A stretch of 64,000 nt of DNA, from IMG/VR virus record IMGVR_UViG_2870609773_000002, positions 15,181-79,180 of that record; one strand, given 5' to 3'. Positions 1-64,000 of this stretch are shown piece after piece (within the stretch, counting starts at the first letter, position 1; the number at the start of each line of letters is the position of its first letter). The notes under the pieces were generated by a model, which saw nothing but the letters and a program-made list of their open reading frames with translations, made no database searches and was not told the origin of the DNA. The stretch comes from a virus. Taxonomy: Duplodnaviria > Caudoviricetes. Both the position numbers and the translations under genes were made by a program.

Positions 1-114
1 AAGTATCCGCTGACGCTCGCGGAGCTGCGCCGCCGACATGAGGCCGGCCTCGTCCGTCGTCGCAAGAAGGCCCGGCAGCCGCCCCTGTTCGACACCGCGG
101 CGGCCTGCTACTGA
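1..114 (+). CDS. 3' end of an upstream CDS (partial), function unknown
   Basis: Open frame KYPLTLAELRRR...TAAACY ends in TGA at 112-114, overlapping the ATG at 114 (translational coupling). Confidence 0.6.
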   Translation, partial: KYPLTLAELRRRHEAGLVRRRKKARQPPLFDTAAACY

Positions 115-872
115 TGCACGCGCCGCTGTACCTGGCGCCACCGTCCACTGCCCGGATCCGAGAGCACATCCACGCGCGCCGGCTCGGCGCCATCGTCACG
201 CCCTCCTCGGGCAACCGCGTCCCAGAGCACGGCTGGTGGGCCGCCGACTCCGGGATCTTCGGCAGCACGTACGTTGGCGACGAGGCGTACATGGACTGGC
301 TGGAGGAACGCGCGGAGTTCGCCGACCGGTGCCTGTTCGCGACCGCCCCCGACGTCCCCTTCAACGCGTTCACCAGCATCAACCGCTCATACCCGTACCT
401 TGACCGCATCCGGCGAATGGGATACCCGGTCGCCCTGGTCGCCCAGGACCATCTCGAATTGTGCGACTGGTGGCGCTGGGAGGACTTCGACTGCCTGTTC
501 ATCGGCGGATCGACGAGCTGGAAGCTCAGTCCCGCGGCCGCCGTGCTCGCGCGGGCCGCGTGCGCTGCCGGGCTGTGGGTGCACGTCGGCCGGGTCAACT
601 CGTTCAAGCGGATGCGGTACGCGTCGCTCGCGATGGACGCCGACTCGGCGGACGGAACGCTCCTCACCAACGGCCCCGACAAGCACCTGCCGTCCGTCCT
701 GCGCTGGACGTGGCAACTGCTGCTCGATGACGCCCCCGCGCTCATCGACCCGGAATACCTCACCAGCGCCTGGGACAACGGACGCTACGACCTCGCGCCC
801 AGGCGCACCGTTCAGGCCTTACCGCGCACCCCCGCGCGTGCCTCCGAACCCTTACAACTCACCCTGATCTGA
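114..872 (+). CDS. TGT/DpdA-like (queuine tRNA-ribosyltransferase fold) phage protein
   Basis: Motifs WAADSG, CLFATAPDV, FIGGSTSWKL, VHVGRVNS, DSADGT recalled from phage TGT-like proteins; substrate unknown. Confidence 0.6.
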   Translation: MHAPLYLAPPSTARIREHIHARRLGAIVTPSSGNRVPEHGWWAADSGIFGSTYVGDEAYMDWLEERAEFADRCLFATAPDVPFNAFTSINRSYPYLDRIRRMGYPVALVAQDHLELCDWWRWEDFDCLFIGGSTSWKLSPAAAVLARAACAAGLWVHVGRVNSFKRMRYASLAMDADSADGTLLTNGPDKHLPSVLRWTWQLLLDDAPALIDPEYLTSAWDNGRYDLAPRRTVQALPRTPARASEPLQLTLI

Positions 873-884
873 AAGGGGCTCTTG

Positions 885-1160
885 ATGTCCGTCATGTGCT
901 TCCACTGCCGTGAACCGCTCGACCAGTGCAGGCGCGCCCTGCTGCAGGACGCCACCGACAAGGCCGTGGAGGAGATCGGCTTCGCCGCGCTCGTCGCCGA
1001 GTCCGACGAGGACCAGGCCGTGCAGGTCGTCTCCGCGTGGGACGCCGCCCGCGCGGTCAACAACCTCGTGGACCTCATCGTCGCCCAGAACTACGGCATC
1101 GACGTGGACGAGGCGTATGAGCGGGCCCGCGCGCTCATCGAGGAGACCGCCTGTGCCTAA
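885..1160 (+). CDS. Hypothetical protein with N-terminal CxxC
   Basis: GAAAGGGG RBS, ATG at 885, coupled to next gene. Confidence 0.7.
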   Translation: MSVMCFHCREPLDQCRRALLQDATDKAVEEIGFAALVAESDEDQAVQVVSAWDAARAVNNLVDLIVAQNYGIDVDEAYERARALIEETACA

Positions 1161-1725
1161 CCGCAAGCCGGCCCGGACGCCGAAGCCGAAGACGTACCAG
1201 ATGGGCGACCGCGTGCAGATGCGGCGCGCGTACGGCGTGGTCGGTCGAGTCGTGAAGGTGATCTACCGTAACAGGCCCGCGTTCTTCGGCTACCTCGTGG
1301 ACTTCGGCGACCACCAACGCGAGCTCGCCGGGACCGATGTCGTTGAGCCGCCTCGGCTGCTGCTGGAGGAGTACCGGAAGTGGCAGGACGACTTCCTCGG
1401 CTGGGAGTTCATCGCGCTCCTCGATGACGCGCGGCTCGCCCAGCTTCGCATGGAGTGGTGCGAGGTGAACAAGACGCTGGCCAGGCTGCGGCCCGACTGG
1501 ATCCCGCACCGGCGGGAGGGCGTGCAGCCGGTCCACCGGGTGACCGTCACGAAGACGACGGAGCGGCACAAGAACGTCTCGTCCAATGGGGCGTTCATCC
1601 GGACGATTGATCGGCACTTCTGGTGGCTGAAGTGCCCGTGCGGACTGCACGAGGTGGCCGAGTCGTCGCAGGAGGCCCAGCGGCGAAAAGGCGGACATGA
1701 CACCCCGCTCGGGGAGGTCGAGTGA
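1153..1725 (+). CDS. Hypothetical phage protein
   Basis: AGGAG RBS, GTG at 1153 overlapping the upstream stop; stop overlaps the next start (GTGA). Confidence 0.65.
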   Translation: MPNRKPARTPKPKTYQMGDRVQMRRAYGVVGRVVKVIYRNRPAFFGYLVDFGDHQRELAGTDVVEPPRLLLEEYRKWQDDFLGWEFIALLDDARLAQLRMEWCEVNKTLARLRPDWIPHRREGVQPVHRVTVTKTTERHKNVSSNGAFIRTIDRHFWWLKCPCGLHEVAESSQEAQRRKGGHDTPLGEVE

Positions 1726-2234
1726 GCCTGCGCATCGTCCCCGTGAGCTTCCGCGACGCCTGCGGTTTCGTCTCGATGTGGCACCGGCACCTTCAGCCGC
1801 CCCGCGGCCACAAGTTCAGCGTCGGCATCGCGGACAGCGCCGATCGTCTCATTGGCGTCGCGATCGTCGGCCGGCCGGTCGCGCGCCGCCTCGACGACGG
1901 CATGACGCTGGAGGTCATCAGGACTGCGACGGACGGGACACGCAACGCCAACTCGATGCTGTACGGCACGGCCTGGCGGGCGGCGAAGGCTCTCGGGTAT
2001 CGCCGTCTGATCACCTACAACCACACCCGCGTGTCCGGCCCGGTCTGCGGCGGCTCGTGTCTGCACTGGTCCTGCCGTTCTATACGCGCAGGTGAGAGCG
2101 GTGCCAGCCTGCGCGCGGCGGGCTGGCGCGTCATCGCGCAGCGTCGGCCCAAGCCCGGCTGGGACCGGCCCTCCCGTCCTCGGGCGGCCAACGGCAGCGA
2201 AGGGATCCCGCGCACGTTGTGGGAGGCGGTCTAG
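1722..2234 (+). CDS. XF1762/Mom-like GNAT-fold DNA-modification protein
   Basis: HRHxxPPRGHKFS, GVAIVGRPVAR, LEVxRxxTDG, SMLYG, GYRRLITY, ESGASLRAAGW motifs. Confidence 0.8.
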   Translation: MSLRIVPVSFRDACGFVSMWHRHLQPPRGHKFSVGIADSADRLIGVAIVGRPVARRLDDGMTLEVIRTATDGTRNANSMLYGTAWRAAKALGYRRLITYNHTRVSGPVCGGSCLHWSCRSIRAGESGASLRAAGWRVIAQRRPKPGWDRPSRPRAANGSEGIPRTLWEAV

Positions 2235-2331
2235 GGAAAGTTGCGCATCTGGCGCACTTGTTGTGTCATATGCGTCTGACGCGTGCCTTACCGTTCTGTA
2301 CCAACAGAACCGTCACACGGGGGAGTGCAGC

Positions 2332-2610
2332 GTGAACAAGGCAGACGTCATCGAGGAGTTCCGCCAGCGGACGGACGCGCCGTCGCGAGCCGCCGCAGCG
2401 CGGAGCGTCGAGGCGTTCATCGACATCATCGTCGGCGCCGTAGCCGCCGGTGGAGAAGTCCGCATCGGCCGGCTCGGCGTCTTCGACCGCAACTACCACA
2501 AGGCCACGGCCCGCCGGAACCCGAACACCAACGAGGTGATCGACGTGCCCGGCAAGTGGGTCATGCGGTTCCGGCCGGCCAAGGCCGTCAAGGCCGCCGT
2601 CAACAAGTAA
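2332..2610 (+). CDS. HU/IHF-family DNA-binding protein
   Basis: VNKADVI...GGEVRIGRLGVF...ARRNPNTNEVIDVP...FRPAKAVKAAV is the HU signature; GGGAG RBS. Confidence 0.9.
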   Translation: MNKADVIEEFRQRTDAPSRAAAARSVEAFIDIIVGAVAAGGEVRIGRLGVFDRNYHKATARRNPNTNEVIDVPGKWVMRFRPAKAVKAAVNK

Positions 2611-2621
2611 CACCACCAGCT

Positions 2622-2667
2622 CGTCGGCGGTCCGCTGCGGGGGCGCGGACCGCCGACGTTTCCATTT
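2622..2667 (+). terminator. Intrinsic terminator after HU gene
   Basis: 14-bp perfect stem CGTCGGCGGTCCGC / GCGGACCGCCGACG followed by TTTCCATTT. Confidence 0.7.
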
Positions 2668-2681
2668 GCGAAGGACACCAC

Positions 2682-3266
2682 ATGCGACGATCTGACATGG
2701 ACGCAGCCCTCGACGAGCTGTACGCCAAGGTGCCGCAGCCCGGCTGTAAGGGATTGTGCGTCGATAGCTGCGGCCCGGTAGGGATGAACCCGCGCGAGCA
2801 CCAGCGGATCCGCGAGCGGGGCGTGAACATCCCGCACCACCGGGACGCGCTCGCCCAGCTCGCCGAGACCGGCGATTACACCTGCCCGGCGTTGAAGGAC
2901 GGACAGTGCAGCGTCTACGACGTGCGGCCGATGTCCTGTCACCTGTGGGGCGCGGTCGAAACGATGCCTTGCCCGTACGGCTGCCGCCCGGAGGAGGGAC
3001 TACTACCGGACGCGGAAGGGCACGCGCTCCTCGCGCAGTCCCTTGACGTTGGCAAGCCGGACGCGCTCGACGCTGAGCAGTTGGGGCGTCTCAAGCAGCG
3101 GTTCGACGATCCGCAGTTCCGGCAGACCGTACGACAGTACGTGCAGGAGAACCGGCCTGCTGCGAACCCCGGACAGGCCATCGAGCACTGGCGGAGCAAG
3201 GCCGCCGGGTACGGCCTCAGCGTGCCCACTGGGCCGAAGAAGCGGCCGCGCCGCCGGCGCGGATAG
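2682..3266 (+). CDS. YkgJ-family cysteine-cluster (Fe-S/Zn) protein
   Basis: CKGLCVDSCG ... CPAL..GQCSVYDVRPMSCHLWG pattern; AAGGA RBS. Confidence 0.8.
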   Translation: MRRSDMDAALDELYAKVPQPGCKGLCVDSCGPVGMNPREHQRIRERGVNIPHHRDALAQLAETGDYTCPALKDGQCSVYDVRPMSCHLWGAVETMPCPYGCRPEEGLLPDAEGHALLAQSLDVGKPDALDAEQLGRLKQRFDDPQFRQTVRQYVQENRPAANPGQAIEHWRSKAAGYGLSVPTGPKKRPRRRRG

Positions 3267-3276
3267 GGTGCGAGGC

Positions 3277-4278
3277 TCACGCGGTGGGATCGGAAGCGAT
3301 CACCAGAACACCACGACGCCGGACGGCCGACCGGCCCCCGGGCAAGTTCACGGCCTTCTGCCCGTGCCAGTGCGTCACCAACCGGTCCAGGGCCCGCACG
3401 TGAGTGGCCGACAGCACGCCGGACGGGGAGCCCGCGGCGATGGCCGCTCGCCGCAGTACCCGTCGTCTTACCGCGTCGGGAAGCTTCTCAAGCTCGGCCA
3501 CGGCCAGCGTCACCGACTCGCCGAGGTCGCCTCGTACAGAGTGCTGGTAAGCCGAGTCGGCCCACTCGTCGAGCGCGTCGGCGTCTTCCCGCGCGAGCGC
3601 GGCGGTTCGAGCCAGCGCCTCGATCACCCCCGGCCCCAGCTCTTGCTCCAGGAGTGGAAGGATCTTGTGGCGCACTCGGACGCGTGTGTAGCGCGGGTCG
3701 GCGTTGTGTGGGTCGTCCCACAGGTCGAGGTTCTGCGCCCGGCAGGCGGCCACGGTGGTAGCCCTGGGAAGGTGCAGGAGGGGGCGCCGGTAGCGTCCCG
3801 TCGTGGCCGCCATGCCGGACAGGGACCGGGGTCCGCTGCCCCTGGCCAGCCCGAGAAGCACCGTTTCGGCCTGGTCGTCGCGGGTGTGTCCGAGCAGCAC
3901 GGCCTCTGCGCCATGCCGGTCGGCTGCCTCGCTGAGCGCGGCATATCGGGCCTCTCGTGCTGCCGCCTCTGGGCCGCCCTCCCCGCCCACGGTAACGGTG
4001 AGGACTTCCGAGGGGGTGAGGCCGAGGTCCGTGCCCAGGGCTGCCACGGTTTCCGCCCTCTGGCGCGAGCCCTCTTGGAGTTGGTGATCCACGGTCAGCA
4101 GGCCGGCGCGCAAGCGGAGGCGGGGGGCGACGAAGGCCAGTGCTGCGGCCAGGGCCAGCGAGTCGGCCCCGCCGCTGCATGCGGTGAGAATGAGCGCGTC
4201 CTTCTGGACGTCGGCCAGGGCTTCGCGGACGGCTCGGCGGACGTCGGCTACGGCTGGATGCGGACCCACATGTGTCAT
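3277..4278 (-). CDS. tilS: tRNA(Ile)-lysidine synthetase, actinobacterial host type, apparently intact (start may be GTG at 4269)
   Basis: PP-loop [42 protein letters not shown] motifs all present. Confidence 0.93.
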
Positions 4279-4299
4279 TGTCGTGGATCCGGGTGTCGA

Positions 4300-4833
4300 T
4301 CAGTGTGCCTGCGGCTGCTGGGCGTCGCTCTGCTCCAGGTCGAGCTCGTCCAGGTATGCCTCCATGGCGTCGTTGAGGACGGCCATGCCACCCATCTGCT
4401 CCTGGTGGCACGCGGCGACGAGCCGCGCTCGCGTGTTCCGCTTGAGCCGCACTACGGAGCCTGGTGCAACCGGACGGTCGCGGGGTGTGCCAGGCGGCGG
4501 CGGGTTGGGGTCACGGGGCACTTTGAGATTGGCCTTGTCGATGGGCTCGGGGAACACGGCCGGGATGGGCGGCTGCAGTGCGTCGCAGTAGGTGTTGATC
4601 GCCAGTTCCCACGCTTCCTGCGGGCCCATGCCCATGTCGTCGAGGGCGGTGGTGAGGCGGTCGTCGATGTCGCTGTACAGGTAGATCGTGGTGGGGACGA
4701 GGTTTGTCCAGCGCACTGCGCGGAGGCGACGTGGCCCACCTCGGCGGGTCGATTGCGGTTCCGCTGGCGGCTGTTGTCCGGCTGCGGAGTCCTCGGATGG
4801 GTTGAGCTGAGGTGGCTTCGGGGCGCGCGGCAT
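4300..4833 (-). CDS. Putative DNA-binding protein with two ribbon-helix-helix-like segments
   Basis: TTIYLYSDIDDRLTTAL...QEAWELAINTYC and SVVRLKRNTRARLVAAC...MAVLNDAMEAYL; 21 bp upstream of tilS, same strand. Confidence 0.55.
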   Translation of the reverse strand: MPRAPKPPQLNPSEDSAAGQQPPAEPQSTRRGGPRRLRAVRWTNLVPTTIYLYSDIDDRLTTALDDMGMGPQEAWELAINTYCDALQPPIPAVFPEPIDKANLKVPRDPNPPPPGTPRDRPVAPGSVVRLKRNTRARLVAACHQEQMGGMAVLNDAMEAYLDELDLEQSDAQQPQAH

Positions 4834-5072
4834 ATGGGGCTTCCTGTGTGGTGCGTGGCGTGGTTCAACGGTACGGCGTTTCTGCCGCCGTGTCGTCTTC
4901 GACGTGTACTGTAGCGGCCCGATTACTTTACGTCATTATTGGTTCCCTGATTGTTTATATCGATTCCCTGTATGTACTATCGAAGTGATCGCAGAGCTTC
5001 ACGATCAACCCTTCGCCACCTGGTGGCATGCCGCTACCAGCACCAACACCACAACCCGGAAGGGCTCACCGC

Positions 5073-5561
5073 ATGGAAACCCGGCTCTACACTCGCACCA
5101 ACCCCGACAACGGGCAGATCGAGATCAAGCACTACGAGATCACTCCCGATGCCCAGCCTGACGAGCCCGGTCCGGTCTTCATGACTCACTTCTGGGGCAC
5201 CGAAGCTCCGGCCGACTTCTTCACCGCCCACAGCGACTACGACGACGATGACGTGCTGTGCCTCATGGACCTCTACGGGCGCGAACTCGACGGACCGCTG
5301 GACGAATTCCTCGCGGCCACCTGGAAAGAGCACGACGCCGAAGGCTGGGTCCTCCTGCCTTCGCTCCCCGAGCCGCACGAGTACACCTGCGCAGGCTCGC
5401 CCGTCGCTGTCCTCCGCGCAGATGGCAGCAACCACATCGAGATCGCTGCCCTGCCCGGCAGTCGCACTGTCGAAGGCAGCCTCGAAAGGATCACTCTCGA
5501 AGAGGCCATGGGGCTCATCAACAGCCTCACCGACGCCATCGACGAGGAGAAATGGGCATGA
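5073..5561 (+). CDS. Hypothetical acidic protein
   Basis: GAAGGG RBS, ATG at 5073, stop overlaps next ATG. Confidence 0.65.
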   Translation: METRLYTRTNPDNGQIEIKHYEITPDAQPDEPGPVFMTHFWGTEAPADFFTAHSDYDDDDVLCLMDLYGRELDGPLDEFLAATWKEHDAEGWVLLPSLPEPHEYTCAGSPVAVLRADGSNHIEIAALPGSRTVEGSLERITLEEAMGLINSLTDAIDEEKWA

Positions 5562-5932
5562 CCGCCCAGCAGTCCGAGCCGGCCCGGCGCCCGCGCGAGG
5601 TCTTCCGCTTCGGCTTCTACGCGTGGAATATCAGCGCCGCCCTGCGCATCGTCGAGGGTCGCGAACCTGACCGCGTCAACGTCAAGGAGGCCGCCACTCT
5701 GCTGTGGCTGATCTACGTGAACGAGTCCCACGCCGCCACCGTGGACCTCGCCCAGCCCGTGCTCCTCGCCCCCTTCGCGGGCACCGGCCACATCCCCATC
5801 GACGGCTGGCACCGCATCTGGAAGGCAAGACGTGAAGGCGTCGAGACGCTTCCCGCGCTCGCCCTCACGCCCGAGGAGGAATTCCGGGTCCGGATGCACG
5901 GAGGCGACAAAGGCCCTGGCTATCACCGCTAA
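5558..5932 (+). CDS. Stand-alone ParB/Srx-fold protein
   Basis: PVLL...PIDGWHRIWKARREG matches the ParB N-terminal IDGxHR motif. Confidence 0.6.
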   Translation: MTAQQSEPARRPREVFRFGFYAWNISAALRIVEGREPDRVNVKEAATLLWLIYVNESHAATVDLAQPVLLAPFAGTGHIPIDGWHRIWKARREGVETLPALALTPEEEFRVRMHGGDKGPGYHR

Positions 5933-5950
5933 TAGCGGTACCACAATCAG
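5929..5950. promoter_or_regulatory. 22-bp palindromic site, copy 1 (CTAATAGCGGTACCACAATCAG)
   Basis: Matches consensus CTRAYWGCGGTACCGCWRTCRG; overlaps stop of ParB-like gene. Confidence 0.8.
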
Positions 5951-5951
5951 T

Positions 5952-5975
5952 TTCCCCGCCCGCCCGGGCGGGGAA
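5952..5975. terminator. GC-rich hairpin (terminator-like)
   Basis: Perfect 10-bp stem TTCCCCGCCC / GGGCGGGGAA, 4-nt loop. Confidence 0.5.
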
Positions 5976-6000
5976 GCTTCCCCCTCACCTGGAGAAGCAC

Positions 6001-6705
6001 ATGAAGAAGCTCGCCTTCCTCGACCTTGAGACGACCTCCCTCGACGAACGCCACGGCGACCTCTGGGAGATCGGCCTCATCATGCGAGACCTGCGCCAGC
6101 CGATCAGGACCGACGTCGAACACTGGTGGCAGGTCCGCCCGGACCTGACGCTCGCCGACCCGAAGGCGCTGGAGGTCGGCCGCTACTACGAGCGGTGCCG
6201 GGTCAGGCGCTCGTCCATCGGTGCCGGCCGGAAGCTCTCACCCGCCATCAACCTCGGTAGCCCGTGGATCCACGAGTACACCGGCGAGCCCCCGGCCGAG
6301 GGCGACTGGTACATGAGCGCCACCGCCGGAAGCATCGCCGCCACGGTCGCCCGAGAGCTGGACGGCGCCACGATCGTCGCCAACAATCCGACCCACGACC
6401 GCAAGTTCCTGGCGAAGTTCCTGCGGGTCCACGGGCAGCTCCTCACCGCCCACCATCGCATGATCGACATCCGCGCCCTGCTGATCGGCTACGTTGACGG
6501 CCGGCTGTCCGCCTACGACGGCAAGGTGGACGAGGCGTTCGAGGCTGAGGCCGTCCCGTACGTCGATGACTGGCTGGCCGGCTACATGGACAGCCCGTCC
6601 TGGGAGATCGTCGGCATCGCCCAGGACCCGGGTACGAAGCACACCGCGCTCGGCGACGCCCGCCTCGACCGCGACGTGTACGACGCCATCCGGAGCAGCC
6701 GATGA
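6001..6705 (+). CDS. DEDDh 3'-5' exonuclease (DnaQ-like)
   Basis: FLDLETT (ExoI), ANNPTHD (ExoII), HTALGDA (ExoIII). Confidence 0.88.
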   Translation: MKKLAFLDLETTSLDERHGDLWEIGLIMRDLRQPIRTDVEHWWQVRPDLTLADPKALEVGRYYERCRVRRSSIGAGRKLSPAINLGSPWIHEYTGEPPAEGDWYMSATAGSIAATVARELDGATIVANNPTHDRKFLAKFLRVHGQLLTAHHRMIDIRALLIGYVDGRLSAYDGKVDEAFEAEAVPYVDDWLAGYMDSPSWEIVGIAQDPGTKHTALGDARLDRDVYDAIRSSR

Positions 6706-7010
6706 CCGCCACCGTGAGCGGCATCCTGACCGCCGCCGCGGACCGCATCGAGAGCAGCGGATGGGCCTCGCACTACCAGCAGCCAGGCGTTTCGATCTGC
6801 GACGCCATCGCGCTGGAGGTCCGTGACGTGCCTGGTCCCAACAAGCTGAAAGCAGCGCTCCTCAACGCGGCCTTCGCCGCACTCCAACACCACATCGAAC
6901 CGGCAGGGATGTCCGACTGGCTTCGTGACCCCGACCGTACTCAGGCCGAGGTCGTTGCGGCTCTCCGGGAGGCCGCCGAGCGAGCCCCGGAGGAAGGACA
7001 TACCCCGTGA
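6702..7010 (+). CDS. Hypothetical phage protein (DUF6197-like)
   Basis: LTAAADRIESSGW...SICDAI...WLRDPDRTQAEVVAALREAA pattern; overlapping starts/stops. Confidence 0.6.
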   Translation: MTATVSGILTAAADRIESSGWASHYQQPGVSICDAIALEVRDVPGPNKLKAALLNAAFAALQHHIEPAGMSDWLRDPDRTQAEVVAALREAAERAPEEGHTP

Positions 7011-7336
7011 TCACAGGATGGGACGCTCTCTCCCTGATCTGGGCATGCGGCGTCGCCTACACCGCGCCGCGCATCCTCAAGCGGTGGTCGCTCATCACCA
7101 CCTGCGACCCCATCGACCTGTGCCAGGGCTGCCGCGACGAGCGCAGACAGGTCATGCAGGACGCCATGGTCTACGACGTCATGGGGCCTGCGGGCGGCGC
7201 CCTGCAAGTCCTGATAGAGGCGTTCATCTGGTACCTCAAGCCGTTCGTCCCCGCCCTCCGCAAGCTCGCCGGGCGTGAGCCGCTTCCCACCTGCTCGAAG
7301 GGCCCATGCCTGGCTTACACCCGCAGGCGGGCGTAA
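7007..7336 (+). CDS. Hypothetical protein
   Basis: GGAGGAAGGA RBS, GTGA overlap with previous gene. Confidence 0.6.
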   Translation: MITGWDALSLIWACGVAYTAPRILKRWSLITTCDPIDLCQGCRDERRQVMQDAMVYDVMGPAGGALQVLIEAFIWYLKPFVPALRKLAGREPLPTCSKGPCLAYTRRRA

Positions 7337-7384
7337 GCCACAGCGTCACCCACTCCACCTCTCCCTACACCGAAAGGAATCATC

Positions 7385-7600
7385 ATGAAGCCCACCATCC
7401 GCGTCGTCGTCTGCCTGATGGCGCTGCTGCTCATGCTGGCAATGTGGCTGACCTTCGCCTATCTGATGAAGGACACCGGCCTGATCACCTGGATCCTTGG
7501 CCTCGGCCTGGTCGCGGTGCTCATCATGGGCAACTGGATCACCGACCTGGCGGCCGACCAGCCGGCCGCGCGCGAGCCCGCGCAGGACGGTGAGAAGTGA
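7385..7600 (+). CDS. Small two-TM membrane protein
   Basis: GAAAGGA RBS; two hydrophobic segments. Confidence 0.7.
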   Translation: MKPTIRVVVCLMALLLMLAMWLTFAYLMKDTGLITWILGLGLVAVLIMGNWITDLAADQPAAREPAQDGEK

Positions 7601-7704
7601 TGGCTGTTGACTTCAGCCCCCTCGGAGTCACCGACGACCAAGCGCGCGACCTCTTCAAGCTCGGCGCGGCGTAGGCTGGTCCCGCGTATCTGCACACATA
7701 CGCG

Positions 7705-7742
7705 GAAAGCCCCGGCGCCTGCTGGCGCCGGGGCTTTCTTCT
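7705..7742 (+). terminator. Strong intrinsic terminator
   Basis: 15-bp perfect stem GAAAGCCCCGGCGCC / GGCGCCGGGGCTTTC with 4-nt loop and T/C tail. Confidence 0.85.
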
Positions 7743-7804
7743 CTCCGGGCGGCTCGTTGAGTCCCCATGTGTCTATAAAGGTTCCCAACATGTATGCTTC
7801 GGCC

Positions 7805-8290
7805 ATGACGAAACGAGGCCCCCGCGGGCCGGTGCCGATCTACCAGGTGATCATCAAGGCCATCAAGGACGACATCGCCGCCGGCACGCTGAGGCCCGGT
7901 CAAGCCCTGCCCACAGAGGCCGAGATGTGCACCATTCACCAGGCGTCGCGACTGACGGTGCGCAGAGCCCTGGAGGTCCTGCGCGAGGAAGACGTCATCT
8001 ACACCGTTCGCGCCGAAGGGTCCTACGTGGGGCCCCGCGACGCCCCGCAGATCCGCGAGCCGTGGGAGTTCGAGAAGATCGCGTCCGAGTTCGCCGACCG
8101 CATCAAGCGGGGCGACCTCAAGCCGGATGAGGTGCTCCCCTCGCAGTCGGAGCTAATCGAGCAGTACGGCGTGGCCAAGAAGACCGCCCGTGCCGCCATG
8201 GCCTTGCTGCGAGATCAGGGGTGGGTGTACACGGTGCCCACGATCGGAACGTTCGTTGCAAGCCGCGATAAATGGCCTACGGAGAGTTGA
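7805..8290 (+). CDS. GntR-family regulator with two tandem wHTH domains
   Basis: IYQVI...LPTEAEM...SRLTVRRAL...EGSYV and EKIA...LPSQSEL...VAKKTARAAM...IGTFV. Confidence 0.9.
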   Translation: MTKRGPRGPVPIYQVIIKAIKDDIAAGTLRPGQALPTEAEMCTIHQASRLTVRRALEVLREEDVIYTVRAEGSYVGPRDAPQIREPWEFEKIASEFADRIKRGDLKPDEVLPSQSELIEQYGVAKKTARAAMALLRDQGWVYTVPTIGTFVASRDKWPTES

Positions 8291-8370
8291 CCTTAGCGAT
8301 TGCTGAGAATGGCCTCGGCGCGCGATGTAGCCAATAGGTAGACACGGCTGCGTCGCGTGCCACTTTTATG

Positions 8371-8619
8371 TCAGCGACCGGAGCTGACCTGCTCTAACGC
8401 TGCGGCATATATATGCGCAGGGGTCGTGACGCCATTGACACGCGGCCGCCGGCGAGCGATCAGGGCCATCGCCGCGCAGGCCGCCAGGCAAGCGCCTGCC
8501 ATGACGACGATGTCGATACCGCCGAGCCTGTCGGTGAGGACGACGTGGACAACGGCTGCGCCAAACACCAGGTTGCCGACGACGAAGGCCGCCACGAGGG
8601 CCGCCACCGCTCGGTTCAT
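8371..8619 (-). CDS. Small two-TM membrane protein
   Basis: GAGAAAGG RBS before ATG at 8619; two hydrophobic helices, basic tail. Confidence 0.65.
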   Translation of the reverse strand: MNRAVAALVAAFVVGNLVFGAAVVHVVLTDRLGGIDIVVMAGACLAACAAMALIARRRPRVNGVTTPAHIYAAALEQVSSGR

Positions 8620-8915
8620 GTTTCCGCCTTTCTCTCGTGATTGATTGCCAGAGCGTTCTATCATCCCCGTCCGACAAGTGCGCACATCACCCGGGGTGCC
8701 CGCCCGGCCGACGCGTCGGTAACACATCCGTAATCTGGCAAGCTCCCGTGTCATAGAAGTGCCATGTCGCCAAGATGCTGCCCGAAAATGTAGACAATCC
8801 CGCGAGAAAGGACTTTTATGGTCACTCCATGACGTGACGCCTCGGAGTGACAAAAAGTCAACTGGGCGTCCGTATCCCTTGCGTTCGTATCGTTCCAACC
8901 CCTGGGGGTTCCACC

Positions 8916-9107
8916 ATGTCCAAGCTCATGGGAGCGCTCACGCGCCTGACCACGTACGCCATTGCCGTCGCCGCGGCCGGCCTGTTCCTGTCGGCGCCCA
9001 GCGTCGCCTACGCCGACGAGGCCATCCCGGCCGACACTCCGTCCAGCCCTCTCGTAAGCGAGACGCCCGCTGAGTCGGTGCAGTCCATCCACTTCGGCGG
9101 CATGTAG
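8916..9107 (+). CDS. Small secreted pre-peptide (63 aa), candidate signalling peptide
   Basis: Basic N-terminus, hydrophobic core, AYA|D signal-peptidase site; about 30-aa mature part ending SIHFGGM; GGGGG RBS. Confidence 0.7.
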   Translation: MSKLMGALTRLTTYAIAVAAAGLFLSAPSVAYADEAIPADTPSSPLVSETPAESVQSIHFGGM

Positions 9108-9157
9108 TCGCAGCACACGGCCAGGATGACGGTAAGGACCAGCCAGTACGGAGACTC

Positions 9158-9445
9158 ATGATCTGCCACGCCATCCGCATGTGGCTTCTGAACCTGACAG
9201 CGATGTCAGTCACGGCCTGGGCAATGACCGCCTTCGCGTTGTTCATTCTGTACGCGGATAGAGCAAGCGCCGCCGTGTACGCCCTGGTGGGCCTGTGGGC
9301 AGCCGCAGTGCCCATCCCCGTCACCATCACGCTCATCCGATGGTGGCAGCGGGTGCGTGTGGCCCGCAGGGTGCACCGCCTCGCCGAAGAACACAAACGT
9401 TTGTTCGAGACCATGTGTGGGGAGATCAGCTCAGGCGTGCGCTGA
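9158..9445 (+). CDS. Small two-TM membrane protein
   Basis: GGAG RBS; two hydrophobic stretches then basic/helical tail. Confidence 0.6.
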   Translation: MICHAIRMWLLNLTAMSVTAWAMTAFALFILYADRASAAVYALVGLWAAAVPIPVTITLIRWWQRVRVARRVHRLAEEHKRLFETMCGEISSGVR

Positions 9446-9483
9446 CTACTCACAGCCGCGCCATCATCGGGGAAGGAAACGAC

Positions 9484-10437
9484 GTGCCACACCGGATCGC
9501 CGGCCTCAGCCTTGAGCAGGAGCGCCTCTACCGGCACCTGCTCGCCACCGGGCCCACCAGCATCCACGTGTTGGAGGGGCAGTTCGGGCGCGAGGTCTAC
9601 GCGAGCCTGTACGAACTGACCGTCCGAGGCCTCGTGCACGGCAACCCCTTGATGGCGCGGCGCCCCTCGGTCGCCATGAACGGCGTCCTCATGGCGCAGG
9701 CCGCAGAGCTTCAGCGGATCCAGTCGTACGTGGAAGAACTTGATCACATCTACGAGACGGGGCACCCGCCCGAGGGGGGTGACGCGGTAACCCCGCTGGT
9801 GAGCCGTGAGCAGATCCAGCACTGGTTCGAGACGCTGACCGTCACGGCCGAACACGAGATCCAGCAGTTCATCACTCACCCGTTCCTCCCGCTCGCGCCG
9901 TCTGGGAGGACCGATTCAAATTCTCGTTTGGATCTTGTAAACCATCCGGCGAAGTGTCGCGTCATCGTTGAGTGGAAGACCTTCCAGAGCCAGCCCGCCA
10001 TCAACGGCCTGCATCACTCCCTCGACCGAGGGTGCGAAATCAGGCTTGCCGACAGGCTGCCGCACAAGCTGCTGATCGGAGACCGACGCATGGCCATGAC
10101 GCCCCGCTATCCGCGGGACCACACCGTCAGGCAGATGCTGCTCGTGCACCCGGGCACGCTGGTGGACTTCCTCGTCGAGGTCTTCGAGGCCGAATGGGAG
10201 CGGGCTCTCCCGCTCACGCCGGACCCTGCCAAATTCTCCGGCCTCGGCAAGCTGGAGCCCAGTGAGATGGTCATCGTGGAAATGCTGGTCGGCGGCGCAC
10301 ACGTCGATCGCATCGCCAGCGCTCTTGGAGTGCATCCCCGCACGGTCAATCGCAGGCTCGAAGACCTGAAGCGCAAGGCCAACGCCACCACCCTGTTCCA
10401 GCTCGGCGCCTACGCGTCGCGTCACTGGCTGAACTGA
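9484..10437 (+). CDS. TrmB-like wHTH + PLD-like sensor + C-terminal LuxR-type HTH regulator
   Basis: N-terminal LSLEQERLYRHLL HTH, middle EIRLADRLPHKLLIGDRRMAM, C-terminal DRIASALGVHPRTVNRRLEDL...TLFQLG; GGAAGGA RBS. Confidence 0.82.
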   Translation: MPHRIAGLSLEQERLYRHLLATGPTSIHVLEGQFGREVYASLYELTVRGLVHGNPLMARRPSVAMNGVLMAQAAELQRIQSYVEELDHIYETGHPPEGGDAVTPLVSREQIQHWFETLTVTAEHEIQQFITHPFLPLAPSGRTDSNSRLDLVNHPAKCRVIVEWKTFQSQPAINGLHHSLDRGCEIRLADRLPHKLLIGDRRMAMTPRYPRDHTVRQMLLVHPGTLVDFLVEVFEAEWERALPLTPDPAKFSGLGKLEPSEMVIVEMLVGGAHVDRIASALGVHPRTVNRRLEDLKRKANATTLFQLGAYASRHWLN

Positions 10438-10440
10438 GCG

Positions 10441-10965
10441 CTACTCCGGCCGGAAGATCCGAAGCTGAGCTTCTGTCGCGTTCAGGGTCGCCTCGATCTG
10501 GGCCAGCATGATCGTCTCTATCTGGCGGCGCTGGTCGCCTGGAACGCCCTTCAGGCCGCGTATCTGTTGCAGCATCGCCTGAAGTCTTTGCTGCACATGT
10601 TCAGGAGTTACGTCTGCGTCGATCGCCGCCAGTGCGGGGTCCGTCTTGGTCCGCTCGCGGATCCAATCGCGGAACAGTGCGGCCGCCCCAGGCCGGCCGC
10701 GCTCGTACAGGTCGTCCGGGGTGATGGTGGCTTCGTGTGCCAGGTCGGTGATGGCGGCGGCCATGAGTACGAGTTCGCGGTCTTCCGGGACCTTCTCGCC
10801 GGACTCGATGCGTCGCCATGTCGGCTCGGACAACGCGTCGCCGGCCAACTCCTTCGCGCGTGCGGCGGCGGCGCGAGTGGAGATGCGCTTCTTGAGCCCT
10901 CCCGGGTTGTTGCGACGTTCAATGAGGAACTGAACCACTTCTGAAGGCTTGTTGAGGTCGGCCAC
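10441..10965 (-). CDS. XRE-family immunity repressor (candidate)
   Basis: ISTRAAA...LSEPTWRRIESG HTH; divergent from the early lytic operon; AAAGGA RBS. Confidence 0.75.
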   Translation of the reverse strand: MADLNKPSEVVQFLIERRNNPGGLKKRISTRAAAARAKELAGDALSEPTWRRIESGEKVPEDRELVLMAAAITDLAHEATITPDDLYERGRPGAAALFRDWIRERTKTDPALAAIDADVTPEHVQQRLQAMLQQIRGLKGVPGDQRRQIETIMLAQIEATLNATEAQLRIFRPE

Positions 10966-11249
10966 GGCGAGTCAGAGGTCCTTTCGCGGCGTTTGATGCG
11001 TCATACGAGTCTGGCGCAACGGTATCAACTGAAGCGTCGGCTTGGGTTATGTCAGCGCAAAGACGTTGATTACGCTCCGTGACATATGCGAGGTAGCTGC
11101 GATGACGCAGAAGACGCGTCAGACGTTGCATGATGCGTCACGAAGCGATAGTGTCGGTTATGTCGGTCCGATTGTGCACACCCGAAAGGGAAACGCACTG
11201 ACAAAACGCCCGACAAACCAAACCCCAAGCCACGGAGCGTCATATCGCC
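10966..11249. promoter_or_regulatory. Divergent immunity control region with repeated motifs
   Basis: AT-richer; TGATGCGTCA at 10994 and 11131, TGACGCA at 11103, GTTATGTCRG at 11046 and 11157. Confidence 0.7.
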
Positions 11250-11555
11250 ATGCCCAACGGCATCCTCCGCTGGGAAGACCCAGCGCCCGTCAGAACTCGC
11301 ACCAACAAGGAGTACGAGCCTGTAGCCGCCGAACTGCAAGCCCGCCCCAACGAGTGGGCGGTCATCGCAGAGAACCCCGACACCCCCGAAGGCAGGCGTG
11401 ACGCCAACCGCCTGTTCAACGCCGTCAAGAACGGCTACCGAGGCTGGAACAACGACGACGGCGGCACGTTCGAGGCCACCACCCGCACCGTCACCAAGAA
11501 CGGCGGAGCCAAGGTCATCCTCGTTCACGTGCAGTACGTCCCCGCCAGCTCATAG
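11250..11555 (+). CDS. First early-operon protein, probable small DNA-binding protein
   Basis: YEPVAAELQARPNEWAVI motif recalled from actinophage small proteins. Confidence 0.65.
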   Translation: MPNGILRWEDPAPVRTRTNKEYEPVAAELQARPNEWAVIAENPDTPEGRRDANRLFNAVKNGYRGWNNDDGGTFEATTRTVTKNGGAKVILVHVQYVPASS

Positions 11556-11570
11556 CGGTACCGCAGTCAG
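11549..11570. promoter_or_regulatory. 22-bp palindromic site, copy 2 (CTCATAGCGGTACCGCAGTCAG)
   Basis: Consensus match; overlaps stop codon, 1 bp before next ATG. Confidence 0.8.
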
Positions 11571-11571
11571 C

Positions 11572-11778
11572 ATGACCAACACCACGCAAGCGCCGACTCT
11601 CGACGACCTGGTGCAGCTCATCGCCACAAGAGCTGCCGCGCACTGGAACTCCGATGCCAAGTCCGCGCTCACCCGTCTGCTCGCCGACGTCCTCGGCGAC
11701 TACGACGCCGCTTACCAGCTCGTCGAGGAGACCGGCCGAAAGCTCCTGGCCGCCGAATACGAAGAGGACCCCCAATGA
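11572..11778 (+). CDS. Hypothetical protein
   Basis: ATG at 11572; ATGA overlap with next gene. Confidence 0.6.
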   Translation: MTNTTQAPTLDDLVQLIATRAAAHWNSDAKSALTRLLADVLGDYDAAYQLVEETGRKLLAAEYEEDPQ

Positions 11779-11978
11779 CCCCACCGAGCCCCGCGCTCCC
11801 AACCGAAGCGGAGCTGACCGACTACCTCGTCGCTCTCAAGACCGACAACCCTCAGTCCACGCCGAGCCGGCCAAGCTACCGCGGCGGGCCCGTGCTCGAC
11901 CCGATGACCGAGGACGAGTACCGGTTCGGCTGGTTCGGCCAGGCCGACTATGACGGGCACCTCGGCGGTGGCGCGTGA
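11775..11978 (+). CDS. Hypothetical protein
   Basis: GAGGA RBS, overlapping neighbours. Confidence 0.6.
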   Translation: MTPPSPALPTEAELTDYLVALKTDNPQSTPSRPSYRGGPVLDPMTEDEYRFGWFGQADYDGHLGGGA

Positions 11979-12952
11979 GCATCACGATTCGCGAGGACGA
12001 GCGCGACGAGTACGACCCGAGCCACGCCGTACCGACCAGCGCGGGCCGCTACTACTGCGACCCCATGCTGGGCCCGGACGACCCGCACCGGATGAAGATC
12101 TCCGTCACCAACGCCATCGACCAGCACATGATCGAGGCGCTGGCCCCGGCCGCCGCGCGGGACACCGCGATCTGGCTGATGGACAACCTCCCCGACGCGA
12201 TCCGCGCGGCCGGCGACCCAGACGACATGGAAGCGTTCATCAAGCTGGCCAAGGCGCAGTACCGGGTCCAGTGGGACAAGAAGGCCGACCTCGGAAGCCG
12301 TGTCCATAACATCGGCGAAGCGATCAACCTCGGCAAGGCGTACATCCCCGACGAGGAAGCCGAACCGTTCGTCGAGTCCTACCGACAGTTCCTGGCCGAC
12401 TTCGGGGTGGACATCCGCCGCGACATCATGACGGCGGAGTGCACGGTGCTCAACCGCACGATCCCGTACGGCGGGACGAGCGACATCTGGGTCCGCTTGC
12501 AATTCCCCGGCCCGACGTCGCCGATCATGCCGAAGTTCAAGCCTCGCGCGGTTCCGGCCGCCCCGCTTCCGACGCCGTCCGGGCTGTGGCTCGTGGACAT
12601 CAAGACGAGCCTCACCAAGCCGGCCAGCGCCGTCTACGAGGACCACGTGATGCAGCTCGCCGCTCTGCGGCACGCGGAAGTCGCGCTCATCTGCCCGCCC
12701 GAGTGCAGGTACGGCGAGAGCGACAACCACGACGCCAGCCACGAGTTCCCCGTCCCGGAGTTCGTCGGCACGGCGATTCTCAACCTCCGCACGAACGGCT
12801 ACGGGTTCGTGCCGCTCCCGGCCGACCAGGACGCGTTCACCGCGTTCTGCGGGCTGCTCCCGCTCGCGCACTACGTCCACGGGCTCGAAATGCGCGGCTT
12901 CAAGCCCATCCAGCCCCCGAGCAAGACCACCACCAGGAAGGACGCCGCCTGA
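11975..12952 (+). CDS. PD-(D/E)XK exonuclease (RecE/RecB-like)
   Basis: SVTNAI, ADLGSRVH, AECTV, YGGTSDI, LVDIKTS, MQLAAL motifs. Confidence 0.85.
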   Translation: MSITIREDERDEYDPSHAVPTSAGRYYCDPMLGPDDPHRMKISVTNAIDQHMIEALAPAAARDTAIWLMDNLPDAIRAAGDPDDMEAFIKLAKAQYRVQWDKKADLGSRVHNIGEAINLGKAYIPDEEAEPFVESYRQFLADFGVDIRRDIMTAECTVLNRTIPYGGTSDIWVRLQFPGPTSPIMPKFKPRAVPAAPLPTPSGLWLVDIKTSLTKPASAVYEDHVMQLAALRHAEVALICPPECRYGESDNHDASHEFPVPEFVGTAILNLRTNGYGFVPLPADQDAFTAFCGLLPLAHYVHGLEMRGFKPIQPPSKTTTRKDAA

Positions 12953-14631
12953 TGCCCATCGACCCCTCCGTACTGCAGCGCCGCCACTGGCAGGACGGCC
13001 GGATCCGTCTCGGCATCAAGAAGATGAGCCGGAACGGCAAGGAGTACCCCAGCAAGATCGACACCTTCCGGTTCACGTCGCCGTCCGAGGACATGATCCG
13101 AGGCGTCGCCGAGAAGTACGGCGGCGAGGTCAAACCGTGGAAGTCGCCGCAGGGCCCGCAGTTCGAGGTCATCACCAACGCGCAGCGCATCCCCGTCATC
13201 GTCCCGCCCAACGGCCTGAGCCAGAACATGGAGCTCTGGGACGGCAAGCTCTGCATCCGTCGCTGCACCGGCATCGCGATGCAGGCCCCGTTCGTCGGCC
13301 CGTGCCTGTGTGGGGCGGACGTCGAGCTCAAGAAGCGGCCGTGCAAGCCGCACACCCGACTCGGTGTCTTTCTAAAGGAAGTGCCCAGCTTGGGCCTGTG
13401 GCGGCTCGACAGCAAGGGCGGCAACGCCGCGGCCGAGCTGCCCAACGCCGCCGAGTTCCTGGCCCACGCGGGGACGTACGTGGACGCCTGGCTGTACGTG
13501 GCCGAACGCACCGGCTCGTTCCTCGACCCGAAGGACAACGTGGTCAAGGCCACCACGTACATGGTGCCCGGCCTGACGATCGAAGGCATCGGCTTCGACG
13601 AGCTGATGTCGGGCGAAGTCGCCCGCCGCGCCGAGCTGGGCCGCGGCGGTGAGAGCCAGCGGGCGATCGAGGCCGCGCCCGCGACCGACTACCTCGCGAT
13701 GATCGAGGCGGCCCCAGACCGAGACGCGGTCGTGGCCATCTGGAGGACGTCCAAGCTCGACCCCGCTTGGCAAGGGCGGGGCGAGGAAGTGGAGGCGGCG
13801 GCCAAGGCACGCGTTGCGAAGTTCCCCCCGGAGCAGGGCAAGGGCGCACCGCAGGGCCAGTCCGCCCCGGAGGGCACGCAGCCCAACGAGCACACGCACG
13901 AGGACGCCCCTTCGGACACCCCGCCGCCGGGCGACCCCGAAGCGGATCGGATCCGGCAGCACATCATGACCGCGTGGTCCGGCACGACGAGCCAGCTCCA
14001 CACCGCGTTCCGCGACCGCACCAGCACCACCATGAAGGCCGCGACCCTGCAGCAGCTCCAAGAGTTCGCCGACCAGCTCGGCCAGCCCGCCGCAGGCGCC
14101 ATCGCGGACGAACCCCGCAAGGCGTCCGAGCGCGCCGAAGCGCTCCTCGAGGCCGCCCGCGCGCAGAACACCGCGGCGGCGGCCGACGACGACATCGTGG
14201 ACGGGGAGGTCGTCGAGGACGAGGAGCAGCCGAAGCCCACCGCCAAGGCGCTGCGCGACCTCGGAGTGTGGTTCGGCGAGGCCGGCGTCACCATCCACAC
14301 CGGCAAGGGTTCGGCCGCGAAGAACGACGAGGCGCGGTTCGCCTGGATTGTCGAGCACCTGGGTGTCGATGTGACCTCGACGAAGGACCTCAGCGCCGAG
14401 CGGGTGGACACCGGGGTCAAGCTGCTCATGCAGCAGGCCGCCGCCCGCCGGAAGGACCTGCAGCAGCGCATCGTCAACGTCTGGTCCGACCTGGACGGCA
14501 ACAACCAGCAGCTCTCCGCCGCGTTCGAGCAGCACATGGAGAAGCCGGTCGGCGAGGCCACCAACGCCGACCTCGCCGCGTTCCTGCAGAAGCTCAGCAA
14601 CAGCGAGGTCACCCCTGGCGGTGGTCAGTGA
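12952..14631 (+). CDS. Gp3-like (recombination-directionality-factor-like) protein with long C-terminal extension
   Basis: GRIRLG, PSKIDTFRFTS, CKPHTRL, GLWRLDSKG-NAAAELP; coupled to the exonuclease. Confidence 0.7.
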   Translation: MPIDPSVLQRRHWQDGRIRLGIKKMSRNGKEYPSKIDTFRFTSPSEDMIRGVAEKYGGEVKPWKSPQGPQFEVITNAQRIPVIVPPNGLSQNMELWDGKLCIRRCTGIAMQAPFVGPCLCGADVELKKRPCKPHTRLGVFLKEVPSLGLWRLDSKGGNAAAELPNAAEFLAHAGTYVDAWLYVAERTGSFLDPKDNVVKATTYMVPGLTIEGIGFDELMSGEVARRAELGRGGESQRAIEAAPATDYLAMIEAAPDRDAVVAIWRTSKLDPAWQGRGEEVEAAAKARVAKFPPEQGKGAPQGQSAPEGTQPNEHTHEDAPSDTPPPGDPEADRIRQHIMTAWSGTTSQLHTAFRDRTSTTMKAATLQQLQEFADQLGQPAAGAIADEPRKASERAEALLEAARAQNTAAAADDDIVDGEVVEDEEQPKPTAKALRDLGVWFGEAGVTIHTGKGSAAKNDEARFAWIVEHLGVDVTSTKDLSAERVDTGVKLLMQQAAARRKDLQQRIVNVWSDLDGNNQQLSAAFEQHMEKPVGEATNADLAAFLQKLSNSEVTPGGGQ

Positions 14632-15050
14632 TGCCGCTGACGAACGAGCAACGGGCGGCACTGCGCGCTGATCGACTCGCGCGGGTCAAGCGCGAACGCG
14701 AGCGCCGCACCGCCCTGTTCGCAGAGATCGCGCGCCACGCAGGAGGGTGTGCAGACCGTCACCACTGCCTGCTCTGCAAGGCGTTCCGGCTGCTCGTCGA
14801 GTACGTGCCCGACCCCACGGTCCACGAGGAGTACGAGCGACTCCGCCACCGGCTCGACGACCTCGCGGAGCGCCTGGAGCGTATCCGCGACGTGCACCAG
14901 GACTTGTCCGAGAACGCTCGCTTCGGCGCGCCGCTGGCCCGCACGGTCCACGACGCCGCATGGGTTGTCATCGTCCGCCTCGCCAACGCCTGGCACGGCG
15001 AGGAGGTCGAAGACCCCTACGCCCCGCTGCCTCCCGACTACCACATCTAG
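14631..15050 (+). CDS. Hypothetical protein (Cys/His cluster)
   Basis: TGATG overlap; CADRHHCLLC. Confidence 0.6.
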   Translation: MPLTNEQRAALRADRLARVKRERERRTALFAEIARHAGGCADRHHCLLCKAFRLLVEYVPDPTVHEEYERLRHRLDDLAERLERIRDVHQDLSENARFGAPLARTVHDAAWVVIVRLANAWHGEEVEDPYAPLPPDYHI

Positions 15051-15108
15051 CCGCACTGCCCGGTGCTCGTGCACCGCGCGCCGGGCTCGCCCCCCTCAAG
15101 GAGTTCCG

Positions 15109-15363
15109 ATGAAGTCCATCACCGTCGAGTACGACGACGTCACCCCCGCCACGATCGAGCACCGGCTGGCCGCCGAGGAGACCGTCCTCGCGATGGGCAG
15201 CCGCCGCTACCCCGCCGCCCTGAACGACCGGGCCGCCCTGCTGGAGGCCCTCCAGATCGCTGACCGGCTGTCCGCCGCCGTCGTCGGCTGGCGCGGCGAC
15301 ATCGTGGCCGCGCTGCAGAAGCTCGACAACGACCAGTACGCCCGCGAGAACGCCACCACCTGA
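15109..15363 (+). CDS. Hypothetical protein
   Basis: AAGGAG RBS, ATG at 15109. Confidence 0.7.
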   Translation: MKSITVEYDDVTPATIEHRLAAEETVLAMGSRRYPAALNDRAALLEALQIADRLSAAVVGWRGDIVAALQKLDNDQYARENATT

Positions 15364-15375
15364 CTCCTCGCACCC

Positions 15376-15645
15376 ATGACCGGCACCACCGCCCCGGGAG
15401 TTCGCATGCACAGCGACCCGCACATCACCCCTGAGATCGCCGCTCACGTCCTGTTCCACCTCGGCCGGGGCGGCTGGCCCGGCTCCACGTTCGTGCAGAA
15501 GCTCCTCGCCGCGTTCGAGGCCGCCGATGCCCCCAACCGTCTCCAGCTTGCCGCGGGGTTCGCTGGCTACGCCGCCGCGTTCGAGCTGGCCAAGTCCACT
15601 GACGGCGTCGTGGTCCTCCAGGCCCACGCCGCCGCTGACCAGTAA
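15376..15645 (+). CDS. Hypothetical phage protein
   Basis: ORF track; AHVLFHLG...LLAAFEAADAPNRLQLAAGF; start may be the second ATG. Confidence 0.6.
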   Translation: MTGTTAPGVRMHSDPHITPEIAAHVLFHLGRGGWPGSTFVQKLLAAFEAADAPNRLQLAAGFAGYAAAFELAKSTDGVVVLQAHAAADQ

Positions 15646-15652
15646 GGAAATC

Positions 15653-16036
15653 ATGAGCCGCTACACCATCCCCAACGCCCCTGGCGCGCCCGACAAGCGG
15701 GTGACCACGGTCGGCTGGGACGCACCCCTCAACACCTACTGGGCCACGGCGTTCGACCCTCCCGCCTCCATCGACGGGGAGGACGTCGAGGTCTTCTGGA
15801 TCGGATACACCCCATGCGCGCTGCCCGACGTCGAATCCCTCGCCACCGCGCTCCGCGAGCACGGCGTCGAGATCCCGCCCTTCACCTTGGACGCGCTCCT
15901 CGGGGACAAGCCGAGGGAGGGGGAGAGCTTCGCGGGTCGGCCCGCGACCAAGCTCATCGCCGAGATGACCCGGACGCGCGTCCCCGCCGACCAGCAGGCG
16001 CGCATCGACGCCGCCCTCCGGGACGGTGGCCGATGA
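15653..16036 (+). CDS. Hypothetical protein
   Basis: AAGGA RBS; VGWDAPLNTYWA motif. Confidence 0.7.
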   Translation: MSRYTIPNAPGAPDKRVTTVGWDAPLNTYWATAFDPPASIDGEDVEVFWIGYTPCALPDVESLATALREHGVEIPPFTLDALLGDKPREGESFAGRPATKLIAEMTRTRVPADQQARIDAALRDGGR

Positions 16037-16386
16037 GGCGCGGTGACGGTGAGCTCATCGCCGGGCTCGTCTTCTTCGCGATCATCCTCGTGATCGTCGT
16101 CGGCGTCGCGGTCGTCAAGACCAGCACGGGCCGCGTCGAGACGGCCACGGTGGAGTCGAAGGAGCGGGTCTGCGACAGCCGCCGCTCGTGCAGGTACCTG
16201 ATCTTCACCGACCGGGGCGTCTACGAGAACACCGATGCCTGGCTGAGCTTGAAGTTCAACAGCTCCGACATCTACGGCGCGCTCAAGGTCGGCCGCACCT
16301 ACCGGCTCAAGGTCAACGGGTGGCGCGTCGAAGTCACTTCGTCCTACCCGAACATCCTCGGCATCGAGGGCGAGGTTGCGAAGTGA
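16033..16386 (+). CDS. Membrane-anchored/secreted phage protein (DUF1523-like)
   Basis: N-terminal TM, KERVC, YLIFTD, ENTD, FNSSD, VNGWR, YPNI. Confidence 0.7.
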   Translation: MRRGDGELIAGLVFFAIILVIVVGVAVVKTSTGRVETATVESKERVCDSRRSCRYLIFTDRGVYENTDAWLSLKFNSSDIYGALKVGRTYRLKVNGWRVEVTSSYPNILGIEGEVAK

Positions 16387-16766
16387 AGACCAGGTTCGAG
16401 GTTGCCGTCAAGAAGATCGAGCCGTACCAGACGTACTTCGTGCTCGGCGTGGCCATCGCGTTCTTCGGGGGGTTGATCATTTTCGGCGGGGTGTGGGCGC
16501 TCGTCATCGCCGTCGTCTGCATGTTCGTCGGCATCCTGCTCGGGCTGATCGTCGGCGCCGAGATGATGCGGCGCGACATCGACGTCGAGATGACCGCGCT
16601 GCGTGCCCAGTACGAAGCCGCGTCCGAGCTGGCGTACAAGCTGAACCTGGAGCTAACCGAGCAGGTGCAGCGCGCCGAATCGGCCGAGCGTGACCTGCTC
16701 GCCACCGCCGCTGAGAAGACCGCGCTGCGCGCCCAGCTTGAGGGCCGCGCGGGCAACCCCGCGTGA
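16383..16766 (+). CDS. Two-TM protein with coiled-coil tail
   Basis: GTGA overlaps; hydrophobic segments then heptads. Confidence 0.65.
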   Translation: MKTRFEVAVKKIEPYQTYFVLGVAIAFFGGLIIFGGVWALVIAVVCMFVGILLGLIVGAEMMRRDIDVEMTALRAQYEAASELAYKLNLELTEQVQRAESAERDLLATAAEKTALRAQLEGRAGNPA

Positions 16767-16996
16767 AGGACATCCTGGCGGCGATCGGCGCGCTCACCGT
16801 GCTGGCCGCCGCCGGGGTCGTCGTCCTCTCACTGCTCGCGCACCGCGCTGAGCGGCGACGCAGCCGAGGCAACCGCGACCAGCGGGCCGCCCGGCCGGCC
16901 GAGCAGGTCGCCGCCAATCCGGCCCTGTGGTCCGACTTCTTCCTTGACCACGATCTGCACAAGGTCCTCAAAACCCCAAAGGAATGGCAACAGTGA
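16763..16996 (+). CDS. Small single-TM protein
   Basis: Overlapping starts/stops, N-terminal TM. Confidence 0.6.
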   Translation: MKDILAAIGALTVLAAAGVVVLSLLAHRAERRRSRGNRDQRAARPAEQVAANPALWSDFFLDHDLHKVLKTPKEWQQ

Positions 16997-17544
16997 TCCC
17001 CTTCCACGTCGTCGGCCTCGACATTTCCCTCACCAGCACCGGCATGGCGACCGGCCTCGGCTGGTGCGAGAAGACCGGACGCGACGGCATCACAAAGCTG
17101 CCCCTGCAGAGCAAGTACCGCGCGCTCAACCGGCTGGCCAGCGACATCATCGTGCTCACCAACGCTGAGAAGGCTCACCTCGTCCTGGTGGAGAAGCTGG
17201 TGTTCAACCGGCAGGACGGTGGCCGCGGCGGCGCCGGTGAGCGTTCGTACCTCTACTACCGGACGATGGGCATCATCGCGGACGCCGGGGTTCCCATCGT
17301 CGAGGTGCCGCAGGCGACGTTGAAGACGTACGCGCTCGGCAAGGGCAGCGGTGAGAAGAACGAGATCGTCGATTCGGTCGCCCGCCGCCTCCCGATGTTC
17401 CACACCGGCGGCAAGCACGACATGGCCGACGCCGCAGTGCTCGCCGCGCTGGGAGCCGACTACCTCGGGCACCCGCTCGCGGACATGCCGAAGGCGCACC
17501 GCGCTGCGATCGACAAGCTGACGTGGCCGGAGGTGGCCAAGTGA
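16984..17544 (+). CDS. RuvC-like Holliday-junction resolvase
   Basis: VVGLDISLTSTG, VLVEK, LKTYALGKG..EK, DMADAAVLA. Confidence 0.85.
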   Translation: MATVIPFHVVGLDISLTSTGMATGLGWCEKTGRDGITKLPLQSKYRALNRLASDIIVLTNAEKAHLVLVEKLVFNRQDGGRGGAGERSYLYYRTMGIIADAGVPIVEVPQATLKTYALGKGSGEKNEIVDSVARRLPMFHTGGKHDMADAAVLAALGADYLGHPLADMPKAHRAAIDKLTWPEVAK

Positions 17545-18467
17545 CACGAGACCCCTACGCCGAAGCCCGACGCCGCTACTGGCAGAAACGCGACAAGGAG
17601 AAGAGAGCGGGCACCTGGCAGGGCCTCGTCGATGCCGAAGAAGCGCGCCAGCACGTGCGGGAGTTGCATCGAATTTGGCTGGTCAGCTACGAGGCAATCG
17701 CCGAACTCGCAGGGATCTCGCACACGACAGTAAGGCACCTCGCTGTAGGCAGTGCGACTCGGCAGCTACCGCCACCGGCTCGGGTCGGGGCGTACACAGC
17801 CGAAGTGCTTCTCACGGTCACCGTGGACGACCTGCCGGACAACTGCCTGGTCAACGCGACCGGGTCAATGCGGCGGATGCGCGCGCTATCGGTCGAGGGG
17901 TGGCCCGTGCGGTACATCGCCAACCAGATGGACGCCGCCTGGGACGGTCTCAAGCAGCTTCGGCGCGGCGAGAGAACCACGGTCGTCCTACGAACTGCCC
18001 GCCTGCTCCGGCGGACGTACGACGAACTGATCCTCCTCGACCCGTACGCGCACTGCCGCAAGACCGTCGTGACGACCCTGCGCAAGCAGGCCGCCGCCAG
18101 CGGCTGGTATCCAGCGGCAGCGTGGGCCGACGCCATCGACGACCCCGCCGCCAAACCATGGCATGTCGTCCGCTGCTCCTACCAGACCTGCATCAACGGG
18201 TCCAAGGACGAGCGCCTGCTGTGCGACACCCACCTGAAGCTGCTCAAGAAGCGGGGCACCCTCGAAGGGGCCCGCCTGATGCGGAACACCCAGGCCCTGC
18301 TGGAAGACGCCCGGTTCATCCTCGCGACGGACCCGCCGATCAACCCGCGCACGCAGGAGATCGACAAGGAGCGGCTCGCCGAACGGCTCGGCACCAACTG
18401 GGAAGCGCTGGAGCGCGTCCTGCTCCGAGCGAACATCAACCTCGGCAAGCTGCGCGAATCCGCATGA
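17541..18467 (+). CDS. Multi-HTH DNA-binding phage protein
   Basis: LVDAEEARQHVREL...AIAELAGIS; VNATGSMRRMRAL..EGW pattern. Confidence 0.7.
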   Translation: MTRDPYAEARRRYWQKRDKEKRAGTWQGLVDAEEARQHVRELHRIWLVSYEAIAELAGISHTTVRHLAVGSATRQLPPPARVGAYTAEVLLTVTVDDLPDNCLVNATGSMRRMRALSVEGWPVRYIANQMDAAWDGLKQLRRGERTTVVLRTARLLRRTYDELILLDPYAHCRKTVVTTLRKQAAASGWYPAAAWADAIDDPAAKPWHVVRCSYQTCINGSKDERLLCDTHLKLLKKRGTLEGARLMRNTQALLEDARFILATDPPINPRTQEIDKERLAERLGTNWEALERVLLRANINLGKLRESA

Positions 18468-18513
18468 GCCAGAAGCGGAACCGCAATCAGGTAGTCGAGC
18501 AGGAGCAACGCCC

Positions 18514-18810
18514 ATGAGCAACACGGCGACCGAGGTCATCTCCGACGCCCTTACGTCCACCTCACCCAGCGCCGACGACATCCTCGACGCCCTCGGCAAC
18601 GCGGGCTACCACGTCATCCGACCCGAGGACGGGCCGGCCTGGATCCCCGTCACGCCGAGAAGCCTCGCCAAGGCGCAACGCATCGCAGCGCTGATCAACG
18701 ACGGCAAGACGCTGCAGCAGATCGCCGCTGAGACGCGGATGTCGCTGCGCCAGGTCGAACGGTACAGCGCCGCCGCCCGCGACATGGGACTCATCGAGCG
18801 GAGGCGCTGA
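18514..18810 (+). CDS. HTH protein (sigma region 4-like C-terminus)
   Basis: GKTLQQIAAETRMSLRQVERY. Confidence 0.7.
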   Translation: MSNTATEVISDALTSTSPSADDILDALGNAGYHVIRPEDGPAWIPVTPRSLAKAQRIAALINDGKTLQQIAAETRMSLRQVERYSAAARDMGLIERRR

Positions 18811-19103
18811 TGCCCGGCCGCAAGGGGTGGCGGAACCGCGCCGCCTGCCGAGGACAGGACCTGGTCCTGTTCTTCGGACCCGGTGAGGGCGAGCCCCGCG
18901 AGAGCCCAAAGCAGAAGGAGAACCGCATCGAGCGGGCCAAGCACTTCTGCCGCACCTGCTCCGCCCAGGCCGAGTGCCTGGACTTCCATCTGCAGGCCAG
19001 CGCGGCGCAGTACGGCGTCGCCGGAGGCCTCGACGAGGACGAGCGCACGGCCTACCGGCGGCGCCTGCAACGCAAAGCAGCACGAGAAAGGAGAACCCCG
19101 TGA
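18810..19103 (+). CDS. whiB: WhiB-family Fe-S transcription factor
   Basis: W..RAAC, LFF, AKHFCRTC...C, GVAGG(LDEDER). Confidence 0.9.
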   Translation: MPGRKGWRNRAACRGQDLVLFFGPGEGEPRESPKQKENRIERAKHFCRTCSAQAECLDFHLQASAAQYGVAGGLDEDERTAYRRRLQRKAARERRTP

Positions 19104-19369
19104 CAAGCCTCGCCCGCGAGAACGCTATCAAGGGACTCGCGCACCGCGCCTACGACCGCGACCACACCGACGCCGGGGAACGGCCCAGCACCACGGACTT
19201 CGCGTTCGAGTACGTCACCTGGCTTCTCGCCCAGGGCTGGAGTGAGCCGCCAGAGGCTCAACCGGCACCCGCTCCCGCGTCTCCGACGCCCCCGAACGGG
19301 CTGCGTGGGGCGGCCATCGCTCGTCACGCCCTGGCCCAGATCGGCAAGGGAGGCAGCGATGACCGCTGA
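19100..19369 (+). CDS. Hypothetical protein
   Basis: AAAGGAG RBS, GTG at 19100. Confidence 0.65.
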   Translation: MTSLARENAIKGLAHRAYDRDHTDAGERPSTTDFAFEYVTWLLAQGWSEPPEAQPAPAPASPTPPNGLRGAAIARHALAQIGKGGSDDR

Positions 19370-19724
19370 CCTCGACGACGACAAGGCGTTGGTGCCGTAC
19401 GACGAGTTCGGCAACCTGCTGCGCGCCGCATGGACACCCGAAGGAGAGATCGTGTGGCGCGCACCGGAGCCGTTCAGCGCGCGACTCCAGCTCGGCCAGT
19501 TCGCCCGCGGCCGCGCCGCCGGCTACGTCGTGTGGCTCAACGACGAAAGCCGCATGTTCCCCATGTCGATGACGGAGTTCGTCGAGACCGTACGCACGGT
19601 CGGCGTCGAGCCCGGCGGCTACGTCGAAGCGGAGTGGATCGCGCACCGCCGCGGTGGCGCGTACGGCATACAGCTGTACATGTCGCGGCGCGAGCGGCGC
19701 CAGGTACGGCGCGGCCATGACTGA
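19359..19724 (+). CDS. Hypothetical beta-rich protein (paralog of the next gene's C-terminus)
   Basis: GGGAGG RBS; W..PEPFSARL...RGRAA...FPM...RRGGAYG. Confidence 0.7.
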   Translation: MTADLDDDKALVPYDEFGNLLRAAWTPEGEIVWRAPEPFSARLQLGQFARGRAAGYVVWLNDESRMFPMSMTEFVETVRTVGVEPGGYVEAEWIAHRRGGAYGIQLYMSRRERRQVRRGHD

Positions 19725-20307
19725 GCGCCTGGTCGCGCAGGTCAACGGGTGCCGCTACTGCGGCCTTCCTCAACGCGGCAGCCGCAGGCAGCTCCCGCAC
19801 GCCAGCCGGTGGACTCCCACGGCCGGCTGGCACGTCTGGACGCCGCCCACGCAAGACCAGATCAAGCAGCGCATGAAGGCCCGCCGGACCATGCAGGGCC
19901 AGCGCGCCTCTCACGTGATCATCGACGAGGCCACGAAGTGGCCCGCCCTCGAAAGGACCGACATGCCCGTCACTGAAGCCCCCTACGACGAGCGGGGCGA
20001 CCTCATGCACTACCCGAAGCGCAACGCCGAGTGGCGACCCAATGAGCCGTTCACCGCCACGCTGCGCATCACCGGGTGGGAGCGCGGCCGGTCGGCAGCA
20101 CGGTTCTTCCTCGCCGACCAGGACGACCACGAGTTCCCCATGTTCCTCAAGGACCTCTGCGCGATGCTCAACGCCGCCACCGTCAGCCGGGGCACGGTCA
20201 CCGGCCGCTGGCACGTGGTGAAGCGAGGCGAGAACTACGGGCTGAGCTTCCTCGGGCCGGCCGACGACGATCAGGCGCCGACCACCGGACGGGAGGCTCA
20301 GGTCTGA
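19717..20307 (+). CDS. Hypothetical protein: CxxC N-terminus plus beta-rich domain
   Basis: GCRYCG; W.PNEPFTATL...RGRSA...FPM...KRGENYG. Confidence 0.65.
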   Translation: MTERLVAQVNGCRYCGLPQRGSRRQLPHASRWTPTAGWHVWTPPTQDQIKQRMKARRTMQGQRASHVIIDEATKWPALERTDMPVTEAPYDERGDLMHYPKRNAEWRPNEPFTATLRITGWERGRSAARFFLADQDDHEFPMFLKDLCAMLNAATVSRGTVTGRWHVVKRGENYGLSFLGPADDDQAPTTGREAQV

Positions 20308-20909
20308 TGGCCATCGGAGTGGACTTCGACGGCGTGATCCACGCCTACAGCCGAGGCTGGTTCGACGGGACGGCCTATGACGAGTCGGTGCCCGGCGCGA
20401 TCGAGGGGCTGCGCGCCCTCATGGACAAGCACGCGGTGTTCGTCCACACCAGCCGTGACGTTCGCCAGGTAGCCGGGTGGCTGGCCACGCACGGCTTCGA
20501 GACCACGACCTTCACTCCGCCGAAATTCTGGAACGAACGCGGCCGGCTGCTCGTCACGAACTGGAAGGTCCCGGCCACGGCATACCTCGACGACCGCGCT
20601 GTCCGCTTCACCACCTGGACGGCGGCGCTCGACGAGCTGCTGCACGGTGGCCGGAAGACCACGGACCTGCGGGCCGCGTTCGACCGCATCGACGCCCGCC
20701 ACCAGCCCACGACGACGGAGACGTGGGTCTCCTGCAGCGACCACTGCGGGCAGTGGGTGACCGGCGTCCTGATCATGTGCGCGATGTGCGCGCCCCGGCC
20801 CGTCACCGTCTGCACCAACGACGACTGCCCCACCTGGCCCTGCCCCGACCACCTCGCCCTCCACGGAGAGACCGCCGACACCTGCACCCACAAGGGAGAC
20901 AGCCGATGA
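20307..20909 (+). CDS. HAD-superfamily phosphatase (5'-nucleotidase/PNKP-like) with Cys-rich tail
   Basis: IGVDFDGVIH, HTSR, YLDDRA. Confidence 0.82.
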   Translation: MAIGVDFDGVIHAYSRGWFDGTAYDESVPGAIEGLRALMDKHAVFVHTSRDVRQVAGWLATHGFETTTFTPPKFWNERGRLLVTNWKVPATAYLDDRAVRFTTWTAALDELLHGGRKTTDLRAAFDRIDARHQPTTTETWVSCSDHCGQWVTGVLIMCAMCAPRPVTVCTNDDCPTWPCPDHLALHGETADTCTHKGDSR

Positions 20910-21320
20910 CCGAGCAGCAGCCGATGACGCTCACCGACTGGCGGGGCAACCCCTACACGGTCGGGACGACGATCTTCTACCCGCGCATGTCCGGCCGGTC
21001 GTGCGAGATCCAAGAAGGCGTCGTCATCGACATCTGGGACGCCGTGTACGACCGCGACGTGTACAGGTGGGTTCGGCTCAACCCGAAGAAGGCCAGCCAC
21101 CAGGACGCCACCGGGAACGACCGTCAGACACGCGTCAAGGTGCAGCCGAACGGGCGCGGTTCCCGCAACTTCTACCGCAGTGACGAGCGTCTGGTCACCG
21201 ATGAGCAAGGCGAGTGGGTCCGAGACGAGCAGGGCAGCCCCGTGTGGGAGTCCGTGGGCATCAAACCCGTCACCCTGATGATCACCGAGAACATCACCGT
21301 CGCCACCTGCACCCACAAGG
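20879..21320 (+). repeat. 17-bp direct repeat CACCTGCACCCACAAGG at 20879-20895 and 21304-21320
   Basis: Identical 17-mers at the 3' ends of two adjacent genes. Confidence 0.85.
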
Positions 21321-21328
21321 ACGGCTGA
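20906..21328 (+). CDS. Hypothetical protein
   Basis: AAGGGAG RBS, overlaps both neighbours. Confidence 0.7.
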   Translation: MTEQQPMTLTDWRGNPYTVGTTIFYPRMSGRSCEIQEGVVIDIWDAVYDRDVYRWVRLNPKKASHQDATGNDRQTRVKVQPNGRGSRNFYRSDERLVTDEQGEWVRDEQGSPVWESVGIKPVTLMITENITVATCTHKDG

Positions 21329-21873
21329 TGCTCGAACACCTCAGCCCGAGCGAGCGGGCCGTCCTCCTCATCATGCTGAACCGCAGCCTCGACGACCACC
21401 GCGTACCGCCCGAAGCTGCTGACCACGTCCGGCAGCACTTCCGGGACCAGCTCGAAGCCTTCGTCAGCCCGCGCCCCGCCACCCTGGTCTACACCGGGTG
21501 GCGGGGCGCCGCCCGTCAACGCGTCCGCGCCGACCTCGAGACCACGCTGGCGCGAGCCCGCGGCCGTCTCCACGTGATCGTCGGCTACAACCCCGACACC
21601 GACGAACCCTCGGGCGGGGATCGGTGGACGTACGAATGGGCGATCCACACGCCGGGCGTGACCGTCGAGACGCACCCCGCGCCGTGGCACATCCCCGCCC
21701 TGTCGAGGTCAGCGGGGCCGTACCGGAACGGATTCATGCTCGGCGTCGCCGCCGGCCGCGGGGGCGCCTTCGAGGTCCTGGCCCACCTGCACCCGTCCAG
21801 CAGAGGCGCATCCGGTACCGCCGCGTACGCCGACCACCTTGGCCTACGCATCCGGAAGGAGCCCGCCTTATGA
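21328..21873 (+). CDS. SLOG-superfamily protein (DUF2493/YspA-like)
   Basis: VYTGWR, GGDRWTYEWA, HPAPW, AGPYRNGFM, SRGASGT. Confidence 0.75.
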   Translation: MLEHLSPSERAVLLIMLNRSLDDHRVPPEAADHVRQHFRDQLEAFVSPRPATLVYTGWRGAARQRVRADLETTLARARGRLHVIVGYNPDTDEPSGGDRWTYEWAIHTPGVTVETHPAPWHIPALSRSAGPYRNGFMLGVAAGRGGAFEVLAHLHPSSRGASGTAAYADHLGLRIRKEPAL

Positions 21874-23018
21874 CCAACAAGTCCGACGTCAAGAAGCTCG
21901 TCGAGACCGAGACGGAACGCCTCGGCTTCACGATGCAGCTTGCCAACGGCAAGTTCCTCATCACCAACCCGGAGAACGGCCGCACCGGCGAGATCCCGCT
22001 CCAGGCCATGGGCCGTGGCCTCGACAACTACAAGACCAAGATCCGATCCCTGCTGAACGACCACCCCACGAAACCCTCCCCCATGGTCGCCGCCACCGAC
22101 CCCGCCCCCGAGAAAGCCGACACCATGCCCCGTGACACCTGGTGGAGCGTTGACGAGCTCGTCGGCGCAGCCCTCGCGAACGGCATCAAGCCGTACGTGT
22201 CAGGAGGACTCCTCCACACCCCCGGCCCCGTCGAGTCCAAGTCGTACGCGGACATGCTGCACGCCCGCGAAACCGAGGTCATCGCCTACCTCACCAAGAA
22301 CACCACCACCGCCACCACCGAAGGAGACACCGACGTGCCGAAGATCGGCGACACCGCGACCGTCGTCCGGAGCAAGCCCCGCGACATCTTCGCCGACGCC
22401 GAAGCGCTCTGGGGGCTGCTCCGCGACGCCGCCCGCGACCAGGGAGACAAGCCGCTGACCAACGGCAACGTCCCGGGCGTCCAGTGGGTCGGCGCCCTCG
22501 CCGACATCATCAAGGCCACCTGCCCCGACTGGGACTCCGAGCACGAGAAGGACGTCCGCCAGTACCTGAACCGGACCGAGCACACCCGCTGCCACCGGCC
22601 CCGCGCCAACCCGCCCGTCTGGTGGATCGCGCTGGAGTGGAACGACGGCGGACTCACCGTCACCAAGACCACCCCGAAGCCCGATCCCAGGACCGTCGCA
22701 GCCGCCGCCGCGAAGGCCTCGACGAAGAAGACACCCACACCCGTCCCGGCCTCGGCCGACACCGCGCCGCCGGCCACAGCAGGCCCTGCGCTCCGGGCGC
22801 TCCTCGGGTTCGAGCAGGCCATTCAGCGGACCGAGGCCGAGCGGGACCAGGCCATCCGCGAACGCGACGACGCCCGCACCGCGCTGGAGGAGATGCGCGC
22901 CGACCGGGACAACCTCCTCGTCGAGCTGGACGAGATGAAGGCCGAACGCGACCAGGTGAAGACGGAGCTGGACGCCATCAACGCCGTGTTCGCCCGGTAC
23001 AACGGAGGCACCGCGTGA
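21870..23018 (+). CDS. Multidomain hypothetical protein with C-terminal coiled coil
   Basis: AAGGAG RBS; heptad-rich ERDQAIRERDDAR tail; N-terminus loosely HicA-like. Confidence 0.65.
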   Translation: MTNKSDVKKLVETETERLGFTMQLANGKFLITNPENGRTGEIPLQAMGRGLDNYKTKIRSLLNDHPTKPSPMVAATDPAPEKADTMPRDTWWSVDELVGAALANGIKPYVSGGLLHTPGPVESKSYADMLHARETEVIAYLTKNTTTATTEGDTDVPKIGDTATVVRSKPRDIFADAEALWGLLRDAARDQGDKPLTNGNVPGVQWVGALADIIKATCPDWDSEHEKDVRQYLNRTEHTRCHRPRANPPVWWIALEWNDGGLTVTKTTPKPDPRTVAAAAAKASTKKTPTPVPASADTAPPATAGPALRALLGFEQAIQRTEAERDQAIRERDDARTALEEMRADRDNLLVELDEMKAERDQVKTELDAINAVFARYNGGTA

Positions 23019-23051
23019 TCGAACTGTCCGGATCGGACATGGGGGAGTGGC

Positions 23052-23585
23052 GTGTTCTCTCGCGCTGACGTGAAGCCGTGCAAGGGCAGCAAGGACAAGA
23101 TGCCGTGCGGGCGGTTCGTCCGCTGGACTCGCACCGTGGCCGGCGTCCCCTACGCGGTTGACCTGGCCCCGCACGAGGACGGCAACACCGCCGTCTGGAG
23201 GGACGTCCACGGGATCCTCCGGTCCCGCCGCATCACCGAGGACCTGCCGCTCGTTCCGCCGGAGAAGCGGATGATGCCGCACGCTGCGACCTGTCCCGGC
23301 AAACCGCGGGTCCAGACCCCGCCACCGCCACCGCGGCCGCCACGCAGGCCCGCACCACCACCGGCCGGACGGCTGTACGACCTGCTCGGCGTCACCAGCA
23401 CCGCGCATCCGGACGACATCAGGAAGGCGTACCGCAGGCTGGCCCGCCAGCTCCACCCCGACGTCAACCCCGACCCGAAGGTGGCGGCGCGATTCCAGGA
23501 GATCGGGGAGGCATACCACGTCCTGTCCGATCCCGGCCGGCGGCGGACGTACGACCTGACGGGTCGGCCACCACGAGCCGGATGA
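23052..23585 (+). CDS. J-domain (DnaJ-like) co-chaperone with N-terminal Cys/His domain
   Basis: LYDLLGV...[17 protein letters not shown]...[13 protein letters not shown]...YD; HPD motif. Confidence 0.9.
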
Positions 23586-23588
23586 ACG

Positions 23589-23610
23589 CTAATAGCGGTA
23601 CCGCTATCGT
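23589..23610. promoter_or_regulatory. 22-bp palindromic site, copy 3 (CTAATAGCGGTACCGCTATCGT)
   Basis: Consensus match, between the J-domain gene and the initiator. Confidence 0.8.
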
Positions 23611-23667
23611 TGCGGGACGCCTCTTCCCTCGGTGGCTCCCTTGGAATACCAGCACGTAAGGGGCCTG

Positions 23668-24669
23668 ATGGGTTACAAGTTGGCCGACGAGGTGGCGATC
23701 AACGCGCCTAAGAGCACGCCTCCGAGGGACCTGCTCGCGTTGATCGCCATCGCTCGCAGGATCAACGACGCGACTCGCACCGGCTGGCTGACCCGCGAGG
23801 AGATCGCGCACTGGGCGAGGATCGACGTGCGGTCGGTGAAGGCGATGCGGGAGCGGCTGGTCGAGGCTGGGCTGCTCGTCGTGCTCGAATCGGGGGGCGG
23901 CCGCCGGAAGGCGACCGTGTTCTACATCCCTCCGATGCCTGGGTATCTGCCCGGGGAGCCGCCGCGTCCGCTCGACCTGGAGCTCGAAGCGGGCCCCTCG
24001 GACTTCCCCGTTTCGGGGCCGGACGGGTCCACGGGGGACCGGAAAGGGGGAAGTCCAGACTTCCCCGTTTCTCCTGTGGATGACGCTGTGGACGACCGGG
24101 AGACCGGTGGAAAAGGGGGAAGTCCAGGCTTCCCCGTTTCCGCGACCGAAAGGGGGAAGTCTGGACCGCAAAAGGGGAAGTTTGGGGCGAAAAAGGGGAA
24201 GTTTGGGGCGAAAAAGGGGAAGTCTGGACTTCCCCCCAATCCTCTCTCCACTCCTCAACTTCAATCCTCTTCTTCTCCGTACGGGGTCGAGGAGGAACCA
24301 AGCGCCCAAGCCGCCGACCACCACCCGGAAGACGAAGACAAGATCAGCAAGGAGGAGAAGAACACCCCGGCGGCCAGCCGCGCCGCCCGGGTCATCACCA
24401 AGCGCATCGGAGTGCCGCTCGACGAAGCCGAGCGCATCGCCCAGACCATCGCCCACGAAAACCGCGTCCGCCGAGCCCTGCACGTGTACGTCGCGGGTAT
24501 CCCCGCAGCGGACCTGCGCACCTGGCGCGAGACCGCCCGCAACCACGAAGCCCGCGAACAGGCCAAGGCCACACGGACCAACCGCCCCGCCGGCCGGTGC
24601 GACCTGCACTGGCAGCCCATCCCCTGCATCGGGTGCGCGGCCGACGCCAAGGCTATGCCCGACGCGTGA
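23668..24669 (+). CDS. Phage replication initiator (wHTH N-terminus, iteron-encoding linker)
   Basis: LLALIAIA..IND..RTGW...EEIAHWA....RSVK...L...GLL......GGRRKATVF; C-terminal CDLH..CxxC. Confidence 0.8.
   Translation: MGYKLADEVAINAPKSTPPRDLLALIAIARRINDATRTGWLTREEIAHWARIDVRSVKAMRERLVEAGLLVVLESGGGRRKATVFYIPPMPGYLPGEPPRPLDLELEAGPSDFPVSGPDGSTGDRKGGSPDFPVSPVDDAVDDRETGGKGGSPGFPVSATERGKSGPQKGKFGAKKGKFGAKKGKSGLPPNPLSTPQLQSSSSPYGVEEEPSAQAADHHPEDEDKISKEEKNTPAASRAARVITKRIGVPLDEAERIAQTIAHENRVRRALHVYVAGIPAADLRTWRETARNHEAREQAKATRTNRPAGRCDLHWQPIPCIGCAADAKAMPDA
24001..24235. repeat. Iteron array / probable lytic origin inside the initiator gene
   Basis: GGGGAAGT at 24047, 24116, 24153, 24174, 24195, 24216; inverse copies at 24002, 24059, 24228; 21-bp tandem period; DnaA-box-like TGTGGATGA near 24075. 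Confidence 0.8.
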
Positions 24670-25238
24670 CCCGCAGGTTGGCGGATAGAGCGACACCCCG
24701 CAAGCCTGCTACCAGCGCAAACGCGGAACGCGCCCGCAAGGCGGACCGCCGGAATCACGCGAAAACAGGCCAAAGAGCGGCCGAACCGGGCCGGAAACCC
24801 ATCAGAACGAGGCTGGGCCACCTCCTCGTCGCTGATGGGTTTTCGCATGCCCGGAGACGCTTCATGACGCATCTGACGCACCATGAGAGACGCGACGCAC
24901 CCCGCAGAACGCTCTGAGATGGATGCAGGGGGACGAACACCGGTCCTCCGGCATAGAGGAGTACCCCCGGGACAGAGAAGCGCTCTGCGTCGATCTGGGA
25001 GCGTTCAATCAAGATCAAGAGTTGGAAATTCGAGCCGGGGCTGGATGGCGCGTCGGCGGTCGGCGGTTCGGGTGATTCGGTGCCAACGTAGACGATCAGC
25101 CTCACTGACTATCTATCGAACGCGCGTTCGATTTGCCTTCAGGCCGGCCCGTTTTGTGACCTAACCGTTATAAATCCGCCGGAAAACCGTTACAAAAATT
25201 GGGCCCCCAAAGATCCTTACTGGTCTACCGTTTGTCAT

Positions 25239-26144
25239 GTGCAGATACGAACAAGCGAACGGCTCGCGTGGCTCACCGCAGTTGCGGCGCTCGCGTTCCT
25301 AGTAGCCAACACGCAGGCAGGAGGGGATGTGACCACGGCAACGCTGGTAGCGGACGAACCAACCGCGACCGTCACTGTCAGCGGTCCCCCCGGCCCGCCC
25401 GGACCCCAGGGCCCCCAGGGCGACCCCGGACCGATGGGCCCCCAGGGACCGCAAGGCGAACCCGGCGCGTCCGGCCCGCCCGGACCGCAGGGCAACGCCG
25501 GACCGATGGGAACCCCCGGACCTTCCGGCCCGCCCGGTCCCCAGGGCGACCCCGGACCTACGGCAACCGTCACCGCCGTACCGGTCCCCGGGCCCAAGGG
25601 CGACAAGGGCGACAAGGGCGACGCCGGACCCCAGGGCGAGCAAGGGCCCGCCGGACCGTCCGGCCCTCCGGGACCATCCGGCCCACCCGGACCCCAGGGC
25701 GACCAGGGCGACACCGGCCCCAAGGGCGACCCCGGACCGACCGGACCGCAGGGCGACCCCGGACCCACCGGAAGCGCCGGGCCATCCGGCCCGCCCGGCA
25801 CCGGCGACCCCGGACCGACTGGAGCCGCAGGGCCCGCCGGACGGGACGGCACCGCAGGGAGCCCCGGACCGTCCGGCAAGCCCCGATCGCCCGGACCCAA
25901 GGGCGACCAGGGCGACCCCGGAACGGCGGACACGCCGGAACCCGGCGAGATCGACGCGGCGAACACGGCCAACGGCGACCCCGTGACCGTGTGGGCCGCG
26001 TGGCTTGCCGCCCTGCTGGCAGTCGGAGCCGCCACGCTCGGACTGCTGATCAGGCGGCGACGCCGCAACCGCAGACCGGCCAGCGAAACCGCTGGTCAAC
26101 CTGCTAACAGCGGTACCGCTATCGACGACACACAGCAGCTCTAA
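25239..26144 (+). CDS. Collagen-like surface protein (signal peptide, Gly-X-Y repeats, C-terminal TM)
   Basis: 20 uninterrupted GXY triplets, a short linker, then more than 30 further triplets with small breaks; TM followed by RRRRR. Confidence 0.85.
26104..26125. promoter_or_regulatory. 22-bp palindromic site, copy 4 (CTAACAGCGGTACCGCTATCGA)
   Basis: Consensus match in the last codons of the collagen gene. Confidence 0.8.
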
Positions 26145-26202
26145 CCAACCCGCCCGCCCGGACCGTCCGGGCGGGCACCCAACACCACGAAAGGCACGAC
26201 CC

Positions 26203-26841
26203 ATGCAGATCACCATCAACCCCGCCGAGATCTTCGACGCCATCGAGCGCGTCACCGTCGCCCACAAGGCCACGTTCTCCCGTCAGGGCATCTCCCGCCC
26301 GACCGGCAACGTCGTGATCGGTCTGGCCGCTTCCGGCCGCCTTGACGAGCTGGCGAACGCCGACTCTGAGGGCAGCGTCGCAGACCGCATCATCACCGGC
26401 GACGAGCTGAAGGACCTGCCCGCCGAGTACATCGCCACTCTCGGCACCGGCAAGAACGCGCCCAAGTTCACGACGTACGCCCTGATCGGCATGCGCGTCG
26501 CCGCACAGCTCGGGTTCGGACAGGCGACCCTCGCGGAGCTGGGCAAGGTGCCCGGCACCAGCGCCACCAAGGTGCAGAACTTCCTTGCTGAGCTTCCCGA
26601 GATGGCCGAGTACCGCAAGGAGATCGAGGCCCGTAAGAAGGCCGCCGCGAAGGTCGCCGCCGACACGGCCGCCGTCCGCCTCGTGTGGAAGTTCGCCGAG
26701 AAGTTCAAGGCCCCGCACAGCGAAGAGACGTACGCGGAGGTCATGGAGGAGCGCGGCATGTCGTTCGACCGCGTGCAGGAGATCATCCGGCTTCTGACCG
26801 CTGAGGCCGACGTCAAGGCCGCCGAGAAGGCCGACGCCTAA
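26203..26841 (+). CDS. Hypothetical helical protein
   Basis: GAAAGG RBS; strongly biased codon usage. Confidence 0.75.
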   Translation: MQITINPAEIFDAIERVTVAHKATFSRQGISRPTGNVVIGLAASGRLDELANADSEGSVADRIITGDELKDLPAEYIATLGTGKNAPKFTTYALIGMRVAAQLGFGQATLAELGKVPGTSATKVQNFLAELPEMAEYRKEIEARKKAAAKVAADTAAVRLVWKFAEKFKAPHSEETYAEVMEERGMSFDRVQEIIRLLTAEADVKAAEKADA

Positions 26842-26848
26842 CCCCCAC

Positions 26849-26883
26849 CGGGCGCGCCCGTGTCGCCACCACGGGCGCGCCCG
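26849..26883 (+). terminator. Hairpin terminator-like element
   Basis: 14-bp perfect stem CGGGCGCGCCCGTG / CACGGGCGCGCCCG, 7-nt loop, just after the stop. Confidence 0.6.
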
Positions 26884-26931
26884 CCCCACCCCTCACTCAC
26901 CAACGCCACAACGCCGCAGGAGGCCCCCAAC

Positions 26932-27618
26932 ATGATCCGCCGTGAGCAGGTAGAAGTGACCCGAGAGCACGCGCTGAACGCGCACCGGTCCGTCAGGGAC
27001 CACATGAGCCGATGCCGCCCATGCACCAAGGAGCCCATCCCGTGCGAGCTGGGCAGCATGTTGCAGCGTGGCGCGGGCAAGATCTCCCGCGAGGCAGCCG
27101 ACGCCCTAGCCGCCTACCTCCCGCCCGGCACCGAGGTCACCTACCAGGGCGACCGGCCCGAGTATCGGGGTAGGACGTTCGTTGTCGTGGGGCTTGCCCC
27201 GCGAACCCCGTGGATCGGCTACGTCCTCCGTGGGAGCGGCATTCGCCCGTTCTTCGCGACGCTGCCGAACGTCCAACCGAGCAGCCGCGAGGCTCAGCAG
27301 CGGAACCGGCTCGAAGCCGTCAAGCGCACGGTGGCCGTGTGCTGCGCCGTGCTGGCTCAGCACATGGTGTATCTCGACGTGAAGACGGAGCGGAGCGACA
27401 CCGGCGTTATCTGTGTGACCTGGAGTAGCGCGGAGTTCGTAGGCGCGGAGAACCGCGCGACGAGCGAGAGCGGCAAGCAGTCCGGGCAGTACATCGCCGG
27501 AGCGCTCTACCTGTTGCAGGCGCTACGCGCGCACACGCAGCGCCGTTCGTGGGATGACGTGGCGCGCGTCGCCCACAACGCCCAGAAGCTAGCCGACCAT
27601 GCGGGCGTTCGCGTGTAG
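26932..27618 (+). CDS. Hypothetical protein
   Basis: AGGAGG RBS; HxxxCxxC...C N-terminus. Confidence 0.65.
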   Translation: MIRREQVEVTREHALNAHRSVRDHMSRCRPCTKEPIPCELGSMLQRGAGKISREAADALAAYLPPGTEVTYQGDRPEYRGRTFVVVGLAPRTPWIGYVLRGSGIRPFFATLPNVQPSSREAQQRNRLEAVKRTVAVCCAVLAQHMVYLDVKTERSDTGVICVTWSSAEFVGAENRATSESGKQSGQYIAGALYLLQALRAHTQRRSWDDVARVAHNAQKLADHAGVRV

Positions 27619-27785
27619 CGCGACGCGCGACCAGCGCCGGACCGCATCGCGCGGTTCGGCGCTTCCGCATGCCCCCCGAGGGTACCCCGTTCGGGGCCGG
27701 CCAGGGCTGCATTCGGCTTGGTACCTGCGAAAAGATTTTGATCTTGTAGCCTTGTGGGCGTTTCGTCTCGGGGTCAGGGGGTGCC

Positions 27786-28538
27786 GTGTCTGGTCTTGCT
27801 TCTGGGGTGTCGGTGGTGTCGGGCGCGTGTGTGGGTCCGTGTAATGGCAGGTCGCGGCGGGCGTGGGCTGCTTTCGAGGCGGCTCGTGACGTGCATGCGG
27901 ATCTGGTGGATGAGTGGGTGCGGGCGGGGGAGGTGGGGGAGCCGCCTGTGGAGCCGGAGGTTCCGGAGGTTCGGTGGCGTCCGGGGGAGCCGCTGGTGTG
28001 CGGTCGGTGTACGGCGTCGGTGCGGGCGGCGCTGTTGGAGGTGGATGGGTTTGCTGCGCAGCTCGCGAGGGAGGCTGATGGGTTCCGGCCGCCGTCGAAG
28101 TGGTCGAGGGTGTCGGGGTCGCGGCCGAAGCCTGCGGTGTCGCCGGTGGGGGAGCTGCTGGAGAAGCTGACGGGCGGTCTGCTCGACTTCGAGGGGCGGG
28201 CGCGGGTGTGGCTGGGCGCGGGGGCGCGTCTGGGTGGTGTCCGGTCGGCGGTTGCTCGGTCGCGGGCGGTGGGCTGGCTGACGGAGTCGGGCCGGCTGGA
28301 GAGCGTCCTGGTGCGTGAGGAGCTGGTGGGCCTCGTGGACTTCGCTCTGTCGTGGCGGCTGGTGTTGGAGCGGCTGGTCGGGGATGAGCCGCCTGCGTGG
28401 TCGCCGGCGCGGTGCCGGTGTGGTGAGCGGTCGTTCCGCTGGGACGTGAAGGCGGGCTTCTACGTGTGCGCCGCGTGTGGGACGCACGTTTCTGAGGGGG
28501 AGGCGTCGGCGCGGGTGGAGGAGGAGGCCGCACGCTGA
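27786..28538 (+). CDS. Zn-ribbon-containing hypothetical protein (possible late regulator)
   Basis: CVGPC, CGRC, CRCG...CAAC motifs; GGGGG RBS. Confidence 0.65.
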   Translation: MSGLASGVSVVSGACVGPCNGRSRRAWAAFEAARDVHADLVDEWVRAGEVGEPPVEPEVPEVRWRPGEPLVCGRCTASVRAALLEVDGFAAQLAREADGFRPPSKWSRVSGSRPKPAVSPVGELLEKLTGGLLDFEGRARVWLGAGARLGGVRSAVARSRAVGWLTESGRLESVLVREELVGLVDFALSWRLVLERLVGDEPPAWSPARCRCGERSFRWDVKAGFYVCAACGTHVSEGEASARVEEEAAR

Positions 28539-28562
28539 GGCCAATGTAGAGCTGGGCGAGCG

Positions 28563-29312
28563 TTACGTACAGGGCGTGATCCCACGTCGAGCCACCTTGA
28601 GGGGAAGTGAATGGATGGTGAAGGCGACGTCGTCAGGCCATGTGTCTAACCCGATCCAGTCATCGAAGACGGGTATGGGCTCAGGTGGTGATGTCCGCGT
28701 GGGTCTCGTCCACGTCTGTCCCTCCGTCCATATGACGGATGCATTGGCGATGGTCAATTCTTGACTGCCGCCAGTGTCGTCCAGCTTGCTCGCCGATTCC
28801 TGGAGCACGATTTGGCCTTCGCTGCACGGTTCGACGATGACTTCCCAGAGCTCAGTCGGCAGCTTGGTGGGGCGATGCAGGACGTATACGTATGCCCGCC
28901 GAGAGTTGGCGTTGCGCACGTTCCAGGACCAGGCGTCAGGGACGGTTCCGTAGGCCTCGTCGGCGATATGGATACGGCTAGGAAACGCGATCTTGGCGAT
29001 GGCGTCCGCTTCGGCCTTGGCCTGTGCTTCCCTTTTCTTGTCCTCTGCCCGCTGGGCGAGAGCGTCCGCACGCTGTTGCTGGCCGAGTTCGAGAGCGTTC
29101 AAAGAGATGATGAGCGCGGGAACGGACATGAGGCCAGCGACAACGCTGGTGAGGGCGGCCCACCATTGGACGGACCAGCGGACATCGCGGAGTCTCCGGC
29201 GCTGGCGCGGCTTGAGCCGTTGGCGTTCGGCGATCACTCTTGTGGTGCGAGCTGAGGAACGCGATGCGAGACCGCGATCTATGGACGGTCGGGGGCGTCG
29301 GCGTGCGCTCAC
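28563..29312 (-). CDS. Single-TM accessory (moron) protein; start uncertain
   Basis: TM WWAALTSVVAGLMSVPALIISL, coiled segment, beta-rich C-terminus; lower GC, opposite strand. Confidence 0.6.
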   Translation of the reverse strand: MSARRRPRPSIDRGLASRSSARTTRVIAERQRLKPRQRRRLRDVRWSVQWWAALTSVVAGLMSVPALIISLNALELGQQQRADALAQRAEDKKREAQAKAEADAIAKIAFPSRIHIADEAYGTVPDAWSWNVRNANSRRAYVYVLHRPTKLPTELWEVIVEPCSEGQIVLQESASKLDDTGGSQELTIANASVIWTEGQTWTRPTRTSPPEPIPVFDDWIGLDTWPDDVAFTIHSLPLKVARRGITPCT

Positions 29313-29389
29313 GACTGAATATCGTGCGCGGGCGAAGCGACGTTAGGCTGCGCGGTTTCGCGGCGGACACGAGCGGAGGAGGCGGATCG

Positions 29390-29411
29390 TTGATTGCGGT
29401 GCCGCTGTTGG
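29390..29411. promoter_or_regulatory. 22-bp palindromic site, copy 5 (TTGATTGCGGTGCCGCTGTTGG)
   Basis: Reverse complement CCAACAGCGGCACCGCAATCAA fits the consensus. Confidence 0.65.
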
Positions 29412-29479
29412 CTTGCGCCTGGCGGGGTGGGTGTGTAACACTTCCGGGCGACGGAGAGACTTGTGCCCTCGGACCGATC

Positions 29480-29749
29480 ATGGTTCGAGGGCTTTCCGCT
29501 GTTCGGGGGGTGTTGGTGTTCCCTGCGACGGCGAAGACTGCTGCTGTCCGGCTGGGCCGGGAGGCGGTGACGATCCGGCAGTGGGCGCGCCGGTATGGCG
29601 TGCGTGTGCTGGGGCGAGCCAGCCGCGAGGTCGTGTACGACTTCGCTGATCTGGCGACGATCGAGGGCTGTATCTGGCGGGGCGACGACGTGCCTGATTC
29701 GCCGGAGGGCCGGGATGCGTTGCGGGCTCGGCTGGCGGCGGCTGCGTAG
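29480..29749 (+). CDS. MerR/excisionase-like HTH protein; start uncertain
   Basis: ATAKTAAVRLGREAVTIRQWARRY...VYDFADL. Confidence 0.6.
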   Translation: MVRGLSAVRGVLVFPATAKTAAVRLGREAVTIRQWARRYGVRVLGRASREVVYDFADLATIEGCIWRGDDVPDSPEGRDALRARLAAAA

Positions 29750-29774
29750 GAGCAATCAGACAGGGGTGGCTGTG

Positions 29775-30002
29775 ATGGTTCGGAAGTATCAGCGGGTGGC
29801 GGGCGCGGAGCGCGAGGCGCTGAAGGCGGAGCTGAAGCGCCGGTACATGGACGGGGAGTCGATCCGGCGGCTGTCGATCTCGACGGGCCGCTCGTACGGG
29901 TTCGTTCACCGGCTGCTGGAGGAGGCGGGGGCGCCGCTGCGGCCGCGGGGCGGCAACCAGCGGCCGGCTCCTGTGGTTGTAGACGGGCGACCATCTAGCT
30001 GA
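29775..30002 (+). CDS. Small actinobacterial HTH protein (HTH_58-like)
   Basis: YMDGESIRRLSISTGRSYGFVHRLLEEAG..LRPRGG. Confidence 0.85.
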   Translation: MVRKYQRVAGAEREALKAELKRRYMDGESIRRLSISTGRSYGFVHRLLEEAGAPLRPRGGNQRPAPVVVDGRPSS

Positions 30003-30435
30003 TGCTGTTCACCCAGATGCCGATTGGGATCGAAAGGATTGCGGATACAAGAACGCCCGCGAGGAAGTAGGCGAGTTGCTGTCGCCGCTCGGCGCGGATG
30101 GTGGCCTTCGTTTCGTGGGTGAGGATGCTGCGGATCTTCTCGGCCTGTTCCTCGTTCACGGCCAGCAACTCTTGCTGTCGTTTCGCCTCTTCGATCAGTG
30201 CTGTGCGGGTTGCCTGCTGGGCTTCAAGATCTTTCTGCAACTCCTGCAGCAGCATGCCCGCCTCCGAGAAGGCAGCGTTGACTAGTTCGATACGGCGCTG
30301 GAGCCGTTTCCCGGGATCTTCCTCAGCCTCCCTGATGCGTCTACGTCTCAGGAGGCTCACCAGTTCGTTCGCCGCCACGCCGATCAACGAACTGCCCAAG
30401 ACTACGAAGAGGCTTCCCAGAAGATCCATGTGCAT
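29995..30435 (-). CDS. Two-TM coiled-coil accessory protein
   Basis: N- and C-terminal TM flanking long heptads; lower GC. Confidence 0.7.
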   Translation of the reverse strand: MHMDLLGSLFVVLGSSLIGVAANELVSLLRRRRIREAEEDPGKRLQRRIELVNAAFSEAGMLLQELQKDLEAQQATRTALIEEAKRQQELLAVNEEQAEKIRSILTHETKATIRAERRQQLAYFLAGVLVSAILSIPIGIWVNSIS

Positions 30436-30524
30436 ATTCGATCGTGTCGGCTCTGTGCGTGTATCGGAAGTGCCCCAATCGAAACCCTGGGCCGCCCATG
30501 ATCAGAGCAATCAAGATCGATAGA

Positions 30525-30554
30525 AGAGGAACATAATTCAGGTTATGTTCCTCT
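30525..30554. promoter_or_regulatory. dif-like tyrosine-recombinase site
   Basis: AGAGGAACATAA-TTCAGG-TTATGTTCCTCT: perfect 12-bp inverted arms with 6-bp spacer, 50 bp upstream of the recombinase operon. Confidence 0.8.
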
Positions 30555-30604
30555 CTCCGGTGTTACGCTCGAAGTGATCACCCCTTCCACGAAAGAAGAT
30601 CATC

Positions 30605-30808
30605 ATGAGCGTGCGAAAGTTCCCGCTGACTCTGCGCGTCGCCGTGACCGGAGCAACACCGGATGAGATCAGAGAAGCGGCCGTGGCGCAGGCCCTCGCG
30701 TTCTTCGGGTCGAGCACCGAGCTGGACGTCATCAGCGCCGAAGCCGAGCCGGAGGGGGAGCATCACAGCCGCTACCGCGCGGTCGTCGTGTTCCGGAAAG
30801 TCGCCTGA
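30605..30808 (+). CDS. Small hypothetical protein upstream of recombinase
   Basis: GAAAGAAG RBS, 67 aa. Confidence 0.6.
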   Translation: MSVRKFPLTLRVAVTGATPDEIREAAVAQALAFFGSSTELDVISAEAEPEGEHHSRYRAVVVFRKVA

Positions 30809-30880
30809 TGCGCCGCGCCAGCGATAAGGCCGGGGATGCCGTCGCCGGCTTCCCGCTGCCGTTCGGCGCAGGGGACGATC

Positions 30881-31849
30881 GTGAACGCTGAGCTGATCGT
30901 CGTCCGGAGCGAAGACGTCGCGCTGCCGCTGGACCTGCCGCCGATCATTCTCGACCTGACCCGGGCGTGGCTGTGGTCGTTCGACTCGAAGAACACGCGG
31001 GACACGTACGAGCGGTACATTCGGCGATGGTTCGAGTTCTGCAACGAGACCGGCCTCGATCCGCTGGAGGCCCGCAAGCCGCACGGCGACGTGTTCTCCC
31101 GCTGGTTCCAGGAGACGGCCCGCCGACCACCGAAGCCGAAGACAGTGGCATTAGTCCTGTCCACGGTGTCGTCCTGGTACGAGTACCTGCACGAGACCGA
31201 AGCCCTCGACGCCAACCGGTTCAAGAAGACGCGACGACCGAAGATCCCCCGCAAGCACTCCGAGACGGTCGCGCTCACCAAGGGCGAGGCGCGGGACCTC
31301 CTCCGGGCGGCCGACGCCGACCATGGCCGGGAACGGCTGCGCACCGCGGCGCTGCTCCGGCTGCTGCTGCAGACCGGCGTCCGCATCTCCGAGGCGGTGA
31401 ACGCGCAGATCGACGACCTCGGGTTCGCCCGTGGGTATCGGACGCTGCGCATCACGGTGAAGGGCGGCGACACGATTACCCGGCGGCTGCCGGTGGAGGC
31501 GACGCACGCGCTGGATGTCTACCTCGCTGAGCGGGCGCACCGCGAAGGGGTCGAGCTGCAGGACCTGCGGGGCCCGCTATTCGCGACCTCGACGGGCCAG
31601 AGCTGGAGCAGGTCGAAGGCGTTCGAGCTGGTGCGGCGCATTGCCGCCCAGGCGGGCATCACGTCGAAGGTGGGGCCGCACTCCCTGCGGCACACCTACG
31701 CATCGCTGGCGCAGGAGGCCGGCGTCGCGATGCGGCAGATCCAGCTCGACCTCAACCACGCCGACGTGTCCACGACGGAGATCTACTTGCACAGCCGGGA
31801 CCGGCTGGAGAAGGACGCCTCTCAGGTGGTGGCGTCGCTGCTGGAGTAG
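30881..31849 (+). CDS. Tyrosine recombinase, XerC/D-type (no arm-binding domain seen)
   Basis: SAM-like N-terminus; catalytic R (TGVRISE), K (VKGG), HSLRH, H (LNHAD), Y (TTEIY). Confidence 0.93.
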   Translation: MNAELIVVRSEDVALPLDLPPIILDLTRAWLWSFDSKNTRDTYERYIRRWFEFCNETGLDPLEARKPHGDVFSRWFQETARRPPKPKTVALVLSTVSSWYEYLHETEALDANRFKKTRRPKIPRKHSETVALTKGEARDLLRAADADHGRERLRTAALLRLLLQTGVRISEAVNAQIDDLGFARGYRTLRITVKGGDTITRRLPVEATHALDVYLAERAHREGVELQDLRGPLFATSTGQSWSRSKAFELVRRIAAQAGITSKVGPHSLRHTYASLAQEAGVAMRQIQLDLNHADVSTTEIYLHSRDRLEKDASQVVASLLE

Positions 31850-31858
31850 GAGGAGCAC

Positions 31859-32023
31859 GTGCCCAGGTCGAGAACGAGCGCGCTGGACAAGTCGGCATGG
31901 ACGCACCACTGCGGCGCGATCAACCTGGGCACGTGGACCGACCGCGCGGTGTGCGGCGGCTGCCGGTACTCGGTGGGTCACGCCGAGGATGTCGAGCAGT
32001 ACCGGCTTGTGCGTGTCTGGTGA
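31859..32023 (+). CDS. 54-aa Zn-finger-like protein (absent from the ORF track)
   Basis: AGGAGGAG RBS, GTG at 31859; VPRSRTSALDKSAWTHHCGAINLGTWTDRAVCGGCRYSVGHAEDVEQYRLVRVW. Confidence 0.65.
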   Translation: MPRSRTSALDKSAWTHHCGAINLGTWTDRAVCGGCRYSVGHAEDVEQYRLVRVW

Positions 32024-32271
32024 CGCAGCAACGCGCAATCTTCGCATTGGTCGCGTTTCTGGACATTAGAAACGTCGATCACCCGAGATGTGTGCGTCTC
32101 AGCTGCACGCTGATGCGTAATTGGGGCTGTCTGAAGGCCATTTGGATGCGTCTGAATGTCGATCTTGTTAGCGTTGCTCTGAGACGTTTTCGCGGGTCAC
32201 CGACATAACGGCAAGTGCAAAGGCTGGTGACCCTCGCAAATAGGTCACCGGCGGGCGGATGGTCGAGTCAA

Positions 32272-33147
32272 TCAACCGGTAGGGGGAAACTCCTCATCGT
32301 CCTCTTGATTGCCACTGATCACTGTGATGTCCAGCTTCGTGCGCAGCCAGCAGGCGCCTCGATGGAAGACCCAGGCGGTAGGAACCGCGAGTAGAGCTGA
32401 ACCCCACCCCTGTTCCATCACAACGTCAATCAAGGCTGACAGGGTCACAGTACCGATGACCAGCCAGGTGCGGATCTCGGAGGAGAGTGCCCAGCAGGTG
32501 GCACGGATAAGCGGTTCCAGCGGGTGTGCGGCAGGGTTCGCCAAGGTGCGACGCAGCGCCCAGATGCGGCTGAGTTGGCGAAGCGCGTAGTAAATCTGCA
32601 TGCTTCCGGTGGCCTTCGCCTTAGCAAGCTCGTGAAGCTCGCTAAGGATCTCTTCTCCGTAACGGCTTCGGTGCCTAGCGGGCAGAACGTGCATAGTGAG
32701 ATTGACGATGGTGCTGGCCTTGCGAGCAACGGGACTCGTCTTGTCCCGTTGTCTCAGAGCGTCCAGGTGGGCCGCTGCGGATGCCCTCACTAGACTCCTG
32801 GTCTCGAATATGACCTCGGTAGCCAGATCCAAGGCTGCGATCAGCTCAAGGCGAGACGGCTCATAGGAAGACTCGAATGCGGCTTGCAGCTGATCGAGGA
32901 CGGAGAGGCGCGTTTCCAAAATGTCGGAGGCGTGAATATCTGCCCTGGTAAGGGCGACATGAAGATCAAAATGATGATCGCTGATAGTCGACAGGGTCAG
33001 CCTGACTTCGGAATCGGTGCCACTCAGCGCGGGCTTGTGCTGAAGTACTTTTCGCAGGTGCACGATGGCGTCGGTCAGCTTGCCGAGGAGGGCGTGAGCA
33101 TGGCCTAGGGCCTCGCTTCGCGAGGATTCTTCGGCGGTTTGGATCAC
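32272..33147 (-). CDS. PadR-partner membrane protein with extended N-terminus
   Basis: VLPARHRSRYGEEILSEL motif typical of PadR-adjacent proteins; C-terminal TMs. Confidence 0.65.
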   Translation of the reverse strand: MIQTAEESSRSEALGHAHALLGKLTDAIVHLRKVLQHKPALSGTDSEVRLTLSTISDHHFDLHVALTRADIHASDILETRLSVLDQLQAAFESSYEPSRLELIAALDLATEVIFETRSLVRASAAAHLDALRQRDKTSPVARKASTIVNLTMHVLPARHRSRYGEEILSELHELAKAKATGSMQIYYALRQLSRIWALRRTLANPAAHPLEPLIRATCWALSSEIRTWLVIGTVTLSALIDVVMEQGWGSALLAVPTAWVFHRGACWLRTKLDITVISGNQEDDEEFPPTG

Positions 33148-33485
33148 GCCGTTCCTCCGGACAATCCCCGGGAGAGGCCGGATAGACGGCTGCGCTTGGC
33201 TTCCGCATGAGCGAGCGATTGCCTTGCCTGCTCGATCCCGTCTCGCGTCAGGCGATAGTAGCGGCGCCGAGGTCGGCCCTGCTGATGGGGGTCTGTTTCT
33301 TCCCAGCGCGACTCCAGCCAGCCGAGGCCCTCGAAGCGGGCGAGAATGGGATGAATCGTCCCCGTGGGGAGACTAGCGGCGGCGCAAATCTCCAGACCAT
33401 ACATCTCTTGTGTGGGGTCTTCGAGCAGTGCTCGAAGCACGAGTTGCGTGGGCAGCGTCATGCGCGGCCTGGACTGCTCGTACAC
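33144..33485 (-). CDS. PadR-family transcriptional regulator
   Basis: MYGLEI...LPTGTIHPILARFE..GWLES.WE...GRPRRRYYRLT..G. Confidence 0.92.
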   Translation of the reverse strand: MYEQSRPRMTLPTQLVLRALLEDPTQEMYGLEICAAASLPTGTIHPILARFEGLGWLESRWEETDPHQQGRPRRRYYRLTRDGIEQARQSLAHAEAKRSRLSGLSRGLSGGTA

Positions 33486-33493
33486 GGTCGTAT

Positions 33494-33514
33494 TCTACCT
33501 AGCCCCTAGGTAGA
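33494..33514. promoter_or_regulatory. Probable PadR autoregulatory operator
   Basis: TCTACCTAG-CCC-CTAGGTAGA perfect inverted repeat 9 bp upstream of the padR start. Confidence 0.7.
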
Positions 33515-33554
33515 GAACGGCCAACCTCGCCATTTCCATCGAGCTGGAGGTGCT

Positions 33555-34184
33555 GTGCCCGCTATCGTGTCGCAGACCTATCGAATGGTCTCGGTCGCCG
33601 ACCTCGAACCGCACCCCGACAACCCTCACCAGGGCGACGTGGACGTGATCGCCGAGTCGATCAAGAAGAACGGCTTCTACGGCACGGTCCTGGTCCAGAA
33701 GTCGCAGATGCGGATCATCGCTGGTGAGCACCGCTGGCGCGGCGCGAAGGCCAACCACTTGCGGCAGGTGCCGGCCCTGATCATCGACGTTGACGACGAC
33801 ACCGCCACCCGGATCATGCTCGCCGACAACCGGACCGCCGAGTTCGGCGCGTACGACGACCACGCCCTTGCCGACCTGCTGCACGGCCTGGACGACCTCG
33901 ACGGCACCGGCTGGACGGAGCAGGACCTCGACGACCTGGCCGACGCCATCGCCGCCGACAACGCGGTAGCCCTCGGCCCCGAACGCGCTCCGGTCCCGGG
34001 CGGTGGCCGCGCCGACCAGGCCGGCGCCGACGACGAAGAAGAGCTGCCGGAACCGGGCGACGCTGAGACGCATACGCGGCCCGTTGTCTGGGGCGTCGTG
34101 GTCACCTGCGACAGCGAGGCCGAGCAGGTGCAGCTCCTCAACCAGCTCACGGGCCAGGGCTGGAACGTCCGCGCCCTGATGTAG
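33555..34184 (+). CDS. ParB/Srx N-terminal-domain protein (terminase-associated type)
   Basis: LEPHPDNPH, SIKKNGF, IIAGEHRWRGA, LADNRTAE. Confidence 0.88.
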   Translation: MPAIVSQTYRMVSVADLEPHPDNPHQGDVDVIAESIKKNGFYGTVLVQKSQMRIIAGEHRWRGAKANHLRQVPALIIDVDDDTATRIMLADNRTAEFGAYDDHALADLLHGLDDLDGTGWTEQDLDDLADAIAADNAVALGPERAPVPGGGRADQAGADDEEELPEPGDAETHTRPVVWGVVVTCDSEAEQVQLLNQLTGQGWNVRALM

Positions 34185-34213
34185 CCCCTGCTACCCCCTC
34201 GAAAGGTCGTGTT

Positions 34214-35299
34214 GTGCGAGCCGAGATCACCGTATCGGCACCGGTCCACAGGACTGCCCGAGTGCTGCAGCTCCAGGGCCTGTTCGACGTGCCCGTGGAG
34301 GAGCGGCTGAGCAACACCTGGGCCATGGACCTGCCGATCGAGGACCAGCCGTGGAGCGTAGGGCTGATCGTCGGCCCCTCCGGGGCTGGCAAGACGACCA
34401 TCGCGCGGCACCTGTGGCCCGACCACGTCACCGGCCCGCACACCTGGTCCGAGGACCGGTCGCTCGTGGACGACTTCCCGGCCGACATGTCCATCAAGGA
34501 CATCGTGGCCCTGCTGGGCGCGGTCGGACTGTCCTCGCCGCCGGCCTGGCTCCGGCCGCACCGAACGCTGAGCACCGGGGAGGCGTTCCGCGCATCCATC
34601 GCACGGGCCCTGGCCGAGTCCGGCGACCTGGTCGTCATCGACGAGTTCACGTCGGTCGTGGACCGCCAGGTCGCGCGGGTCGCCAGCCACACGATCCAGA
34701 AGACCGTACGGCGCGGTGGCCGCCAGTTCGTCGCCGTGACCTGCCATTACGACGTGCTGGAGTGGCTGCAGCCGGATTGGGTGCTGGACGTCTCGACAGG
34801 CTCGTTCGAGTGGAGGTCGGTTCAACCCCGCCCCCAGCTCCAGCTCGAAATCCGGCCGGTCGATGGACAGCTCTGGCCTGTCTTCGCACGTCATCACTAT
34901 CTGAGCTCGGACCTCCACCGCTCCAGCAAGAAGTTCGCCGGGTTCATCAACGGTGAGCCGGTCGCGTTCCTGGCCTACCGGCACTTCCAGCACCCGGCGA
35001 CGCGGAACCTGAAGATGGAGCACCGGCTGGTGGTTCTGCCGGACTATCAGGGGCTCGGCATCGGGAGCCGCTTCTCCGAGTGGATGGGGCAGCGGCTGTA
35101 CGAGCAGGGGTTCCGCTACCGGTCGGTGTCGTCACATCCGGCGCTGATCGCCTACCGAAGCGCGTCGCCGCGGTGGCGGATGATCCAGGGCCAGAAGAAG
35201 CTCGGCACCCGGTCCAAGCACCAGTGGATGCACGCGCAGACGCTCGACCCGCGCCGTCTCGGTGTCGTGTCGTTCGAGTACGTGGCACCGCGAATCTAG
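34214..35299 (+). CDS. ABC-type ATPase fused to a GNAT/Mom-like acetyltransferase
   Basis: GPSGAGKT, LSTGE, IDEF, VTCH; FARHHYL, RLVVLPDYQGLGIG. Confidence 0.88.
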   Translation: MRAEITVSAPVHRTARVLQLQGLFDVPVEERLSNTWAMDLPIEDQPWSVGLIVGPSGAGKTTIARHLWPDHVTGPHTWSEDRSLVDDFPADMSIKDIVALLGAVGLSSPPAWLRPHRTLSTGEAFRASIARALAESGDLVVIDEFTSVVDRQVARVASHTIQKTVRRGGRQFVAVTCHYDVLEWLQPDWVLDVSTGSFEWRSVQPRPQLQLEIRPVDGQLWPVFARHHYLSSDLHRSSKKFAGFINGEPVAFLAYRHFQHPATRNLKMEHRLVVLPDYQGLGIGSRFSEWMGQRLYEQGFRYRSVSSHPALIAYRSASPRWRMIQGQKKLGTRSKHQWMHAQTLDPRRLGVVSFEYVAPRI

Positions 35300-35670
35300 G
35301 CGGCGAACGCCTTTGTCCACCCGGCCGGAGCTGGCCGTAGCCCCAGCGCCCCAGCCGCGGGCATTGGCGTGACGGCCGGTCGGGCGTCGGTGACCAGCCA
35401 GTGATTCACCCCGGCGCGGGCCCACAGCGAGCTGCTGTCCTGGCGGATGTCCACGAGGTTCACCGACCCGAGGATCATGCCGCGCAGCATCGGCCCGTCG
35501 AGGACGATCCCTAGTTGATCCATGAGCTCGAACCCCTCGGCGTCGATCTTGAGGCCCGAATGGATCAGGAGCCTGCCCCGATACGGCGTGCCCCAGCTCC
35601 GGTTCTCCACGTCCTTGATGCCCGCGACGAGCAACGCCGCCCATGGCTGCCGGACGGTCAGCATCCGCAC
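35296..35670 (-). CDS. ASCH-domain protein
   Basis: LTVRQPWA.LLVAGIKDVENRSW.T.YRGRLLIH. Confidence 0.9.
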   Translation of the reverse strand: MRMLTVRQPWAALLVAGIKDVENRSWGTPYRGRLLIHSGLKIDAEGFELMDQLGIVLDGPMLRGMILGSVNLVDIRQDSSSLWARAGVNHWLVTDARPAVTPMPAAGALGLRPAPAGWTKAFAA

Positions 35671-35702
35671 CCGAGAAGCGTAGTAGATCAGGAGCTGCCC
35701 TC

Positions 35703-36188
35703 ATGGTCGTCAGCAAGGCCCGTCAGGTCGAGATCTCCCAGCGGCGCTACCAGGCGGTCCAGATGCGGATCGCTGGAGTGTCGCCCACGGTCATCGCCGA
35801 GCGGCTGGGCTACTCGGGCGCGGCCTCGGTGTCGAAGGACATCGACAGGGCGCTGCAGAAGGCCGCCAAGCAGGAGCAGATGGCGAGCGAGCAGCTTCTC
35901 AAGCTGGAGATCGACCGGCTCGACCGCATCATGGCCTCGCTGTGGCCGAAGGTCGTCAAGGGCGAGGTTCAGGCCTGCGAGACGGCGCTGAAGTGCATCA
36001 ACCGGCGGTCGGCTCTGCTGGGCCTGGACCTGATCAACAGGAACGGCATCGCGGACGGCGACATGGCGTCTCTGCTGGGCAACCTGCTGCTCCAGATCCA
36101 GCAACGGCACACCATCCCCGACCCCGACACGGACACCATCCTCGAGGCCGAGGTGATCGGTGAGATCGAGTCGGGGGACGGCCTGTGA
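35703..36188 (+). CDS. terS: Terminase small subunit
   Basis: HTH (IAERLGY) plus EIDRLD...LW...GE.QA....RRSALLGLD; coupled to TerL. Confidence 0.8.
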   Translation: MVVSKARQVEISQRRYQAVQMRIAGVSPTVIAERLGYSGAASVSKDIDRALQKAAKQEQMASEQLLKLEIDRLDRIMASLWPKVVKGEVQACETALKCINRRSALLGLDLINRNGIADGDMASLLGNLLLQIQQRHTIPDPDTDTILEAEVIGEIESGDGL

Positions 36189-37471
36189 GCACGCCGGCGC
36201 CGACGCCGCTGAACCTGTCGCCCAAGCAGCTCCGGTCGATCGGCGAGTCCACAGCTCGCCTGAACATCTGGTCGGGCGCGATCCGGTCGGGCAAGACGAT
36301 CGCCTCGCTGCTGCGGTGGGTTATGTACGTCGCGAACGCGCCGCGCGGGGGCTCGTTGGTGATCGTGGGCAAGACATCGGACACGATCGCCCGGAACGTC
36401 TTTGACGTGCTGCAAGACCCGGCGATCACCGGCCCGATCGCGCGGCGGATCATCTACACCCGTGGCGCTCCCACGGCGAACATCCTCGGGCGACGCATTG
36501 AGATCATCTCGTCGAACGACGCCCGGTCGGAGAACCGGCTGCGAGGCATGACCTGTGCTGGTGCTTACGTCGATGAGATCACGCTGATCGAGCGGGAGTT
36601 CTGGGACCAGCTCTTGGCCCGGCTCAGCGTCACGGGCGCCAAACTGTTCGGGACCACGAATCCCGATGCTCCGAACCACTGGTTGAAGCGCCAGTTCCTT
36701 GACCGCAAGTACGAGCTTGACCTGCGGCATTGGCACTTCAGGTTGGACGACAACACCGCGTTGGACCCGGCGTACGTCAAGGCGCTCAAGGCTGAGTACA
36801 CCGGGCTCTGGTTCAAGAGATTCATCTTGGGCCAGTGGGTCATGGCCGAGGGCGCGATCTACGACATGTTCGACCCGGACCGGCACGTCGTGGACATCCT
36901 GCCGCCCATGGAGCGATGGCTGGCCTGCGGCGTTGACTATGGCACCGTCAATCCGTTCGATGCCATCCTCATCGGCGTATCCACTCCGGACGACACTGGC
37001 CAGCGGCGCATCTATCTCGCCAGCGAGTTCCGCTGGGACTCCCGCGCCGAGCGGAAGCAACTCACCGACGCCGAGTACAGCCTGAAGCTCGGGGCGTGGC
37101 TGGACAACATCCCCGACACCTACGGCCCCGGCACCCGCGGGGTACGGCCGCAGTGGGTCGTGGTGGATCCATCCGCCGCGTCGTTCATCACGCAACTCCA
37201 GCGCGACGGCTTCACCCCGACCATGGGCGACAACTCCGTCAACGACGGCATCCGCACCGTCAGCAATCTGCTCGGCGCTGACCACCTGCGGATCCACCGC
37301 TCGGTGTCCGGGTTCCTCGACGAGGTCGGCTCGTACGCGTGGGACGACAAGAAGGCCGAGAAAGGCGACGACGTGCCCGTGAAGGTGGATGACCACGCGT
37401 TGGACGCTGTCCGGTACGGCCTGCACACCACGCAAGCGGCCTGGCTGCCGCTGCTGCAGCCGGTCTACTGA
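36185..37471 (+). CDS. terL: Terminase large subunit (PBSX-like)
   Basis: GAIRSGKT, RLRG...YVDE, TTNP...HWLK, DYG, VDPSA, DDHALDAVRY. Confidence 0.95.
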   Translation: MSTPAPTPLNLSPKQLRSIGESTARLNIWSGAIRSGKTIASLLRWVMYVANAPRGGSLVIVGKTSDTIARNVFDVLQDPAITGPIARRIIYTRGAPTANILGRRIEIISSNDARSENRLRGMTCAGAYVDEITLIEREFWDQLLARLSVTGAKLFGTTNPDAPNHWLKRQFLDRKYELDLRHWHFRLDDNTALDPAYVKALKAEYTGLWFKRFILGQWVMAEGAIYDMFDPDRHVVDILPPMERWLACGVDYGTVNPFDAILIGVSTPDDTGQRRIYLASEFRWDSRAERKQLTDAEYSLKLGAWLDNIPDTYGPGTRGVRPQWVVVDPSAASFITQLQRDGFTPTMGDNSVNDGIRTVSNLLGADHLRIHRSVSGFLDEVGSYAWDDKKAEKGDDVPVKVDDHALDAVRYGLHTTQAAWLPLLQPVY

Positions 37472-37675
37472 CCATGAACGCGCACCCCCGTTCTGTGGCG
37501 GGCTGAGGGGTGCGTTGCTCCGCACGTCCACCCGCGTGTGTCGAGCACCTGGCGCGGTCCCGGTCCCGTAGTTGAGGGGCTACCAGGCTGGGGCCGCGCC
37601 TACGCCACACCGTGTGTTTCACCACGTCAGGGCCATCCGCACCGGGTGGCCCTTCTGCATGTCCGGGAGGGCATC

Positions 37676-38227
37676 ATGCGGGAGACCGCGCGACTGACCG
37701 AGGGAAGCCACCTGGCGGCCGGCCTGGGCCGCCACGACACCGCGCGGTGGCGCTGCACCTGGCGACTGGAGAAGTTCCACGGCGACGACACCGGCCCGGA
37801 CGCCGTGCCGTTCGAGGTGATCGAGCGTGAGGGCAACGCGCTGATGTACGGCGGGGTGTCCGCGCTGTGGCACCGTCTCACCGGCGGCAGCGCGGTGGCC
37901 GCGTTCGACGCGACCAACGCGAGGATCGGTGTGGGCGACGGCACCGCCGCGGCGGACCCGCTGCAGACCGACCTGCAGGGCCCGAACAAGGTCCGCAAGG
38001 GCATGGACGCCGGCTACCCGCAGCACACGGACAGCACCGGCGCCGCCGCCAACACGGTCACCTTCAGGGCGACGTTCTCCACGGCCGAAGCGAACTTCGC
38101 CTGGGCCGAGTGGGGCGTGTTCAACGGCGCGTCCGGCGGGCGGATGCTCAACCGCAAGGTGGAGGCCCTCGGCACGAAGACGTCCGCCGCGTCCTGGGTG
38201 TTCACGGTGCAGCTCTCCCTGACCTGA
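37676..38227 (+). CDS. Putative virion structural protein (collar/fibre-associated-like)
   Basis: GGGAGGG RBS; EGNAL...IGVGDG..A...TDL...EANFAWAEWGVFN...MLNR. Confidence 0.65.
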   Translation: MRETARLTEGSHLAAGLGRHDTARWRCTWRLEKFHGDDTGPDAVPFEVIEREGNALMYGGVSALWHRLTGGSAVAAFDATNARIGVGDGTAAADPLQTDLQGPNKVRKGMDAGYPQHTDSTGAAANTVTFRATFSTAEANFAWAEWGVFNGASGGRMLNRKVEALGTKTSAASWVFTVQLSLT

Positions 38228-38259
38228 GCCACGCGACTGCCTGACGGGGAGGGGGCGCG

Positions 38260-40251
38260 GTGGCGACCATCCTGGAGGACTTCGAGGACGACACCTTCGC
38301 CCTCACCATCGAGGGCGATTGGGCGCGGGACAACGAGTTCGCTGCCCTCGGCACGTCGTGGTCTTTGAAAAGCGCCGACATCGGCGGAGAAGCCACGACG
38401 GAGGTCGTTGTCACCGTCCCGGGTGGGGCGACATCCCTGAGCTTCTACTACAAGGTGTCGTCCGAGCTCGACTACGACGAGTTCCACGTCTTGATCGACG
38501 ACGTGGAAGTGCTCCTCAACTCCGGCGAGGTGGACTGGACTGAGGCCACGTTCACCCTGACCGGCGCGTCGCAGGTGACCTTCCTCTACACCAAGGACGA
38601 CTCGGTAGACAGAGGGCGGGACGCTGCCTGGATCGACCAAATCCAGTTCACTGTCCCCGGCGAGACCAAGAGCGCCACCGACATCGGCGCGGTGCTGACC
38701 GAGACGGCTGCGGTCGCCCACGTGCCGGAGGTCGCCAAGGCCAGCAGTGACAGCGGGCGTTTGGTCGAGGCGCGCTGGGTGGGTGAGCCGCCAGCGGCCG
38801 GTACACCGCCGACGATCCGCTCAACCTCAACGGGCACGTCGGGCTCGTCGAGCTACAACGTCACTGCGCCGGCCGGGGTCGCAGCGAATGATGTGCTGAT
38901 CGGGATCCAAGCGGCGGACCGGGGGTCCACCGCAAACATGACGACCCCGAGCGGCGGCAGCGCGTGGCAACCGCTGGACTCGCTGGACGGGACCAGCGAA
39001 CTCGGCGTCATTCAGGCGATCCGAGTGTGGTGGAAGCGTGCGGGGTCGTCCGAACCGACCGCGTACGTCTTCTCCCAGGGCAGTGGCTCGGACGGCACCT
39101 GCCTGATCGTGGCCATCAAGGACGCATCGCTGACGGCGACACCCAAGATCGTCCGCTCGACGGACGGCACCGGGCTGAACATCACAACGCCAGGCATCAC
39201 CCCGGACTCGGGAAGCAACGTTGAGGTCCGGCTGGTTGCGGCCTACGCGCTCGGCGCTGCCATGACCTTCACGACGCCGAATGGGCTGACACCGCTGACT
39301 CGCGTCCAGTCGCGGACCTACACCGTCTTGGCGGCGGCGGCTCGTGCGCTGCAGTCGAACGCGGCCACGTCGCCTGCTGACTTCGTGGCTTCGGTAGATG
39401 CGGTGGAGTGGCGGGCCGGCTACACCCTGGCCATCGCTCCGGCTGTCACCGGGCCTCCGCAGGTGACCAAGTCAGCGGCCGATGCGGGAGTGGTGGCGGA
39501 GTCGTCTGCGGTCACCGTCCTGCCGGACGGCATTCCCAAGGCGGCCAGCGACACCGGAACCCTGGCCGAGATGGCAGTGGCCACGGCCGGCATCACCTCG
39601 TTGGACGCGGCGACGCTGGCAGAAGCCGCCGTTCTTGCCACCGAGCAGGCCGGTGCTGATCAAGCGTCGCTGATCGAGTCGTCGATGCTGACGGTCGGCT
39701 GGTCCGGCACGGACCAAGCAGTATCAGCTGAAACTGCCCAGGTGGACGTCCAGGTGACGACCAGCGACAGCGGCACGCTGGCCGAGTCGGTAGCCATCGC
39801 CGAGACGATCGGCCCGATCTCCAGCGACCACGCAGTGCTGAACGAAGCTGCCGCGCTGGCGGTAGGGACGACAGCCGAGGACACCGGCGCGCTGACCGAG
39901 GTCTCAGACGTTGCCGTCCTCAAGCAGGCCAGCGACTTCGCGCAGCTCGTCGAGTCGGTCGAGGTGGGCCTGACATCGGCCGACAGCGCAACGCTCGTCG
40001 AGACGATGCAGGGCGCAGCGGGCATCGCTGCCAGCGACAGCGCCGTCATCGACGACGAGGCCGTGGTCGAGGCGCCGCGTGCCGCAACGGACTCGGCAGC
40101 TCTCGTTGAGACGGCCACGGTGACAAGCCTGGGCCGGGATATCACCGGGCTTGGCCCGATCTACCGCCGCTGGTCGGCGGGTTCCCCGTACCGCAGGTAC
40201 ACCGCTGGTGAGCCGCGCCGCGACTGGGGCGCGGGCTCACCGCGAACGTAG
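38260..40251 (+). CDS. Putative head/neck fibre with carbohydrate-binding-like domains and about 14 short repeats
   Basis: N-terminal jelly-roll-like FEDD...WIDQI; central Thr/Gly-rich domain; repeats of (S/A)D(S/A)(A/G)xLxE. Confidence 0.65.
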   Translation: MATILEDFEDDTFALTIEGDWARDNEFAALGTSWSLKSADIGGEATTEVVVTVPGGATSLSFYYKVSSELDYDEFHVLIDDVEVLLNSGEVDWTEATFTLTGASQVTFLYTKDDSVDRGRDAAWIDQIQFTVPGETKSATDIGAVLTETAAVAHVPEVAKASSDSGRLVEARWVGEPPAAGTPPTIRSTSTGTSGSSSYNVTAPAGVAANDVLIGIQAADRGSTANMTTPSGGSAWQPLDSLDGTSELGVIQAIRVWWKRAGSSEPTAYVFSQGSGSDGTCLIVAIKDASLTATPKIVRSTDGTGLNITTPGITPDSGSNVEVRLVAAYALGAAMTFTTPNGLTPLTRVQSRTYTVLAAAARALQSNAATSPADFVASVDAVEWRAGYTLAIAPAVTGPPQVTKSAADAGVVAESSAVTVLPDGIPKAASDTGTLAEMAVATAGITSLDAATLAEAAVLATEQAGADQASLIESSMLTVGWSGTDQAVSAETAQVDVQVTTSDSGTLAESVAIAETIGPISSDHAVLNEAAALAVGTTAEDTGALTEVSDVAVLKQASDFAQLVESVEVGLTSADSATLVETMQGAAGIAASDSAVIDDEAVVEAPRAATDSAALVETATVTSLGRDITGLGPIYRRWSAGSPYRRYTAGEPRRDWGAGSPRT

Positions 40252-40264
40252 GGAGGACCGCCCC

Positions 40265-40561
40265 ATGGAACCAATTTCCTCCCTTAGTCGGGAGTTCCTG
40301 TACATCCCCGTCAAGGGCCCGTCCGGCGGTGAAGGCGTCGAAGTCGCCTTCACCAAGGAGGACGGCAAGCCAGCCGAGACGGACTGGCACGCCGCGATGT
40401 GGGACAACCACAGCGCCGCCGGGGCTGACGCGAAGATCCTCGTCGGCCCCGGCGGTGACGGCGCGGTCGAGCTGCCTGAAGGCACCTACCGGGCGTGGGT
40501 CCGGGTGTCCGCCCTCGTCGAACAGCCAGTCCTACCCGGCGGCCTTGTCCCCGTCATCTGA
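40265..40561 (+). CDS. Small Ig-like structural protein
   Basis: GGGAGGA RBS; SREFLYIPV...W..A.W...ILVGP....L..GTYRAWVRV. Confidence 0.65.
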   Translation: MEPISSLSREFLYIPVKGPSGGEGVEVAFTKEDGKPAETDWHAAMWDNHSAAGADAKILVGPGGDGAVELPEGTYRAWVRVSALVEQPVLPGGLVPVI

Positions 40562-40570
40562 GGAGACCCC

Positions 40571-40834
40571 ATGCTTCGCAACCCAGCCACCGGCGACATT
40601 GTCCGCTACCGAGGCAAGCAGGGCCTCCACGCCGTGCGCGCCGCGATCGTTACGGCGGACACGATGACGCTCGACCCCGAGGGCGTCAGGATCGGTGCGC
40701 TGCCGCCGCTGGACGACGCATCCCACGTCCACCTGTGGGTGTTCACGCCCGGTCAGGTGGGCGGATTCCACGAGTACAACGTCGCGCCAGGCGACGCGCC
40801 AGGCACCTGGCACTGGCCGGTGACGGCCGGATGA
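40571..40834 (+). CDS. Small phage protein, paralog of 63387-63683
   Basis: PATGDIVRY...AAIVT...HLWVF...GTWHWP. Confidence 0.7.
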   Translation: MLRNPATGDIVRYRGKQGLHAVRAAIVTADTMTLDPEGVRIGALPPLDDASHVHLWVFTPGQVGGFHEYNVAPGDAPGTWHWPVTAG

Positions 40835-40995
40835 CCAGTCAGACGATCACCTGGCGACAAGCCGCGGCCCACGCCGCCGCAGTCCTGGAGCGCGCCGACT
40901 GCGAGCCCAACCCGGACATGGTCGAGGCCAAGGTCTCTATCGCGGAGGGCTGGACCAGCCTGGCCCTCGCCCTGTCGGAGATCGAACAGACATGA
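40831..40995 (+). CDS. Small hypothetical protein
   Basis: ATGA overlap, 54 aa. Confidence 0.55.
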   Translation: MTSQTITWRQAAAHAAAVLERADCEPNPDMVEAKVSIAEGWTSLALALSEIEQT

Positions 40996-41010
40996 ACAGG
41001 AGGGTGGCTG

Positions 41011-42585
41011 ATGCCGCTTCCCGAGCGTAATCAGGAGTGGCCGCCGCCAGCGATCCGACAGGAGATGCGGCTCTACGACACTCACGGCGCCTGGTACGCC
41101 GGCGACCCGGACAAGCTGGCGCAGGTGTACGGCGGCAACCGGGCAGCGCCGATGGTGGGGATGGACCCGAAGGGCTGGGACCGGCCGATCAGCCGCATGG
41201 GCGGATACCTCGGGCGTGCAGTCCGCTACTTCTGGGGAACGCCCACACCGGCCGCGCAGTCACGAGCGACGAAGCTTCACATCCCGCTCGCCGCCGATAT
41301 CGCCGCCACCAGCGCCGACCTGCTGTTCAGCGAGCCACCGACACTCAAGCTGAAGGGCAAGAAGGGGCAGCAGCGGCTCGACAGCGTGCTGCACGAGGCC
41401 GGCGTCTACGGCAGCCTCCTGGAGGCCGCAGAGCTGGCCGCCGCATACGGGGGCGTCTACCTGCGGGTCGGCTGGGACACGACGATGGCTGACCACCCGG
41501 TCGTGGACGCGTTGCCGCCGGACGCCGCCGTGCCCGAGTTCCACAACGGCCGGCTGAAGGCGGTGACGTTCTGGCGGGTCGTCTACGAGGACGACCGGTC
41601 GGGCGAGGTGTGGCGGCACCTGGAGAAGCACGAGAAGGGCCGCGTCTTCCATGGCTTGTACCTGGGCGATGAGGATCACCTGGGCAGGCAGATGCCGTTG
41701 GAGGATCACCCGGCGACCGCCGAGTTCGCCGAGCTGGTGGACGAGGATGGCGGGTTCGACAGCGGGTTCGATCGTGGCCTGCTGGTTGAGTACATCCCGA
41801 ACATGCGCCCGCACAGGATGATCCGGGGTACGGCGGTCGGCCGCAGTGACTATGCGGGCGTTGAGCCGTTGCTGGACGCGTTGGATGAGACGTGGACGTC
41901 TTGGATGCGGGACCTGCGGCTCGGTAAGGCGAGGATCATCGTCCCGGAGATCTACCTGACGACGGCCGGGCGCGGCCAGGCAGCGTCGTGGGATCCGGAT
42001 CGGGAGATCTACAGTCCGTTGGGCGGCATGCTGCCGTCGCCGCAGAACCCCGGCAGCATGATCACCCTGAGCCAGTTCAAGATCCGGGTGCAAGAGCATG
42101 CGGAGACGTCGAAGCACCTGGTGGAGCAGATCGTTCGCGGTGCCGGGTATGCGCTGCAGTCGTTCGCTGAGGGTGGCAATGGCCAGGCCAAGACGGCGAC
42201 CGAGATCCACATGGAGAAGCACCGGTCGTACTCGACGCGCGGCCGGAAAATCGGCTACTGGACACCGCGACTCGCGTGGCTGTCGGAGGCGATGCTGGCC
42301 GTCGATCACGCGGTGTTCGGGACGAAGGTCGTGGCTGAGCGGGCGACCGTGGAATGGCCGGACGGCGTCATGCCCGACCCCGAGAGCATGGGCCGCACGC
42401 TGGACATGCTGAACCGGGCGCAAGCCGTCAGCCTGGACACGAAGATCCGTTGGGTTCACCCCGACTGGGACGACGTCCAGGTCCAAGCTGAGAAGGAGCG
42501 GCTGCGCGACGAGCTCGGGCTGAACGTGCCGGACCCGGCAGCCCTGGGCGAGACGTGGATCCCTGACGCGAGCGGCGACGACTGA
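41011..42585 (+). CDS. Portal protein (SPP1 gp6-like)
   Basis: HIPLAADIA..SADLLFSE, YIPN, GRSDY, LDALDE..TSWMRD, TATEI; position in head module. Confidence 0.9.
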   Translation: MPLPERNQEWPPPAIRQEMRLYDTHGAWYAGDPDKLAQVYGGNRAAPMVGMDPKGWDRPISRMGGYLGRAVRYFWGTPTPAAQSRATKLHIPLAADIAATSADLLFSEPPTLKLKGKKGQQRLDSVLHEAGVYGSLLEAAELAAAYGGVYLRVGWDTTMADHPVVDALPPDAAVPEFHNGRLKAVTFWRVVYEDDRSGEVWRHLEKHEKGRVFHGLYLGDEDHLGRQMPLEDHPATAEFAELVDEDGGFDSGFDRGLLVEYIPNMRPHRMIRGTAVGRSDYAGVEPLLDALDETWTSWMRDLRLGKARIIVPEIYLTTAGRGQAASWDPDREIYSPLGGMLPSPQNPGSMITLSQFKIRVQEHAETSKHLVEQIVRGAGYALQSFAEGGNGQAKTATEIHMEKHRSYSTRGRKIGYWTPRLAWLSEAMLAVDHAVFGTKVVAERATVEWPDGVMPDPESMGRTLDMLNRAQAVSLDTKIRWVHPDWDDVQVQAEKERLRDELGLNVPDPAALGETWIPDASGDD

Positions 42586-44561
42586 TGACCATCACTCCAG
42601 CCGCTGCCATCGAGGAGGGTCTGGAGCAGGCGCGCAAGGTCGCCGCCATGTACGCCGACGCGGAGACGGCGCTGCTGGAGCGCATCGCCGCGCGGGTCGG
42701 CAAGGACCTTGACAACGACGATGGCGACGACTGGGCGGACAAGCGGCTCTCCGAGGTGACGCAGCTCCGGAAGGAAGCCGAAGCGATCGTCCGCCGGTTG
42801 CAGGCCGCGTCGAGAGCTGCCGCTGAGGCGGCGGTGCTGGAAACGTGGGCCGAAGGCATGGACGCCGCGGTGCGCGGTGCCGTGTTGCAGGTCCACGACC
42901 GGAAGGTCCGGAAGCGGCTGGCCAAGGTGCTGGAGGACGCGAAGAACCTCGGCGCGAGCCGGGGCATCAACGCCGGCCAGGGCGTTGCCGAGCTGGCCGC
43001 GCAGACCGTTCGTATGGTCACGTCGGTCCATGAGGGCGCGCTGCGGGCGGTGGACGACATCTTCCGCAACGTCGTCGCCGAGACTGCCAGCCGAGCGCTG
43101 ATCGGCGCGGAGACTCGGCGGGAGGCGGCGCAGCGTGCGCTCGACCGGTTCACGGCCGAGGGCATCAAGGGGTTCACTGACTCGGCCAACCCGCCCCGGA
43201 CCTGGAGCATGGCCAGCTACGCCGAGATGGCTATGCGGACGGCCGTCGCTCGGGCGGCGGTGGACGGTCATCTGTCCACGCTGCGCGAGGCCGGGATCAA
43301 CCTGGTCAGCGTGTCGCGGCTGCCGTACACGTGCGACCGATGCGCCCGCTGGGAGGGTGAGGTACTGGCCCTGTCCGGATCGGCGGGCACGCGCGTGGAG
43401 GAGAACCCAGCCACGGGCGTGCAGGTGTTCGTGCAGGTCGCGGGGACGGTCGCGGAGGCCCGGTTGGCGGGCCTGCTGCACCCGAACTGCGGGCACAGCC
43501 TGAACGCCTACCTGCCTGGAGTGTCGAGGCCGGCGCCCGTTGTGCAGTCGAAGACCACCTACAAGGAGTCGCAGCGGCAGCGCTACCTGGAGCGGAAGGT
43601 CCGCGAGACCAAGCGGCGCGCGGCGGTTGCGCTCGACGACGACGCCCGCGCGAAGGCGGATGCGAAGACGGCCGCCTACCAGCAGCAGCTCAAGGAGCTG
43701 ACGAAGGCGACAGGGCTGCGACGCAGAACCGATCGGGAGAGGGCCGACGCCCCGTCTGCGGACCTGGATGAGCTGACCGACCGGGAACTCGCCGACCTGG
43801 CCAGCAAGTTCAGCCACGACGAGCAGGCGCTGGCCCGGCTTGAGCAGGAGATGAGCCGCCGCGACGAGGCCGACGCGGCGGCTGCGCGGGCAGCCGGCCC
43901 GGCTGCGCAGGACGACCCGATCGCCGCGTTGTCGGAGATCAACGACCTGGGCGACCTGACCGACGACCACGTGTTGGCGCTGATGGAGCGGTACCGCGAC
44001 GACGAGCAGGGCATGGCCCGCGCGCTCGACGAGCTGGACCGCATCGAGAGGCAGACTCGCGCGCGTGAGAACTGGTCGTGGAACTGGCGCGAGGAGGAGA
44101 CCGACGCCGACCGGGCGATTTCGGACCTCATCGCGTCGGGCCGCTACTCCTACATGGACGCGTACGCCGAGGTGCACGGGCTGGACCCGGCCGAGCTGGA
44201 CCGTCAGGAGCGGCGGGCCCTGCTGGAGGCGGACCGCCGGCCGGGCGAGGACATCGATCAGACGGTGCGCCGCCTGTACGCCGAATGGCTCGACCAGGCG
44301 TACGAGCGGGCCGAGGCCGACACGAACGGCTTCCTGCTGAACGCCGAAGGGCGTGCGGCCGGGATCAACGAGCGGTCGCTGTTCTCCGGGCCGGCCGCGC
44401 GCGCCAGGAAGTACGCCAGCGAGGAGCTGCTGCGCTGGTGGGCGAACAACGCGCGGCTCACCCTCACAGAGTTCCGCGCGCAGTGGCTCGGGCGGGAGTC
44501 CGACCGGCGGGCGGCCGAGCAGATCCGAGCGGGCGGCGCCGGGAGGGAGTTCGGAGTATGA
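42585..44561 (+). CDS. Minor capsid (MuF-like/min_cap2) protein with C-terminal extension
   Basis: R.W.MASYAEMA.RT, CD.C..WEG.VL, GLLHPNCGH; about 270-aa extension. Confidence 0.85.
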   Translation: MTITPAAAIEEGLEQARKVAAMYADAETALLERIAARVGKDLDNDDGDDWADKRLSEVTQLRKEAEAIVRRLQAASRAAAEAAVLETWAEGMDAAVRGAVLQVHDRKVRKRLAKVLEDAKNLGASRGINAGQGVAELAAQTVRMVTSVHEGALRAVDDIFRNVVAETASRALIGAETRREAAQRALDRFTAEGIKGFTDSANPPRTWSMASYAEMAMRTAVARAAVDGHLSTLREAGINLVSVSRLPYTCDRCARWEGEVLALSGSAGTRVEENPATGVQVFVQVAGTVAEARLAGLLHPNCGHSLNAYLPGVSRPAPVVQSKTTYKESQRQRYLERKVRETKRRAAVALDDDARAKADAKTAAYQQQLKELTKATGLRRRTDRERADAPSADLDELTDRELADLASKFSHDEQALARLEQEMSRRDEADAAAARAAGPAAQDDPIAALSEINDLGDLTDDHVLALMERYRDDEQGMARALDELDRIERQTRARENWSWNWREEETDADRAISDLIASGRYSYMDAYAEVHGLDPAELDRQERRALLEADRRPGEDIDQTVRRLYAEWLDQAYERAEADTNGFLLNAEGRAAGINERSLFSGPAARARKYASEELLRWWANNARLTLTEFRAQWLGRESDRRAAEQIRAGGAGREFGV

Positions 44562-44728
44562 CCATTTCCGAGACTGACCGCAGAGCGGCCGTGACGTTCG
44601 GTCGTCTGGCTGGCGAGCGCGGCATGCCGGTCACCGTCTGCCCGTACCCGGTGCGGGGCGATGACCGGGCGCGTGCGCTGCGGCTGCTGTGGATGCGCAC
44701 GTACGCGCGGCACACCTCGGGCGCATAG
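44558..44728 (+). CDS. Small Rmf/CrpP-fold-like protein
   Basis: GRLAGERG....CPY......L.LLWMRTY. Confidence 0.55.
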   Translation: MTISETDRRAAVTFGRLAGERGMPVTVCPYPVRGDDRARALRLLWMRTYARHTSGA

Positions 44729-44804
44729 ACGCGCCCTTCTTCGGTCCGCCAGGCGCGGGCCTTTCCCATGTTCCGACGACACGCTCCAGGAGGGCGATCT
44801 CGTC

Positions 44805-45566
44805 ATGCCTGAAAACACTGTGCCGACCACCGACGACAGCGGCGAAGGCCAGCCGCAGCAGGAGCAGAACCCTCCGGCTGGGGCCGGGGTCACGCCGTCC
44901 GAGCCGCCGGCGGCGGACGAGGCGGGGGTCAACCCCGACGCCAAGCGCGTGGACCAGCTCCCGACGTGGGCGCAGAAGCTCATCAAGGACACCCGCGCGG
45001 AGGCGGCCGACTGGCGGTCCAAGCTGAAGGACGCGCAGAAGACCGCCGACGAGGCGACCGCCAAGCAGGGGCCGTCTCCGGAGGAGATCACCGAGAAGGT
45101 GAAGACGGATTTCGCTCAGCAGATCGCCAAGGCGTTGGGCCTGGCGGCTGAGGAGGAGACGCCGATCGACCCGCAGAAGGTGATCGAGACTCTGACGGCC
45201 GAGCGGGACACCACGGCGAAGGAGCGCGACTCGGAGAGGGAACGGCACCGCCGTGCCTTGATCGAGCTGGCGGTGCACCGCGCCAGTCAGAAGGTCGGTG
45301 CGGACCCGGACGCCCTGCTCGATTCCAGGTCGTTTCTCAAGGCGGTCCGGGACATGGACCCGGACGCCGACGACTTCTCCACCAGCCTGACGGAGACGAT
45401 CCAGACGGCGGTGGAGAACAACCCGAAGTTCAAGGCGGCCACCCAGGCGGGGCCGCCCGCGCGCTCGGGGGGCGAGTTCACCGGCGGGCCTGGTGAGCGA
45501 GCGCCGAGTTCCGAGCCCTCCATTGACGAGTTCCGCGCCAGGCGTAAGAAGCGCGCCTCGTCCTAG
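44805..45566 (+). CDS. Capsid scaffolding protein
   Basis: AGGAGGG RBS; LPTWAQKLI..TR.EAA.WR; DPDALLDSRSF; position before capsid. Confidence 0.85.
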   Translation: MPENTVPTTDDSGEGQPQQEQNPPAGAGVTPSEPPAADEAGVNPDAKRVDQLPTWAQKLIKDTRAEAADWRSKLKDAQKTADEATAKQGPSPEEITEKVKTDFAQQIAKALGLAAEEETPIDPQKVIETLTAERDTTAKERDSERERHRRALIELAVHRASQKVGADPDALLDSRSFLKAVRDMDPDADDFSTSLTETIQTAVENNPKFKAATQAGPPARSGGEFTGGPGERAPSSEPSIDEFRARRKKRASS

Positions 45567-45569
45567 TCG

Positions 45570-45591
45570 CTGATTGCGGGACCGCAATTAG
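45570..45591. promoter_or_regulatory. 22-bp palindromic site, copy 6 (CTGATTGCGGGACCGCAATTAG)
   Basis: Consensus match directly upstream of the major capsid gene. Confidence 0.8.
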
Positions 45592-45616
45592 CTCTCCAAA
45601 GAGGTGAAAGGCCCGA

Positions 45617-46555
45617 ATGGCTAACACTTTCCTGACCCCGAGCATTATCGCCAAGGCGGCGCTGGCCACGCTGTACGAGACCTGCGTCATGGCCCAGCTT
45701 GTCCACCGCGATTATGAGCAGGAGTTCGTCTCCCGCGTGGGCGACACGATCTCCGTGCGGAAGCCCGCCGTGTTCCAGGCGAACGAGTTCGACCGGGCGA
45801 CCGGCATCCAGATCCAGAACGCGTCCGAGGGCAGCGTGCCGATCACGCTGAACCACTTCGCCGACGTGAGCTTCAGCGTCACCGCCGAGGAGCTGACGCT
45901 GGAGATCGAGGACTTCGGCACGCAGCTCCTCAACCCCGCGATGGAGGCGATCTCGCAGAAGATCGACAGGGACATTCTGAGCCTCAGGAACGACATCGTG
46001 CAGCGCGTGGGCGTCCCGGGCACGACTCCCACGGGCCTCACCGGCGAGGTGATCCACCCGTACGACGACCCGAAGACGGCGATCGACGCCAGGCGCGTGC
46101 TCAACCAGCGGAACGTCCCGGCGGCGGATAGGCATCTGGTGATCGGCCCGGAGATCGAGGCGCTCTGGCTGTCGGATCCGCTGTTCCACCAGGCCGACGT
46201 CAGGGGCGACACGGACGGTCTCCGCGAGGCTTCGCTGGGCAGGCGAGTCTTCGGTCACGATGCCTACCAGACCCAGAACATCGACGCGCCCACGGGCACG
46301 CCGACGACTGGCCAGCCGAACACCGAGATCGGAGTGGCTTTCCATAGGACCGCTTTCGCGTTGGTGACTAGGCCCTTGGTCCTTCCGCAGGGCGCGGCCA
46401 ACGCCGCCGTGGAGAGCTACAAGGGCTTCGGCGTCCGCGTGGTGATGGACTACGACATCTCGAAGAAGCAGGACATCGTGTCGGTGGACTGCCTCTACGG
46501 CGTCAAGACTCTCGACGCCAACAGGGCTGTGCTGATCCACGGGGTCGCGGCGTGA
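45617..46555 (+). CDS. Major capsid protein (P22 coat-like)
   Basis: MANTFLTPSII, GDTISVRKP, AFHRTAFALVTRPL, D.LYGVK.LD. Confidence 0.92.
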   Translation: MANTFLTPSIIAKAALATLYETCVMAQLVHRDYEQEFVSRVGDTISVRKPAVFQANEFDRATGIQIQNASEGSVPITLNHFADVSFSVTAEELTLEIEDFGTQLLNPAMEAISQKIDRDILSLRNDIVQRVGVPGTTPTGLTGEVIHPYDDPKTAIDARRVLNQRNVPAADRHLVIGPEIEALWLSDPLFHQADVRGDTDGLREASLGRRVFGHDAYQTQNIDAPTGTPTTGQPNTEIGVAFHRTAFALVTRPLVLPQGAANAAVESYKGFGVRVVMDYDISKKQDIVSVDCLYGVKTLDANRAVLIHGVAA

Positions 46556-46770
46556 CCGGCTGGGCCCGATTCGGTGACGTCATCTTCCCGCTGTCGTCCG
46601 TGACCAGTATCTCGGTCAAGCCCACGACCGGCGGCAAGTACTACGTCGAGGTGGACCGCTACGTGGGCAACTACCTGGTCACGAACCAGACTCCCGCGAT
46701 CGACACCAAGGCGGAGGCCACTCAGACGGCCGAGCGGATCGCGCACGGTCTCTACTGGGAGGCCGCGTGA
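46552..46770 (+). CDS. Small hypothetical protein
   Basis: GTGA overlaps at both ends. Confidence 0.6.
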   Translation: MTGWARFGDVIFPLSSVTSISVKPTTGGKYYVEVDRYVGNYLVTNQTPAIDTKAEATQTAERIAHGLYWEAA

Positions 46771-47051
46771 CGTTCATCTACCGCAACGCCAACACTGGGC
46801 AGGTGGTCCCGCTTGAACAGCGAGACCCCTGCCTGGACATGTTGGACAACTGGCGGATCGTCGGCGGGCCCGAGCCCGCCGACGCGTCCGGTCCGGCTTC
46901 GGCCGGGCCGGTCCGCCCGTCCGAGCACGACAACAAGGCGGCATGGGTCGAGTACGCGGTCGCGCGCGGCATGTCCGAGAGCGACGCCAAGGCGCTGAGT
47001 AAGGCGGCCTTGATCGAGGAGTTCGGGGAGGACGACGATGGCGAGGACTGA
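46767..47051 (+). CDS. Head-associated protein with C-terminal HeH/Rho-N-like helix pair
   Basis: PSEHDNKAAWVEYA...AKALSKAALIE. Confidence 0.65.
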   Translation: MTFIYRNANTGQVVPLEQRDPCLDMLDNWRIVGGPEPADASGPASAGPVRPSEHDNKAAWVEYAVARGMSESDAKALSKAALIEEFGEDDDGED

Positions 47052-47379
47052 TCTGGCCGTCCGGCCCATGCCGCGCATCGGCGTTGCGCTCGGCGTCGGC
47101 CTGGTCGCGGCCAACGTGGACGGCAACGCCTTCGACCACACCGACCGGCGCATGCTGCTGATCAAGAACAGCAACGGCGCGCCCGCGACGGTGACCGTGC
47201 AGATCCCGGCGACGGTCGAGGGCCAGGACGTGGAGGACCTGCCGGTCACCATCCCGGCCAACGACAGCGTGCTGCTGCCGCCGTTCAGCGCGGTGTACCG
47301 GCAGGAGAACGGCAAGGTGTACATCGACTACGCGGCCCCGGCTGGCCTCACGGTCGGCGTGCTCGAACAGCCGGTGTAG
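47038..47379 (+). CDS. Putative head decoration/structural protein
   Basis: LLIKNSNGAPATVTV beta-sandwich; position after capsid. Confidence 0.6.
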   Translation: MARTDLAVRPMPRIGVALGVGLVAANVDGNAFDHTDRRMLLIKNSNGAPATVTVQIPATVEGQDVEDLPVTIPANDSVLLPPFSAVYRQENGKVYIDYAAPAGLTVGVLEQPV

Positions 47380-47381
47380 CC

Positions 47382-47774
47382 ATGGCGTACGCAACCGCTG
47401 CCGACTACACGGCATACAGCGGCCAGGCCGCGCCGCCCGACGACATCGACCGGAGGTTGGAGCGCGCGTCCGAGCGCATCGACGAGATGCTGTTCGCCTC
47501 GATCTACCCGACCGACGACGCTGGCCTGCCCACCCGGCCGGAAGACGTCGAGGCGATGAAACGGGCGACGTGCGCGCAGGTCGCGTGGACGATCGCCACG
47601 GGCGATGAGTTCGGCGTGGCTGCGGCGTTCAAGTCGGTGTCGATCGGCTCGGTCCGGCTGGACCGTGGAGGCTCCGGAGACGCGCCGCCCCCGCGGTACT
47701 CACCGGACGCCTCCTCGATCCTGCAGCGGGCCGGCCTGCTGCCCGGCTACATCCTCGACGGGAGCGTGTGGTGA
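47382..47774 (+). CDS. Head-tail adaptor (gp15-like)
   Basis: MAYAT..DY...L.RASERID...KRATCAQV...SVSIGSV. Confidence 0.8.
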   Translation: MAYATAADYTAYSGQAAPPDDIDRRLERASERIDEMLFASIYPTDDAGLPTRPEDVEAMKRATCAQVAWTIATGDEFGVAAAFKSVSIGSVRLDRGGSGDAPPPRYSPDASSILQRAGLLPGYILDGSVW

Positions 47775-48082
47775 TGCTGCCCGAATGGCTGCTGCGCCAC
47801 AAGGCGACCATCGAGCCGTTCCAAGGCGACGGCGCGTACGGCCCCGTGTTCGGGGACGCGTTCGAGGCCCGCTGTCTCGTGGACGACGAGCGGCGCCTGG
47901 TGCGCGACGCCCAGGGCGCCGAGGTCGTCTCCGACACGACCGTGTTCTTCCCTCCGGGCACCACCTGCCCGGAGGGCAGCAGGGTCACCGTCAACGGGCG
48001 GCAGACCACCGTCATCACGTCCTTCGCCCGCGACGGTGGCGGGCTGCCGACCCCGGATCACGTTGAGGTGGTGTGTCGCTGA
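47768..48082 (+). CDS. Head closure protein (gp16-like)
   Basis: H.ATIEP..G..AYGPVFG...RLVRD..G.EVVS. Confidence 0.8.
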   Translation: MVMLPEWLLRHKATIEPFQGDGAYGPVFGDAFEARCLVDDERRLVRDAQGAEVVSDTTVFFPPGTTCPEGSRVTVNGRQTTVITSFARDGGGLPTPDHVEVVCR

Positions 48083-48435
48083 TGGTCAACGCCAAGTTCA
48101 ACGCGAAGATCAACGGTGAGGAGATCACCGCAGAGATGCGGCGCGCGGCCGCGCGCGGTCTGCGCCTCGCGACCGAGCACGTGCTGTCAGTGTCCAATCA
48201 GCGGGTGCCGCACGACGTGGGCGACCTGGAGCGATCGGGCGCGGCTGTCGTTGACCGAGAGGACCTGGTCGGCGTCATCTCGTACGACACCCCATACGCG
48301 CGTACCCAGCACGAGAACCTGGACTACCAGCACAAGCCGGGGCGCACAGCGAAGTTCCTGGAGCTCGCGCTCCGCGAGGAAGCCGAGACGGTCAAGCTGA
48401 TGCTCGCCCGGCAGCTCCAGCAGGTGTTCAAGTGA
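48082..48435 (+). CDS. Neck/tail-completion protein (HK97 gp10-like)
   Basis: VP.DVGDLERSG, YDTPYARTQHE, AKFLE. Confidence 0.8.
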   Translation: MVNAKFNAKINGEEITAEMRRAAARGLRLATEHVLSVSNQRVPHDVGDLERSGAAVVDREDLVGVISYDTPYARTQHENLDYQHKPGRTAKFLELALREEAETVKLMLARQLQQVFK

Positions 48436-48881
48436 GCGGCTGGACGCGCGACCTGCTGACAGGGTTCGCGGTCCTGCTCGGCGAAGCCGACGTGGCGACC
48501 TGGAACCCGAACGGCATCTACACCGACAACCAGACGGCCCTCACGATCGGTGGCCTCCCGGCCAAGCCAGACACAGCGATTGCGCTCGCCGTGTACGGCG
48601 TAGGCCAGGCCGGCGACGACGTTGAACAGCCGGACTCGGCCGTGCAGATGCAGGCCCGATTCCGGGCCAAGACGGACCCCCGGGTTGTGGACGACCTGGC
48701 GGACGGCGTGTTCGACGCGATTCATGGCCTGGCCAACGTGACGCTCTCGACAGGCGTGCACGTGCTGCTCGCTCGGCGGACGCTCGTCGCCCCGCTCGGC
48801 CGCGACTCCAGCGGCCGGTGGGAGCGGGCCGACTCCTTCGACCTGATGGTCCATCGGCCGTCGCCGCACCGCGACGTCTGA
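48432..48881 (+). CDS. Tail terminator (minor_capsid_3-like)
   Basis: Position; LP.KPD.AIALAVY, QARFR, LGRDSSGRWE. Confidence 0.75.
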   Translation: MSGWTRDLLTGFAVLLGEADVATWNPNGIYTDNQTALTIGGLPAKPDTAIALAVYGVGQAGDDVEQPDSAVQMQARFRAKTDPRVVDDLADGVFDAIHGLANVTLSTGVHVLLARRTLVAPLGRDSSGRWERADSFDLMVHRPSPHRDV

Positions 48882-48896
48882 TCCCACCTTTCACTG

Positions 48897-48918
48897 CTGA
48901 TTGCGGTACCGCAATCAG
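48897..48918. promoter_or_regulatory. 22-bp palindromic site, copy 7, perfect (CTGATTGCGGTACCGCAATCAG)
   Basis: Self-complementary over all 22 bp; upstream of the major tail gene. Confidence 0.85.
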
Positions 48919-48948
48919 TGCTTTGACGTGCCCATTTAAGGAGTGAAC

Positions 48949-49425
48949 ATGGCGCTGCGAAGCCTGCTCGCTAAGGACTGGAAGCTCGACGTGGCGACCG
49001 GTGCCGACCCGGAGAACCCGACCTGGCTCCCCGTGCGGGGCCTGACGTCGTTCCAGGAGACCACCGACGACAACACCGAAGAGGACTCGGACTTCGACGA
49101 CGAGGAGGGCTGGGGCTCCTCCGTCGTGACCGGCCGGACGTGGCAGATCGAGGCCGAGGGCCGCCGAAAGCGGACCGACGCCGCGGTGTTCACCGCCGAC
49201 CCGGGCCAGGAGGCCATCCGGAAGGCGGCCCGCAAGGTCGGGTTCGAGGCCAACATCAAGGTGAGGTGGTACCGGCGGGACGGCGCGAACGACGCCTACG
49301 AGGGCACCTGCACCGTCTCCGAGTTCACCAAGGGCGGTTCGGTGACCGACCTGGAGCCGTTCAACTTCACGCTGCTCGGCCAGGGCGCCCCGGTCGAGAT
49401 CACGAACCCGGTGGCCACCCCGTGA
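48949..49425 (+). CDS. Major tail tube protein
   Basis: AAGGAG RBS; W..VRGLTSF, EDSDFD..GW.S, DPGQE. Confidence 0.85.
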   Translation: MALRSLLAKDWKLDVATGADPENPTWLPVRGLTSFQETTDDNTEEDSDFDDEEGWGSSVVTGRTWQIEAEGRRKRTDAAVFTADPGQEAIRKAARKVGFEANIKVRWYRRDGANDAYEGTCTVSEFTKGGSVTDLEPFNFTLLGQGAPVEITNPVATP

Positions 49426-49940
49426 CCCAGTTCCAGGACCTCGACGAGTTCTTCGACGACACCTTGCCGCTCCCGGTGGGCGGGAAGTGGTACCGCATCC
49501 CCGCCCCCGACGCCGAGGTCGGCCTGCTGTGCCAGCGGCTCATGCACGCCAGCATGGCCGCCGAGCAGGGCGAGACGGTGGACGACCCCAAGCTCAACGA
49601 GCTGGCCGAGGTTGTTCTGTCCGATGACGAGGAGCGCGACCTGTACCAGCGCATCCTCGGGCCGGTGTGGCACGAGCTGCGCACGGACGGCGTGTCGTGG
49701 CCGAAGGTCCAGCACGTCGGCGCGACCGCGCTGGTGTGGGTCGCGGCCGGTAAGGAAGCAGCCGCGAAAATCTGGGCCTCGGGCGGCGTGGGGGAAGCCC
49801 CGGCCCCGAACCGGGCGACTCGTCGGGCGACGGCAGCGGCGGCGACATCGACCCGATCTCGGGGCTCCGCGACTACTACGACCCGGACGACGGCCTCTCG
49901 GTCTCGCAAGGCCGCACCGTCTCGTGGCAAGACATCCTGA
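49422..49940 (+). CDS. Tail assembly chaperone G
   Basis: Position after tail tube; contains GGGGGAA slippery site at 49790-49796. Confidence 0.8.
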   Translation: MTQFQDLDEFFDDTLPLPVGGKWYRIPAPDAEVGLLCQRLMHASMAAEQGETVDDPKLNELAEVVLSDDEERDLYQRILGPVWHELRTDGVSWPKVQHVGATALVWVAAGKEAAAKIWASGGVGEAPAPNRATRRATAAAATSTRSRGSATTTTRTTASRSRKAAPSRGKTS

Positions 49941-50113
49941 CCCGCTGGGCGCTCGTCGAGCCCGACCTGCACGAGGTGTACGGCATCGACGTCGGCGAGC
50001 CCGGCGTGCTGCGCACCCGCTCGTGGAGGTGGCTGCGGACGCGCGTGCATGGGCTGCTGACGTGTGACTCTCGCCTGGCCCGTGCCTTGGACCCGGGCGA
50101 GGGACGGCAGTGA
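49422..50113 (+). CDS. Tail assembly chaperone GT via -1 frameshift at 49790-49796
   Basis: -1 frame reads ...WQDILTRWALVEPDLHEVYGID...SWRWLRTRVHGLL..DSRLARAL, TGA at 50111-50113. Confidence 0.8.
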
Positions 50114-50796
50114 GGCGGGTCCTCGACGCGTTCTGCGGCGTAGGCGGGGCGGCGCGCGGCTACCAGCGCGCGGGGTTCCACGTCGTCGGCGTGGACGTCC
50201 GGCCGATGCCCCGGTACTGCGGGGACGAGTTCGTGCGCGGCAACGCGATCGAGTTCATCGCCCGGTACGGCCACGAGTTCGACTTCATCCACGCGTCGCC
50301 GCCGTGCCAGGCGCACACGACGCTGACGCTCGGCACGAACCACGGTCGCGCCTATCCGGACCTGATCGCGGTGACACGGCGGGTGCTGCGGGGGACCGGC
50401 CGGCCGTGGGTGATCGAGAACGTCCCAGCCGCGCCCATCCGCCGGGACCTGATGCTGTGCGGAGCCATGTTCCCGGAGCTGGCGGTGCTGCGGCACCGCT
50501 GGTTCGAGTTCGGCGGCGTCCGCGTCGCCCAGCCCGAGCATCCGAAGCACCGCGGCCGCGTCGCCGGCTATCGGCATGGCGACTGGCACGAGGGCCCGTA
50601 CGTCGCGGTGTACGGCAAGGGCGGGGGCAAGGGGCCGACGTCGCTGTGGCAGCAGGCCATGGGCATCGACTGGCCCGCCGCCCGGCGGGAGATCCGGCAG
50701 GCGATCCCCCCGGCGTACACCGAGCTGATCGGGCGGGCTGTCCACGCGCAGCTTCCGGCCGCTGACTTCACCCCATTCAAGACCCACAGGAGGTGA
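50110..50796 (+). CDS. C5-cytosine DNA methyltransferase (short phage type)
   Basis: Motif I FCGVGG, IV SPPCQ, VI ENV, X AIPPAYT. Confidence 0.88.
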   Translation: MRRVLDAFCGVGGAARGYQRAGFHVVGVDVRPMPRYCGDEFVRGNAIEFIARYGHEFDFIHASPPCQAHTTLTLGTNHGRAYPDLIAVTRRVLRGTGRPWVIENVPAAPIRRDLMLCGAMFPELAVLRHRWFEFGGVRVAQPEHPKHRGRVAGYRHGDWHEGPYVAVYGKGGGKGPTSLWQQAMGIDWPAARREIRQAIPPAYTELIGRAVHAQLPAADFTPFKTHRR

Positions 50797-50802
50797 GACC
50801 CG

Positions 50803-53175
50803 GTGACGCTGAACGTTGGCGAACTCTTCGCGACCATCGACGTGAAGGACCGGGGCACGAGCAAGGTCAACCGGTTCATGACCTTCATGCGCGACGCCGC
50901 GAAGAAGCTCGACCTCGACGCGGGCAAGCTCGCCAAGTCGGCCGGCTCGGTGGGTGTCAAGGCCACAGCTACGGCGCTCCAGGTGTCCTCCATGGCAGCT
51001 TCGATGGCCGCCGCCGCGCAGGGCGCGGTCGGTCTGGTCGCGGCCCTGGCTCCGGCGGCGGGTATCGTCGCTGCTCTGCCGGGCGCGATCGCTCTCGGGC
51101 AGGCGGCGCTGGCCACTCTCAAGATCGCCTTGGCTGGCGTGGGCGACGCTTTCTCCGCCGCACTGGGCGACGACCCGAAGAAGTTCGAGGAAAGCCTGGC
51201 GGGGCTCTCACCTGCGGCGCAGGCCGCCGCGCGCGAGCTGCACTCGGTCAAGCCCGCGATCGACGGGCTGCGGTCCGCCGTCCAGGACGCCTTCTTCGCG
51301 CCGCTGGCCGGCCAGATCCGAGCTGTAGCGGACGCCGTGGTCGGGCCGCTGGCCAGTGGGATGCAGGGCGTGGCGCGGGAGTTCGGTCTCGCCGGTGCGG
51401 AGGCGGCGCGGTTCGCCTCCTCCTCGGCGACGGTGGCGGCCATCTCGTCCATCTTCGGATCGCTGCGTTCGGCGGTCGCTGCACTGCAGCCCGCCATCCA
51501 GCCCGTGCTGGCTGGCTTTCGTGACATCGCTGTGGTGGGCGCGTCCTTTTCGTCGGGGCTGGTTCCCGGCATCGCGTCGGCGGCTCAGCGGTTCGGAGAG
51601 TTCCTGTCCAATGCCGCTAACAGCGGTACCGCTCTTAGCTGGATGCAGGGCGCGGTGGACGTGTTCAAGCAGCTCGGACAGGTCGGCGGTGACGTGATCG
51701 GCATCGTCAAGTCGATCTTCTCGGCGATGTCCTCGGGCGGGTCCGGGGCGCTGGGCGTGGTTGGCCAGCTTCTTGATCAGCTCAACGCCTTCTTGGCGAG
51801 CGCTCAGGGCCAGCAGGCGCTCGTGGCGATCTTCACTGCGTTGTCGCAGGTCGGAAGCGCCTTGATGCCGATCTTCCGGGCGCTCGGTGGCGCGCTGGCG
51901 CAGGTGGCGCCGCACATCGGTGCCATCGCGACGGCGCTGGGTCCGGGGCTTGCCGCCGCGGTGTCCGCGCTCGGGCCAGCCTTGGCGGCCTTGGGTCCTG
52001 GGCTGACCATGGTCGCCCAGATGCTCGCACAGGCGTTCGCATCGCCGGAGCTGCAGTCCGGGCTGCTCATGCTCGGTCAGGGGCTCTCTGCCGCGCTCTC
52101 CGCACTCGCTCCTTTGCTGCCAGCGGTAGCGCAGTTGGCAGGCATCGTGGGCCAGGTCCTCGGCATTGCGCTGAGTAATCTCTCGGCTGCGCTCGGTCCG
52201 GTGATCAGTGCCTTGTCGAGTGCCCTGCAACCTGCCCTCGCGTCCATTTCGTCCGCTTTTGCCCAACTCGGGCCTGCGATGCAGCCCATTTATGCAGCTT
52301 TCGGTCAGATAGCGGGCGCAATTGTGCAATCCGTGCTGCCGCCGATCCTGCAGCTAGTCCCTTCGCTGCTAAATGGGCTAGTTCCTGCCTTTGTCGAACT
52401 GATCAATGCCGTTAATCCGCTTATTCCGCTTTTGACCGATTTGCTGGTCATGGCGATCAAGGACATCCTGCCTGCGGTCGTGCCCGTCATCCCGATCGTG
52501 ACTCAACTCGGAGTCGCCTTCGTGCAGATGGGCGCCAAGGTGGCCCAGATCGTCGCGCAGATCAAGCCCGCCATCGAGGCCGGAGTCGCGATCTTCCGCT
52601 GGATGTACAACATCCTCGTCGGCAATTCGATCATCCCCGACATGGTCAACGCCATCGGCACGTGGATCGGCACGAAGCTCATCGGCTGGTTCTCGGCGCT
52701 GCCAGGCAAGATCAAAAACGCGATGTCGTCCATAGGCCCGACCATGGCAGGCATTGCCCAGGACGTGGTCTCAGGCTTCTGGAACAAACTCCAGTCGCTG
52801 GCCAGCGGGCTGTACAACAACGTCCGCAACTTCTTCTCCAACATCGTCAAGAGCGCCAAGGACGCCCTCGGCATCAAGTCGCCGTCGAAGGTGTTCGCCC
52901 AGATCGGAGCCTTCATGATGCAAGGCATGTCGATCGGCGTGGACAAGGCCCGCGGGGTCGTCATGTCGTCGCTGAAGAAGGTGGCCACGCTGGCGACGCG
53001 GACTGCGATGCCGGACCTGTCGGTGCCGGGTGTGACCGTCCCGGACGGGATCGGCAGTGGGCGCGCCATGTCGCGGACGGTGGTCAACGTGACGAACCAC
53101 TACCCGCAGGCGGAGCCGACCTCCGTGACCGTGAACCGGTCGCTCCAGTACGTCGGCGCGATGGGAGTGATCTGA
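50803..53175 (+). CDS. Tape measure protein
   Basis: 790 aa, Ala/Gly/Leu-rich amphipathic repeats, LGIKSPSKVF motif. Confidence 0.93.
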   Translation: MTLNVGELFATIDVKDRGTSKVNRFMTFMRDAAKKLDLDAGKLAKSAGSVGVKATATALQVSSMAASMAAAAQGAVGLVAALAPAAGIVAALPGAIALGQAALATLKIALAGVGDAFSAALGDDPKKFEESLAGLSPAAQAAARELHSVKPAIDGLRSAVQDAFFAPLAGQIRAVADAVVGPLASGMQGVAREFGLAGAEAARFASSSATVAAISSIFGSLRSAVAALQPAIQPVLAGFRDIAVVGASFSSGLVPGIASAAQRFGEFLSNAANSGTALSWMQGAVDVFKQLGQVGGDVIGIVKSIFSAMSSGGSGALGVVGQLLDQLNAFLASAQGQQALVAIFTALSQVGSALMPIFRALGGALAQVAPHIGAIATALGPGLAAAVSALGPALAALGPGLTMVAQMLAQAFASPELQSGLLMLGQGLSAALSALAPLLPAVAQLAGIVGQVLGIALSNLSAALGPVISALSSALQPALASISSAFAQLGPAMQPIYAAFGQIAGAIVQSVLPPILQLVPSLLNGLVPAFVELINAVNPLIPLLTDLLVMAIKDILPAVVPVIPIVTQLGVAFVQMGAKVAQIVAQIKPAIEAGVAIFRWMYNILVGNSIIPDMVNAIGTWIGTKLIGWFSALPGKIKNAMSSIGPTMAGIAQDVVSGFWNKLQSLASGLYNNVRNFFSNIVKSAKDALGIKSPSKVFAQIGAFMMQGMSIGVDKARGVVMSSLKKVATLATRTAMPDLSVPGVTVPDGIGSGRAMSRTVVNVTNHYPQAEPTSVTVNRSLQYVGAMGVI
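51617..51638. promoter_or_regulatory. 22-bp palindromic site, copy 8 (CTAACAGCGGTACCGCTCTTAG), intragenic
   Basis: Consensus match inside the tape measure gene. Confidence 0.75.
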
Positions 53176-53176
53176 C

Positions 53177-54046
53177 ATGCCGAGCTACTCACTCGACGGC
53201 GTGCCGCTGGACCACCCGGCCGGCTGCTGGCGAACAAAGAAGGGGACGCAGAGGCGGCCCTTGCCTGGCGCGCGGGCCGTGAAGGTCAGCGTGCCGGGCT
53301 GGCACGGGGACATCCCGGTCGTCGGCCTCGACCTGGAGGCCACGACGTTCGGCCTGACGTTCAAGGTCACGTCGGCCACTCCTTCGGGGGCGGACGGCGG
53401 CTACGAGCAGATGGAGCGCAACCTGGAGGCGCTGTCGGCGTTGCTCGGGACGCGTCACCGGCTGATGAAGCTGCGCTATCAGGCGGGTTCGCTGGTCCGT
53501 GTCGCCGACGTGCAGATCACGGCCGCCAGCGAGCCGGAGGTCAACACCGGCGCTGCGACCGCCCGGCTCACGGCTGTGGTCGAGGTGCCGGGCGCGCTGT
53601 GGCGGGACGAATCCGAGTCCACCTGGGCGGGTGAGCCCAACCAGCTCGCCCAGCCGGTTACCCCGCTCGCGGGCGCGACCGGCCCCATCGTGGATGCGGT
53701 GCTGCGCTTCACAGGGCCGGCCGTGCAGCCGTCGATCGGGGACGTCGCTACGGGCGGTTGGGTGCTGCGTCCGGGCGGGCTGCTGGCGGGGGAGAGGCTG
53801 CTGATCGACTGCGGCCGGATGCAGGCCGCGGTCGTCACCGACGATACGTGGGAGCTGACCGCCGGGGACGACGTGACGGGGCAGATCGACGCGATCGGCC
53901 CCGGCTCGCAGTTCCGGTGGCTGCACCTCACTCCAAGCGTGGCGGTGGCCGATCCGTTCAGCCGTGCCGTGCTGGTCTCGACCTCGGCGACGAGCACCGA
54001 CGCCTCGTCCAAGGTGGAGATCAGGGCTCGCCGCTCCTACCTGTAG
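53177..54046 (+). CDS. Distal tail protein (Dit)-like
   Basis: Immediately after TMP; YSLDGVPL, typical size. Confidence 0.75.
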   Translation: MPSYSLDGVPLDHPAGCWRTKKGTQRRPLPGARAVKVSVPGWHGDIPVVGLDLEATTFGLTFKVTSATPSGADGGYEQMERNLEALSALLGTRHRLMKLRYQAGSLVRVADVQITAASEPEVNTGAATARLTAVVEVPGALWRDESESTWAGEPNQLAQPVTPLAGATGPIVDAVLRFTGPAVQPSIGDVATGGWVLRPGGLLAGERLLIDCGRMQAAVVTDDTWELTAGDDVTGQIDAIGPGSQFRWLHLTPSVAVADPFSRAVLVSTSATSTDASSKVEIRARRSYL

Positions 54047-54113
54047 GGGCCAATGTGGTGCACAGGACTGGTAGAGCGTTGGGATGCTACGGGATCGGCA
54101 TGGATCTGTAATC

Positions 54114-54250
54114 CATCCAATCCATCCAATCCATCCACGGATGGATTGGATGGATTGGATGAAGAATTTCCTCGCAGGATGGAAAGAAGGAAAGAAAGAA
54201 AAGCCGTATGAAGATTCCATCCATGGATGGAAGGATGGAGTCCCGGATGG
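54114..54250. repeat. GGATGG/CCATCC-rich inverted-repeat array
   Basis: Perfect 23-bp IR (54114-54136 / 54139-54161), 18-bp palindrome TTCCATCCATGGATGGAA (54215-54232), further GGATGG at about 54178, 54234, 54245. Confidence 0.9.
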
Positions 54251-54871
54251 AACGAAACTCCGCGCGAACGGTGGGATGTCGCGTACTCTGGCGGCTGCTC
54301 CAACGGCGGGCGGAGTTGCTAGACTGATTGCGCTCAGATGGCAGCTGTTCCGTGGCTGCGTCGCGAGCTGGGGTGACCCCGCCCCTGGCCGCCAAACCGT
54401 AGAGCGGGGCCCATCGGACCAGCCAGTGCGATGCCTAGCTAGGCCCGATCCCCTTAAGAAGGTCAAGCAGGGCGATCAGGAGTTGGATCATCAATAACCA
54501 CTCCTGGTCGTCCGGCTCGCCTGATCCCACTGCTTGCATTCATTCCTCCATCCGGGCCGATCCGCCTTGGGTGGGGCCGCGGCCCGCTCGGCCGCCCCGC
54601 GAGACACCCATGTGGACTGGTCCACTTGGGTCTCCCGCAGCACGGCCGCGCGACATATGGAGGAACGCGAAGCGTGAGCTATGAACCGTTAGTCTAGCGC
54701 GCCTTAAAGCGCTGCATGCCATTCTTTGCGGCTGTAGGAAACAGTAGGGAACGGGGCGTACTTCTGCGGTTTCTCCGCCTTCTGCAGGTCAGCCGTTGAG
54801 GCCGACACATTTACGACACGTTATGGCCTCGTCGAATGTTTCCAAGGTTGGGCCAACAAGGAGGCGGGCCG

Positions 54872-57589
54872 GTGTCGTTCGACCTCCGACTTGTCGCTTT
54901 TGCCCCATTCGGTGACCGGCTCGGCGTGCTCCCGCACCCGCTGTCGGTCGAGGCTGGCTGGCCGCTCAATGACGTGCCATCGCTGAAGCTCAGCTACACC
55001 ACGGCGGCGATCGGTGCTGCCCTGCTTGACCAGCCGTGCGAAATCGGCGTCGAGTGGAGCATCGACGGCACCGTGTGGACCGAAGCCGTGGACGCGCGGT
55101 TCCTGCGCATCAAGCGCCGTGGCGACGTCTCCGACACGACCGGGCTGGCCAGTTTCGAGCTGCCGGGCTTCGTGTGGATGCTCCGCAAGATCGTGCTCCA
55201 TCCCGGTGTGGCACCGCTGGTGGACGGCAAGAGGCCGTTCCTCAGCGCGACGGCGGGCGAGATCCTGCAGACGTTCATCGCAGAGGCCAAAGGCCGGGGC
55301 GCGGTGCCGGGCCTGCAATGGGACTTCACCCCGGAGGAGGACAGCGCGGGCCAGGCGTGGGACAAGGTCATCACGATCTACTACCAGCCAGGTATCGACG
55401 CGCTGACGGCGCTGCAGAACCTAGCTGAACAGGGCGTGTGCGACTTCCGCACGTCCGGCCGTACGGTGCAGGTGTTCAACGCCGACACAACGATGGCCGA
55501 CGACCTGGCGTCCGGGCCCAGTCCGGTGGACCTGCGGTACGGGCGCGACGTCGCCGAAGCGCCTGACGAGGGCACGCTGGAGGATACGGCGTCGTCGGTG
55601 CTCGTCCTCGGCGACAACGGGCTCGTCAAGACGTACACCAACCCCGCCGCCGTCCAGCCGTGGGGGCCCTGGGAACAGTACGTCGGCGCGGGCGGCGTCT
55701 CCGACGAGGGCACCGCGACGATCCTCGCGCAGTCCGCGCTCGAGCGCGCCGCTGCAGAGCGGGTACAGCGCACTCGGGGCATCGTCTTGTACGGGGCGCG
55801 CTGGCTGCCGCTGAAGGACTACCGGCCTGGTGACCGGGTGCTCGCGCCCGGGGACGGCGGGGTGTTGGAGTCGCTGCGGGTCCGGCAGGTGACGTTGGCC
55901 CGCAACTCGACGGGCGTGCTCGGCGGGTCGCTGGTGCTGCATGACCGGTTCCTCGAACGGGACATCCGCCTGGCCCGGCGGACAGCCGGGATCGTCGGCG
56001 GTTCGACGGCGGACGGAGGGTCCGGAGCTCGACCAGCTCCGGAAGCTCCCGAGCCGCGCACGCCGGCGACCCCGGCCGGGCTGGTCGTGAACCCGCTCGC
56101 GTACATCGACGAGCACGGCCTGCCGCACGGGCAGGTCACGGCCTCGTGGGGGGCGGTCACCTCCGACGTCGGCGGGGTCACGCTGTCCGTGGGCGGCTAC
56201 GAGCTGTTCATGCGCGTCAACGAGACCGGCGCGCCATGGTTTCTCGTCACCTCGACCGAGGCGGGCGACACCACGGCGACGTACTCGCCGCTCGTCATTG
56301 GCGAGTCGTACGCCTTCAAGGTGCGGGCGGTGAACCTCGGCAAGGTCGGGACGTTCTCCGAACCGGTGGCGGTGACCATCCCCGACGATGACGAAGCGCC
56401 GCCGGTGCCGACCGCTCCGCAGCTCTCCACGCGTCTCGGCGTGGTCCGGGTGACGTGGAACGGGCTCGGCGTGGGCCCGGTGCCGATGCCGCCGGACTTC
56501 CTGCACGTCCGCGTGTGGATGCAGGACCCGCTCGCGCCCGGCTGGTCGGAGATTGGCGTTCTGGGGGAGGCCGGAGCGGTCCTCGTGCCGGGCCTTCCGT
56601 ACGGCGCGGACCGGCAGTTCAGGTTCACGTCCATCGACCGGTCCGGCAACGAATCCGGCCCGTCCGTTTCGGCGACGATCGCTGCGGTGCAGCTTGTCCA
56701 GGGCGACGCCGCGAACGAGAGCATCACGACGGGCGCGCTGGTCGCGAACGCGGTCACCGCCGACAAGCTGGCCGCCGGGGCGGTCGAGGCCGAGCACATC
56801 ACGGCCGGCGCGGTGGTGGCTGACGCTCTCGCCGCGGTGATCACGTTGTCCACGCGGGTCGTCGCGGGCAGCGTGTCCGGGGCGCGGGTCGAGCTCAACA
56901 GCTCGGGCCTGGTGGCGTTCAACGGCTCGGGGCAGCAGACCGCCAGCATCTCGGCGGCCAACGGAGCGGTGTCCATCGTGGGCCAGCTCGCATCCGGGGT
57001 GACGGGCGCGCGGATCGTGGTCAACCCGGCGGGCGCGGCCAACCCGGAGATCCGCTTTATCCCGGGCAGCGGGACGAACCAGTCGCGCATCTACAGCGAC
57101 GGCTCCCGCTTCACCGAGGAGGCGACGCTGGTCATGGAGTCGGGCACCAACCAGGCGAGCACCGCGATGTGCCGCCTGACGCACGCGGCAGGGTTCTGGC
57201 AGGCGGCGATCCTGAACCCGTCGAATGGTGAGCAGCGCGGCGGTGCGGTGTCGGCGGTTGAGGGGCAGGCGTCGATCGGGTGGGTGCACCCGAGCCAGCA
57301 GGACCAACTTCTCGTGTTCGACCAGTCCGGGACGTTCCATCGGGGGACGTGGCTGTACGCCAACGACTCCGGCTTGATCATGCTGTCGGTCTCGGTGTCG
57401 AGGGGGGCCACCTACTACCAGGTGGCTCTCGGCTTCGCTTTCCCGACCGTGCCGAAGGTCACGTTCACGGCCGAGCAGACCACGACCATGCAACTCTTCA
57501 GCCGCACCAACAGCGACCTGTTCTTCTTCGACCCGTCCGCCGGGACCTCGCCGCCGGCGCGGACGTTCCACATCTGGGCCTGGAGGTGA
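54872..57589 (+). CDS. Tail-tip/hub protein A (Tal-like N-terminus, FN3, variable C-terminus)
   Basis: AAGGAGG RBS, GTG at 54872; FN3-like YAFKVRAVN; TADKL repeats. Confidence 0.85.
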   Translation: MSFDLRLVAFAPFGDRLGVLPHPLSVEAGWPLNDVPSLKLSYTTAAIGAALLDQPCEIGVEWSIDGTVWTEAVDARFLRIKRRGDVSDTTGLASFELPGFVWMLRKIVLHPGVAPLVDGKRPFLSATAGEILQTFIAEAKGRGAVPGLQWDFTPEEDSAGQAWDKVITIYYQPGIDALTALQNLAEQGVCDFRTSGRTVQVFNADTTMADDLASGPSPVDLRYGRDVAEAPDEGTLEDTASSVLVLGDNGLVKTYTNPAAVQPWGPWEQYVGAGGVSDEGTATILAQSALERAAAERVQRTRGIVLYGARWLPLKDYRPGDRVLAPGDGGVLESLRVRQVTLARNSTGVLGGSLVLHDRFLERDIRLARRTAGIVGGSTADGGSGARPAPEAPEPRTPATPAGLVVNPLAYIDEHGLPHGQVTASWGAVTSDVGGVTLSVGGYELFMRVNETGAPWFLVTSTEAGDTTATYSPLVIGESYAFKVRAVNLGKVGTFSEPVAVTIPDDDEAPPVPTAPQLSTRLGVVRVTWNGLGVGPVPMPPDFLHVRVWMQDPLAPGWSEIGVLGEAGAVLVPGLPYGADRQFRFTSIDRSGNESGPSVSATIAAVQLVQGDAANESITTGALVANAVTADKLAAGAVEAEHITAGAVVADALAAVITLSTRVVAGSVSGARVELNSSGLVAFNGSGQQTASISAANGAVSIVGQLASGVTGARIVVNPAGAANPEIRFIPGSGTNQSRIYSDGSRFTEEATLVMESGTNQASTAMCRLTHAAGFWQAAILNPSNGEQRGGAVSAVEGQASIGWVHPSQQDQLLVFDQSGTFHRGTWLYANDSGLIMLSVSVSRGATYYQVALGFAFPTVPKVTFTAEQTTTMQLFSRTNSDLFFFDPSAGTSPPARTFHIWAWR

Positions 57590-57590
57590 C

Positions 57591-58067
57591 ATGGTGCCGG
57601 ACGACTGGCAGGTCACGGAGGTGACCGACACGGCAGATGAGTCCGGGCGGGTCGAGGCGTGGGAGATCACGCTGACCCGGGCCGCCGATGGCGTCACGGT
57701 CGGGGTGTTCCTGCCGAAGATGGCGATCGAGTCTACAGCCGTGGCGTGCGCGCTGACCTCGACGGACGAGGTGATCGACGTGCTGATGCACCGCGCCGTC
57801 CATCCGATCTATGAGCCGAGCCTGCCCGAGACGAACCCGTGGCAGCTCAGCGGTGAGCAGGCCCGCGCCGCCGTGCTTGAACGAGTCGAGCGGTGCAAGC
57901 GCGACCACGCGACCGTCACGACAGCCGTGCCGAAGGCTCGTACGGCGGCCGCGCGGAAGGCGGCTGACGTGCTCGCCCCGCTGAAGTCGCACGTGCGGAT
58001 AGACCCGGTGAAGGCCGCGGCCACGCGGCTGGAGCACCAGCGGGCGCTCTTGCGGGCGGACAGGTGA
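57591..58067 (+). CDS. Tail-associated protein A (chaperone-like)
   Basis: GGAGG RBS; paralogous motifs with 61000-61665. Confidence 0.65.
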   Translation: MVPDDWQVTEVTDTADESGRVEAWEITLTRAADGVTVGVFLPKMAIESTAVACALTSTDEVIDVLMHRAVHPIYEPSLPETNPWQLSGEQARAAVLERVERCKRDHATVTTAVPKARTAAARKAADVLAPLKSHVRIDPVKAAATRLEHQRALLRADR

Positions 58068-58231
58068 CGCAGGACCTGGTGGTTGAGCCCGCGCGGATCA
58101 TCGCCGTGCTGCGCCGCCGCATCGAGGAGCTGACGTATGAGAACGCCGTGCTGTCGGCGGCGGTGGACCAGCAGCGCGACGAGATCAACGAACTGAGGGG
58201 GGCCAGCGGTGCAGGTGATCATCCCAGGTAA
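58064..58231 (+). CDS. 55-aa coiled-coil tail-region protein (absent from the ORF track)
   Basis: GTGA overlap; VTQDLVVEPARIIAVLRRRIEELTYENAVLSAAVDQQRDEINELRG. Confidence 0.65.
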   Translation: MTQDLVVEPARIIAVLRRRIEELTYENAVLSAAVDQQRDEINELRGASGAGDHPR

Positions 58232-60986
58232 GCCCGCGAAGTTCGCGCTACGGCTGGTGGCGCACGAGCCGAACGGAGATCGGCTGGGTGTGCTGCCTCA
58301 CCACAGCGGTTTCGAGCTGGGCGACCCGCTGAACGACGTGCCCAGCCTCAAGGTGACCTACCCGGACGGGGGGCTGAACTCCGGCCTCATCGCTGGGCAC
58401 TGCGAGGTCGCGGTGGAGTACGCGGCGAACGGCGGCGCCTGGGTCGAGCCGCCCAACGCGCGGTTCCTCCGGATCAAGCGGAGCGGCGACAGCACAGACC
58501 GCGCCGGTTCCCGATCTTACGATCTGCCGGGCTGGGCGTGGCTGTTGAGGAAGGTCGTGCTGTACCCCAACAGCGCAATGGTGGACGGCAAGCGCCAGTT
58601 CAACGCGGTCAGCGCCGGCGCGATCCTCGCGACGTTCATTCAGGAGGGCAAGGCGCGCGGCGCGTTGTCCGGTCTGACCTACCTCTTCTCCGACAGCCGC
58701 GACAGCGACAACAAGGAGTGGGACAGCACGCGGCGGCTGACGCTGGCGATCGAGCCGGGCAAGGACCTGCTCAGCGTCCTGATCAATCTGGGCGAGCAGG
58801 GCGTGATCGACTGGCGGATGCAGGGCCGCGAGCTGCAGGTGTTCAACCCGGACACGGTGCTCGGCACGGACCGCGCGTCCGGCCCTTCGCCGGTTGACCT
58901 GCGGCTTGGCCGTGACATCACCGAAGCTCCGGACACGGGGACGCTGGAGGACGCCGTGTCCGCCATCCTCATCGGCGGCGAAGCTGGCCTATCGGTGGAG
59001 GTGACCAACCCGGCCGCCGTCGCGCCGTGGGGCAGATGGGAGACCTACCAGTCGCAGAGCGGCGTCTCTGACGTCGGTACGGCGAGGCTGCTGGGCCAGA
59101 ACGCGCTGGAGCGGGTCGGGCGGGAGCGGGTGCAGGTCACCCGCGGCCTGATGTTCGACCGTGCGCGGTGGCTGCCGTTCGAGCACTACCAGCCTGGGGA
59201 CTACGTGCTCGCGCCGGGTGATGGCGGGGCGATGGAGTCGCTCCGTCTGCGGCAGATCACGTTGTCCGTGGACACGGGCGGCCAGGTCGGTGGCAACGTC
59301 GTCTTGAATGATCGCTTTCTGGAACGGGAGATCAGGCTGGCCAGGCAGGCGGCCGGGATCCTCGACGGTGGAGTGGGGTCGGGCGGTTCCGGTGGCGAGC
59401 CGGCTCCGGAGTCGAACAACCGGGTACCTGCCGCACCGCAGGGTCTCGTGGTGAACGCCATCACCTACATCGACGAGGCCGGGTACCCGCGAGGCCAGAT
59501 CACCGCTGCCTGGGCTGCGGTCGTGGCCGACGTCGCCGGGGTGGCACTCAACATCGACGGCTACGAGCTGTTCGCCCGTGTCAACCAGACCGGCGCACCG
59601 TGGATGCAGATCGCGGTCAGCGACTCCAACACAACCGTGGCCTACTCGCCGCTGCAGGCCGGTAGCCAGTACGCGTTCAAGGTGCGCGCGACCTCGGCCG
59701 GAGTGAAGGGCGACTTTTCCTCCCAGATCGTCGTGGAGATCGAGGCCGACACGGAGCCGCCGCCGGTCCCGAGCGCGCCTCAGGTGTCCACTCGGCTGGG
59801 CGTGATCCACGTTGCGTGGGACGGCCTGGGCGTCGGCGCGGTGCCGATGCCCGCCGACTTCTTCTCAGTGAAGGTCTGGATGCAGGACCCGCTCGCGCCG
59901 GGCGCGGCCGTGGTCGGCCAGTTGGAGGCGGCCGGCTCGGTGGTGATCCCGGACCAGCCGTACGGCGCTGATCGGGAGCTGTGGCTGACGTCGATCGACC
60001 GCAGCGGCAACGAGTCGGCGGCCTCAACGCACACCGTCGTGGCGACGCAGCCGGTCGTAGACACGGACCTGATCGGGCGGATCGTCAACGGCGCGACCCA
60101 CATCATCGACGGCACGATCCCAGCGGATGCGAAGGTCACAGCGGGCACGATCACGGGCCAGTTGATCCAGGCCGGGGCGATCCAGACCGGCCACCTGACG
60201 GCCAACGCGGTGACGGCCGACAAGGTACAGGCCGGGTCTATCCAGGCTGGGCACCTGGCTGCCGCCGCGATCACCGCTGACAAGCTGGCTGCCACGGCGA
60301 TCGACGGTAAAACGATCACGGGTGCCTTCATCAGGACTGCCGCGACTGGGCGGCGACTTGAGCTAGCGCCACCTGGTGCGACGTATCCCGAGATCCGCTT
60401 CTACCCGACCTCGGGCGGGAATTACTCGCGGATCTACACCCGCGACGACGTGTACACCGGCGAAGCGACGCTCACGATCACCACCAGCCAGAACTCCGGA
60501 GGTGCGTACCGGGCGCAGATGCAGATGGGCGCTACCATGACGACCCTGGGCGTTATGGATGCGGCCGCGACATCGCAGCGTGGCGGATACCTGGAGATCG
60601 CCAACGACCACGCCGCCTACGGCTACTACGCTGGCGGCACCAACTCCCAGTGCTACATCTGGTTCGATGACTCGGGCCGGTGGCAGGTGCGCGGCCGGTA
60701 CTGGGACAGCAACCTGGCCGATCCCTTCGATGCCATCCATGCAGGCTCGTGGACGGTCAGCGGGTCGGCGCAGTACTTCATTTACCCGTACGGGACCGTG
60801 GACATGGCGACCAACATGGGGCCTGTCGTTACGGTGCGCGACGGCCGCTCGGGTGGGCCGACGAACTGGGACAACCGTTATGCGGCCAAGCCGTGGGTCA
60901 TCACGTGCTCAAGCACGTACGGGTTCCAGATCAACCTGGACGCCTCAGCCAGCTTCGCTTTCTACTTCTGGTGCCACCGCCACTGA
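58209..60986 (+). CDS. Tail-tip/hub protein B, full-length paralog of protein A
   Basis: Colinear motifs with A over most of the length; divergent C-terminal region. Confidence 0.85.
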   Translation: MQVIIPGKPAKFALRLVAHEPNGDRLGVLPHHSGFELGDPLNDVPSLKVTYPDGGLNSGLIAGHCEVAVEYAANGGAWVEPPNARFLRIKRSGDSTDRAGSRSYDLPGWAWLLRKVVLYPNSAMVDGKRQFNAVSAGAILATFIQEGKARGALSGLTYLFSDSRDSDNKEWDSTRRLTLAIEPGKDLLSVLINLGEQGVIDWRMQGRELQVFNPDTVLGTDRASGPSPVDLRLGRDITEAPDTGTLEDAVSAILIGGEAGLSVEVTNPAAVAPWGRWETYQSQSGVSDVGTARLLGQNALERVGRERVQVTRGLMFDRARWLPFEHYQPGDYVLAPGDGGAMESLRLRQITLSVDTGGQVGGNVVLNDRFLEREIRLARQAAGILDGGVGSGGSGGEPAPESNNRVPAAPQGLVVNAITYIDEAGYPRGQITAAWAAVVADVAGVALNIDGYELFARVNQTGAPWMQIAVSDSNTTVAYSPLQAGSQYAFKVRATSAGVKGDFSSQIVVEIEADTEPPPVPSAPQVSTRLGVIHVAWDGLGVGAVPMPADFFSVKVWMQDPLAPGAAVVGQLEAAGSVVIPDQPYGADRELWLTSIDRSGNESAASTHTVVATQPVVDTDLIGRIVNGATHIIDGTIPADAKVTAGTITGQLIQAGAIQTGHLTANAVTADKVQAGSIQAGHLAAAAITADKLAATAIDGKTITGAFIRTAATGRRLELAPPGATYPEIRFYPTSGGNYSRIYTRDDVYTGEATLTITTSQNSGGAYRAQMQMGATMTTLGVMDAAATSQRGGYLEIANDHAAYGYYAGGTNSQCYIWFDDSGRWQVRGRYWDSNLADPFDAIHAGSWTVSGSAQYFIYPYGTVDMATNMGPVVTVRDGRSGGPTNWDNRYAAKPWVITCSSTYGFQINLDASASFAFYFWCHRH

Positions 60987-60999
60987 ACAGGGAGATCAT

Positions 61000-61665
61000 G
61001 TGACGCCGAATGTCGTGCAGGCGTGGGACGCCGAGCTGGGATACTCGCACGTCCACCTGGCGAACCGCCCACCGGGAGGGCCGGTTGAGATTCCTTCGGG
61101 AACGACCGGGGGTGAACCGGTATGGGGTGTTTGGACGGTGAATCCTATTGGGCAGGAGGGCGTGTGGTTCATCCAGCATTCGATGCTGGAGTGGCGGTCG
61201 AGCGCGTACGGCATCGACCCGGACGATGTGGAGACGCTGCTGGACGTGTGCTTTCACGAGTGGTTCTTCCCGAACCCGAACGATCCCCTGATCGTGCACG
61301 ATGAGGTGGCCACGCAGATCCTGCGTGAGACCAGGGACTTGCCCTCGGTGTGGACGCCGGGCGTGTCCGATGAGGCTCGCCGCGATGCGCACCTGGAGAA
61401 GATTCGCCTGGTGAAGGAGCGCGTGGCGCGGGTGGAGGCGGCGCCCAGGCAAGATCGGCAGGACGCTCTGCTCTTTGTCGGGTCCGCGCGCGTGGCACCG
61501 TCCGACCCGCTGGAGCCGATCAAGGCCCACACCCGGCTCGACCCCATTCGCGTTGCCGGGAAGAAGCAATACCTGGAGTGGCGGCGAGCAACGGCGGACG
61601 GGCCGGTCACGCCCACTTTCGAGCTCAAGCCGCCGGCGACGTTCAGAGGGATGGTGCCAGGGTGA
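61000..61665 (+). CDS. Tail-associated protein B (chaperone-like)
   Basis: GGGAG RBS; LEPIKAHTRLDPI vs LAPLKSHVRIDPV in paralog A. Confidence 0.7.
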   Translation: MTPNVVQAWDAELGYSHVHLANRPPGGPVEIPSGTTGGEPVWGVWTVNPIGQEGVWFIQHSMLEWRSSAYGIDPDDVETLLDVCFHEWFFPNPNDPLIVHDEVATQILRETRDLPSVWTPGVSDEARRDAHLEKIRLVKERVARVEAAPRQDRQDALLFVGSARVAPSDPLEPIKAHTRLDPIRVAGKKQYLEWRRATADGPVTPTFELKPPATFRGMVPG

Positions 61666-62000
61666 CCGAGGAGACGCCCAATCTCGCGCTGGCACTGTCG
61701 GAGCTACGGAGCGCCGTCGAGTTGGGGTTTGAGCGCACCAACGGGTCTACGGCGCTCATCTTGCAGCGCCTCGAATGGGTGGACGATCGTCACGCCGAGC
61801 TGGTGAAGAGGGTTGAGCAGAATCAGGCCGCCGCCGAGCTGCGATATGTCGCGCTGGAGTCCCGCGTGGACGTCATGGAGCGGGAGGCCGTGACGCGTAC
61901 GCAGCTCACCGAGCGGACCCGTCAGATCATTGCCGTCGTCACCGTCCTGGTTGCCGTGGCGGGCGCGGTTATCGCGCTGATCCAGCTCACGCGCGGCTGA
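61662..62000 (+). CDS. Coiled-coil protein with C-terminal TM (lysis-module, holin-like)
   Basis: Heptads then IIAVVTVLVAVAGAVIALI. Confidence 0.65.
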   Translation: MTEETPNLALALSELRSAVELGFERTNGSTALILQRLEWVDDRHAELVKRVEQNQAAAELRYVALESRVDVMEREAVTRTQLTERTRQIIAVVTVLVAVAGAVIALIQLTRG

Positions 62001-62022
62001 TCCAGCGATCGCCCGACGTAGC

Positions 62023-62235
62023 TCACATCTTGGGACCGATGTTGATGTGGGTCATATTCCGGCTGCAGTCGATGTTGTCGTTGTTGGTGGAGAGTATCGG
62101 GACGTCGATCACTCTGATCGAGTTGCAGTTCAGCACGTTGATGTCGTCCTGGGCAGCCGACGGGCTTGCTGCGATGGCGAGTATGGCTGCGGCCGAAAGC
62201 AGGGTTGAGGTGAGGGTGATCGCGATGCGGCGCAT
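62023..62235 (-). CDS. Small secreted rodlin/chaplin-like protein (moron)
   Basis: Signal peptide ending SAA|Q; mature DDINVLNCNSIRVIDVPILSTNNDNIDCSRN with 2 Cys; own AT-rich upstream region. Confidence 0.6.
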   Translation of the reverse strand: MRRIAITLTSTLLSAAAILAIAASPSAAQDDINVLNCNSIRVIDVPILSTNNDNIDCSRNMTHINIGPKM

Positions 62236-62388
62236 GGTGTGTTCTCCCATCTAAGGGGCTACGGGGTCAGTCTTCATGATTGCCGCACCAGTCGTGACAG
62301 AACGTAATTATCGGTTACATAGAGATATCTGTAGAGGTCAGCGCCTCTACCCTGAGGTGTCCGCACACAATTCCAAGGGGAGCAACTC

Positions 62389-63354
62389 ATGCCCTGGCTT
62401 ACGCAGCTCGCGGACGTCGCCCGCGCAACCGGCTTTCCGGTGACGGAGGTCGGCGGATGGAAGACTCGCGGGCACGGCCCGCAGCCCTCTGTCGAGGGCG
62501 TGGTATGCCACCACACCGCCGGGTCTAATGACCGGCACGTCGTGGTGAACGGCAGGCCAGGACTGGAGGGGCCGCTGTCTCACATCTGGCTGCAGCACAC
62601 TGGCCGGATCTGGGTCGTCGCCGCTGGGCGGTGCTGGCACAACGCGCCGAGCACCAGTTCGCACCACATGAACAGCACGAGCATCGGAATCGAGGCCGAG
62701 AACGACGGCCGCAGTCCGTGGCCGCAGGTGCAGCTCGACGCCTATTACGCGCTGTGCGCCGAGCTGTGCCGCGAGTTCGGCCTGCCCGCCAGCAGGGTGG
62801 CGGGTCACAAGGAGGTCAACACCGGCAAGGTGGACCCCCACTCGATCAACATGAACTCGTTCCGGTCACGCGTAGCCGCGCTGATCAAGAACCCCGGAAC
62901 GCCCATCGAGCAGCAGGAGGACGACGTGCCCGAGGTCATCTCTCTGGGTGCCGGTGATGACCAGGCGGTCCCGGCCGGTGGCGAGTTGGCGGTGCGCTGG
63001 CACACCGAGTACACGGACGACCCGCCCGGTCACAACGCGGACGGCGTCGCCGTCATGGCTAAGGCTGCGCGTTGGTGCATCGTGGACGGCCTGGTGAAGG
63101 TCCGCGGGCTGAAGCCGGGCACGGAGATCGACGTAGCCTGGTCGCGCTACTCGCGGGACGGCAAGGAGTTCGAGGACGACGCCTGGAGGCTGTCCTTCCG
63201 CGCCGACGCCAACGGCCGCGTCGAGTCCAGCGTGGGCGGCCAGTTCGCGCTCAACACCAAGAACCAGCTCCGGCTCCGGATCATCAACCCGACCGACGCC
63301 GCGGCGGTCGTCGAGAAGGTGACCATGGCCAAGATCGCCATGTTCAGCCGCTAA
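62389..63354 (+). CDS. Endolysin, N-acetylmuramoyl-L-alanine amidase (Amidase_2)
   Basis: CHHTAG, CWHNA, SIGIEAEN, AGHKE, DP. Confidence 0.92.
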   Translation: MPWLTQLADVARATGFPVTEVGGWKTRGHGPQPSVEGVVCHHTAGSNDRHVVVNGRPGLEGPLSHIWLQHTGRIWVVAAGRCWHNAPSTSSHHMNSTSIGIEAENDGRSPWPQVQLDAYYALCAELCREFGLPASRVAGHKEVNTGKVDPHSINMNSFRSRVAALIKNPGTPIEQQEDDVPEVISLGAGDDQAVPAGGELAVRWHTEYTDDPPGHNADGVAVMAKAARWCIVDGLVKVRGLKPGTEIDVAWSRYSRDGKEFEDDAWRLSFRADANGRVESSVGGQFALNTKNQLRLRIINPTDAAAVVEKVTMAKIAMFSR

Positions 63355-63372
63355 TTGCGGTTCCGCTTTCGA
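63351..63372. promoter_or_regulatory. 22-bp palindromic site, copy 9 (CTAATTGCGGTTCCGCTTTCGA)
   Basis: Degenerate consensus match overlapping the endolysin stop. Confidence 0.65.
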
Positions 63373-63386
63373 CAGGAGGCACTTCC

Positions 63387-63683
63387 ATGTCTACCCCCAC
63401 CGAGACCGCGCCGACGATCGGCCGGATCGTTCACTACAAGCTGTCCGGCCACGACGTCAGCATGATCAACCTGGAGTCGATGCAGTCGTTCGGCGGCCAG
63501 GGCGTCATCCGGTCGCCAGCCAAGCTCGGCGACGTCCTCCCGGCGATCATCACGCGAACCTACGAGGGTTCCGGGACCGCCGTGAATCTCCAGGTGTTCC
63601 TCGACGGTAACCACTCCTACTGGGCGACGTCGCGCTCGCAGGGCACCGACCACGGCCAGTGGTCGTGGCCGCCCCGCGCCTGA
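63387..63683 (+). CDS. Small phage protein, paralog of 40571-40834
   Basis: AGGAGG RBS; PTIGRIVHY...PAIIT...VNLQVFLDG...GQWSWP. Confidence 0.75.
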   Translation: MSTPTETAPTIGRIVHYKLSGHDVSMINLESMQSFGGQGVIRSPAKLGDVLPAIITRTYEGSGTAVNLQVFLDGNHSYWATSRSQGTDHGQWSWPPRA

Positions 63684-63739
63684 TCTCCAACTCCCGAACC
63701 CTCCCGCCGAGGTGGCGGGCTGTCCCGAAGGAGGGGCAT

Positions 63740-64000
63740 ATGCACGCAGATCCCCAGATCAGCTACTCCAAGCCGCCCGTCGAGACCAAGGTCAAGGTCA
63801 TGGGCCTGACGGCCTACCTCGCTGGTGTCGCTGGCATGGCGGTGCTTCAGACGGTCGCTGACGACCCCAGCGTGATCGCGTTCCTGCCCGACTGGATCGA
63901 GGCGATCACGCTGCCGCTGGTGCCGACCGCGCTGGCGGCCGTGGCTGGCTTCAAGGCCAAGCACACGCCGCGGCCGGACCTTCCGGCTGACCAGCGATAG
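63740..64000 (+). CDS. Holin (actinophage type)
   Basis: AAGGAGG RBS; VETKVK, two TMs, AGF.AKHTPRP. Confidence 0.8.
   Translation: MHADPQISYSKPPVETKVKVMGLTAYLAGVAGMAVLQTVADDPSVIAFLPDWIEAITLPLVPTALAAVAGFKAKHTPRPDLPADQR

Follow-up and report, generated by a model that had tools for sequence, protein, structure and literature searches.

A host-derived tilS gene in a temperate siphophage family of Nonomuraea

The window analysed here is a stretch of 64,000 nt (67.7% GC) from contig C2, which was assembled alongside a 12.78-Mb chromosome (C1, 71.5% GC) of a soil actinomycete of the genus Nonomuraea. Its assignment to this genus follows from protein names in public sources and from the best match in a plasmid collection. 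It contains a two-gene unit, P0002-tilS, that runs antisense to the operons flanking it. On one side a plus-strand gene converges onto tilS, the two stop codons being 10 nt apart, and on the other side an AT-rich intergenic region separates P0002 from a divergent rightward operon. The coordinates of these and all other features are collected in Table 1. Genes were called with a simple GC3-based caller. The short spacer between the P0002 stop and the tilS start is identical in a related prophage of N. gerenzanensis (genome G075), and a scan of it found no promoter-like or terminator-like match, which suggests that tilS would be co-transcribed with P0002 from the conserved AT-rich divergent promoter region. 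Inspection of the sequence revealed no strong Shine-Dalgarno sequence ahead of the phage tilS; the host tilS is likewise without one.

Table 1. Features of the tilS locus, its carrier contig and the chromosomal counterpart (window positions unless a contig is named).
Feature	Position	Strand	Remarks
Window	15318-79317 of contig C2		C2 is 96,733 bp, GC 67.9%
Convergent gene downstream of tilS	2700-3266	+	Frame plot; weak CxxCxxCC-domain Pfam match, below threshold
tilS, 333 aa	3277-4278	-	PP-loop N-domain and CTD1, no CTD2; Pfam, NCBIfam and PDB matches
Spacer between P0002 stop and tilS start	4279-4299	-	21 nt
P0002, 177 aa	4300-4833	-	21 nt upstream of tilS, same strand
AT-rich divergent intergenic region	4834-5027		194 bp
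First gene of divergent rightward operon	5028-5561	+	Function unassigned
Exonuclease-like gene	6001-6705		Follows the 5028-5561 gene
Second Xer-like recombinase gene	30836-31849
ParB_N gene	33555-34184
Terminase large subunit (TerL) gene	36185-37471
Portal gene	41011-42585
Head morphogenesis protein gene	42585-44561
Major capsid gene	45617-46555
Tape measure gene	50803-53175
Tyrosine integrase gene	C2:138-1397
Host tilS	C1:12,748,090-12,749,085		Followed by hpt and ftsH

An earlier note on this DNA, made from the sequence alone, had described a complete TilS with its catalytic motifs on the minus strand among phage genes, and this description holds. The predicted protein matches the PP-loop family (PF01171, E = 5e-38), the TilS substrate-binding domain CTD1 (PF09179, E = 2.5e-11, residues 258-325) and the NCBIfam equivalog model of the TilS N-domain (TIGR02432, 148.6 bits against a cut-off of 93.6), and it carries the PP-loop SGGxDS motif as SGGADS at residues 35-40. 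Residues 25-321 align to residues 16-320 of Geobacillus TilS (3A2K), and the TilS entries 1NI5 and 1WY5 in the PDB are matched as well; no PHROG family was. Against the full-length model NF007942 the protein, which stops at residue 333, scores 110 bits where the cut-off is 606. In long-form TilS of the E. coli and Geobacillus type, CTD2 is a second C-terminal domain that reads the acceptor stem. This domain is missing in the host's own TilS too, and the phage enzyme therefore represents the short, actinobacterial form.

The phage surroundings of tilS were also borne out. Besides the virion and packaging genes of Table 1, the phage region contains two large tail protein genes, and the integrase gene lies near the start of C2. 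The end of C2 continues into its start across ∼90 nt that correspond to the 3′ end of an acyl-CoA-dehydrogenase-like gene on the chromosome (C1 ∼7,753,925-7,754,014), where this sequence occurs once. We conclude that C2 is a circular, non-integrated genome bearing attP, and that attB is free in this assembly. N. gerenzanensis carries a colinear relative, integrated at C1:3,513,047-3,610,030 of genome G075, most blocks of which have 84-97% nucleotide identity to C2. With virion and packaging genes, an integrase, attP and an integrated relative, the carrier is a ∼97-kb temperate siphophage family of Nonomuraea. The portal proteins of the ∼82-kb Streptomyces phages Galactica and Hiyaa share 45-47% identity with its own, and related ∼90-kb Streptomyces plasmids have the portal in common with it and lack tilS. 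A search for close relatives among cultured phages (INPHARED) gave 14 weak matches, all at ≤41% identity and mostly to unannotated or fragmentary records. A single-protein scan of IMG/VR gave no match.

P0002 has a basic, disordered N-terminus, two putative strand-helix-helix units and a proline-rich linker. No match was found in Pfam or NCBIfam (E ≤ 0.1), PHROG or PADLOC, models of the ribbon-helix-helix (RHH) clan included. The two halves do align to each other (hhalign probability 76%, E 2.4e-5, 44 columns), and the conserved pattern is a strand, a helix, a Gly turn and a helix, twice. The AlphaFold2 model is poor (pLDDT 50) and places helices at 49-67, 71-86, 134-144 and 150-171. The neighbours in the ESM Atlas, by features and by structure, all belong to the RHH clan (RHH_1, Arc, ParG, CopG, TraY), with TM scores of 0.46-0.58 for the structural neighbours CopG, TraY and ParG. 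TraY is itself a tandem RHH protein, and P0002 would likewise have two units per chain; it differs from TraY, CopG and Arc in matching no RHH Pfam model and in its long basic N-terminus and proline-rich linker. A tandem RHH-like fold is thus a reasonable lead for P0002, which may belong to the clan.

The distribution of P0002 bears on what it might regulate. We found 19 homologues in Streptosporangiaceae; homologues occur in ∼39 of 109 other Nonomuraea genomes, almost always in the absence of tilS, and also in Streptosporangium, Microbispora and Thermocatellispora, and all are annotated as hypothetical. Since P0002 is conserved in relatives without tilS, P0002 and its promoter region predate tilS, and P0002 is a resident phage gene rather than a tilS-specific regulator. 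The RHH-like regulator that had been proposed ahead of tilS therefore keeps its resemblance to the fold, through the internal repeat and the Atlas look-alikes, and loses the specificity for tilS. The AT-rich divergent region that was to serve as its promoter does exist: its GC content is 53% (45% at 4900-5000) against 67.7% in the window, and its conserved blocks are kept whether or not a relative carries tilS. An 18-nt direct repeat (4937-4954 and 4958-4975) lies in this region, as does one sigma-70-like −35/−10-like match on the minus strand, from 4963 to 4935.

The chromosome of the host carries its own tilS, next to hpt (TIGR01203, 215 bits) and ftsH (881 bits), neither of which lies beside the phage gene. 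The phage tilS is therefore not the host's only one, and misassembly is ruled out by the chromosomal tilS-hpt-ftsH locus. The two proteins are 81% identical without gaps (79-82% for the phage protein against Nonomuraea TilS), and they agree in length, domain order and invariant residues. At the DNA level the similarity is 78.7% and limited to the ORF. Compared with seven chromosomal loci, homology sets in ∼8 nt ahead of the ATG and ends with the tilS stop codon; neither hpt nor the upstream gene contributed any fragment. In a maximum-likelihood tree of 43 TilS sequences (37 Nonomuraea species, 5 outgroups and the phage copy), the phage TilS falls within a five-row Nonomuraea clade (support 98/88) that includes the host's own copy, to which it is weakly sister (91/78); its terminal branch is 0.23, that of the host 0.10. 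The nested position gives the direction of transfer, from the host genus to the phage. We conclude that the phage family took tilS, as the ORF alone, from a Nonomuraea chromosome.

Among 110 Nonomuraea species genomes, only G000 and G075 have two intact tilS copies; two further double matches are split matches inside one gene. The second copy of N. gerenzanensis sits on the colinear integrated prophage; this copy and one from N. rubra are 97-98% identical to the phage copy. The N. rubra sequence, at 98%, groups with the phage protein when sequences are clustered at 90% identity. Each of these two species also owns a host-type TilS, that of N. rubra falling in the host cluster. The unpublished genomes G037, G042 and G048 entered a single tally, on which no claim rests.

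Relatives of the phage that lack the gene define the site at which it was inserted. Three genomes (G132, G028 and G008) contain prophages that match C2 colinearly, from the integrase through to its last gene, and have 66-71 of 92 called genes in common with it; tilS is absent from all three prophages. In these relatives the CxxC-like gene converges directly onto P0002; in G132 the spacer between the two genes is 13 nt, and the backbone sequence TGAGCC that follows the stop of the P0002 homologue recurs at the tilS stop in C2. Thus, tilS is a lineage-specific, ORF-precise insertion that landed in a convergent gap directly downstream of P0002 and in the same orientation.

The phage copy keeps every one of the 111 columns found invariant across 42 cellular TilS sequences, and 144 of the 150 columns invariant in the genus. 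Pairwise Nei-Gojobori dN/dS of the phage tilS against seven cellular orthologues is 0.14-0.21, and among those orthologues 0.13-0.25. Between the copies of C2 and G075 there are 18 synonymous and 12 non-synonymous differences (omega 0.26), and dS between the phage tilS and any host copy is ∼0.7-1.1, which indicates a long residence in the phage. Purifying selection has thus maintained tilS in no fewer than three phage isolates. A recent accidental capture, now decaying without function, would fit the rarity of the gene (2/110 genomes), its longer branch and its GC3 of 0.81 as against 0.89 in the host tilS; with the frame intact in three diverged copies, no invariant residue lost, dN/dS of 0.14-0.26 and the long residence just described, we regard it as extremely unlikely.

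Conservation is unevenly spread along the protein. In the catalytic domain the phage copy has one change in 135 columns that are ≥90% conserved in the genus (cellular mean 1.7); at residues 211-333 it has 10 changes in 75 such columns (cellular mean 1.1). Among them is NCALS to HSVRG at 246-250, and the changes in the C-terminal part are common to all three phage copies. Since the invariant and catalytic-domain columns are kept, catalysis is probably conserved, and the linker and CTD1 evolved in a lineage-specific manner. The excess of changes at 211-333 could mean an altered specificity instead of plain TilS function. In Bacillus subtilis, TilS-HprT reportedly regulates ftsH. The phage enzyme might accordingly have shifted to another RNA, to the adjoining DNA-modification module or to a moonlighting role in ftsH regulation, and the shared substitutions at residues 219-252 and in CTD1, by which it departs from chromosomal TilS, a Mom-like DNA-modification gene nearby, and the presence of both tilS and ftsH homologues in the jumbo phage MIJ3 (PMC6892783) are in line with such a change. 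The catalytic domain and every invariant residue are, however, untouched; release from a nucleotide-level constraint that acts on chromosomal copies only (see below) partly explains the C-terminal change, and the nearness to modification genes results from insertion at a convergent gap that is present also where tilS is missing. A changed function is therefore highly improbable.

TilS converts C34 of tRNA-Ile2(CAU) to lysidine (k2C34). Among the tRNA genes of the host are four tRNA(CAT) and no tRNA-Ile(TAT), which leaves TilS as the only route to reading AUA, and no tRNA genes were found on the phage contig. The five in-frame ATA codons cited in the earlier note (2082, 7214, 19668, 52309 and 52732) are all real, and the phage has 15 in ∼23,000 codons, spread over ∼12 genes, with two in the tape measure gene. 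These counts, together with the complete dependence of AUA on TilS, would suit a phage whose AUA usage exceeds the capacity of the host and for which extra TilS raises decoding, as the note had suggested. The comparison of ATA frequencies speaks against this. Per 1000 codons ATA occurs 0.65 times in C2 and 0.51 times in the G075 phage, which carry tilS, 0.86, 0.77 and 0.53 times in relatives without it, and 0.54 times in the host (3 Mb sampled); ATA accounts for 1.7% of phage and 1.6% of host Ile codons. The caller demands high GC3, and low-GC3 genes are under-sampled equally across all these sets. ATA is thus at background rate and no commoner in tilS-bearing phages than in tilS-less relatives or the host. 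As the phage also brings no extra tRNA-Ile2, compensation for codon usage is very unlikely, and the ATA counts from five phages and the host, hence sequence alone, suffice to set it aside.

One ATA codon deserves separate mention. Codon 326 of the chromosomal tilS, eight codons ahead of the stop, is ATA in 32 of 37 Nonomuraea species. The phage gene has GTG at this position and no ATA anywhere, and the other phage copies are without ATA as well. Synthesis of the phage TilS could thus do without AUA decoding, unlike that of most host TilS. If AUA decoding were a regulated bottleneck in Nonomuraea, ATA326 would make the synthesis of host TilS depend on its own product, and a phage overriding the bottleneck with an AUA-free TilS from an RHH-controlled promoter would switch on AUA-containing phage and host genes, much like bldA/TTA control. 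We consider this quite unlikely. Third-position variation is almost absent from the final ∼13 codons of the chromosomal gene (TAT322, GGC323 and GCC328 in 37/37 species, AGT330 in 28/37), and a GATANT hexamer lies in this 3′ end, ∼32 nt before the start of hpt. Such a conserved nucleotide block indicates that ATA326 may belong to a DNA-level element of hpt rather than reflect translational self-dependence. The phage copy, without hpt and ftsH and behind the RHH-like gene, has neither the codon nor the block, and its missing ATA may merely reflect the loss of this element.

An AUA-free tilS would also remain translatable when AUA decoding fails. The phage enzyme may thus restore lysidine on newly made tRNA-Ile2 after TilS or tRNA-Ile2 function has been lowered, be it by the host, by a prophage or toxin system, or by the phage's own host shut-off. 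The retention of the gene by selection despite a host copy is consistent with such a rescue. In T4, Pnkp and Rnl1 act as a tRNA-directed counter-defence by tRNA repair; the phage TilS differs in that it would modify and not repair, and no cognate defence is known. More generally, cases of phages countering defences aimed at tRNAs are known (PMC10264068). Against this, no known defence directed at tRNA-Ile2 or TilS emerged from a literature search, PADLOC gave no defence-system match on the tilS cassette and its neighbours, and TilS cannot replace a cleaved tRNA, of which the phage carries none to offer. Taken together, counter-defence or rescue from shut-off is unlikely.

The temperate lifestyle, seen in the integrase, attP and the integrated relative in G075, allows a benefit to the lysogen. 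TilS expressed from the prophage might alter by its dose how the AUA-containing host genes, ∼16% of the total, are translated, comparable to bldA/TTA in Streptomyces; AUA is about as rare in the host as TTA (0.54 vs 0.39 per 1000 codons). The orientation of the P0002-tilS unit, antisense to the flanking operons, is common in morons, and tilS resembles phage morons in being a host-type gene that forms a separate unit in a conserved backbone and would act on the host translation machinery. Weighing against lysogenic conversion is that tilS is carried in only 2 of 110 species genomes, and we judge this reading unlikely.

The best explanation, to which we give about an even chance, is a phage-controlled supply of TilS: the host-derived and selectively maintained gene would act on the host's own tRNA-Ile2(CAU), converting its C34 to lysidine independently of host tilS expression. 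This role is the weakest step of the explanation. The AUA-free coding sequence of the phage gene, unlike that of most host tilS genes, is in keeping with it. The supply would sustain AUA decoding for the ∼15 AUA codons of the phage, and would also stop unmodified tRNA-Ile2 from reading AUG, which is a role other than compensation for an AUA-rich phage genome. Lytic growth, recovery from shut-off or defence, and lysogenic conversion are all settings in which such a supply might be used. As most relatives of the phage are without tilS, any benefit must be conditional.

Gene lists of jumbo phages and giant viruses include lysidine synthetases, which have never been explained. A putative TilS in the jumbo Pseudomonas phages MIJ3 and PA5oct was reported as new to phages and as distant from the host enzyme (PMC6892783), and lysidine synthases have been noted in giant viruses (PMC13191261). 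Like the C2 phage, these viruses have a (putative) TilS homologue in a host that owns tilS. They differ in being large lytic viruses with many tRNA or translation genes and a TilS distant from that of the host, whereas C2 is a temperate 97-kb siphophage with no tRNAs and a TilS that is 81% identical to that of the host genus. A TilS borne by a virus is thus sparse but known, and the copy in C2 is a new one, acquired independently in a temperate actinophage. The case is unusually clean, with a known donor lineage, an exact insertion site, tilS-less sister phages and three copies under selection. The tilS-bearing phage, its colinear tilS-less relatives and the host copy together form a genetic system for asking why a phage duplicates an essential tRNA-modification enzyme, and the same system could reveal if the decoding of AUA is a limiting or a regulated step in high-GC actinomycetes.

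Ten IMG/VR contigs (L092-L101) also have TilS-family genes, with TIGR02432 scores of 162-182 bits and 30-33% identity. No tRNA genes were found beside them. They resemble the C2 gene in scoring above the TIGR02432 cut-off and in their phage context, and differ from it in their lytic T4-like or jumbo backbones, low GC and independent acquisition. The one contig that was checked is T4-like and encodes topoisomerase II as well as a gp5-like lysozyme.

The phage-borne TilS carries substitutions outside its catalytic domain. The replacement of NCALS by HSVRG is common to all three phage copies (C2, the G075 prophage and N. rubra), as are several changes within residues 288-333, in the substrate-binding domain CTD1. 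Outside the catalytic domain, changes in conserved columns are roughly nine-fold more frequent in phage TilS than in cellular sequences.

Comparison of the tilS genes showed that codon 326 of the chromosomal copy is ATA in 32 of 37 Nonomuraea species; it is a very rare codon, yet it is kept at this position. It lies inside a 3′-terminal block of about 13 codons in which synonymous variation is nearly absent across the 37 genomes. TAT322, GGC323, GCC328 and AGT330 are codons of this block, and a GATANT hexamer is found in it, some 32 nt upstream of the hpt start. The conservation could mean either that the cell needs TilS activity to make TilS itself, or that an internal hpt promoter or an RNA element resides there.

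TilS-family proteins of 310-320 aa are also encoded by ten other IMG/VR contigs (L092-L101), among them T4-like ones and a 359-kb viral contig. They score 162-182 bits against TIGR02432 (cut-off 93.6 bits), and no tRNA genes were found within 8 kb of their genes.

When the end of C2 (96,650-96,733) is joined to its start (1-35), the sequence is continuous, and about 90 nt across the join duplicate the 3′ end of a chromosomal gene of the acyl-CoA-dehydrogenase-like type (G000:C1, about 7,753,925-7,754,014). This junction is the attP of a circular molecule; the corresponding attB is unoccupied in the G000 assembly. The ∼97-kb prophages of G075, G132, G028 and G008 are otherwise colinear with C2, but their integrases are only 41-43% identical to that of C2. 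The integrase module has been exchanged within this phage family, which suggests that attachment sites differ among its members.

Three Streptomyces records of 88-93 kb deposited as plasmids (NZ_CP046906.1, NZ_CP109440.1 and NZ_CP107843.1) encode portals 41-42% identical to that of the C2 phage; tilS is absent from all three. These records may represent phage-plasmids of a related type.

Three genes lie directly downstream of the phage tilS, on the opposite strand.

Coordinates of the features discussed
Feature	Location	Remarks
tilS codon 326 (ATA)	L002:2389-2391 (G000:C1)	chromosomal copy
TilS residues 246-250	window 3529-3543	NCALS to HSVRG
Integrase	G000:C2:138-1397	compared with matching prophage ends in G075, G132, G028, G008
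Mom-like DNA-modification gene	in window 1722-3266	opposite strand to tilS; phrog_1384
HU-like gene	in window 1722-3266	opposite strand to tilS; PF00216
CxxCxxCC-domain gene (weak match)	in window 1722-3266	opposite strand to tilS
730-aa protein, Gp3-like recombination-directionality-factor domain	window 12439-14631	PF18897, 1.9e-32

Follow-up and report, generated by a model that had tools for sequence, protein, structure and literature searches.

Among the dispersed operator-like repeats of actinophages, the conserved inverted repeats (CIRs) of phiC31 are 17-bp elements, found for the most part in the early region, to which the main (c) repressor binds. The stoperators of Cluster A phages are asymmetric 13- to 14-mers oriented with transcription, and their binder, exemplified by L5 gp71, is a monomeric two-domain HTH repressor that also occupies the early promoter (PMC9283540; PMC6550527). 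[quoted passage not shown]

The repeat described here is a 22-bp palindrome on C2, the 96.7-kb second contig of a Nonomuraea-like soil actinomycete. The window, a 64,000-nt stretch, is part of this contig, and coordinates refer to it unless marked C2. C2 is an integrative temperate siphophage: it encodes a tyrosine integrase, shares with the chromosome a 57-bp att match, and has an integrated relative, G002, whose ends match those of the C2 contig. Judged by the capsid protein, the nearest isolated phages are the Streptomyces phages Keanu, Galactica, and Hiyaa, and one early-region protein of the phage has a match to Gp3-like, a Pfam family of proteins described as resembling recombination directionality factors.

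The nine copies listed in a sequence-only reading of the window were all found to be real, with 0–3 mismatches to the proposed consensus and a perfect match at 48897, while no consensus match occurred in any of 100 dinucleotide-preserving shuffles. The consensus scan added a weak copy at 52117, and a scan with a position weight matrix (PWM) added an intermediate copy at 18469 and a weak one at 4749 (Table 1). Across the whole of C2, the PWM scan returned 14 strong sites (score ≥25), including copies beyond the window at C2 3929, 5516, 8822, 14574, and 93762, together with three weaker sites at 21, 17, and 17. The 12.78-Mb chromosome contained no strong site, its top score being 18.4; the motif is thus phage-specific, and not equally frequent in phage and host. 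Among roughly 400 genomes of the same family, most of those without a related phage gave only background counts, no higher than those of a reversed-pattern control.

Table 1. Copies of the 22-bp palindrome and the two principal candidate binders in the window
Feature	Position	Strand	Context
Candidate binder, 177 aa, two ribbon-helix-helix (RHH) modules per chain	4300–4833	-	Examined by AlphaFold2, Foldseek, Atlas, and a G119 homologue
Weak copy (TCGATTGCGGTTCCGCTGGCGG)	4749–4770		In 5' coding part of the tandem-RHH gene; PWM 16.8
Strong copy	5929–5950		Overlaps stop of gene 5552–5932; exonuclease gene 50 bp on; GC-rich hairpin follows
XRE-like repressor candidate, rival binder	10441–10965	-	Divergent switch region 10965–11250
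Strong copy	11549–11570		Overlaps stop of first rightward gene past the immunity switch; next gene 1 bp on
Intermediate copy, centre GGAACC	18469–18490		Between genes 17805–18467 and 18514–18810; PWM 21
Strong copy	23589–23610		DnaJ-domain gene 3 bp before; Rep-O-like gene 30 bp after
Strong copy	26104–26125		Overlaps stop of collagen-like ORF; then hairpin, then gene 26203–26841
Copy	29390–29411		Divergent intergenic; abuts promoter-like TTGCGC-17-TAACAC facing MerR/Xis-like HTH gene
Strong copy	45570–45591		Scaffold-like gene on one side, major capsid gene on the other
Perfect palindrome	48897–48918		Major tail protein gene starts 24 bp later
Strong copy	51617–51638		Within tape measure gene
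Weak copy	52117–52138		Within tape measure gene
Copy	63351–63372		Overlaps endolysin gene stop; next gene 14 bp on

The sites tend to mark gene junctions. Eleven of the 14 strong sites are intergenic, in short gaps 3' of stop codons, against an intergenic share of 14.6% (binomial P = 1.5e-7). The placement given in the sequence-only reading was borne out, with stop-codon overlap at 5929, 11549, 26104, and 63351, a position 3–15 bp directly 3' of a stop codon at 23589, 45570, and 48897, and one listed copy inside the tape measure gene (51617); the genes it had named downstream do encode a DnaQ-type exonuclease, a Rep-O-like protein, the major capsid protein, and the major tail protein. At most sites, the distance to the start codon is too short to hold a promoter, and no conserved promoter-like element flanks them. 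The promoter-like element at 29390 is itself conserved.

The C2 sites are akin to stoperators, phiC31 CIRs, and Cluster O repeats, of which they form a new variant. Like the Cluster O repeats, they consist of short inverted arms around a small variable spacer and occur in many copies over an actinophage genome, many of them intergenic, some within genes, and most not linked to promoters. However, their sequence is different, C2 is by its capsid nearest to Streptomyces phages, they are fewer (14–17 versus more than 30), their arms are degenerate rather than invariant, and they belong to a clearly temperate phage for which lineage-specific variants of the motif, as well as a candidate for its binder, can be named. 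As with stoperators, many sites are scattered through the genome of a temperate actinophage, frequently in short gaps between genes, the motif changes from one related phage to another together with a phage protein, and the proposed action is to block transcription elongation; in contrast to stoperators, the C2 site is palindromic, 22 bp long, and missing from the switch region, and an RHH protein, not the XRE-like repressor, is favoured as its binder. The phiC31 CIRs, too, are palindromic repeats that recur at many loci in a temperate phage whose host is a mycelial actinomycete, whereas the C2 sites extend into the late and lysis regions and the main repressor switch is without them.

In related phages, the sites are kept at orthologous junctions while their degenerate positions turn over. 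Orthologues of the copy at 11549 occur in G001, G002, and G003, of that at 18469 in G001 and G002, and of that at 45570 in G001, G002, G003, G268, and G164; within the tape measure gene, the 51617 copy is conserved in G001 and G002, and the 52117 copy is better preserved in G002 and lost in G001. The 48897 junction carries a variant motif in the same place in G101 and G119, and the counterpart of the 4749 copy in G003 and G164 occupies the same place and is stronger. Distant relatives retain the inner GCGG-NN-CCGC with altered outer bases (GATWGCGG, GAATGCGG, GACAGCGG, GCTAGCGG, GCAAGCGG), and these variants track phage lineage.

Homology with G001, G002, G268, and G164 begins within 15 bp of site 29390, a coincidence that would suit shared 22-mers acting as crossover points at which cassettes are shuffled between related phages. 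Homology blocks end within 60 bp in 8 of 12 site-bearing gaps and in 17 of 46 other gaps, but this enrichment is not significant (Fisher P = 0.10), and most sites lie within colinear conserved blocks. A role as module-boundary sequences, which would also leave the lineage-specific variants and the dyad symmetry unexplained, has scarcely any likelihood.

Each arm of the palindrome reads xxRAYWGCGG and the central dinucleotide is free; asymmetry is confined to this dinucleotide and appears in some lineages. The perfect copy can fold into a 9-bp stem closed by a 4-nt loop, sites are found between cistrons, and several stand beside GC-rich hairpins, features that would fit intercistronic hairpins serving, as in T7, as terminators, attenuators, or sites of RNase III-type processing. 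However, positions 6 and 17 are complementary in just 8 of 14 sites, and complementarity across 80 family sites amounts to 7.46 of 10 arm pairs, compared with 7.12 when the arms are shuffled; the variable pairs, at 54–68% complementary, barely exceed the shuffled value. Because the arms vary almost independently, they are better explained as a protein-binding site than as a hairpin. The sequence is also conserved well beyond what pairing would need and has no U-tract, and a function through nucleic-acid structure is very unlikely. The palindromes are most likely operators for a phage-encoded, symmetric, sequence-specific DNA-binding protein.

The XRE-like repressor would be the obvious protein under a strict stoperator or CIR model, in which it would itself bind the 22-mers and silence the prophage. 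Its gene occupies the classical repressor position, on the minus strand and divergent from the early operon; the protein is found in nearly all lineages, its recognition helix differs by lineage, and in C2, G268, and G164 its start is preceded, at a distance of approximately 590 bp, by a strong site. Against this, its divergent switch region contains no motif match in any lineage (in C2, a search of 10965–11250 for the 22-mer found it absent, with a best PWM score of -5.6) and has other repeated boxes instead, TGAYGCGTCA in C2 and ATTACGC in G119. Moreover, G164 has many GACAGCGG arms, yet its XRE recognition helix is essentially the same as that of C2. This assignment is unlikely.

The protein encoded at 4300–4833 is the best candidate binder, an assignment made from co-occurrence, site position, and fold. 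Its gene runs opposite to the bulk of the phage genes and lies directly upstream of a phage TilS gene on the same strand. AlphaFold2 predicts two RHH modules, the first with a strand at residues 45–50 and helices at 54–67 and 71–85, the second with a strand at 126–131 and helices at 132–145 and 149–171, and block-mean pLDDT is approximately 90 or more over most of these strands and helices. The best Foldseek matches are F-relaxosome chains (about 110 residues), which we take to be TraY, together with VirC2 and AvtR. All Atlas structural neighbours with an assigned family belong to RHH families, with TraY, ParG, and CB_ParB_C clusters among them. A Pfam and PHROG search with the window protein gave no match; its G119 homologue matched RHH_10 with E = 3.8e-4 and 21.1 bits, below the cut-off of 27. 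F TraY, Agrobacterium VirC2, and the archaeal virus AvtR share with the candidate two RHH modules per chain, but have no detectable sequence similarity to it, and the candidate differs further in its long, disordered, basic N-terminal tail and in its phage regulatory, rather than relaxosome, context.

The RHH protein is present in all motif-bearing lineages examined, although this co-occurrence is weak evidence because all the compared phages are relatives. In most lineages, a motif copy lies at or near the 5' end of the RHH gene. When each lineage's own motif was scored, the 500-bp segment at this 5' end ranked in the top 1–26% of the element's segments in 11 of 12 lineages, whereas XRE promoter segments showed no enrichment (Fisher-combined values of 1e-5 for RHH versus 0.99 for XRE, from lineages that are non-independent); in G473, a copy near the RHH gene falls outside the 500-bp segment. 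The residues of the RHH beta-strands vary inside a group with one motif class, which argues against a simple recognition code.

Other phage regulators were weighed as binders, namely a LuxR-type protein (9484–10437), a tandem-wHTH GntR protein (7832–8290), and the small HTH proteins encoded after 29390. NarL/LuxR-type dimers can bind 7-2-7 inverted repeats, and GntR sites follow a GT..AC rule; the layout of two half-sites around NN suits both. Between lineages, changes in the LuxR-type recognition helix parallel changes in motif class, and site 29390 is followed directly by MerR-like and HTH_58 genes. In G119, however, an XRE+DUF5753 gene replaces the LuxR-type gene, yet 11–12 sites are present; the small GntR protein was not found in G101 or G119; and the upstream regions of the LuxR-type and GntR genes are both free of sites. 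Binding by one of these regulators is distinctly improbable. A Rep-like gene, another candidate, is likewise not universal, being missing from G268.

RHH proteins act as centromere binders in type Ib and type II partition systems, and the palindromes could be imagined as a distributed centromere at which a prophage kept outside the chromosome would load its partition adaptor, in the manner of N15 or of KorB/OB in RK2. In those systems too a palindrome is dispersed over a mobile replicon, with operator and centromere roles both possible in principle; C2 also forms a contig of its own, and the Atlas neighbours noted above include ParG and CB_ParB_C clusters. The integrase, the att match, and the integrated relative speak against this reading, and C2 has no ParB-HTH binder beside a ParA. 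Searches for ParA (AAA_31, CbiA) and Tubulin/TubZ-type NTPases gave chromosomal matches only and none on C2, with working controls, and those for StbA_N and ALP_N gave no match, with weak controls. The sole ParB_N protein of C2, disfavoured as a candidate, adjoins the terminase genes. With no partition NTPase detected on C2, a centromere role lacks support and is most improbable. Of the two interpretations offered by the sequence-only reading, a regulatory network with a phage-encoded binder thus fits the findings and an N15-like distributed partition site does not; likewise, of its candidate binder types, RHH stands as the best, whereas XRE, GntR, and ParB are each disfavoured by specific results.

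With some reservation, we propose that about 15 junction operators are bound by the RHH protein and silence phage read-through, a reading that falls somewhat short of even likelihood and in which both binding and silencing are inferred. Each chain would supply one beta-sheet reading head, and a pair of chains would sit on the two arms, approximately one helical turn apart, in the manner of the Arc tetramer. The invariant Arg of the second strand may read the invariant GCGG, and the variable residues next to it may read the variable outer bases. Since its gene runs against the lytic genes, the protein is probably made in the lysogen, as we assume from this orientation only. Bound at some 15 junctions, it could act as roadblock and insulator, silencing read-through into the early, capsid, tail, and lysis genes, as a second layer beside the XRE repressor, which would control the switch promoters.

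Given this binder assignment, or one close to it, the sites might instead serve lytic growth, setting the timing or boosting the expression of downstream genes such as those for the capsid and major tail proteins. The two most abundant virion proteins have sites 14–30 bp ahead of their start codons, a placement kept in distant lineages, and site 29390 abuts the -35 of the conserved promoter-like element, a position typical of activators. AvtR, a tandem-RHH viral regulator that both represses and activates, is among the Foldseek matches of the candidate. However, the sites mostly leave no promoter room before the start codon and lack conserved promoter-like flanks, and the orientation of the candidate gene also opposes a lytic role, which we regard as unlikely.

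More doubtfully, a large family of temperate phages of Streptosporangiaceae may possess a second genome-wide control layer, distinct from the immunity switch, in which a single-chain tandem-RHH protein acts on approximately 10–17 junction palindromes and protein and site have co-diversified into at least five specificity classes around an invariant GCGG core. If true, this would be an RHH-based counterpart of stoperators and would give orphan dyad repeats, those of Cluster O among them, a lead open to testing.

The weak copy in or just before the RHH gene could additionally permit autoregulation. In C2, where it lies within the coding sequence, this copy encodes AEPQS, a conserved stretch in the otherwise variable N-terminal tail of the RHH protein, and an alignment of RHH proteins shows the AEPQ residues to be nearly invariant.

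The window corresponds to bases 15318-79317 of C2, a phage-bearing contig (96,733 bp, 67.9% GC) found alongside C1, a 12.78-Mb chromosome of 71.5% GC. The nine palindromes listed by the sequence-only reading all match the degenerate 22-mer with 0-3 mismatches, the copy at 48897 being a perfect palindrome, and none of 100 dinucleotide-preserving shuffles yielded a match. With a palindromic position weight matrix (PWM) made from the sites, 14 strong sites (score of at least 25) were found on C2, comprising these nine and five beyond the window. The possibility, raised earlier, that the motif is equally frequent in the host did not hold, the chromosomal maximum being 18.4. A host regulon was rejected because the chromosome is without sites and because, in a set of approximately 400 genomes from the same family, background counts (at or below a reversed-pattern control) were obtained for most genomes that have no related phage. 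Exact-pattern scans of public collections returned mostly single chance matches; the true relatives emerged only on re-scanning with the PWM.

Eleven of the 14 strong sites fall between genes, compared with an intergenic share of 14.6% of the DNA according to codon-usage gene calls made in this analysis (P = 1.5e-7). Most overlap a stop codon or come within 15 bp after one, and one copy lies inside the tape measure gene (three sites in total are intragenic). The next start codon is located 1-77 bp beyond most sites, and a separate GC-rich hairpin flanks several. Enrichment of mosaic breakpoints at the sites was not significant.

Locations of sites, genes and segments (window coordinates unless another sequence is named)
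Feature	Location	Strand	Remark
Strong sites outside the window	C2 3929, 5516, 8822, 14574, 93762		PWM score at least 25; 93762 inside FtsK-like gene
Weaker sites	18469, 52117, 4749		PWM scores 21, 17, 17
Tandem-RHH gene	4300-4833	-	candidate binder
Tandem-RHH paralogues	G098:C75:64164-65000		two in tandem
XRE-like repressor gene	10441-10965	-	immunity repressor candidate
XRE/early switch region	10965-11250		divergent; repeated TGAYGCGTCA
Other TGAYGCGTCA boxes	C2 3708, 3745, 1575, 96188		upstream of two other gene blocks
LuxR-type regulator gene	9484-10437
XRE (HTH_31) + DUF5753 gene of G119	L176 4980-5888		at LuxR-type position
Collagen-like ORF	25299-26107		Gly-X-Y repeats
249-aa ORF	28563-29312	-	in cargo segment
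Metabolic block	C2 79383-85907 (L002 184-6708)	-	from window 64066, just past window end
GntR/UTRA-WhiB-SsgA-FtsK module	C2 88294-95561 (L002 9095-16362)
Probable attP/attB core	C2 96677-96733; C1 7753957-7754012		57 bp, 98% identity

Related phages carry natural variants of the motif. The close relatives G001 (an IMG/VR provirus), G002 and G003 have 8-12 copies each, located at orthologous junctions and differing mainly at degenerate positions. Two phages with capsid proteins 83-89% identical (G268 and G164) keep the arms, with centres of GGAACC or GGTTCC, indicating that the central dinucleotide is free. Because these centres are non-palindromic, a restriction or methylation target (GGTACC core, KpnI-type) was also rejected. 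In the asymmetric centres, the coding strand has AA more often than TT (approximately 16 to 7, counted by eye), a possible sign that site orientation is weakly biased with respect to transcription. More distant phages, G101 and G119 (capsid 75%, early proteins 26-45% identical), contain 11-13 copies of CGAATGCGG-NN-CCGCATTCG, versus 0-2 for controls, and one copy occupies the same junction, ahead of the major tail gene. The arms of other relatives read GACAGCGG (G473), GCCAGCGG (G098), GCAAGCG(G/A) (G498, G452, G517 and G496) and GCTAGCGG (G512). The inner GCGG-NN-CCGC does not change and the outer bases track lineage, as would be expected if protein and DNA site co-evolve and as has been described for stoperators (PMC6550527). 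No such palindrome occurs in Streptomyces phage Hiyaa, which has the nearest capsid among isolated phages; the word repeated there is CCGCCACCGCCCC.

A reading as a hairpin or as covarying arms was rejected, as the arms change nearly independently: positions 6 and 17 are complementary in 8 of the 14 C2 sites, and 80 sites from six related phages average 7.46 complementary arm pairs of 10, versus 7.12 with the arms shuffled. Lineage-specific half-site preferences can account for this small excess. The near-independence of the arms, together with sequence conservation well above the need of base pairing, leads us to read the palindrome as the site of a symmetric protein.

Among the binder types proposed from the sequence, RHH is favoured: the remaining universal candidate for binding the 22-mer is a tandem-RHH gene, seen in all examined lineages that bear the motif. 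From a conserved MPR start, the gene encodes 177 aa, which AlphaFold2 predicts with high confidence to form two beta-alpha-alpha modules. Foldseek gave as best matches chains of approximately 110 residues in the F-plasmid relaxosome, which we take to be TraY, followed by VirC2, DndE and AvtR. Every Atlas neighbour that has a family assignment falls into an RHH family, and the G119 homologue has a match to Pfam RHH_10 that stays under the cut-off. The family is small, comprising 55 clusters at 50% identity, and 36 of 401 genomes of the order carry it; some relatives (G098, G473, G457, G524 and G511) possess two tandem paralogues. In 11 of 12 lineages, the best own-lineage motif match in the 500 bp at the 5' end of this gene ranks in the top 1-26% of windows, although the lineages are related and the ranks are not a true probability; XRE promoter windows showed no comparable own-motif enrichment across lineages. 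In the C2 group, the motif copy at this gene falls inside a disordered N-terminal tail and encodes its only conserved residues, AEPQS. An Arg of the second strand is invariant and neighbouring residues vary; no simple code emerged that would relate the beta-strand residues to the outer bases.

The other proposed binders fared less well. No lineage has a motif match in the switch region of the XRE-like repressor, where TGAYGCGTCA palindromes are repeated instead; the G119 lineage has ATTACGC boxes at this position. The XRE repressor probably uses the TGAYGCGTCA boxes as its operators. The small GntR was not found in G101 or G119, nor the Rep-like gene in G268. The recognition helix of the LuxR-type regulator covaries with lineage; in G119, however, an XRE protein with a DUF5753 domain takes its position and the sites are nonetheless present, showing that the regulator converging on the repressor has been exchanged. 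The suggestion of a distributed partition site was not borne out, as no ParA-type or tubulin-type NTPase was found on C2 in searches whose controls worked; ParM-type searches, with poor controls, were also negative.

In the proposed mechanism, one tandem-RHH chain would form one RHH reading head, and two chains would sit on the two arms, separated by about one helical turn. The gene is opposed to the lytic genes and shares its strand with the phage TilS gene, which it immediately precedes; from this arrangement, expression in the lysogen would be expected, with the protein serving as a roadblock or insulator at approximately 15 junctions. The main functional rival to such a roadblock is a role in lytic timing or activation, which is favoured by the location of sites ahead of the capsid and major tail genes and by a conserved promoter-like element abutting site 29390. 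In the available RNA runs, contigs of a related phage make up the same share as in the DNA run from the organism concerned, and the runs are hence uninformative on expression or RNA ends.

Short dispersed repeats are common in actinophage genomes. To the best of our knowledge, only the Cluster A stoperators are mechanistically understood, and we know of no binder or function for palindromic ones. The closest published cases to the C2 sites are the Cluster O 17-bp dyad repeats, which have no known binder or function (PMC4351075), and the Cluster A stoperators (PMC9283540; PMC6550527). The C2 sites lack two features by which stoperators are defined, namely asymmetry with orientation and occurrence at the promoter of the repressor itself, and thus represent a variant rather than members of that kind. 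The system combines a clear motif, natural specificity variants in related prophages and a candidate binder of simple fold, enabling direct tests through binding, specificity swaps and roadblock reporters; for the C2 and G119-type proteins, the site types to contrast would be GATWGCGG and GAATGCGG. If the proposal is correct, RHH proteins would be able to organise phage-wide transcription control, and orthogonal operator-repressor pairs would become available as genetic tools for high-GC actinomycetes.

A tyrosine integrase gene lies at the left end of C2, which further encodes terminase subunits with an adjoining second Xer-like recombinase and ParB_N protein, a major capsid protein sharing 64% identity with its Streptomyces phage Keanu counterpart, a major tail protein, a tape measure protein and an endolysin. 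The final 57 bp of C2 match the chromosome and, because they look like the 3' terminus of an acyl-CoA-dehydrogenase-like ORF (…IFEGTSEIQRLII…), are a probable attP/attB core. Nonomuraea sp. NEAU-A123 (G002) carries an integrated phage of 85% identity, with prophage ends exactly those of C2, which assembled as a separate contig. The integrase, the att match and this integrated relative indicate that C2 is an integrative temperate siphophage.

In the right arm, a GntR/UTRA regulator is divergent from WhiB-like, SsgA-like and FtsK/SpoIIIE-like genes, a module that recalls actinomycete conjugative elements. The minus-strand metabolic block encodes serine hydroxymethyltransferase, an ABM monooxygenase, a PhyH-type dioxygenase, an LPG-synthase-C-like protein and two methyltransferases, and looks like a small biosynthetic cargo cluster. 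The collagen-like ORF lies in the early/replication region, distant from the tail genes, and matches tail-fibre PHROGs through its repeats only. The 249-aa ORF, of lower GC and in a region of reversed GC skew, encodes a basic N-terminus and one transmembrane helix; the segment that holds it differs in every relative, and homology restarts exactly at the palindrome at 29390.

Follow-up and report, generated by a model that had tools for sequence, protein, structure and literature searches.

A candidate peptide-signalling circuit of four co-inherited genes in the immunity region of Streptosporangiaceae phages

Arbitrium, the communication system of SPbeta-like Bacillus phages (AimP-AimR-AimX), relies on a secreted pro-peptide whose short C-terminal product binds an RRNPP-family receptor composed of an HTH and a TPR domain. 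RRNPP systems also occur on other mobile elements, as in ICEBs1, where RapI-PhrI acts on the ImmR repressor. To our knowledge, peptide-guided lysis/lysogeny decisions are known only from phages of Bacillota, with RRNPP receptors, and Actinomycetota are a phylum thought to use small-molecule signals. Here we describe four co-inherited genes of an actinomycete phage, found in a window of 64,000 nucleotides (the whole stretch of DNA analysed). They resemble arbitrium in encoding a phage Sec pre-pro-peptide with a conserved short C-terminus and variable specificity positions, in placing the peptide gene beside that of a transcription factor within the lysis/lysogeny region, and in carrying tails that differ between phages. 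Reading from the sequence, and with confidence somewhat short of even, we propose that these genes form a phage peptide-signalling circuit acting on the lysis/lysogeny region.

The host is a Nonomuraea-like actinomycete. The element is a temperate siphophage occupying its own 96.7-kb contig, has a lower G+C content than the chromosome, and encodes portal, major capsid, tape measure, terminase and tail genes. The unit of four genes (window 8916-10965, Table 1) comprises the secreted pre-peptide, the two-TM protein tm2, a regulator and a convergent XRE-like gene. Its gene content, architecture and conservation, and the motif and pherotype-like variation of the peptide tail, are described below as observed.

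Table 1 Features of the locus, in window coordinates
Feature	Position	Strand	Description
Tandem GntR-wHTH protein, 166 aa	7790..8290	+	Upstream neighbour; two GntR stretches, E 4.9e-28
tm1, 82-aa two-TM protein	8371..8619	-	Two hydrophobic spans; neighbour of unit
Control region of peptide operon	8620..8915	.	Blocks conserved in ~15 loci
Pre-pro-peptide gene	8916..9107	+	Sec signal peptide, variable acidic/Pro/Ser spacer, conserved tail H-F-G-G-M then stop
tm2, 95-aa two-TM protein	9158..9445	+	Two hydrophobic spans, short variable outer loop, conserved Arg-rich cytoplasmic C-terminal tail
Regulator, 317 aa, GTG start	9484..10437	+	TrmB-type wHTH, coiled-coil helix, PLD-like domain, LuxR/GerE HTH
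XRE-like helical DNA-binding protein, 174 aa	10441..10965	-	Tail-to-tail with regulator gene
Divergent region, XRE-like gene / early genes	10966..11249	.	Repeated TGACGCA / ACGCGTC half-sites

Twenty related Streptosporangiaceae prophages and phage-plasmids carry the same genes at the same position. Flanks were compared for 18 other close loci, and every one shows the order peptide-tm2-regulator followed by the convergent XRE-like gene, with early exonuclease and Gp3-like genes adjoining the unit; the tandem-GntR gene lies upstream in 16 of the 18, one of the two exceptions being cut at a contig end. All four genes are likewise present in L146. Distant modules, whose regulators are 27-36% identical, retain the peptide, the regulator and the XRE-like gene even with rearranged gene order (in one clade XRE-like, peptide, regulator, tm2-like), and a tm2-like gene is present wherever one is recognisable. 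The module proposed by a first-pass annotation of the window is thus real, a deeply conserved unit in the phage immunity region. The same annotation had offered a host-type cassette captured as a moron as an alternative. This reading is disfavoured, since the unit is found in every relative of the phage lineage examined and survives rearrangement of gene order, and since chromosomal paralogues of the regulator lack an XRE-like neighbour and, in the distant cases inspected, a peptide or tm2 neighbour as well. Defence genes, for example HEPN/Toprim and a type I methylase, lie close by in some relatives.

Database searches turned up no close match. DNA and protein searches of a phage database and a search of IMG/VR gave no match to it, and metagenome contigs matched only as distant chromosomal-type relatives. 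In PHROGs the peptide, tm1, tm2, the regulator and the XRE-like protein all went unmatched, and Rfam gave no credible match over 8300-11300. No description of such an actinobacterial or phage peptide plus TrmB/LuxR module was found in the literature.

We examined the secreted protein, which is encoded where the first-pass annotation had placed a 63-aa pre-peptide with a signal peptide, an acidic spacer and the tail SIHFGGM. An n-region with K/R and a hydrophobic core lead to A-Y-A followed by D-E, after which come a 23-residue acidic/Pro/Ser spacer, the tail S-I-H-F-G-G-M and the stop codon. The gene is preceded, at a distance of 7 nt, by a GGGGG ribosome-binding site, and an alternative ATG at 8928 would give 59 aa. 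Searching for secreted ORFs next to homologous regulators, a check suggested with the initial reading, recovered, in 20/20 close loci, an ORF in syntenic position that encodes a signal peptide and ends in H-x-[G/A]-G-M, against no ORF ending in G-G-M in any frame of ~80 control loci, so the tail exceeds chance. In every module found (~35 loci), a signal peptide and a conserved tail occur at most ~0.4 kb from the regulator. Among close relatives the pre-proteins range from ~60 to 145 aa, their length and spacer vary freely, the spacers cannot be aligned, and only the last 5-7 residues are constant. The His and Met codons of the tail are fixed; synonymous changes at the Gly, Thr and Phe codons, together with the use of all three stop codons (TAG, TAA and TGA), indicate that selection acts on the tail as protein. 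These sequence features support a pro-peptide-like protein with the C-terminal tail as its functional part. Many longer homologues also share T-x-T-V-T-N-P-D-G-S-K, a conserved T-rich motif in their interior, which may point to a function of the secreted protein beyond that of its tail.

Several other assignments were considered for this gene and dropped. The protein lacks the lipobox Cys of a lipoprotein and the twin-Arg motif of Tat export. Its clear Sec signal puts it outside the cell, at odds with a Pup-like tag (disordered, ~64 aa, G-G-Q end). The absence of a TM segment or LPXTG motif after the tail disposes of a GlyGly-CTERM or sortase signal, and the absence of modification genes of a RiPP precursor. 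Indels throughout the spacer mean that ORFs antisense to the peptide gene lack conservation. We also weighed a toxic peptide of bacteriocin type, exported by Sec, against which tm2 would confer immunity. The order of secreted peptide and small membrane protein does resemble class II bacteriocin loci, but the mature part is acidic to neutral, Pro/Ser/Thr-rich, unalignable except for its last 5-7 residues and neither cationic nor amphipathic, and a double-glycine leader, an exporter and modification genes are all missing, which makes this reading very improbable.

The tail varies in a manner suggestive of private signals. At position x the residues F, M, T, V and A occur, the two residues preceding the His are variable too, and x has changed several times between close relatives on the regulator tree, a pherotype-like variation. 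Tails of distant modules read [H/D/N/T/S]-x-G-G-[M/W], with two variants, G-S-G-W and G-G-G-V. Two genomes carry two modules each, and the tails of the co-resident modules differ. Since G-G-[M/W] is strictly invariant across very divergent regulators, a conserved host factor could instead be what reads the tail, a point against the circuit.

The regulator required family-level comparison. Pfam gave only a sub-threshold GerE match to the single sequence (19.7 against a cut-off of 23.5 bits), and a family profile searched against PDB matched TrmBL2 (5box, E 9e-19, residues 4-248) and NarL/GerE HTH domains (residues 255-322; NarL 1je8, E 6e-11). The AF2 model (pLDDT 88.6) shows residues 255-317 as a four-helix LuxR/GerE HTH, and its Foldseek matches are TrmBL2/TrmB first, then the PLD-fold proteins Nuc, Zucchini and F13. 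The domains run from a TrmB-type wHTH (~1-60) through a coiled-coil helix (61-93) and a PLD-like domain (~100-245) to the LuxR/GerE HTH (255-317), upholding the architecture proposed at first pass. The wHTH, the coiled-coil helix and the PLD-like N-subdomain of the TrmB effector-binding domain are present, and the C-terminal beta-barrel sugar-binding subdomain of the TrmB family is absent by profile and AF2 model. The effector domain of TrmB being PLD-like, the modelled fold resembles a ligand domain. Its PLD motif is degenerate (P-H-K-L-L-I-G-D, with His next to Lys and the spacing shifted), the catalytic H-x-K-x4-D is absent, and relatives have F, Y, T, L or M directly in front of the motif Lys. 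No TPR domain came up with Pfam, the PDB profile, the AF2 model or Foldseek, in agreement with the initial view that the regulator is not RRNPP. Module regulators share G53, P55, R59, L105, T131, F134, L137, G175 and R211, which non-module relatives lack. Beside distant members of the regulator family, a search for Trp-tailed secreted peptides gave two weak matches in 52 loci, neither convincing.

Both two-TM proteins noted at first pass are encoded as described, and probably only one of them belongs to the module. Every close module has tm2, and several of the distant modules have a gene that can be recognised as such. Its invariant residues are W21, W47, T56 and H79. It belongs to no Pfam or PHROG family, has matches in only 8 clusters among 5.8 billion proteins, and yielded no relatives outside the module; look-alikes in the Atlas all fell below 0.9 and were left out of use. 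tm1, in contrast, stays with the GntR gene where insertions part GntR from the peptide (L011-L013 and L134), so it probably travels with that gene and is not part of the unit. In L009, a 98%-identical relative, tm2 is frameshifted, an observation that counts against a signalling circuit.

Because tm2 is always present and has no counterpart in arbitrium or other RRNPP systems, the module may follow a different and possibly cis-acting logic. The secreted protein could act on the producer's own tm2, which would serve as a membrane-tethered anti-regulator of the TrmB/LuxR protein. In this way the timing of induction or of the lysogeny decision would follow a read-out of extracellular protease activity, secretion or cell-wall state. 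The co-inheritance of tm2 in all close modules, its conserved cytoplasmic tail and its lack of relatives outside the module suit such an envelope or physiology sensor, as do the invariance of G-G-[M/W] across divergent modules, expected of a docking tail, and the conserved internal motif of long homologues. The outer loop of tm2, however, has only ~9 residues, is variable and is not associated with the tail, and the pherotype-like variation at x and the unlike tails of co-resident modules point to possible selection in favour of private signals; we regard this sensor as unlikely.

A cassette for lysogenic conversion or superinfection exclusion seems less likely again. The secreted protein and tm2 would then work at the cell surface, for example by receptor masking or a block to DNA entry, and the regulator and XRE-like protein would only control their expression. 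Small membrane or secreted proteins of immunity regions are often exclusion factors, tm1, a further two-TM protein, adjoins the unit, and the defence genes near the unit in some relatives would fit. A surface effector should nevertheless conserve more than five terminal residues, whereas the spacers here are unalignable, and tight co-inheritance of four genes including two transcription factors, even when rearranged, is unusual for exclusion genes.

The XRE-like gene belongs to the unit: it co-occurs with the module in every gene arrangement and is adjacent in all module loci except L161. Convergence of the regulator on this gene, part of the initial proposal, was borne out, with 3 bp between the two stop codons. 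The accompanying label of XRE repressor fared less well. HTH_31 matches at E 0.006, a PDB profile search gave no match, and the AF2 model is all-helical, with EspR, lambda cI and ClgR as best Foldseek matches (E 0.15-0.5); these results lend the label weak support, and a role as master repressor is putative. The upstream neighbour is a tandem GntR gene, as annotated.

Upstream of the peptide gene, the control region contains two conserved blocks, TAGACA-N17-TTTTATGGTCAC and, before the ribosome-binding site, TTCGTAYCGTTCCAA, together with GTCAC/GTGAC inverted repeats at 8819-8851. A consensus sigma-70 scan of 8250-11350 gave no promoter; it is conservation that makes the TAGACA-N17-TTTTAT block a candidate promoter. 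The palindrome TGAC-A5-GTCA reported at 8848-8860 is present and its arms are kept among ~15 loci, although its spacer is not fixed and ranges from 5 to ~16 nt. In related loci, the half-sites of the region between the XRE-like and early genes occur in 2-6 copies each, with at least three in most.

We next asked which partner the tail follows, as the first-pass annotation had suggested for the sensor domain. In partial Mantel tests, tail divergence followed the regulator and not tm2 or the XRE-like protein, a weak result from 16 kinship-confounded tests, with permutation p = 0.02 for the PLD domain (both tail measures), p = 0.007 for the wHTH (whole 7-residue tail) and p = 0.013 for the LuxR HTH (position x). 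Per-column mutual information was computed between x and the columns of the regulator, tm2 and the XRE-like protein, with GntR as unrelated control; the top regulator column, 232, was no better than GntR columns. Taken as a whole, co-variation gives a weak hint that the regulator is the partner of the tail, and the PLD-like domain and tm2 are equally plausible as peptide sensor.

Together these observations suggest a more specific form of the signalling circuit, which we hold a shade more tentatively than the general proposal: phages and phage-plasmids of Streptosporangiaceae would use private x-G-G-M/W signals, read by the TrmB/PLD-like/LuxR regulator with its two-TM partner and balanced with the XRE-like repressor. 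We infer its processing, sensing partner, target promoters and effect on lysis/lysogeny as follows. Sec would export the pre-peptide, with removal of the signal peptide after A-Y-A, and extracellular trimming of the disordered pro-region would leave a short C-terminal peptide ending in H-F-G-G-M that builds up with the number of infected or lysogenic hyphae. The peptide might be taken up by a host oligopeptide permease and meet the PLD-like domain of the regulator; in Streptomyces, the BldK permease imports an extracellular signalling oligopeptide, which makes such uptake plausible. Alternatively, tm2 might sense it at the membrane, its conserved cytoplasmic tail holding or releasing the regulator. 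Either way, the regulator would alter transcription from the conserved promoter and inverted-repeat region of its own operon. As the operon has no terminator, its transcription would enter the convergent XRE-like gene from the 3' end, and regulator-driven transcription would alter how the repressor-like protein is balanced with the early genes.

If this is true, the circuit would be an analogue of arbitrium without homologous parts, and phage communication would have arisen independently in Actinomycetota. It would also provide the first ligand class for the large TrmB/DUF7436/LuxR regulator family (~6000 relatives) and a collection of peptide/receptor pairs that are naturally orthogonal. As the candidate signals can be taken from genome sequences and synthesised, the proposal is directly testable.

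Compared with arbitrium, the receptor candidate here is a TrmB-wHTH/PLD-like/LuxR-HTH protein instead of HTH plus TPR, the peptide gene comes first, the two-TM and XRE-like proteins are obligatory partners, there is no aimX-like element, and the host phylum is Actinomycetota; the module is known from sequence alone. RapI-PhrI of ICEBs1 is alike in that a secreted Phr-type pro-peptide, active through its C-terminal oligopeptide, controls an XRE-type repressor circuit, whereas our locus has no TPR receptor and no ImmA-like protease and includes a membrane partner. VqmA of vibriophage VP882 and LuxR-type receptors offer a precedent in which a ligand-responsive LuxR-HTH factor of a phage could tie lysis to an extracellular signal. 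VqmA, however, senses host-made DPO through a PAS domain, whereas the signal candidate here is a phage-encoded peptide, and its Foldseek overlap with the regulator is limited to the HTH. TrmB and TrmBL2, archaeal sugar-sensing regulators and chromatin protein, share with the regulator the N-terminal wHTH, the long dimerisation helix and the PLD-like effector subdomain; in the phage protein of an actinomycete host, a LuxR/GerE HTH replaces the C-terminal beta-barrel sugar-binding subdomain, and a peptide is proposed as ligand in place of a sugar.

The module is real, conserved and made up of four genes, encoding a 63-aa Sec pre-peptide, the 95-aa two-TM protein tm2, a 317-aa regulator and a 174-aa XRE-like protein; all elements listed in the first-pass annotation were present at window positions 7790-10965. 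It is carried by a temperate siphophage kept separate from the chromosome in this assembly, as seen from PHROG-matched structural genes and a Pfam-matched recombinase on a contig of their own. This contig (96,733 bp, 67.9% G+C; the window is G000:C2:15318-79317) accompanies a chromosome of 12.78 Mb (71.5% G+C). A PHROG exonuclease (11975-12952) precedes the Gp3-like early protein, which all relatives keep. The final 61 nt of the phage contig (G000:C2:96673-96733) match the chromosome (G000:C1:7753957-7754015) at 97% identity, a match that could reflect an attP/attB core or else a common gene end; no terminal repeat between both contig ends was found within 3 kb. The phage also encodes a complete TilS (PP-loop and TilS substrate-binding domain; window 3277-4278, minus strand). 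We found no published description of the module in the literature.

Features of the module and its phage (window positions)
Feature	Position	Strand	Remark
Tandem GntR gene	7790-8290		
tm1	8371-8619	-	
Palindrome	8848-8860		
Peptide gene	8916-9107		
tm2	9158-9445		
Regulator	9484-10437		
XRE-like gene	10441-10965	-	3 bp between its stop codon and the regulator's
559-aa early protein with N-terminal Gp3-like (recombination directionality factor-like) domain	12952-14631	+	Pfam
Tyrosine recombinase	30836		Pfam
Large terminase	36185		PHROG match
Portal	41011		PHROG match
Head morphogenesis protein			PHROG match
Major capsid	45617		PHROG match
Tape measure	50803		PHROG match
Tail proteins			PHROG matches

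We compared 20 close loci, whose regulators are 52-98% identical to that of the window. The closest (98%) is from Nonomuraea sp. NPDC050202, and others are from Nonomuraea, Thermocatellispora, Sphaerisporangium, Sphaerimonospora, Planotetraspora, Microtetraspora, Microbispora and Streptosporangium. Several lie on contigs of 84-104 kb, one was deposited as a plasmid and others lie within chromosomes; no close relative was found in the phage database, IMG/VR or metagenome contigs. Wherever flanks were available, the order was peptide, tm2 and regulator converging on the XRE-like gene, then early genes. Of the 18 other loci compared, 16 have the tandem GntR gene upstream. Two two-TM proteins had been assigned to the module: tm2 belongs to the unit, whereas the 82-aa tm1 stays with GntR wherever insertions part GntR from the peptide gene. 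An XRE(HTH_31/DUF5753)-DUF397 pair (WhiJ/BldB-like) is inserted between GntR and tm1 in some relatives (L132:1703-2763, L136:1609-2675, L141:1728-2758), and HEPN/Toprim or type I methylase genes lie immediately upstream in other chromosomal relatives. In the 98%-identical Nonomuraea module, a frameshift splits tm2 (L009:5674-5960; residues 1-56 and 55-95 in different frames), which could be a sequencing error or natural tm2 loss; the other three genes of that module are intact.

The proposed search for secreted ORFs beside homologous regulators returned a tailed signal-peptide ORF in the distant modules described below and in all 20 close loci, where it is the first ORF, has an A-x-A-type Sec cleavage site and ends in H-x-[G/A]-G-M before the stop (20/20). 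The mature part ranges from ~30 to more than 100 residues and is unalignable between close loci. In the tail codons, His and Met are invariant, Gly, Thr and Phe show synonymous variation and each of the three stop codons occurs, so it is the peptide that is conserved rather than a DNA or RNA element. No ORF ending in G-G-M occurred in any frame of ~80 control loci. Position x can be F, M, T, V or A, and variation extends to the two residues preceding His: the window has S-I-H-F-G-G-M, against N-S-H-T-G-G-M and N-A-H-M-G-G-M in its nearest relatives beyond the 98% pair. Several switches of x fall inside well-supported clades of the regulator tree. Longer secreted homologues (L016, L136, L137, L141, L151-L163, L173, L174) have in common an internal Thr-rich motif (~T-x-T-V-T-N-P-D-G-S-K-[V/T]-I-T-K-T), missing from the window's short version; their pro-region may have its own function in those phages.

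Pfam alone gave a weak GerE match to the regulator (E 6.6e-4). A family profile built from 135 relatives matched TrmBL2 over residues 4-248 (E 9e-19) and NarL/GerE HTH domains over 255-322, and a confident AF2 model (pLDDT 88.6) was structurally closest to TrmBL2 and TrmB, followed by PLD-fold proteins. In more distant relatives, Pfam recognises TrmB, DUF7436 and GerE. This TrmB/PLD-like/LuxR-HTH architecture lacks TPRs, which places the regulator outside the RRNPP receptors, in line with the first-pass annotation. Its HKD motif is degenerate, so the PLD-like domain is a pseudo-enzyme, as in TrmB. Residues common to module regulators and absent from non-module relatives are G53, P55 and R59 in the wing and L105, T131, F134, L137, G175 and R211 in the PLD-like domain.

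Co-variation of tail and sensor domain was a check proposed in the first-pass annotation. Per-column mutual information with x peaked at regulator residue 232, but an unrelated GntR control was equally high. Partial Mantel tests on 18 loci, controlling for divergence of other proteins, linked tail divergence to the PLD-like domain (permutation p ~0.02, both tail measures), the wHTH (p 0.007, whole tail) and the LuxR HTH (p 0.013, position x), which, given 16 tests and related sequences, is only a hint that the tail is tied to the regulator. The same tests showed no link to the TM part, loop or tail of tm2, nor to the XRE-like protein.

Upstream of the peptide gene, ~15 loci have a common TAGACA-N17-TTTTATGGTCAC block, GTCAC/GTGAC inverted repeats and a TTCGTAYCGTTCCAA block ahead of the RBS. 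The previously noted palindrome, TGAC(A)...(T)GTCA, is also conserved in ~15 loci; its arms persist, with a spacer of 5 nt in the window clade and of up to ~16 nt elsewhere. A consensus scan of this upstream region returned no promoter, so the promoter is a candidate by conservation only. Between the XRE-like and early genes (window 10966-11249 and its counterpart in 18 related loci), TGACGCA/ACGCGTC half-sites occur in 2-6 copies at every locus, with at least three in most. They form a candidate operator array, unchanged even as identity of the XRE-like protein drops to ~50%. Position, strand and weak fold similarity point weakly to the XRE-like protein as master repressor. Where the regulator and XRE-like genes converge, the called genes adjoin or share up to 24 nt, and no terminator was predicted at the window's junction, so their convergent transcripts should overlap.

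Searching 401 genomes of the order with a profile, plus one further look-up, yielded distant modules, with regulators just 27-36% identical. Their tails (H-T-G-G-W, H-M-G-G-W, D-[A/S/T]-G-G-W, [N/D]-[E/Q]-G-G-W, [T/S]-T-G-G-M; G-S-G-W and G-G-G-V deviate) give a family form in which x-G-G is followed by a single hydrophobic residue, at the free C-terminus. In each of two genomes there are two modules, which differ in clade and tail: D-S-G-G-W with S-T-G-G-M in G392 (L153, L173), and D-A-G-G-W with G-G-G-V in G191 (L154, L174). The module had alternatively been read as a host regulatory cassette captured as a moron. The regulator's distant chromosomal family numbers ~6000 relatives. No peptide or tm2 lay beside its members in the loci inspected, and none of 52 loci scanned had a convincing Trp-tailed secreted peptide. 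By HMM searches, the XRE-like gene adjoins the regulator in every module locus but L161 and never the lower-scoring chromosomal paralogues. tm2 has no family; its 8 matching clusters among 5.8 billion proteins all come from these elements. The T-T-G-G-M clade has the XRE-like gene first, on the same strand, then the peptide, regulator and tm2-like genes, the four staying together despite rearrangement. This co-inheritance and the partner-free paralogues argue against a captured moron and for a functional four-gene unit.

Four traits make the secreted protein resemble a pro-peptide: selection falls on its free C-terminus only, specificity positions differ between close relatives, its gene is tied to that of a transcription factor with a ligand domain and the unit adjoins a repressor-like gene in the phage immunity region. 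Signalling is a plausible candidate role and one open to direct test. We give a phage peptide-signalling circuit slightly less than an even chance, since tm2 is obligatory, the Thr-rich motif is conserved in longer homologues and G-G-[M/W] is invariant. They are also compatible with a cis-acting membrane switch, with reading of the tail by a host factor or with a surface function. None of the module's parts is homologous to those of arbitrium or Phr peptides, yet its logic matches theirs.

Follow-up and report, generated by a model that had tools for sequence, protein, structure and literature searches.

The siphophage contig C2 encodes a Xer-like tyrosine recombinase and, directly upstream of it, a dif-like palindrome that is almost certainly the core target site of this enzyme, as judged by comparison with related loci. 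We consider it probable (approximately 0.6) that the two form a self-contained cassette for multimer resolution or cyclisation, analogous to Cre/loxP or XerS/difSL and probably autoregulated. The first-pass annotation of this DNA had already proposed, as one of two options, Cre/lox-like dimer resolution in a phage-plasmid. Such a system remains the best reading at that same probability, given that circular-looking and stand-alone relatives exist and that the palindrome is not used for integration.

The window, i.e., the whole stretch of DNA analysed, spans 64,000 nucleotides and corresponds to C2:15318-79317 of genome G000. C2 is a 96,733-bp contig with a GC content of 0.68, which accompanies a 12.78-Mb circular chromosome, C1, with a GC content of 0.715. 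Its gene content is that of a temperate siphophage genome, including a large terminase, portal, MuF-like protein, major capsid protein, tape measure, and tail proteins. A lambda-O-like replication initiator gene holds 4.1 copies of a 21-bp repeat at 24144-24229; an initiator with internal repeats of this kind likely marks a theta-type origin of the circular form. The repeats had been read earlier as an iteron replicon, and four 21-bp repeats are indeed present, as part of the initiator gene itself. The GC-skew minimum falls at approximately 27 kb in the window, and the palindrome and recombinase lie approximately 6 kb from the phage origin. Annotation of both flanks confirmed that phage genes stand to the left and to the right of the site and the recombinase, as had been noted before. 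When the locus was searched by blastn, none of 50,697 phage records matched, and an Rfam search over 26-36 kb returned nothing relevant. The main features, in window coordinates, are as follows:

23632-24669, plus strand: lambda-O-like replication initiator gene
29995-30435, leftward: plausible 146-aa gene, left neighbour of the palindrome
30511-30524, plus strand: left flank TCAAGATCGATAGA (consensus cAAGATCGCTAAG, 13 nt)
30525-30554, no strand assigned: core site, 12-bp inverted arms AGAGGAACATAA / TTATGTTCCTCT around the 6-bp spacer TTCAGG; conserved core GGAACATAA-N6-TTATGTTCC
30561-30569, plus strand: TGTTACGCT, resembling an extended -10 promoter element
30605-30808, plus strand: ORF67, a small protein encoded between palindrome and recombinase
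30881-31849, plus strand: Xer-like "simple" tyrosine recombinase, 322 aa, GTG start

The core site is a perfect 30-bp palindrome of 12-6-12 layout, as first described: its arms (30525-30536 and 30543-30554) are 12 nt each and 100% complementary. It occurs as a single copy in the entire 12.88-Mb genome, where the closest chromosomal look-alike agrees at 14 of 18 arm positions. Windows simulated under a first-order Markov model contain a mean of 0.1 perfect inverted repeats whose arms reach 12 nt or more, compared to five loci in the real sequence; none of the other four is AT-rich and dif-like, and three of them are GC-rich hairpins. The palindrome sits inside a 169-bp divergent intergenic gap, between the leftward gene and a rightward operon, 326 bp upstream of the recombinase open reading frame. 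Its likeness to dif, which the first-pass annotation had emphasised, is real for the inner bases and does not extend to the outer arms, the host dif matching at 5/11 and 6/11 arm positions.

The recombinase has the features of a simple tyrosine recombinase of the Xer/Cre type, with a core-binding helical domain and a catalytic domain alone. Pfam recognised Phage_integrase and SAM-like core-binding domains, and the PF00589 score of 95.4 bits compares to a cut-off of 27.1, placing the protein in the tyrosine recombinase superfamily. The catalytic R-K-H-R-H-Y residues are retained; R183, K209, H282, R285, H308, and Y317 (numbered for the 337-aa form that an alternative upstream ATG at 30836 would give) do not vary in an alignment of 17 homologues with identities as low as 42%. 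Most annotated homologues are 322 aa in length. The AlphaFold2 (AF2) model shows approximately 30 disordered N-terminal residues, a four-helix domain (36-120), and a catalytic domain (149-320). Because only those disordered residues precede the core-binding domain, the enzyme lacks an arm-binding domain, in agreement with the original description.

By sequence and fold, the recombinase is closest to Xer proteins, though it falls outside their curated families. The top fold matches of the AF2 model were XerA, IntI4, the XerH-difH complex, XerD, and Cre, and the nearest solved relative by sequence is XerD. Alignments to the XerA, XerD, and XerC models are full-length (the XerD model covers residues 36-309 of 322), though scores are far under the equivalog cut-offs: 145.3 vs 329.6 bits for XerD, 136.8 vs 335.15 for XerC, and 148 vs 220 for XerA. 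For XerS, the score was 77.3 vs 267 bits. For comparison, the XerD-like gene of the host reaches 323 bits and its XerC-like gene 275 bits. Protein searches recovered homologues of up to 92% identity, many of them in Nonomuraea and other Streptosporangiaceae. Searches of phage and plasmid proteins gave matches of at most 38% identity, and the same ceiling applied to PLSDB plasmids, where no close homologue was present.

We sampled relatives by a genome scan, from which 79 loci were fetched. In approximately 35 related Streptosporangiaceae loci, the palindrome occupies the same place in the same orientation; this conserved linkage to the gene, together with the 6-bp spacer, is the geometry of single-recombinase Xer systems. 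In 16 relatives, the core GGAACATAA-N6-TTATGTTCC is found 200-1,170 bp upstream of the recombinase, always in the same orientation. The 9-bp arms of these 16 are near-invariant (three loci have one or two changes in one arm), the spacers vary (TTCAGG, TTCACG, TCCAAG, TCGCGG, TTACCG, and others), and the three outermost positions are subject to drift. At four loci (L004-L006 and L008), BLAST could not align the DNA on either side of the site to the window, so that the site stands as a conserved island. The inner CATAA-N6-TTATG is invariant in 37/37 sites that carry 22 different spacers. Of these 37 sites, 35 begin their spacer with T, and the polarity of the site relative to the gene is thus fixed. 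The arms fall into the following variants, with at least three classes in Streptosporangiaceae and more in other actinomycetes:

GGAAC class, GGAACATAA-N6-TTATGTTCC: Streptosporangiaceae
TGGTCATAA-N6-TTATGACCA: other recombinase homologues, same architecture
CCCCTCATAA-N6-TTATGGGGG: other recombinase homologues, same architecture
CCCTCATAA-N6-TTATGTGGG: Actinopolymorpha (a more distant variant)
TACACCATAA-N6-TTATGGTGTA: Allorhizocola (a more distant variant)

In a maximum-likelihood tree, the outer arm classes GGAAC, TGGTC, and CCCTC coincide with three recombinase subclades. Those carrying GGAACATAA, TGGTCATAA, and CCCCTCATAA have SH-aLRT values of 99 each, within a 36-row clade; seven rows (L014-L016, L055, L056, L066, and L072) were ignored as wrong-frame extractions with long branches. 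This co-variation partly reflects common descent, since palindrome and gene are inherited together, and the contrast between frozen arms and a freely varying spacer and flanks is the stronger argument. Homologues from Herbidospora, Acrocarpospora, and most Micromonosporaceae have no CATAA-N6-TTATG within approximately 2-3 kb, and we therefore limit the claim of linkage to the 36-row clade and a few outliers. The overall pattern fits a tyrosine-recombinase core site because it combines dif-type inner bases, a free spacer of fixed length, and outer bases that change with the enzyme. The assignment of the palindrome as the recombinase's target, made at first from the window alone, thus gains support from the conserved linkage and from arm classes that track recombinase subclades. 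The accompanying suggestion of a new orthogonal recombinase/site pair has broadened into a natural series of candidate pairs, with several arm classes and many spacers.

The cassette comprises the palindrome, an optional small open reading frame, and the recombinase, and measures approximately 1.34 kb (30511-31849). It holds a fixed position, with the replication/early genes on one side and the packaging genes on the other, across a family of approximately 95-kb temperate siphophages, whose hosts are Nonomuraea and related Streptosporangiaceae. The left flank is conserved beside all three arm classes and possibly serves as a -35/UP region or as an accessory-factor site; it is also where homology with cassette-only relatives starts. 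Beyond the palindrome, the GGAAC class conserves TGTTACGCT, located 7 nt past the right arm, followed by a leader hairpin and then by the ORF67 start codon at constant distance. A further resemblance to a -10 hexamer is seen in CATAAT, formed by the end of the left arm and the first spacer base. Judging by its conservation, TGTTACGCT may act as a promoter element; a scan with the sigma-70 consensus found no promoter. The palindrome is at the head of the recombinase operon, probably beside or over its promoter. Given that the site lies just upstream of the likely cassette promoter, and possibly overlaps it, recombinase binding would probably autoregulate the operon.

ORF67 is found in many cassettes, not all. 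Its AF2 model has a beta-alpha-beta-beta fold (pLDDT 89); no family was found in Pfam, NCBIfam, or Atlas, and Foldseek reported a weak dodecin-like topology with E values of 0.01 or worse. In L027 and L028, the palindrome is 45-57 nt from the recombinase match and no open reading frame was called in between. As ORF67 is missing from several cassettes, the recombinase is the sole constant partner of the palindrome.

Two loci, L013 and L046, share with the window a 1.33-kb unit only, which begins at the left flank, ends with the stop codon of the recombinase, and is set among ordinary chromosomal genes. By this comparison, the cassette behaves as a discrete module that is also found alone; tblastx of cassette-only loci yielded mostly high-GC noise. 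Neither solitary cassette inserted through its own site, because a second flanking site is absent. They have no obvious circular replicon to resolve, which counts against the resolution reading.

Chromosomal integration of the phage is served by a separate module. The earlier annotation had advised looking for a second integrase outside the window, and one was found at one contig end, with an Xis-like gene at the other. These genes, both outside the window, and the host dif are located as follows:

C2:138-1397: classical integrase, 419 aa, with Phage_integrase, SAM_3, and Int_M domains
C2:96237-96476: HTH_17 Xis-like gene, at the opposite contig end from the integrase
C1:6,042,865: host dif, TTGCTCGATAA TGAACA TTATGTCAAGT

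The junction made by joining the end of C2 to its start shows approximately 100 nt of homology with an acyl-CoA dehydrogenase gene at C1:7.754 Mb, in the 3' part of that gene. The attP and attB share a 33-bp identical core, and the chromosomal attB in C1 is intact and unoccupied. In Sphaerisporangium viridialbum (G002), an entire C2-like element is collinear in the chromosome (5.590-5.682 Mb), inserted in the orthologous acyl-CoA dehydrogenase gene and bounded by 76-bp repeats. A C2-like element is likewise collinear in the chromosome of Nonomuraea thailandensis (6.452-6.548 Mb). Prophage ends were mapped in G001 and G002. In N. thailandensis, S. viridialbum, and N. sediminis (G001, G002, and G004), the mid-genome palindrome is intact and is the sole copy per genome, and is not split into attL and attR at prophage ends.

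The chromosomal dif was located in five genomes. In the host of C2, it lies 1.7 Mb from attB and shares with the palindrome the inner 4-6 bases per arm only; in the other genomes, it is 1-3 Mb from the elements. Integration at host dif was ruled out by these distances and by the different arm sequences. The palindrome itself resides on the 96.7-kb phage contig and not at the chromosomal dif, where XerC and XerD act. We therefore reject the earlier reading of the palindrome as the attP of an excised genome, possibly targeting host dif: a separate Int/Xis/attP module occupies the contig ends, integrated relatives keep the mid-genome site intact, and the host dif differs.

Many relatives are stand-alone contigs of 90-108 kb, and four of these were fetched whole. 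Those from N. antri (99,127 bp) and P. phitsanulokensis (95,476 bp) are circular permutations of C2 in which the att/Int region is internal, and that from N. maritima (94,716 bp) overlaps itself by 38 bp at its termini. For T. tengchongensis (94,387 bp), the match to C2 runs from the palindrome region across the structural genes as far as the att-proximal end. Domain searches of three of these contigs (T. tengchongensis, P. phitsanulokensis, and N. maritima) gave the Xer-like gene as the sole PF00589 (Phage_integrase) match and no match to PF00239, the serine recombinase family; some family members are therefore integrase-less and have kept the cassette alone. Circular permutation or terminal overlap was thus seen in 3/4 contigs and absence of an integrase in 3/4, the circular-looking ones being two of the three integrase-less relatives plus the fourth contig, which carries an integrase. 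From these contig structures, the approximately 95-kb phage family very probably occurs as free circles. This is in line with PhiNon1, a Nonomuraea plasmid-phage shown experimentally to exist both as a multicopy circle and integrated at attB (PMC5431353).

The status of C2 itself is more equivocal. It assembled as a contig separate from C1, where attB is empty, and its attP spans the contig ends, which coincide exactly with the edge of the 33-bp att core. C2 need not be a true plasmid, since an assembler gives such ends for mixtures of integrated and empty or excised forms. A Walker-A motif scan of C2 for a ParA-type partition system, the presence of which had been raised at the outset, found an ATPase-GNAT protein alone, adjoining a ParB_N protein; neither ParA nor ParAB was detected. 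The label of phage-plasmid fits C2 in part only, as an element that can integrate, although integrase-less relatives do occur on contigs of their own.

Any circular theta-replicating element in a recombination-proficient host must undo dimers, and the standard remedy is a self-encoded simple recombinase with a single nearby site, as in Cre/loxP and ResD/rfsF. The C2 cassette would operate along the same lines. Two recombinase monomers would bind the two arms of one site; where a dimer or concatemer places two sites in direct repeat on one circle, these would synapse as a tetramer. The conserved tyrosine would cleave at the edges of the spacer, the asymmetry of which would set orientation, such that dimers are resolved into monomers. 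Injected, terminally redundant DNA may be cyclised by the same reaction. Integration into the chromosome would be left to the separate Int/Xis/attP module, and binding at the site would probably also regulate the operon. The cassette is, however, also intact in integrated prophages, and resolution alone does not explain this.

Genomes with several elements mostly show differing arm classes (CA-141351, N. sediminis, N. basaltis, and LPB2021202275), and the single pair that shares a class, in NEAU-A123, has different spacers. That co-resident elements differ in this way hints at selection for orthogonality. As a tentative and rather unlikely extension, arm classes and spacers may have been diversified by selection against recombination between cohabiting related phages or phage-plasmids, yielding an orthogonal Cre/lox-like set that would act as an "incompatibility code."

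The cassette might instead serve cyclisation or inter-phage exchange rather than plasmid maintenance. Sites would then recombine within injected DNA that is terminally redundant, or between relatives infecting the same cell, mainly circularising genomes after infection and shuffling genome halves. We regard this as doubtful in its own right, and it overlaps the resolution/cyclisation reading rather than replacing it. The cassette lies approximately 5 kb upstream of the packaging genes, a conserved position that recalls P1, in which loxP is near pac. The DNA on either side of the palindrome has been swapped among relatives, and homology to the window starts within approximately 15 bp of the site in L002, L003, L007, L009, L010, L013, and L046. 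Mosaic boundaries at gene borders are nonetheless common in phages without site-specific recombination. The hybrid site of L049 combines a CCC-type left arm and spacer with a right arm of TGGTC type, a hint of past exchange at the site, though the flanks are not cleanly split by type.

It is unlikely that the palindrome is an operator only, i.e., that it binds the recombinase or another regulator to control divergent promoters with zero strand exchange. The divergent gap, the conserved block with the -10-like TGTTACGCT, leader hairpin, and start codon at fixed distance, and the -10-like CATAAT would all suit such a role. An operator does not readily account for a variable spacer of constant 6-bp length, for invariant CATAA/TTATG bases common to dif sites, or for the retention of every catalytic residue in the aligned homologues; the sigma-70 scan was negative, and regulation and recombination are in any case compatible.

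A second integration system, in which the palindrome would be an attP for host dif or a look-alike in integrase-less members or other hosts, appears quite improbable and is largely refuted for the genomes examined. In its favour, the annotated integrases of Arthrobacter and Gordonia phages are short Xer-like enzymes with approximately 33% identity to the recombinase, and three relatives have no other recombinase. An attB look-alike of the palindrome was nevertheless absent from the host chromosome and from eight other genomes: no second site was found in G001, G002, and G004, and in the five genomes G010-G014 each recombinase gene is accompanied by a single clear site, the extras being two weak 3-mismatch matches. 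Integrated relatives hold the palindrome whole with phage DNA on both sides, at a distance from a dif that is similar in its inner bases only, and the integrase-less relatives stand alone with the site intact and uninserted. An RNA hairpin or terminator, e.g., a factor-independent terminator of the leftward gene or a 5' stem-loop, is very improbable despite the stable predicted fold of the region (-27.1 kcal/mol, z = -5.5), given that a T-tract is absent, a terminator scan was negative, the palindrome is upstream and never downstream of both flanking genes, four TGGTC-class sites carry a T-T arm mismatch, and the arms are frozen within clades with no compensatory drift.

A literature search found no description of this recombinase/palindrome system. 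Functionally, the nearest known system appears to be Cre/loxP of P1, with its relatives Dre/rox, VCre/VloxP, and Vika/vox. Like these, C2 combines a self-encoded tyrosine recombinase without an arm-binding domain and a single palindromic site with an asymmetric spacer close to the gene, in a temperate phage that can probably be circular. The presumed job, dimer resolution or cyclisation, is the same, and the recombinase fold matches Cre complexes. There are also differences: identity to Cre is 14-17% in structural alignment, the C2 enzyme being closer to Xer proteins; loxP has a 13-8-13 layout compared to the 12-6-12 palindrome with dif-like inner bases; and, unlike P1, C2 also has a classical Int/attP and can integrate.

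In sequence and in the geometry of its site, the C2 system is closest to XerS/difSL of streptococci, XerH/difH of Helicobacter and Campylobacter, and XerA/dif of archaea. Each pairs one Xer-type enzyme with a near-palindromic site of approximately 28-31 bp and a 6-bp spacer, and the C2 recombinase finds its best sequence and fold matches in XerA, XerD, and XerH. In the XerS system, the site is described as genetically linked to the gene (PMC2731167). These systems act on dimeric chromosomes, resolving them at the replication terminus with the involvement of FtsK in bacteria, whereas the C2 cassette is phage-borne and its host has its own XerC/XerD-like genes and dif. IMEX elements such as CTXphi and TLCphi also carry a phage-borne dif-like site. 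They depend on host XerCD and encode no recombinase themselves, whereas the C2 recombinase is self-encoded, its site arms differ from host dif, and the relatives are not at dif. On these comparisons, we classify the C2 system as a Xer-like recombinase carried by a phage together with a dif-like site of its own, outside the curated Xer equivalogs, non-chromosomal, and not an IMEX.

Other replicons offer looser parallels. In ResD/rfsF of F and TnpI/IRS of Tn4430, as described for these elements, a replicon-encoded recombinase and a nearby site undo dimers or cointegrates; their likeness to the C2 cassette is drawn from these descriptions. PhiNon1 of Nonomuraea gerenzanensis and pZL12 of Streptomyces are actinomycete temperate phages that replicate as circles, and a Xer-like cassette has been described for neither. 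PhiNon1 differs further from C2 in its size (59 kb) and in integrating at a tRNA-Val gene.

The recombinases and their sites provide candidate tool pairs with GGAAC, TGGTC, and CCCTC arms and many spacers, native to high-GC actinomycetes and probably orthogonal; orthogonal Cre-like tools would be useful in antibiotic-producing actinomycetes. The co-variation of arms and clades also offers natural material for studying how the outer arm bases are recognised by Xer-type enzymes. For genome annotation, it is unwarranted to label a short "integrase" in such genomes automatically as the integration enzyme. Large temperate actinophages can hold two tyrosine-recombinase systems, Int/attP for integration and a Xer-like/dif-like cassette that would serve the circular form. 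The approximately 95-kb Nonomuraea phage family accordingly spans elements that are integrated in some cases and probably integrase-less, stand-alone circles in others.

The integration module proper of the element lies at the ends of C2, the 96,733-bp phage contig of genome G000, and consists of an integrase (Int), an Xis-like gene and attP. These features and the matching attB on C1, the 12.78-Mb circular chromosome of the same genome, all fall outside the window:

G000:C2:138-1397, - strand, 419-aa Int
G000:C2:96237-96476, + strand, HTH_17 Xis-like gene
C2:96633-96733 joined to C2:1-40, attP
C1:7,753,920-7,754,015, attB, 3' end of an acyl-CoA dehydrogenase gene

The attP region is homologous to the 3' end of this chromosomal gene, with an identical 33-bp core, and attB is unoccupied. 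The ends of C2 coincide exactly with the edge of the att core, which suggests that integrated, excised or empty forms were mixed in the culture.

Further Xer-like recombinase genes, cassettes or sites were noted on C1 and in related loci:

G000:C1:6050642-6051523, further Xer-like recombinase gene (124 bits against the XerD model)
L013:9596-10916 and L046:9573-10916, solitary 1.33-kb cassettes (left flank, site, ORF67, recombinase)
L049:624-653, hybrid site TTCCCCCCATAA TCCTCG TTATGACCATTG

The first of these genes lies only ~8 kb from the host dif (C1:6,042,865) and may be part of an element integrated beside dif. The two solitary copies represent the same cassette as in the window, at 81% identity. 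Their flanking DNA is unrelated; they are surrounded by genes usual for a chromosome (SARP regulator, esterase, RtcB, and RecD2; histidine kinase), and no second site is present. At L049, another locus with a homologue of the recombinase, a CCC-class left arm and spacer are followed by a TGGTC-class right arm; judging from its sequence, this hybrid may record a past exchange in which sites of two classes took part.

ORF67 (window 30605-30808; 67 aa) is conserved in many cassettes and missing from several. Its predicted structure is a confident beta-alpha-beta-beta fold (pLDDT 89) with weak, dodecin-like matches only, and searches of Pfam, NCBIfam, Atlas, and Foldseek matched it to no known family. 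The best-conserved block around the cassette is window 29375-29976, with 85-92% identity in many relatives. No clean coding signature was seen there (mixed GC3; weakly 3-periodic substitutions), and an Rfam search of 26-36 kb gave no match in the block. A c-di-GMP-II-GAG riboswitch model matched window 27594-27675 (-) at 28.9 bits (E 0.028), below its gathering score of 40.

Further features may bear on replication, partition, or transfer:

Window 24144-24229, four 21-bp repeats inside the O-like initiator gene
Window 33555-35299, ParB_N-domain protein, then an ATPase-GNAT fusion, just upstream of the terminase genes
G000:C2:93654-95561, 635-aa protein adjoining the att region

Judged by sequence, the 21-bp repeats probably serve as iterons of the origin. 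A second set of repeats, at window 25404-25878, looks like a collagen-like Gly-X-Y coding repeat instead of iterons, because its periods are multiples of 9 (9/18/27/36). Contig starts or ends of two relatives fall within a few kb of this repeat region. The ParB_N and ATPase-GNAT pair may act in packaging or partition; a Walker-A motif scan of C2 returned the ATPase-GNAT protein only, and no ParA partner. The 635-aa protein weakly matches FtsK/SpoIIIE (E 1.6e-4) and plasmid TraB (E 1.8e-5), both far under the cut-offs. Plasmid-phages of the pZL12 type reportedly carry a conjugation-type translocase; if the match is real, the 635-aa protein would likewise be a phage-borne translocase of this type.
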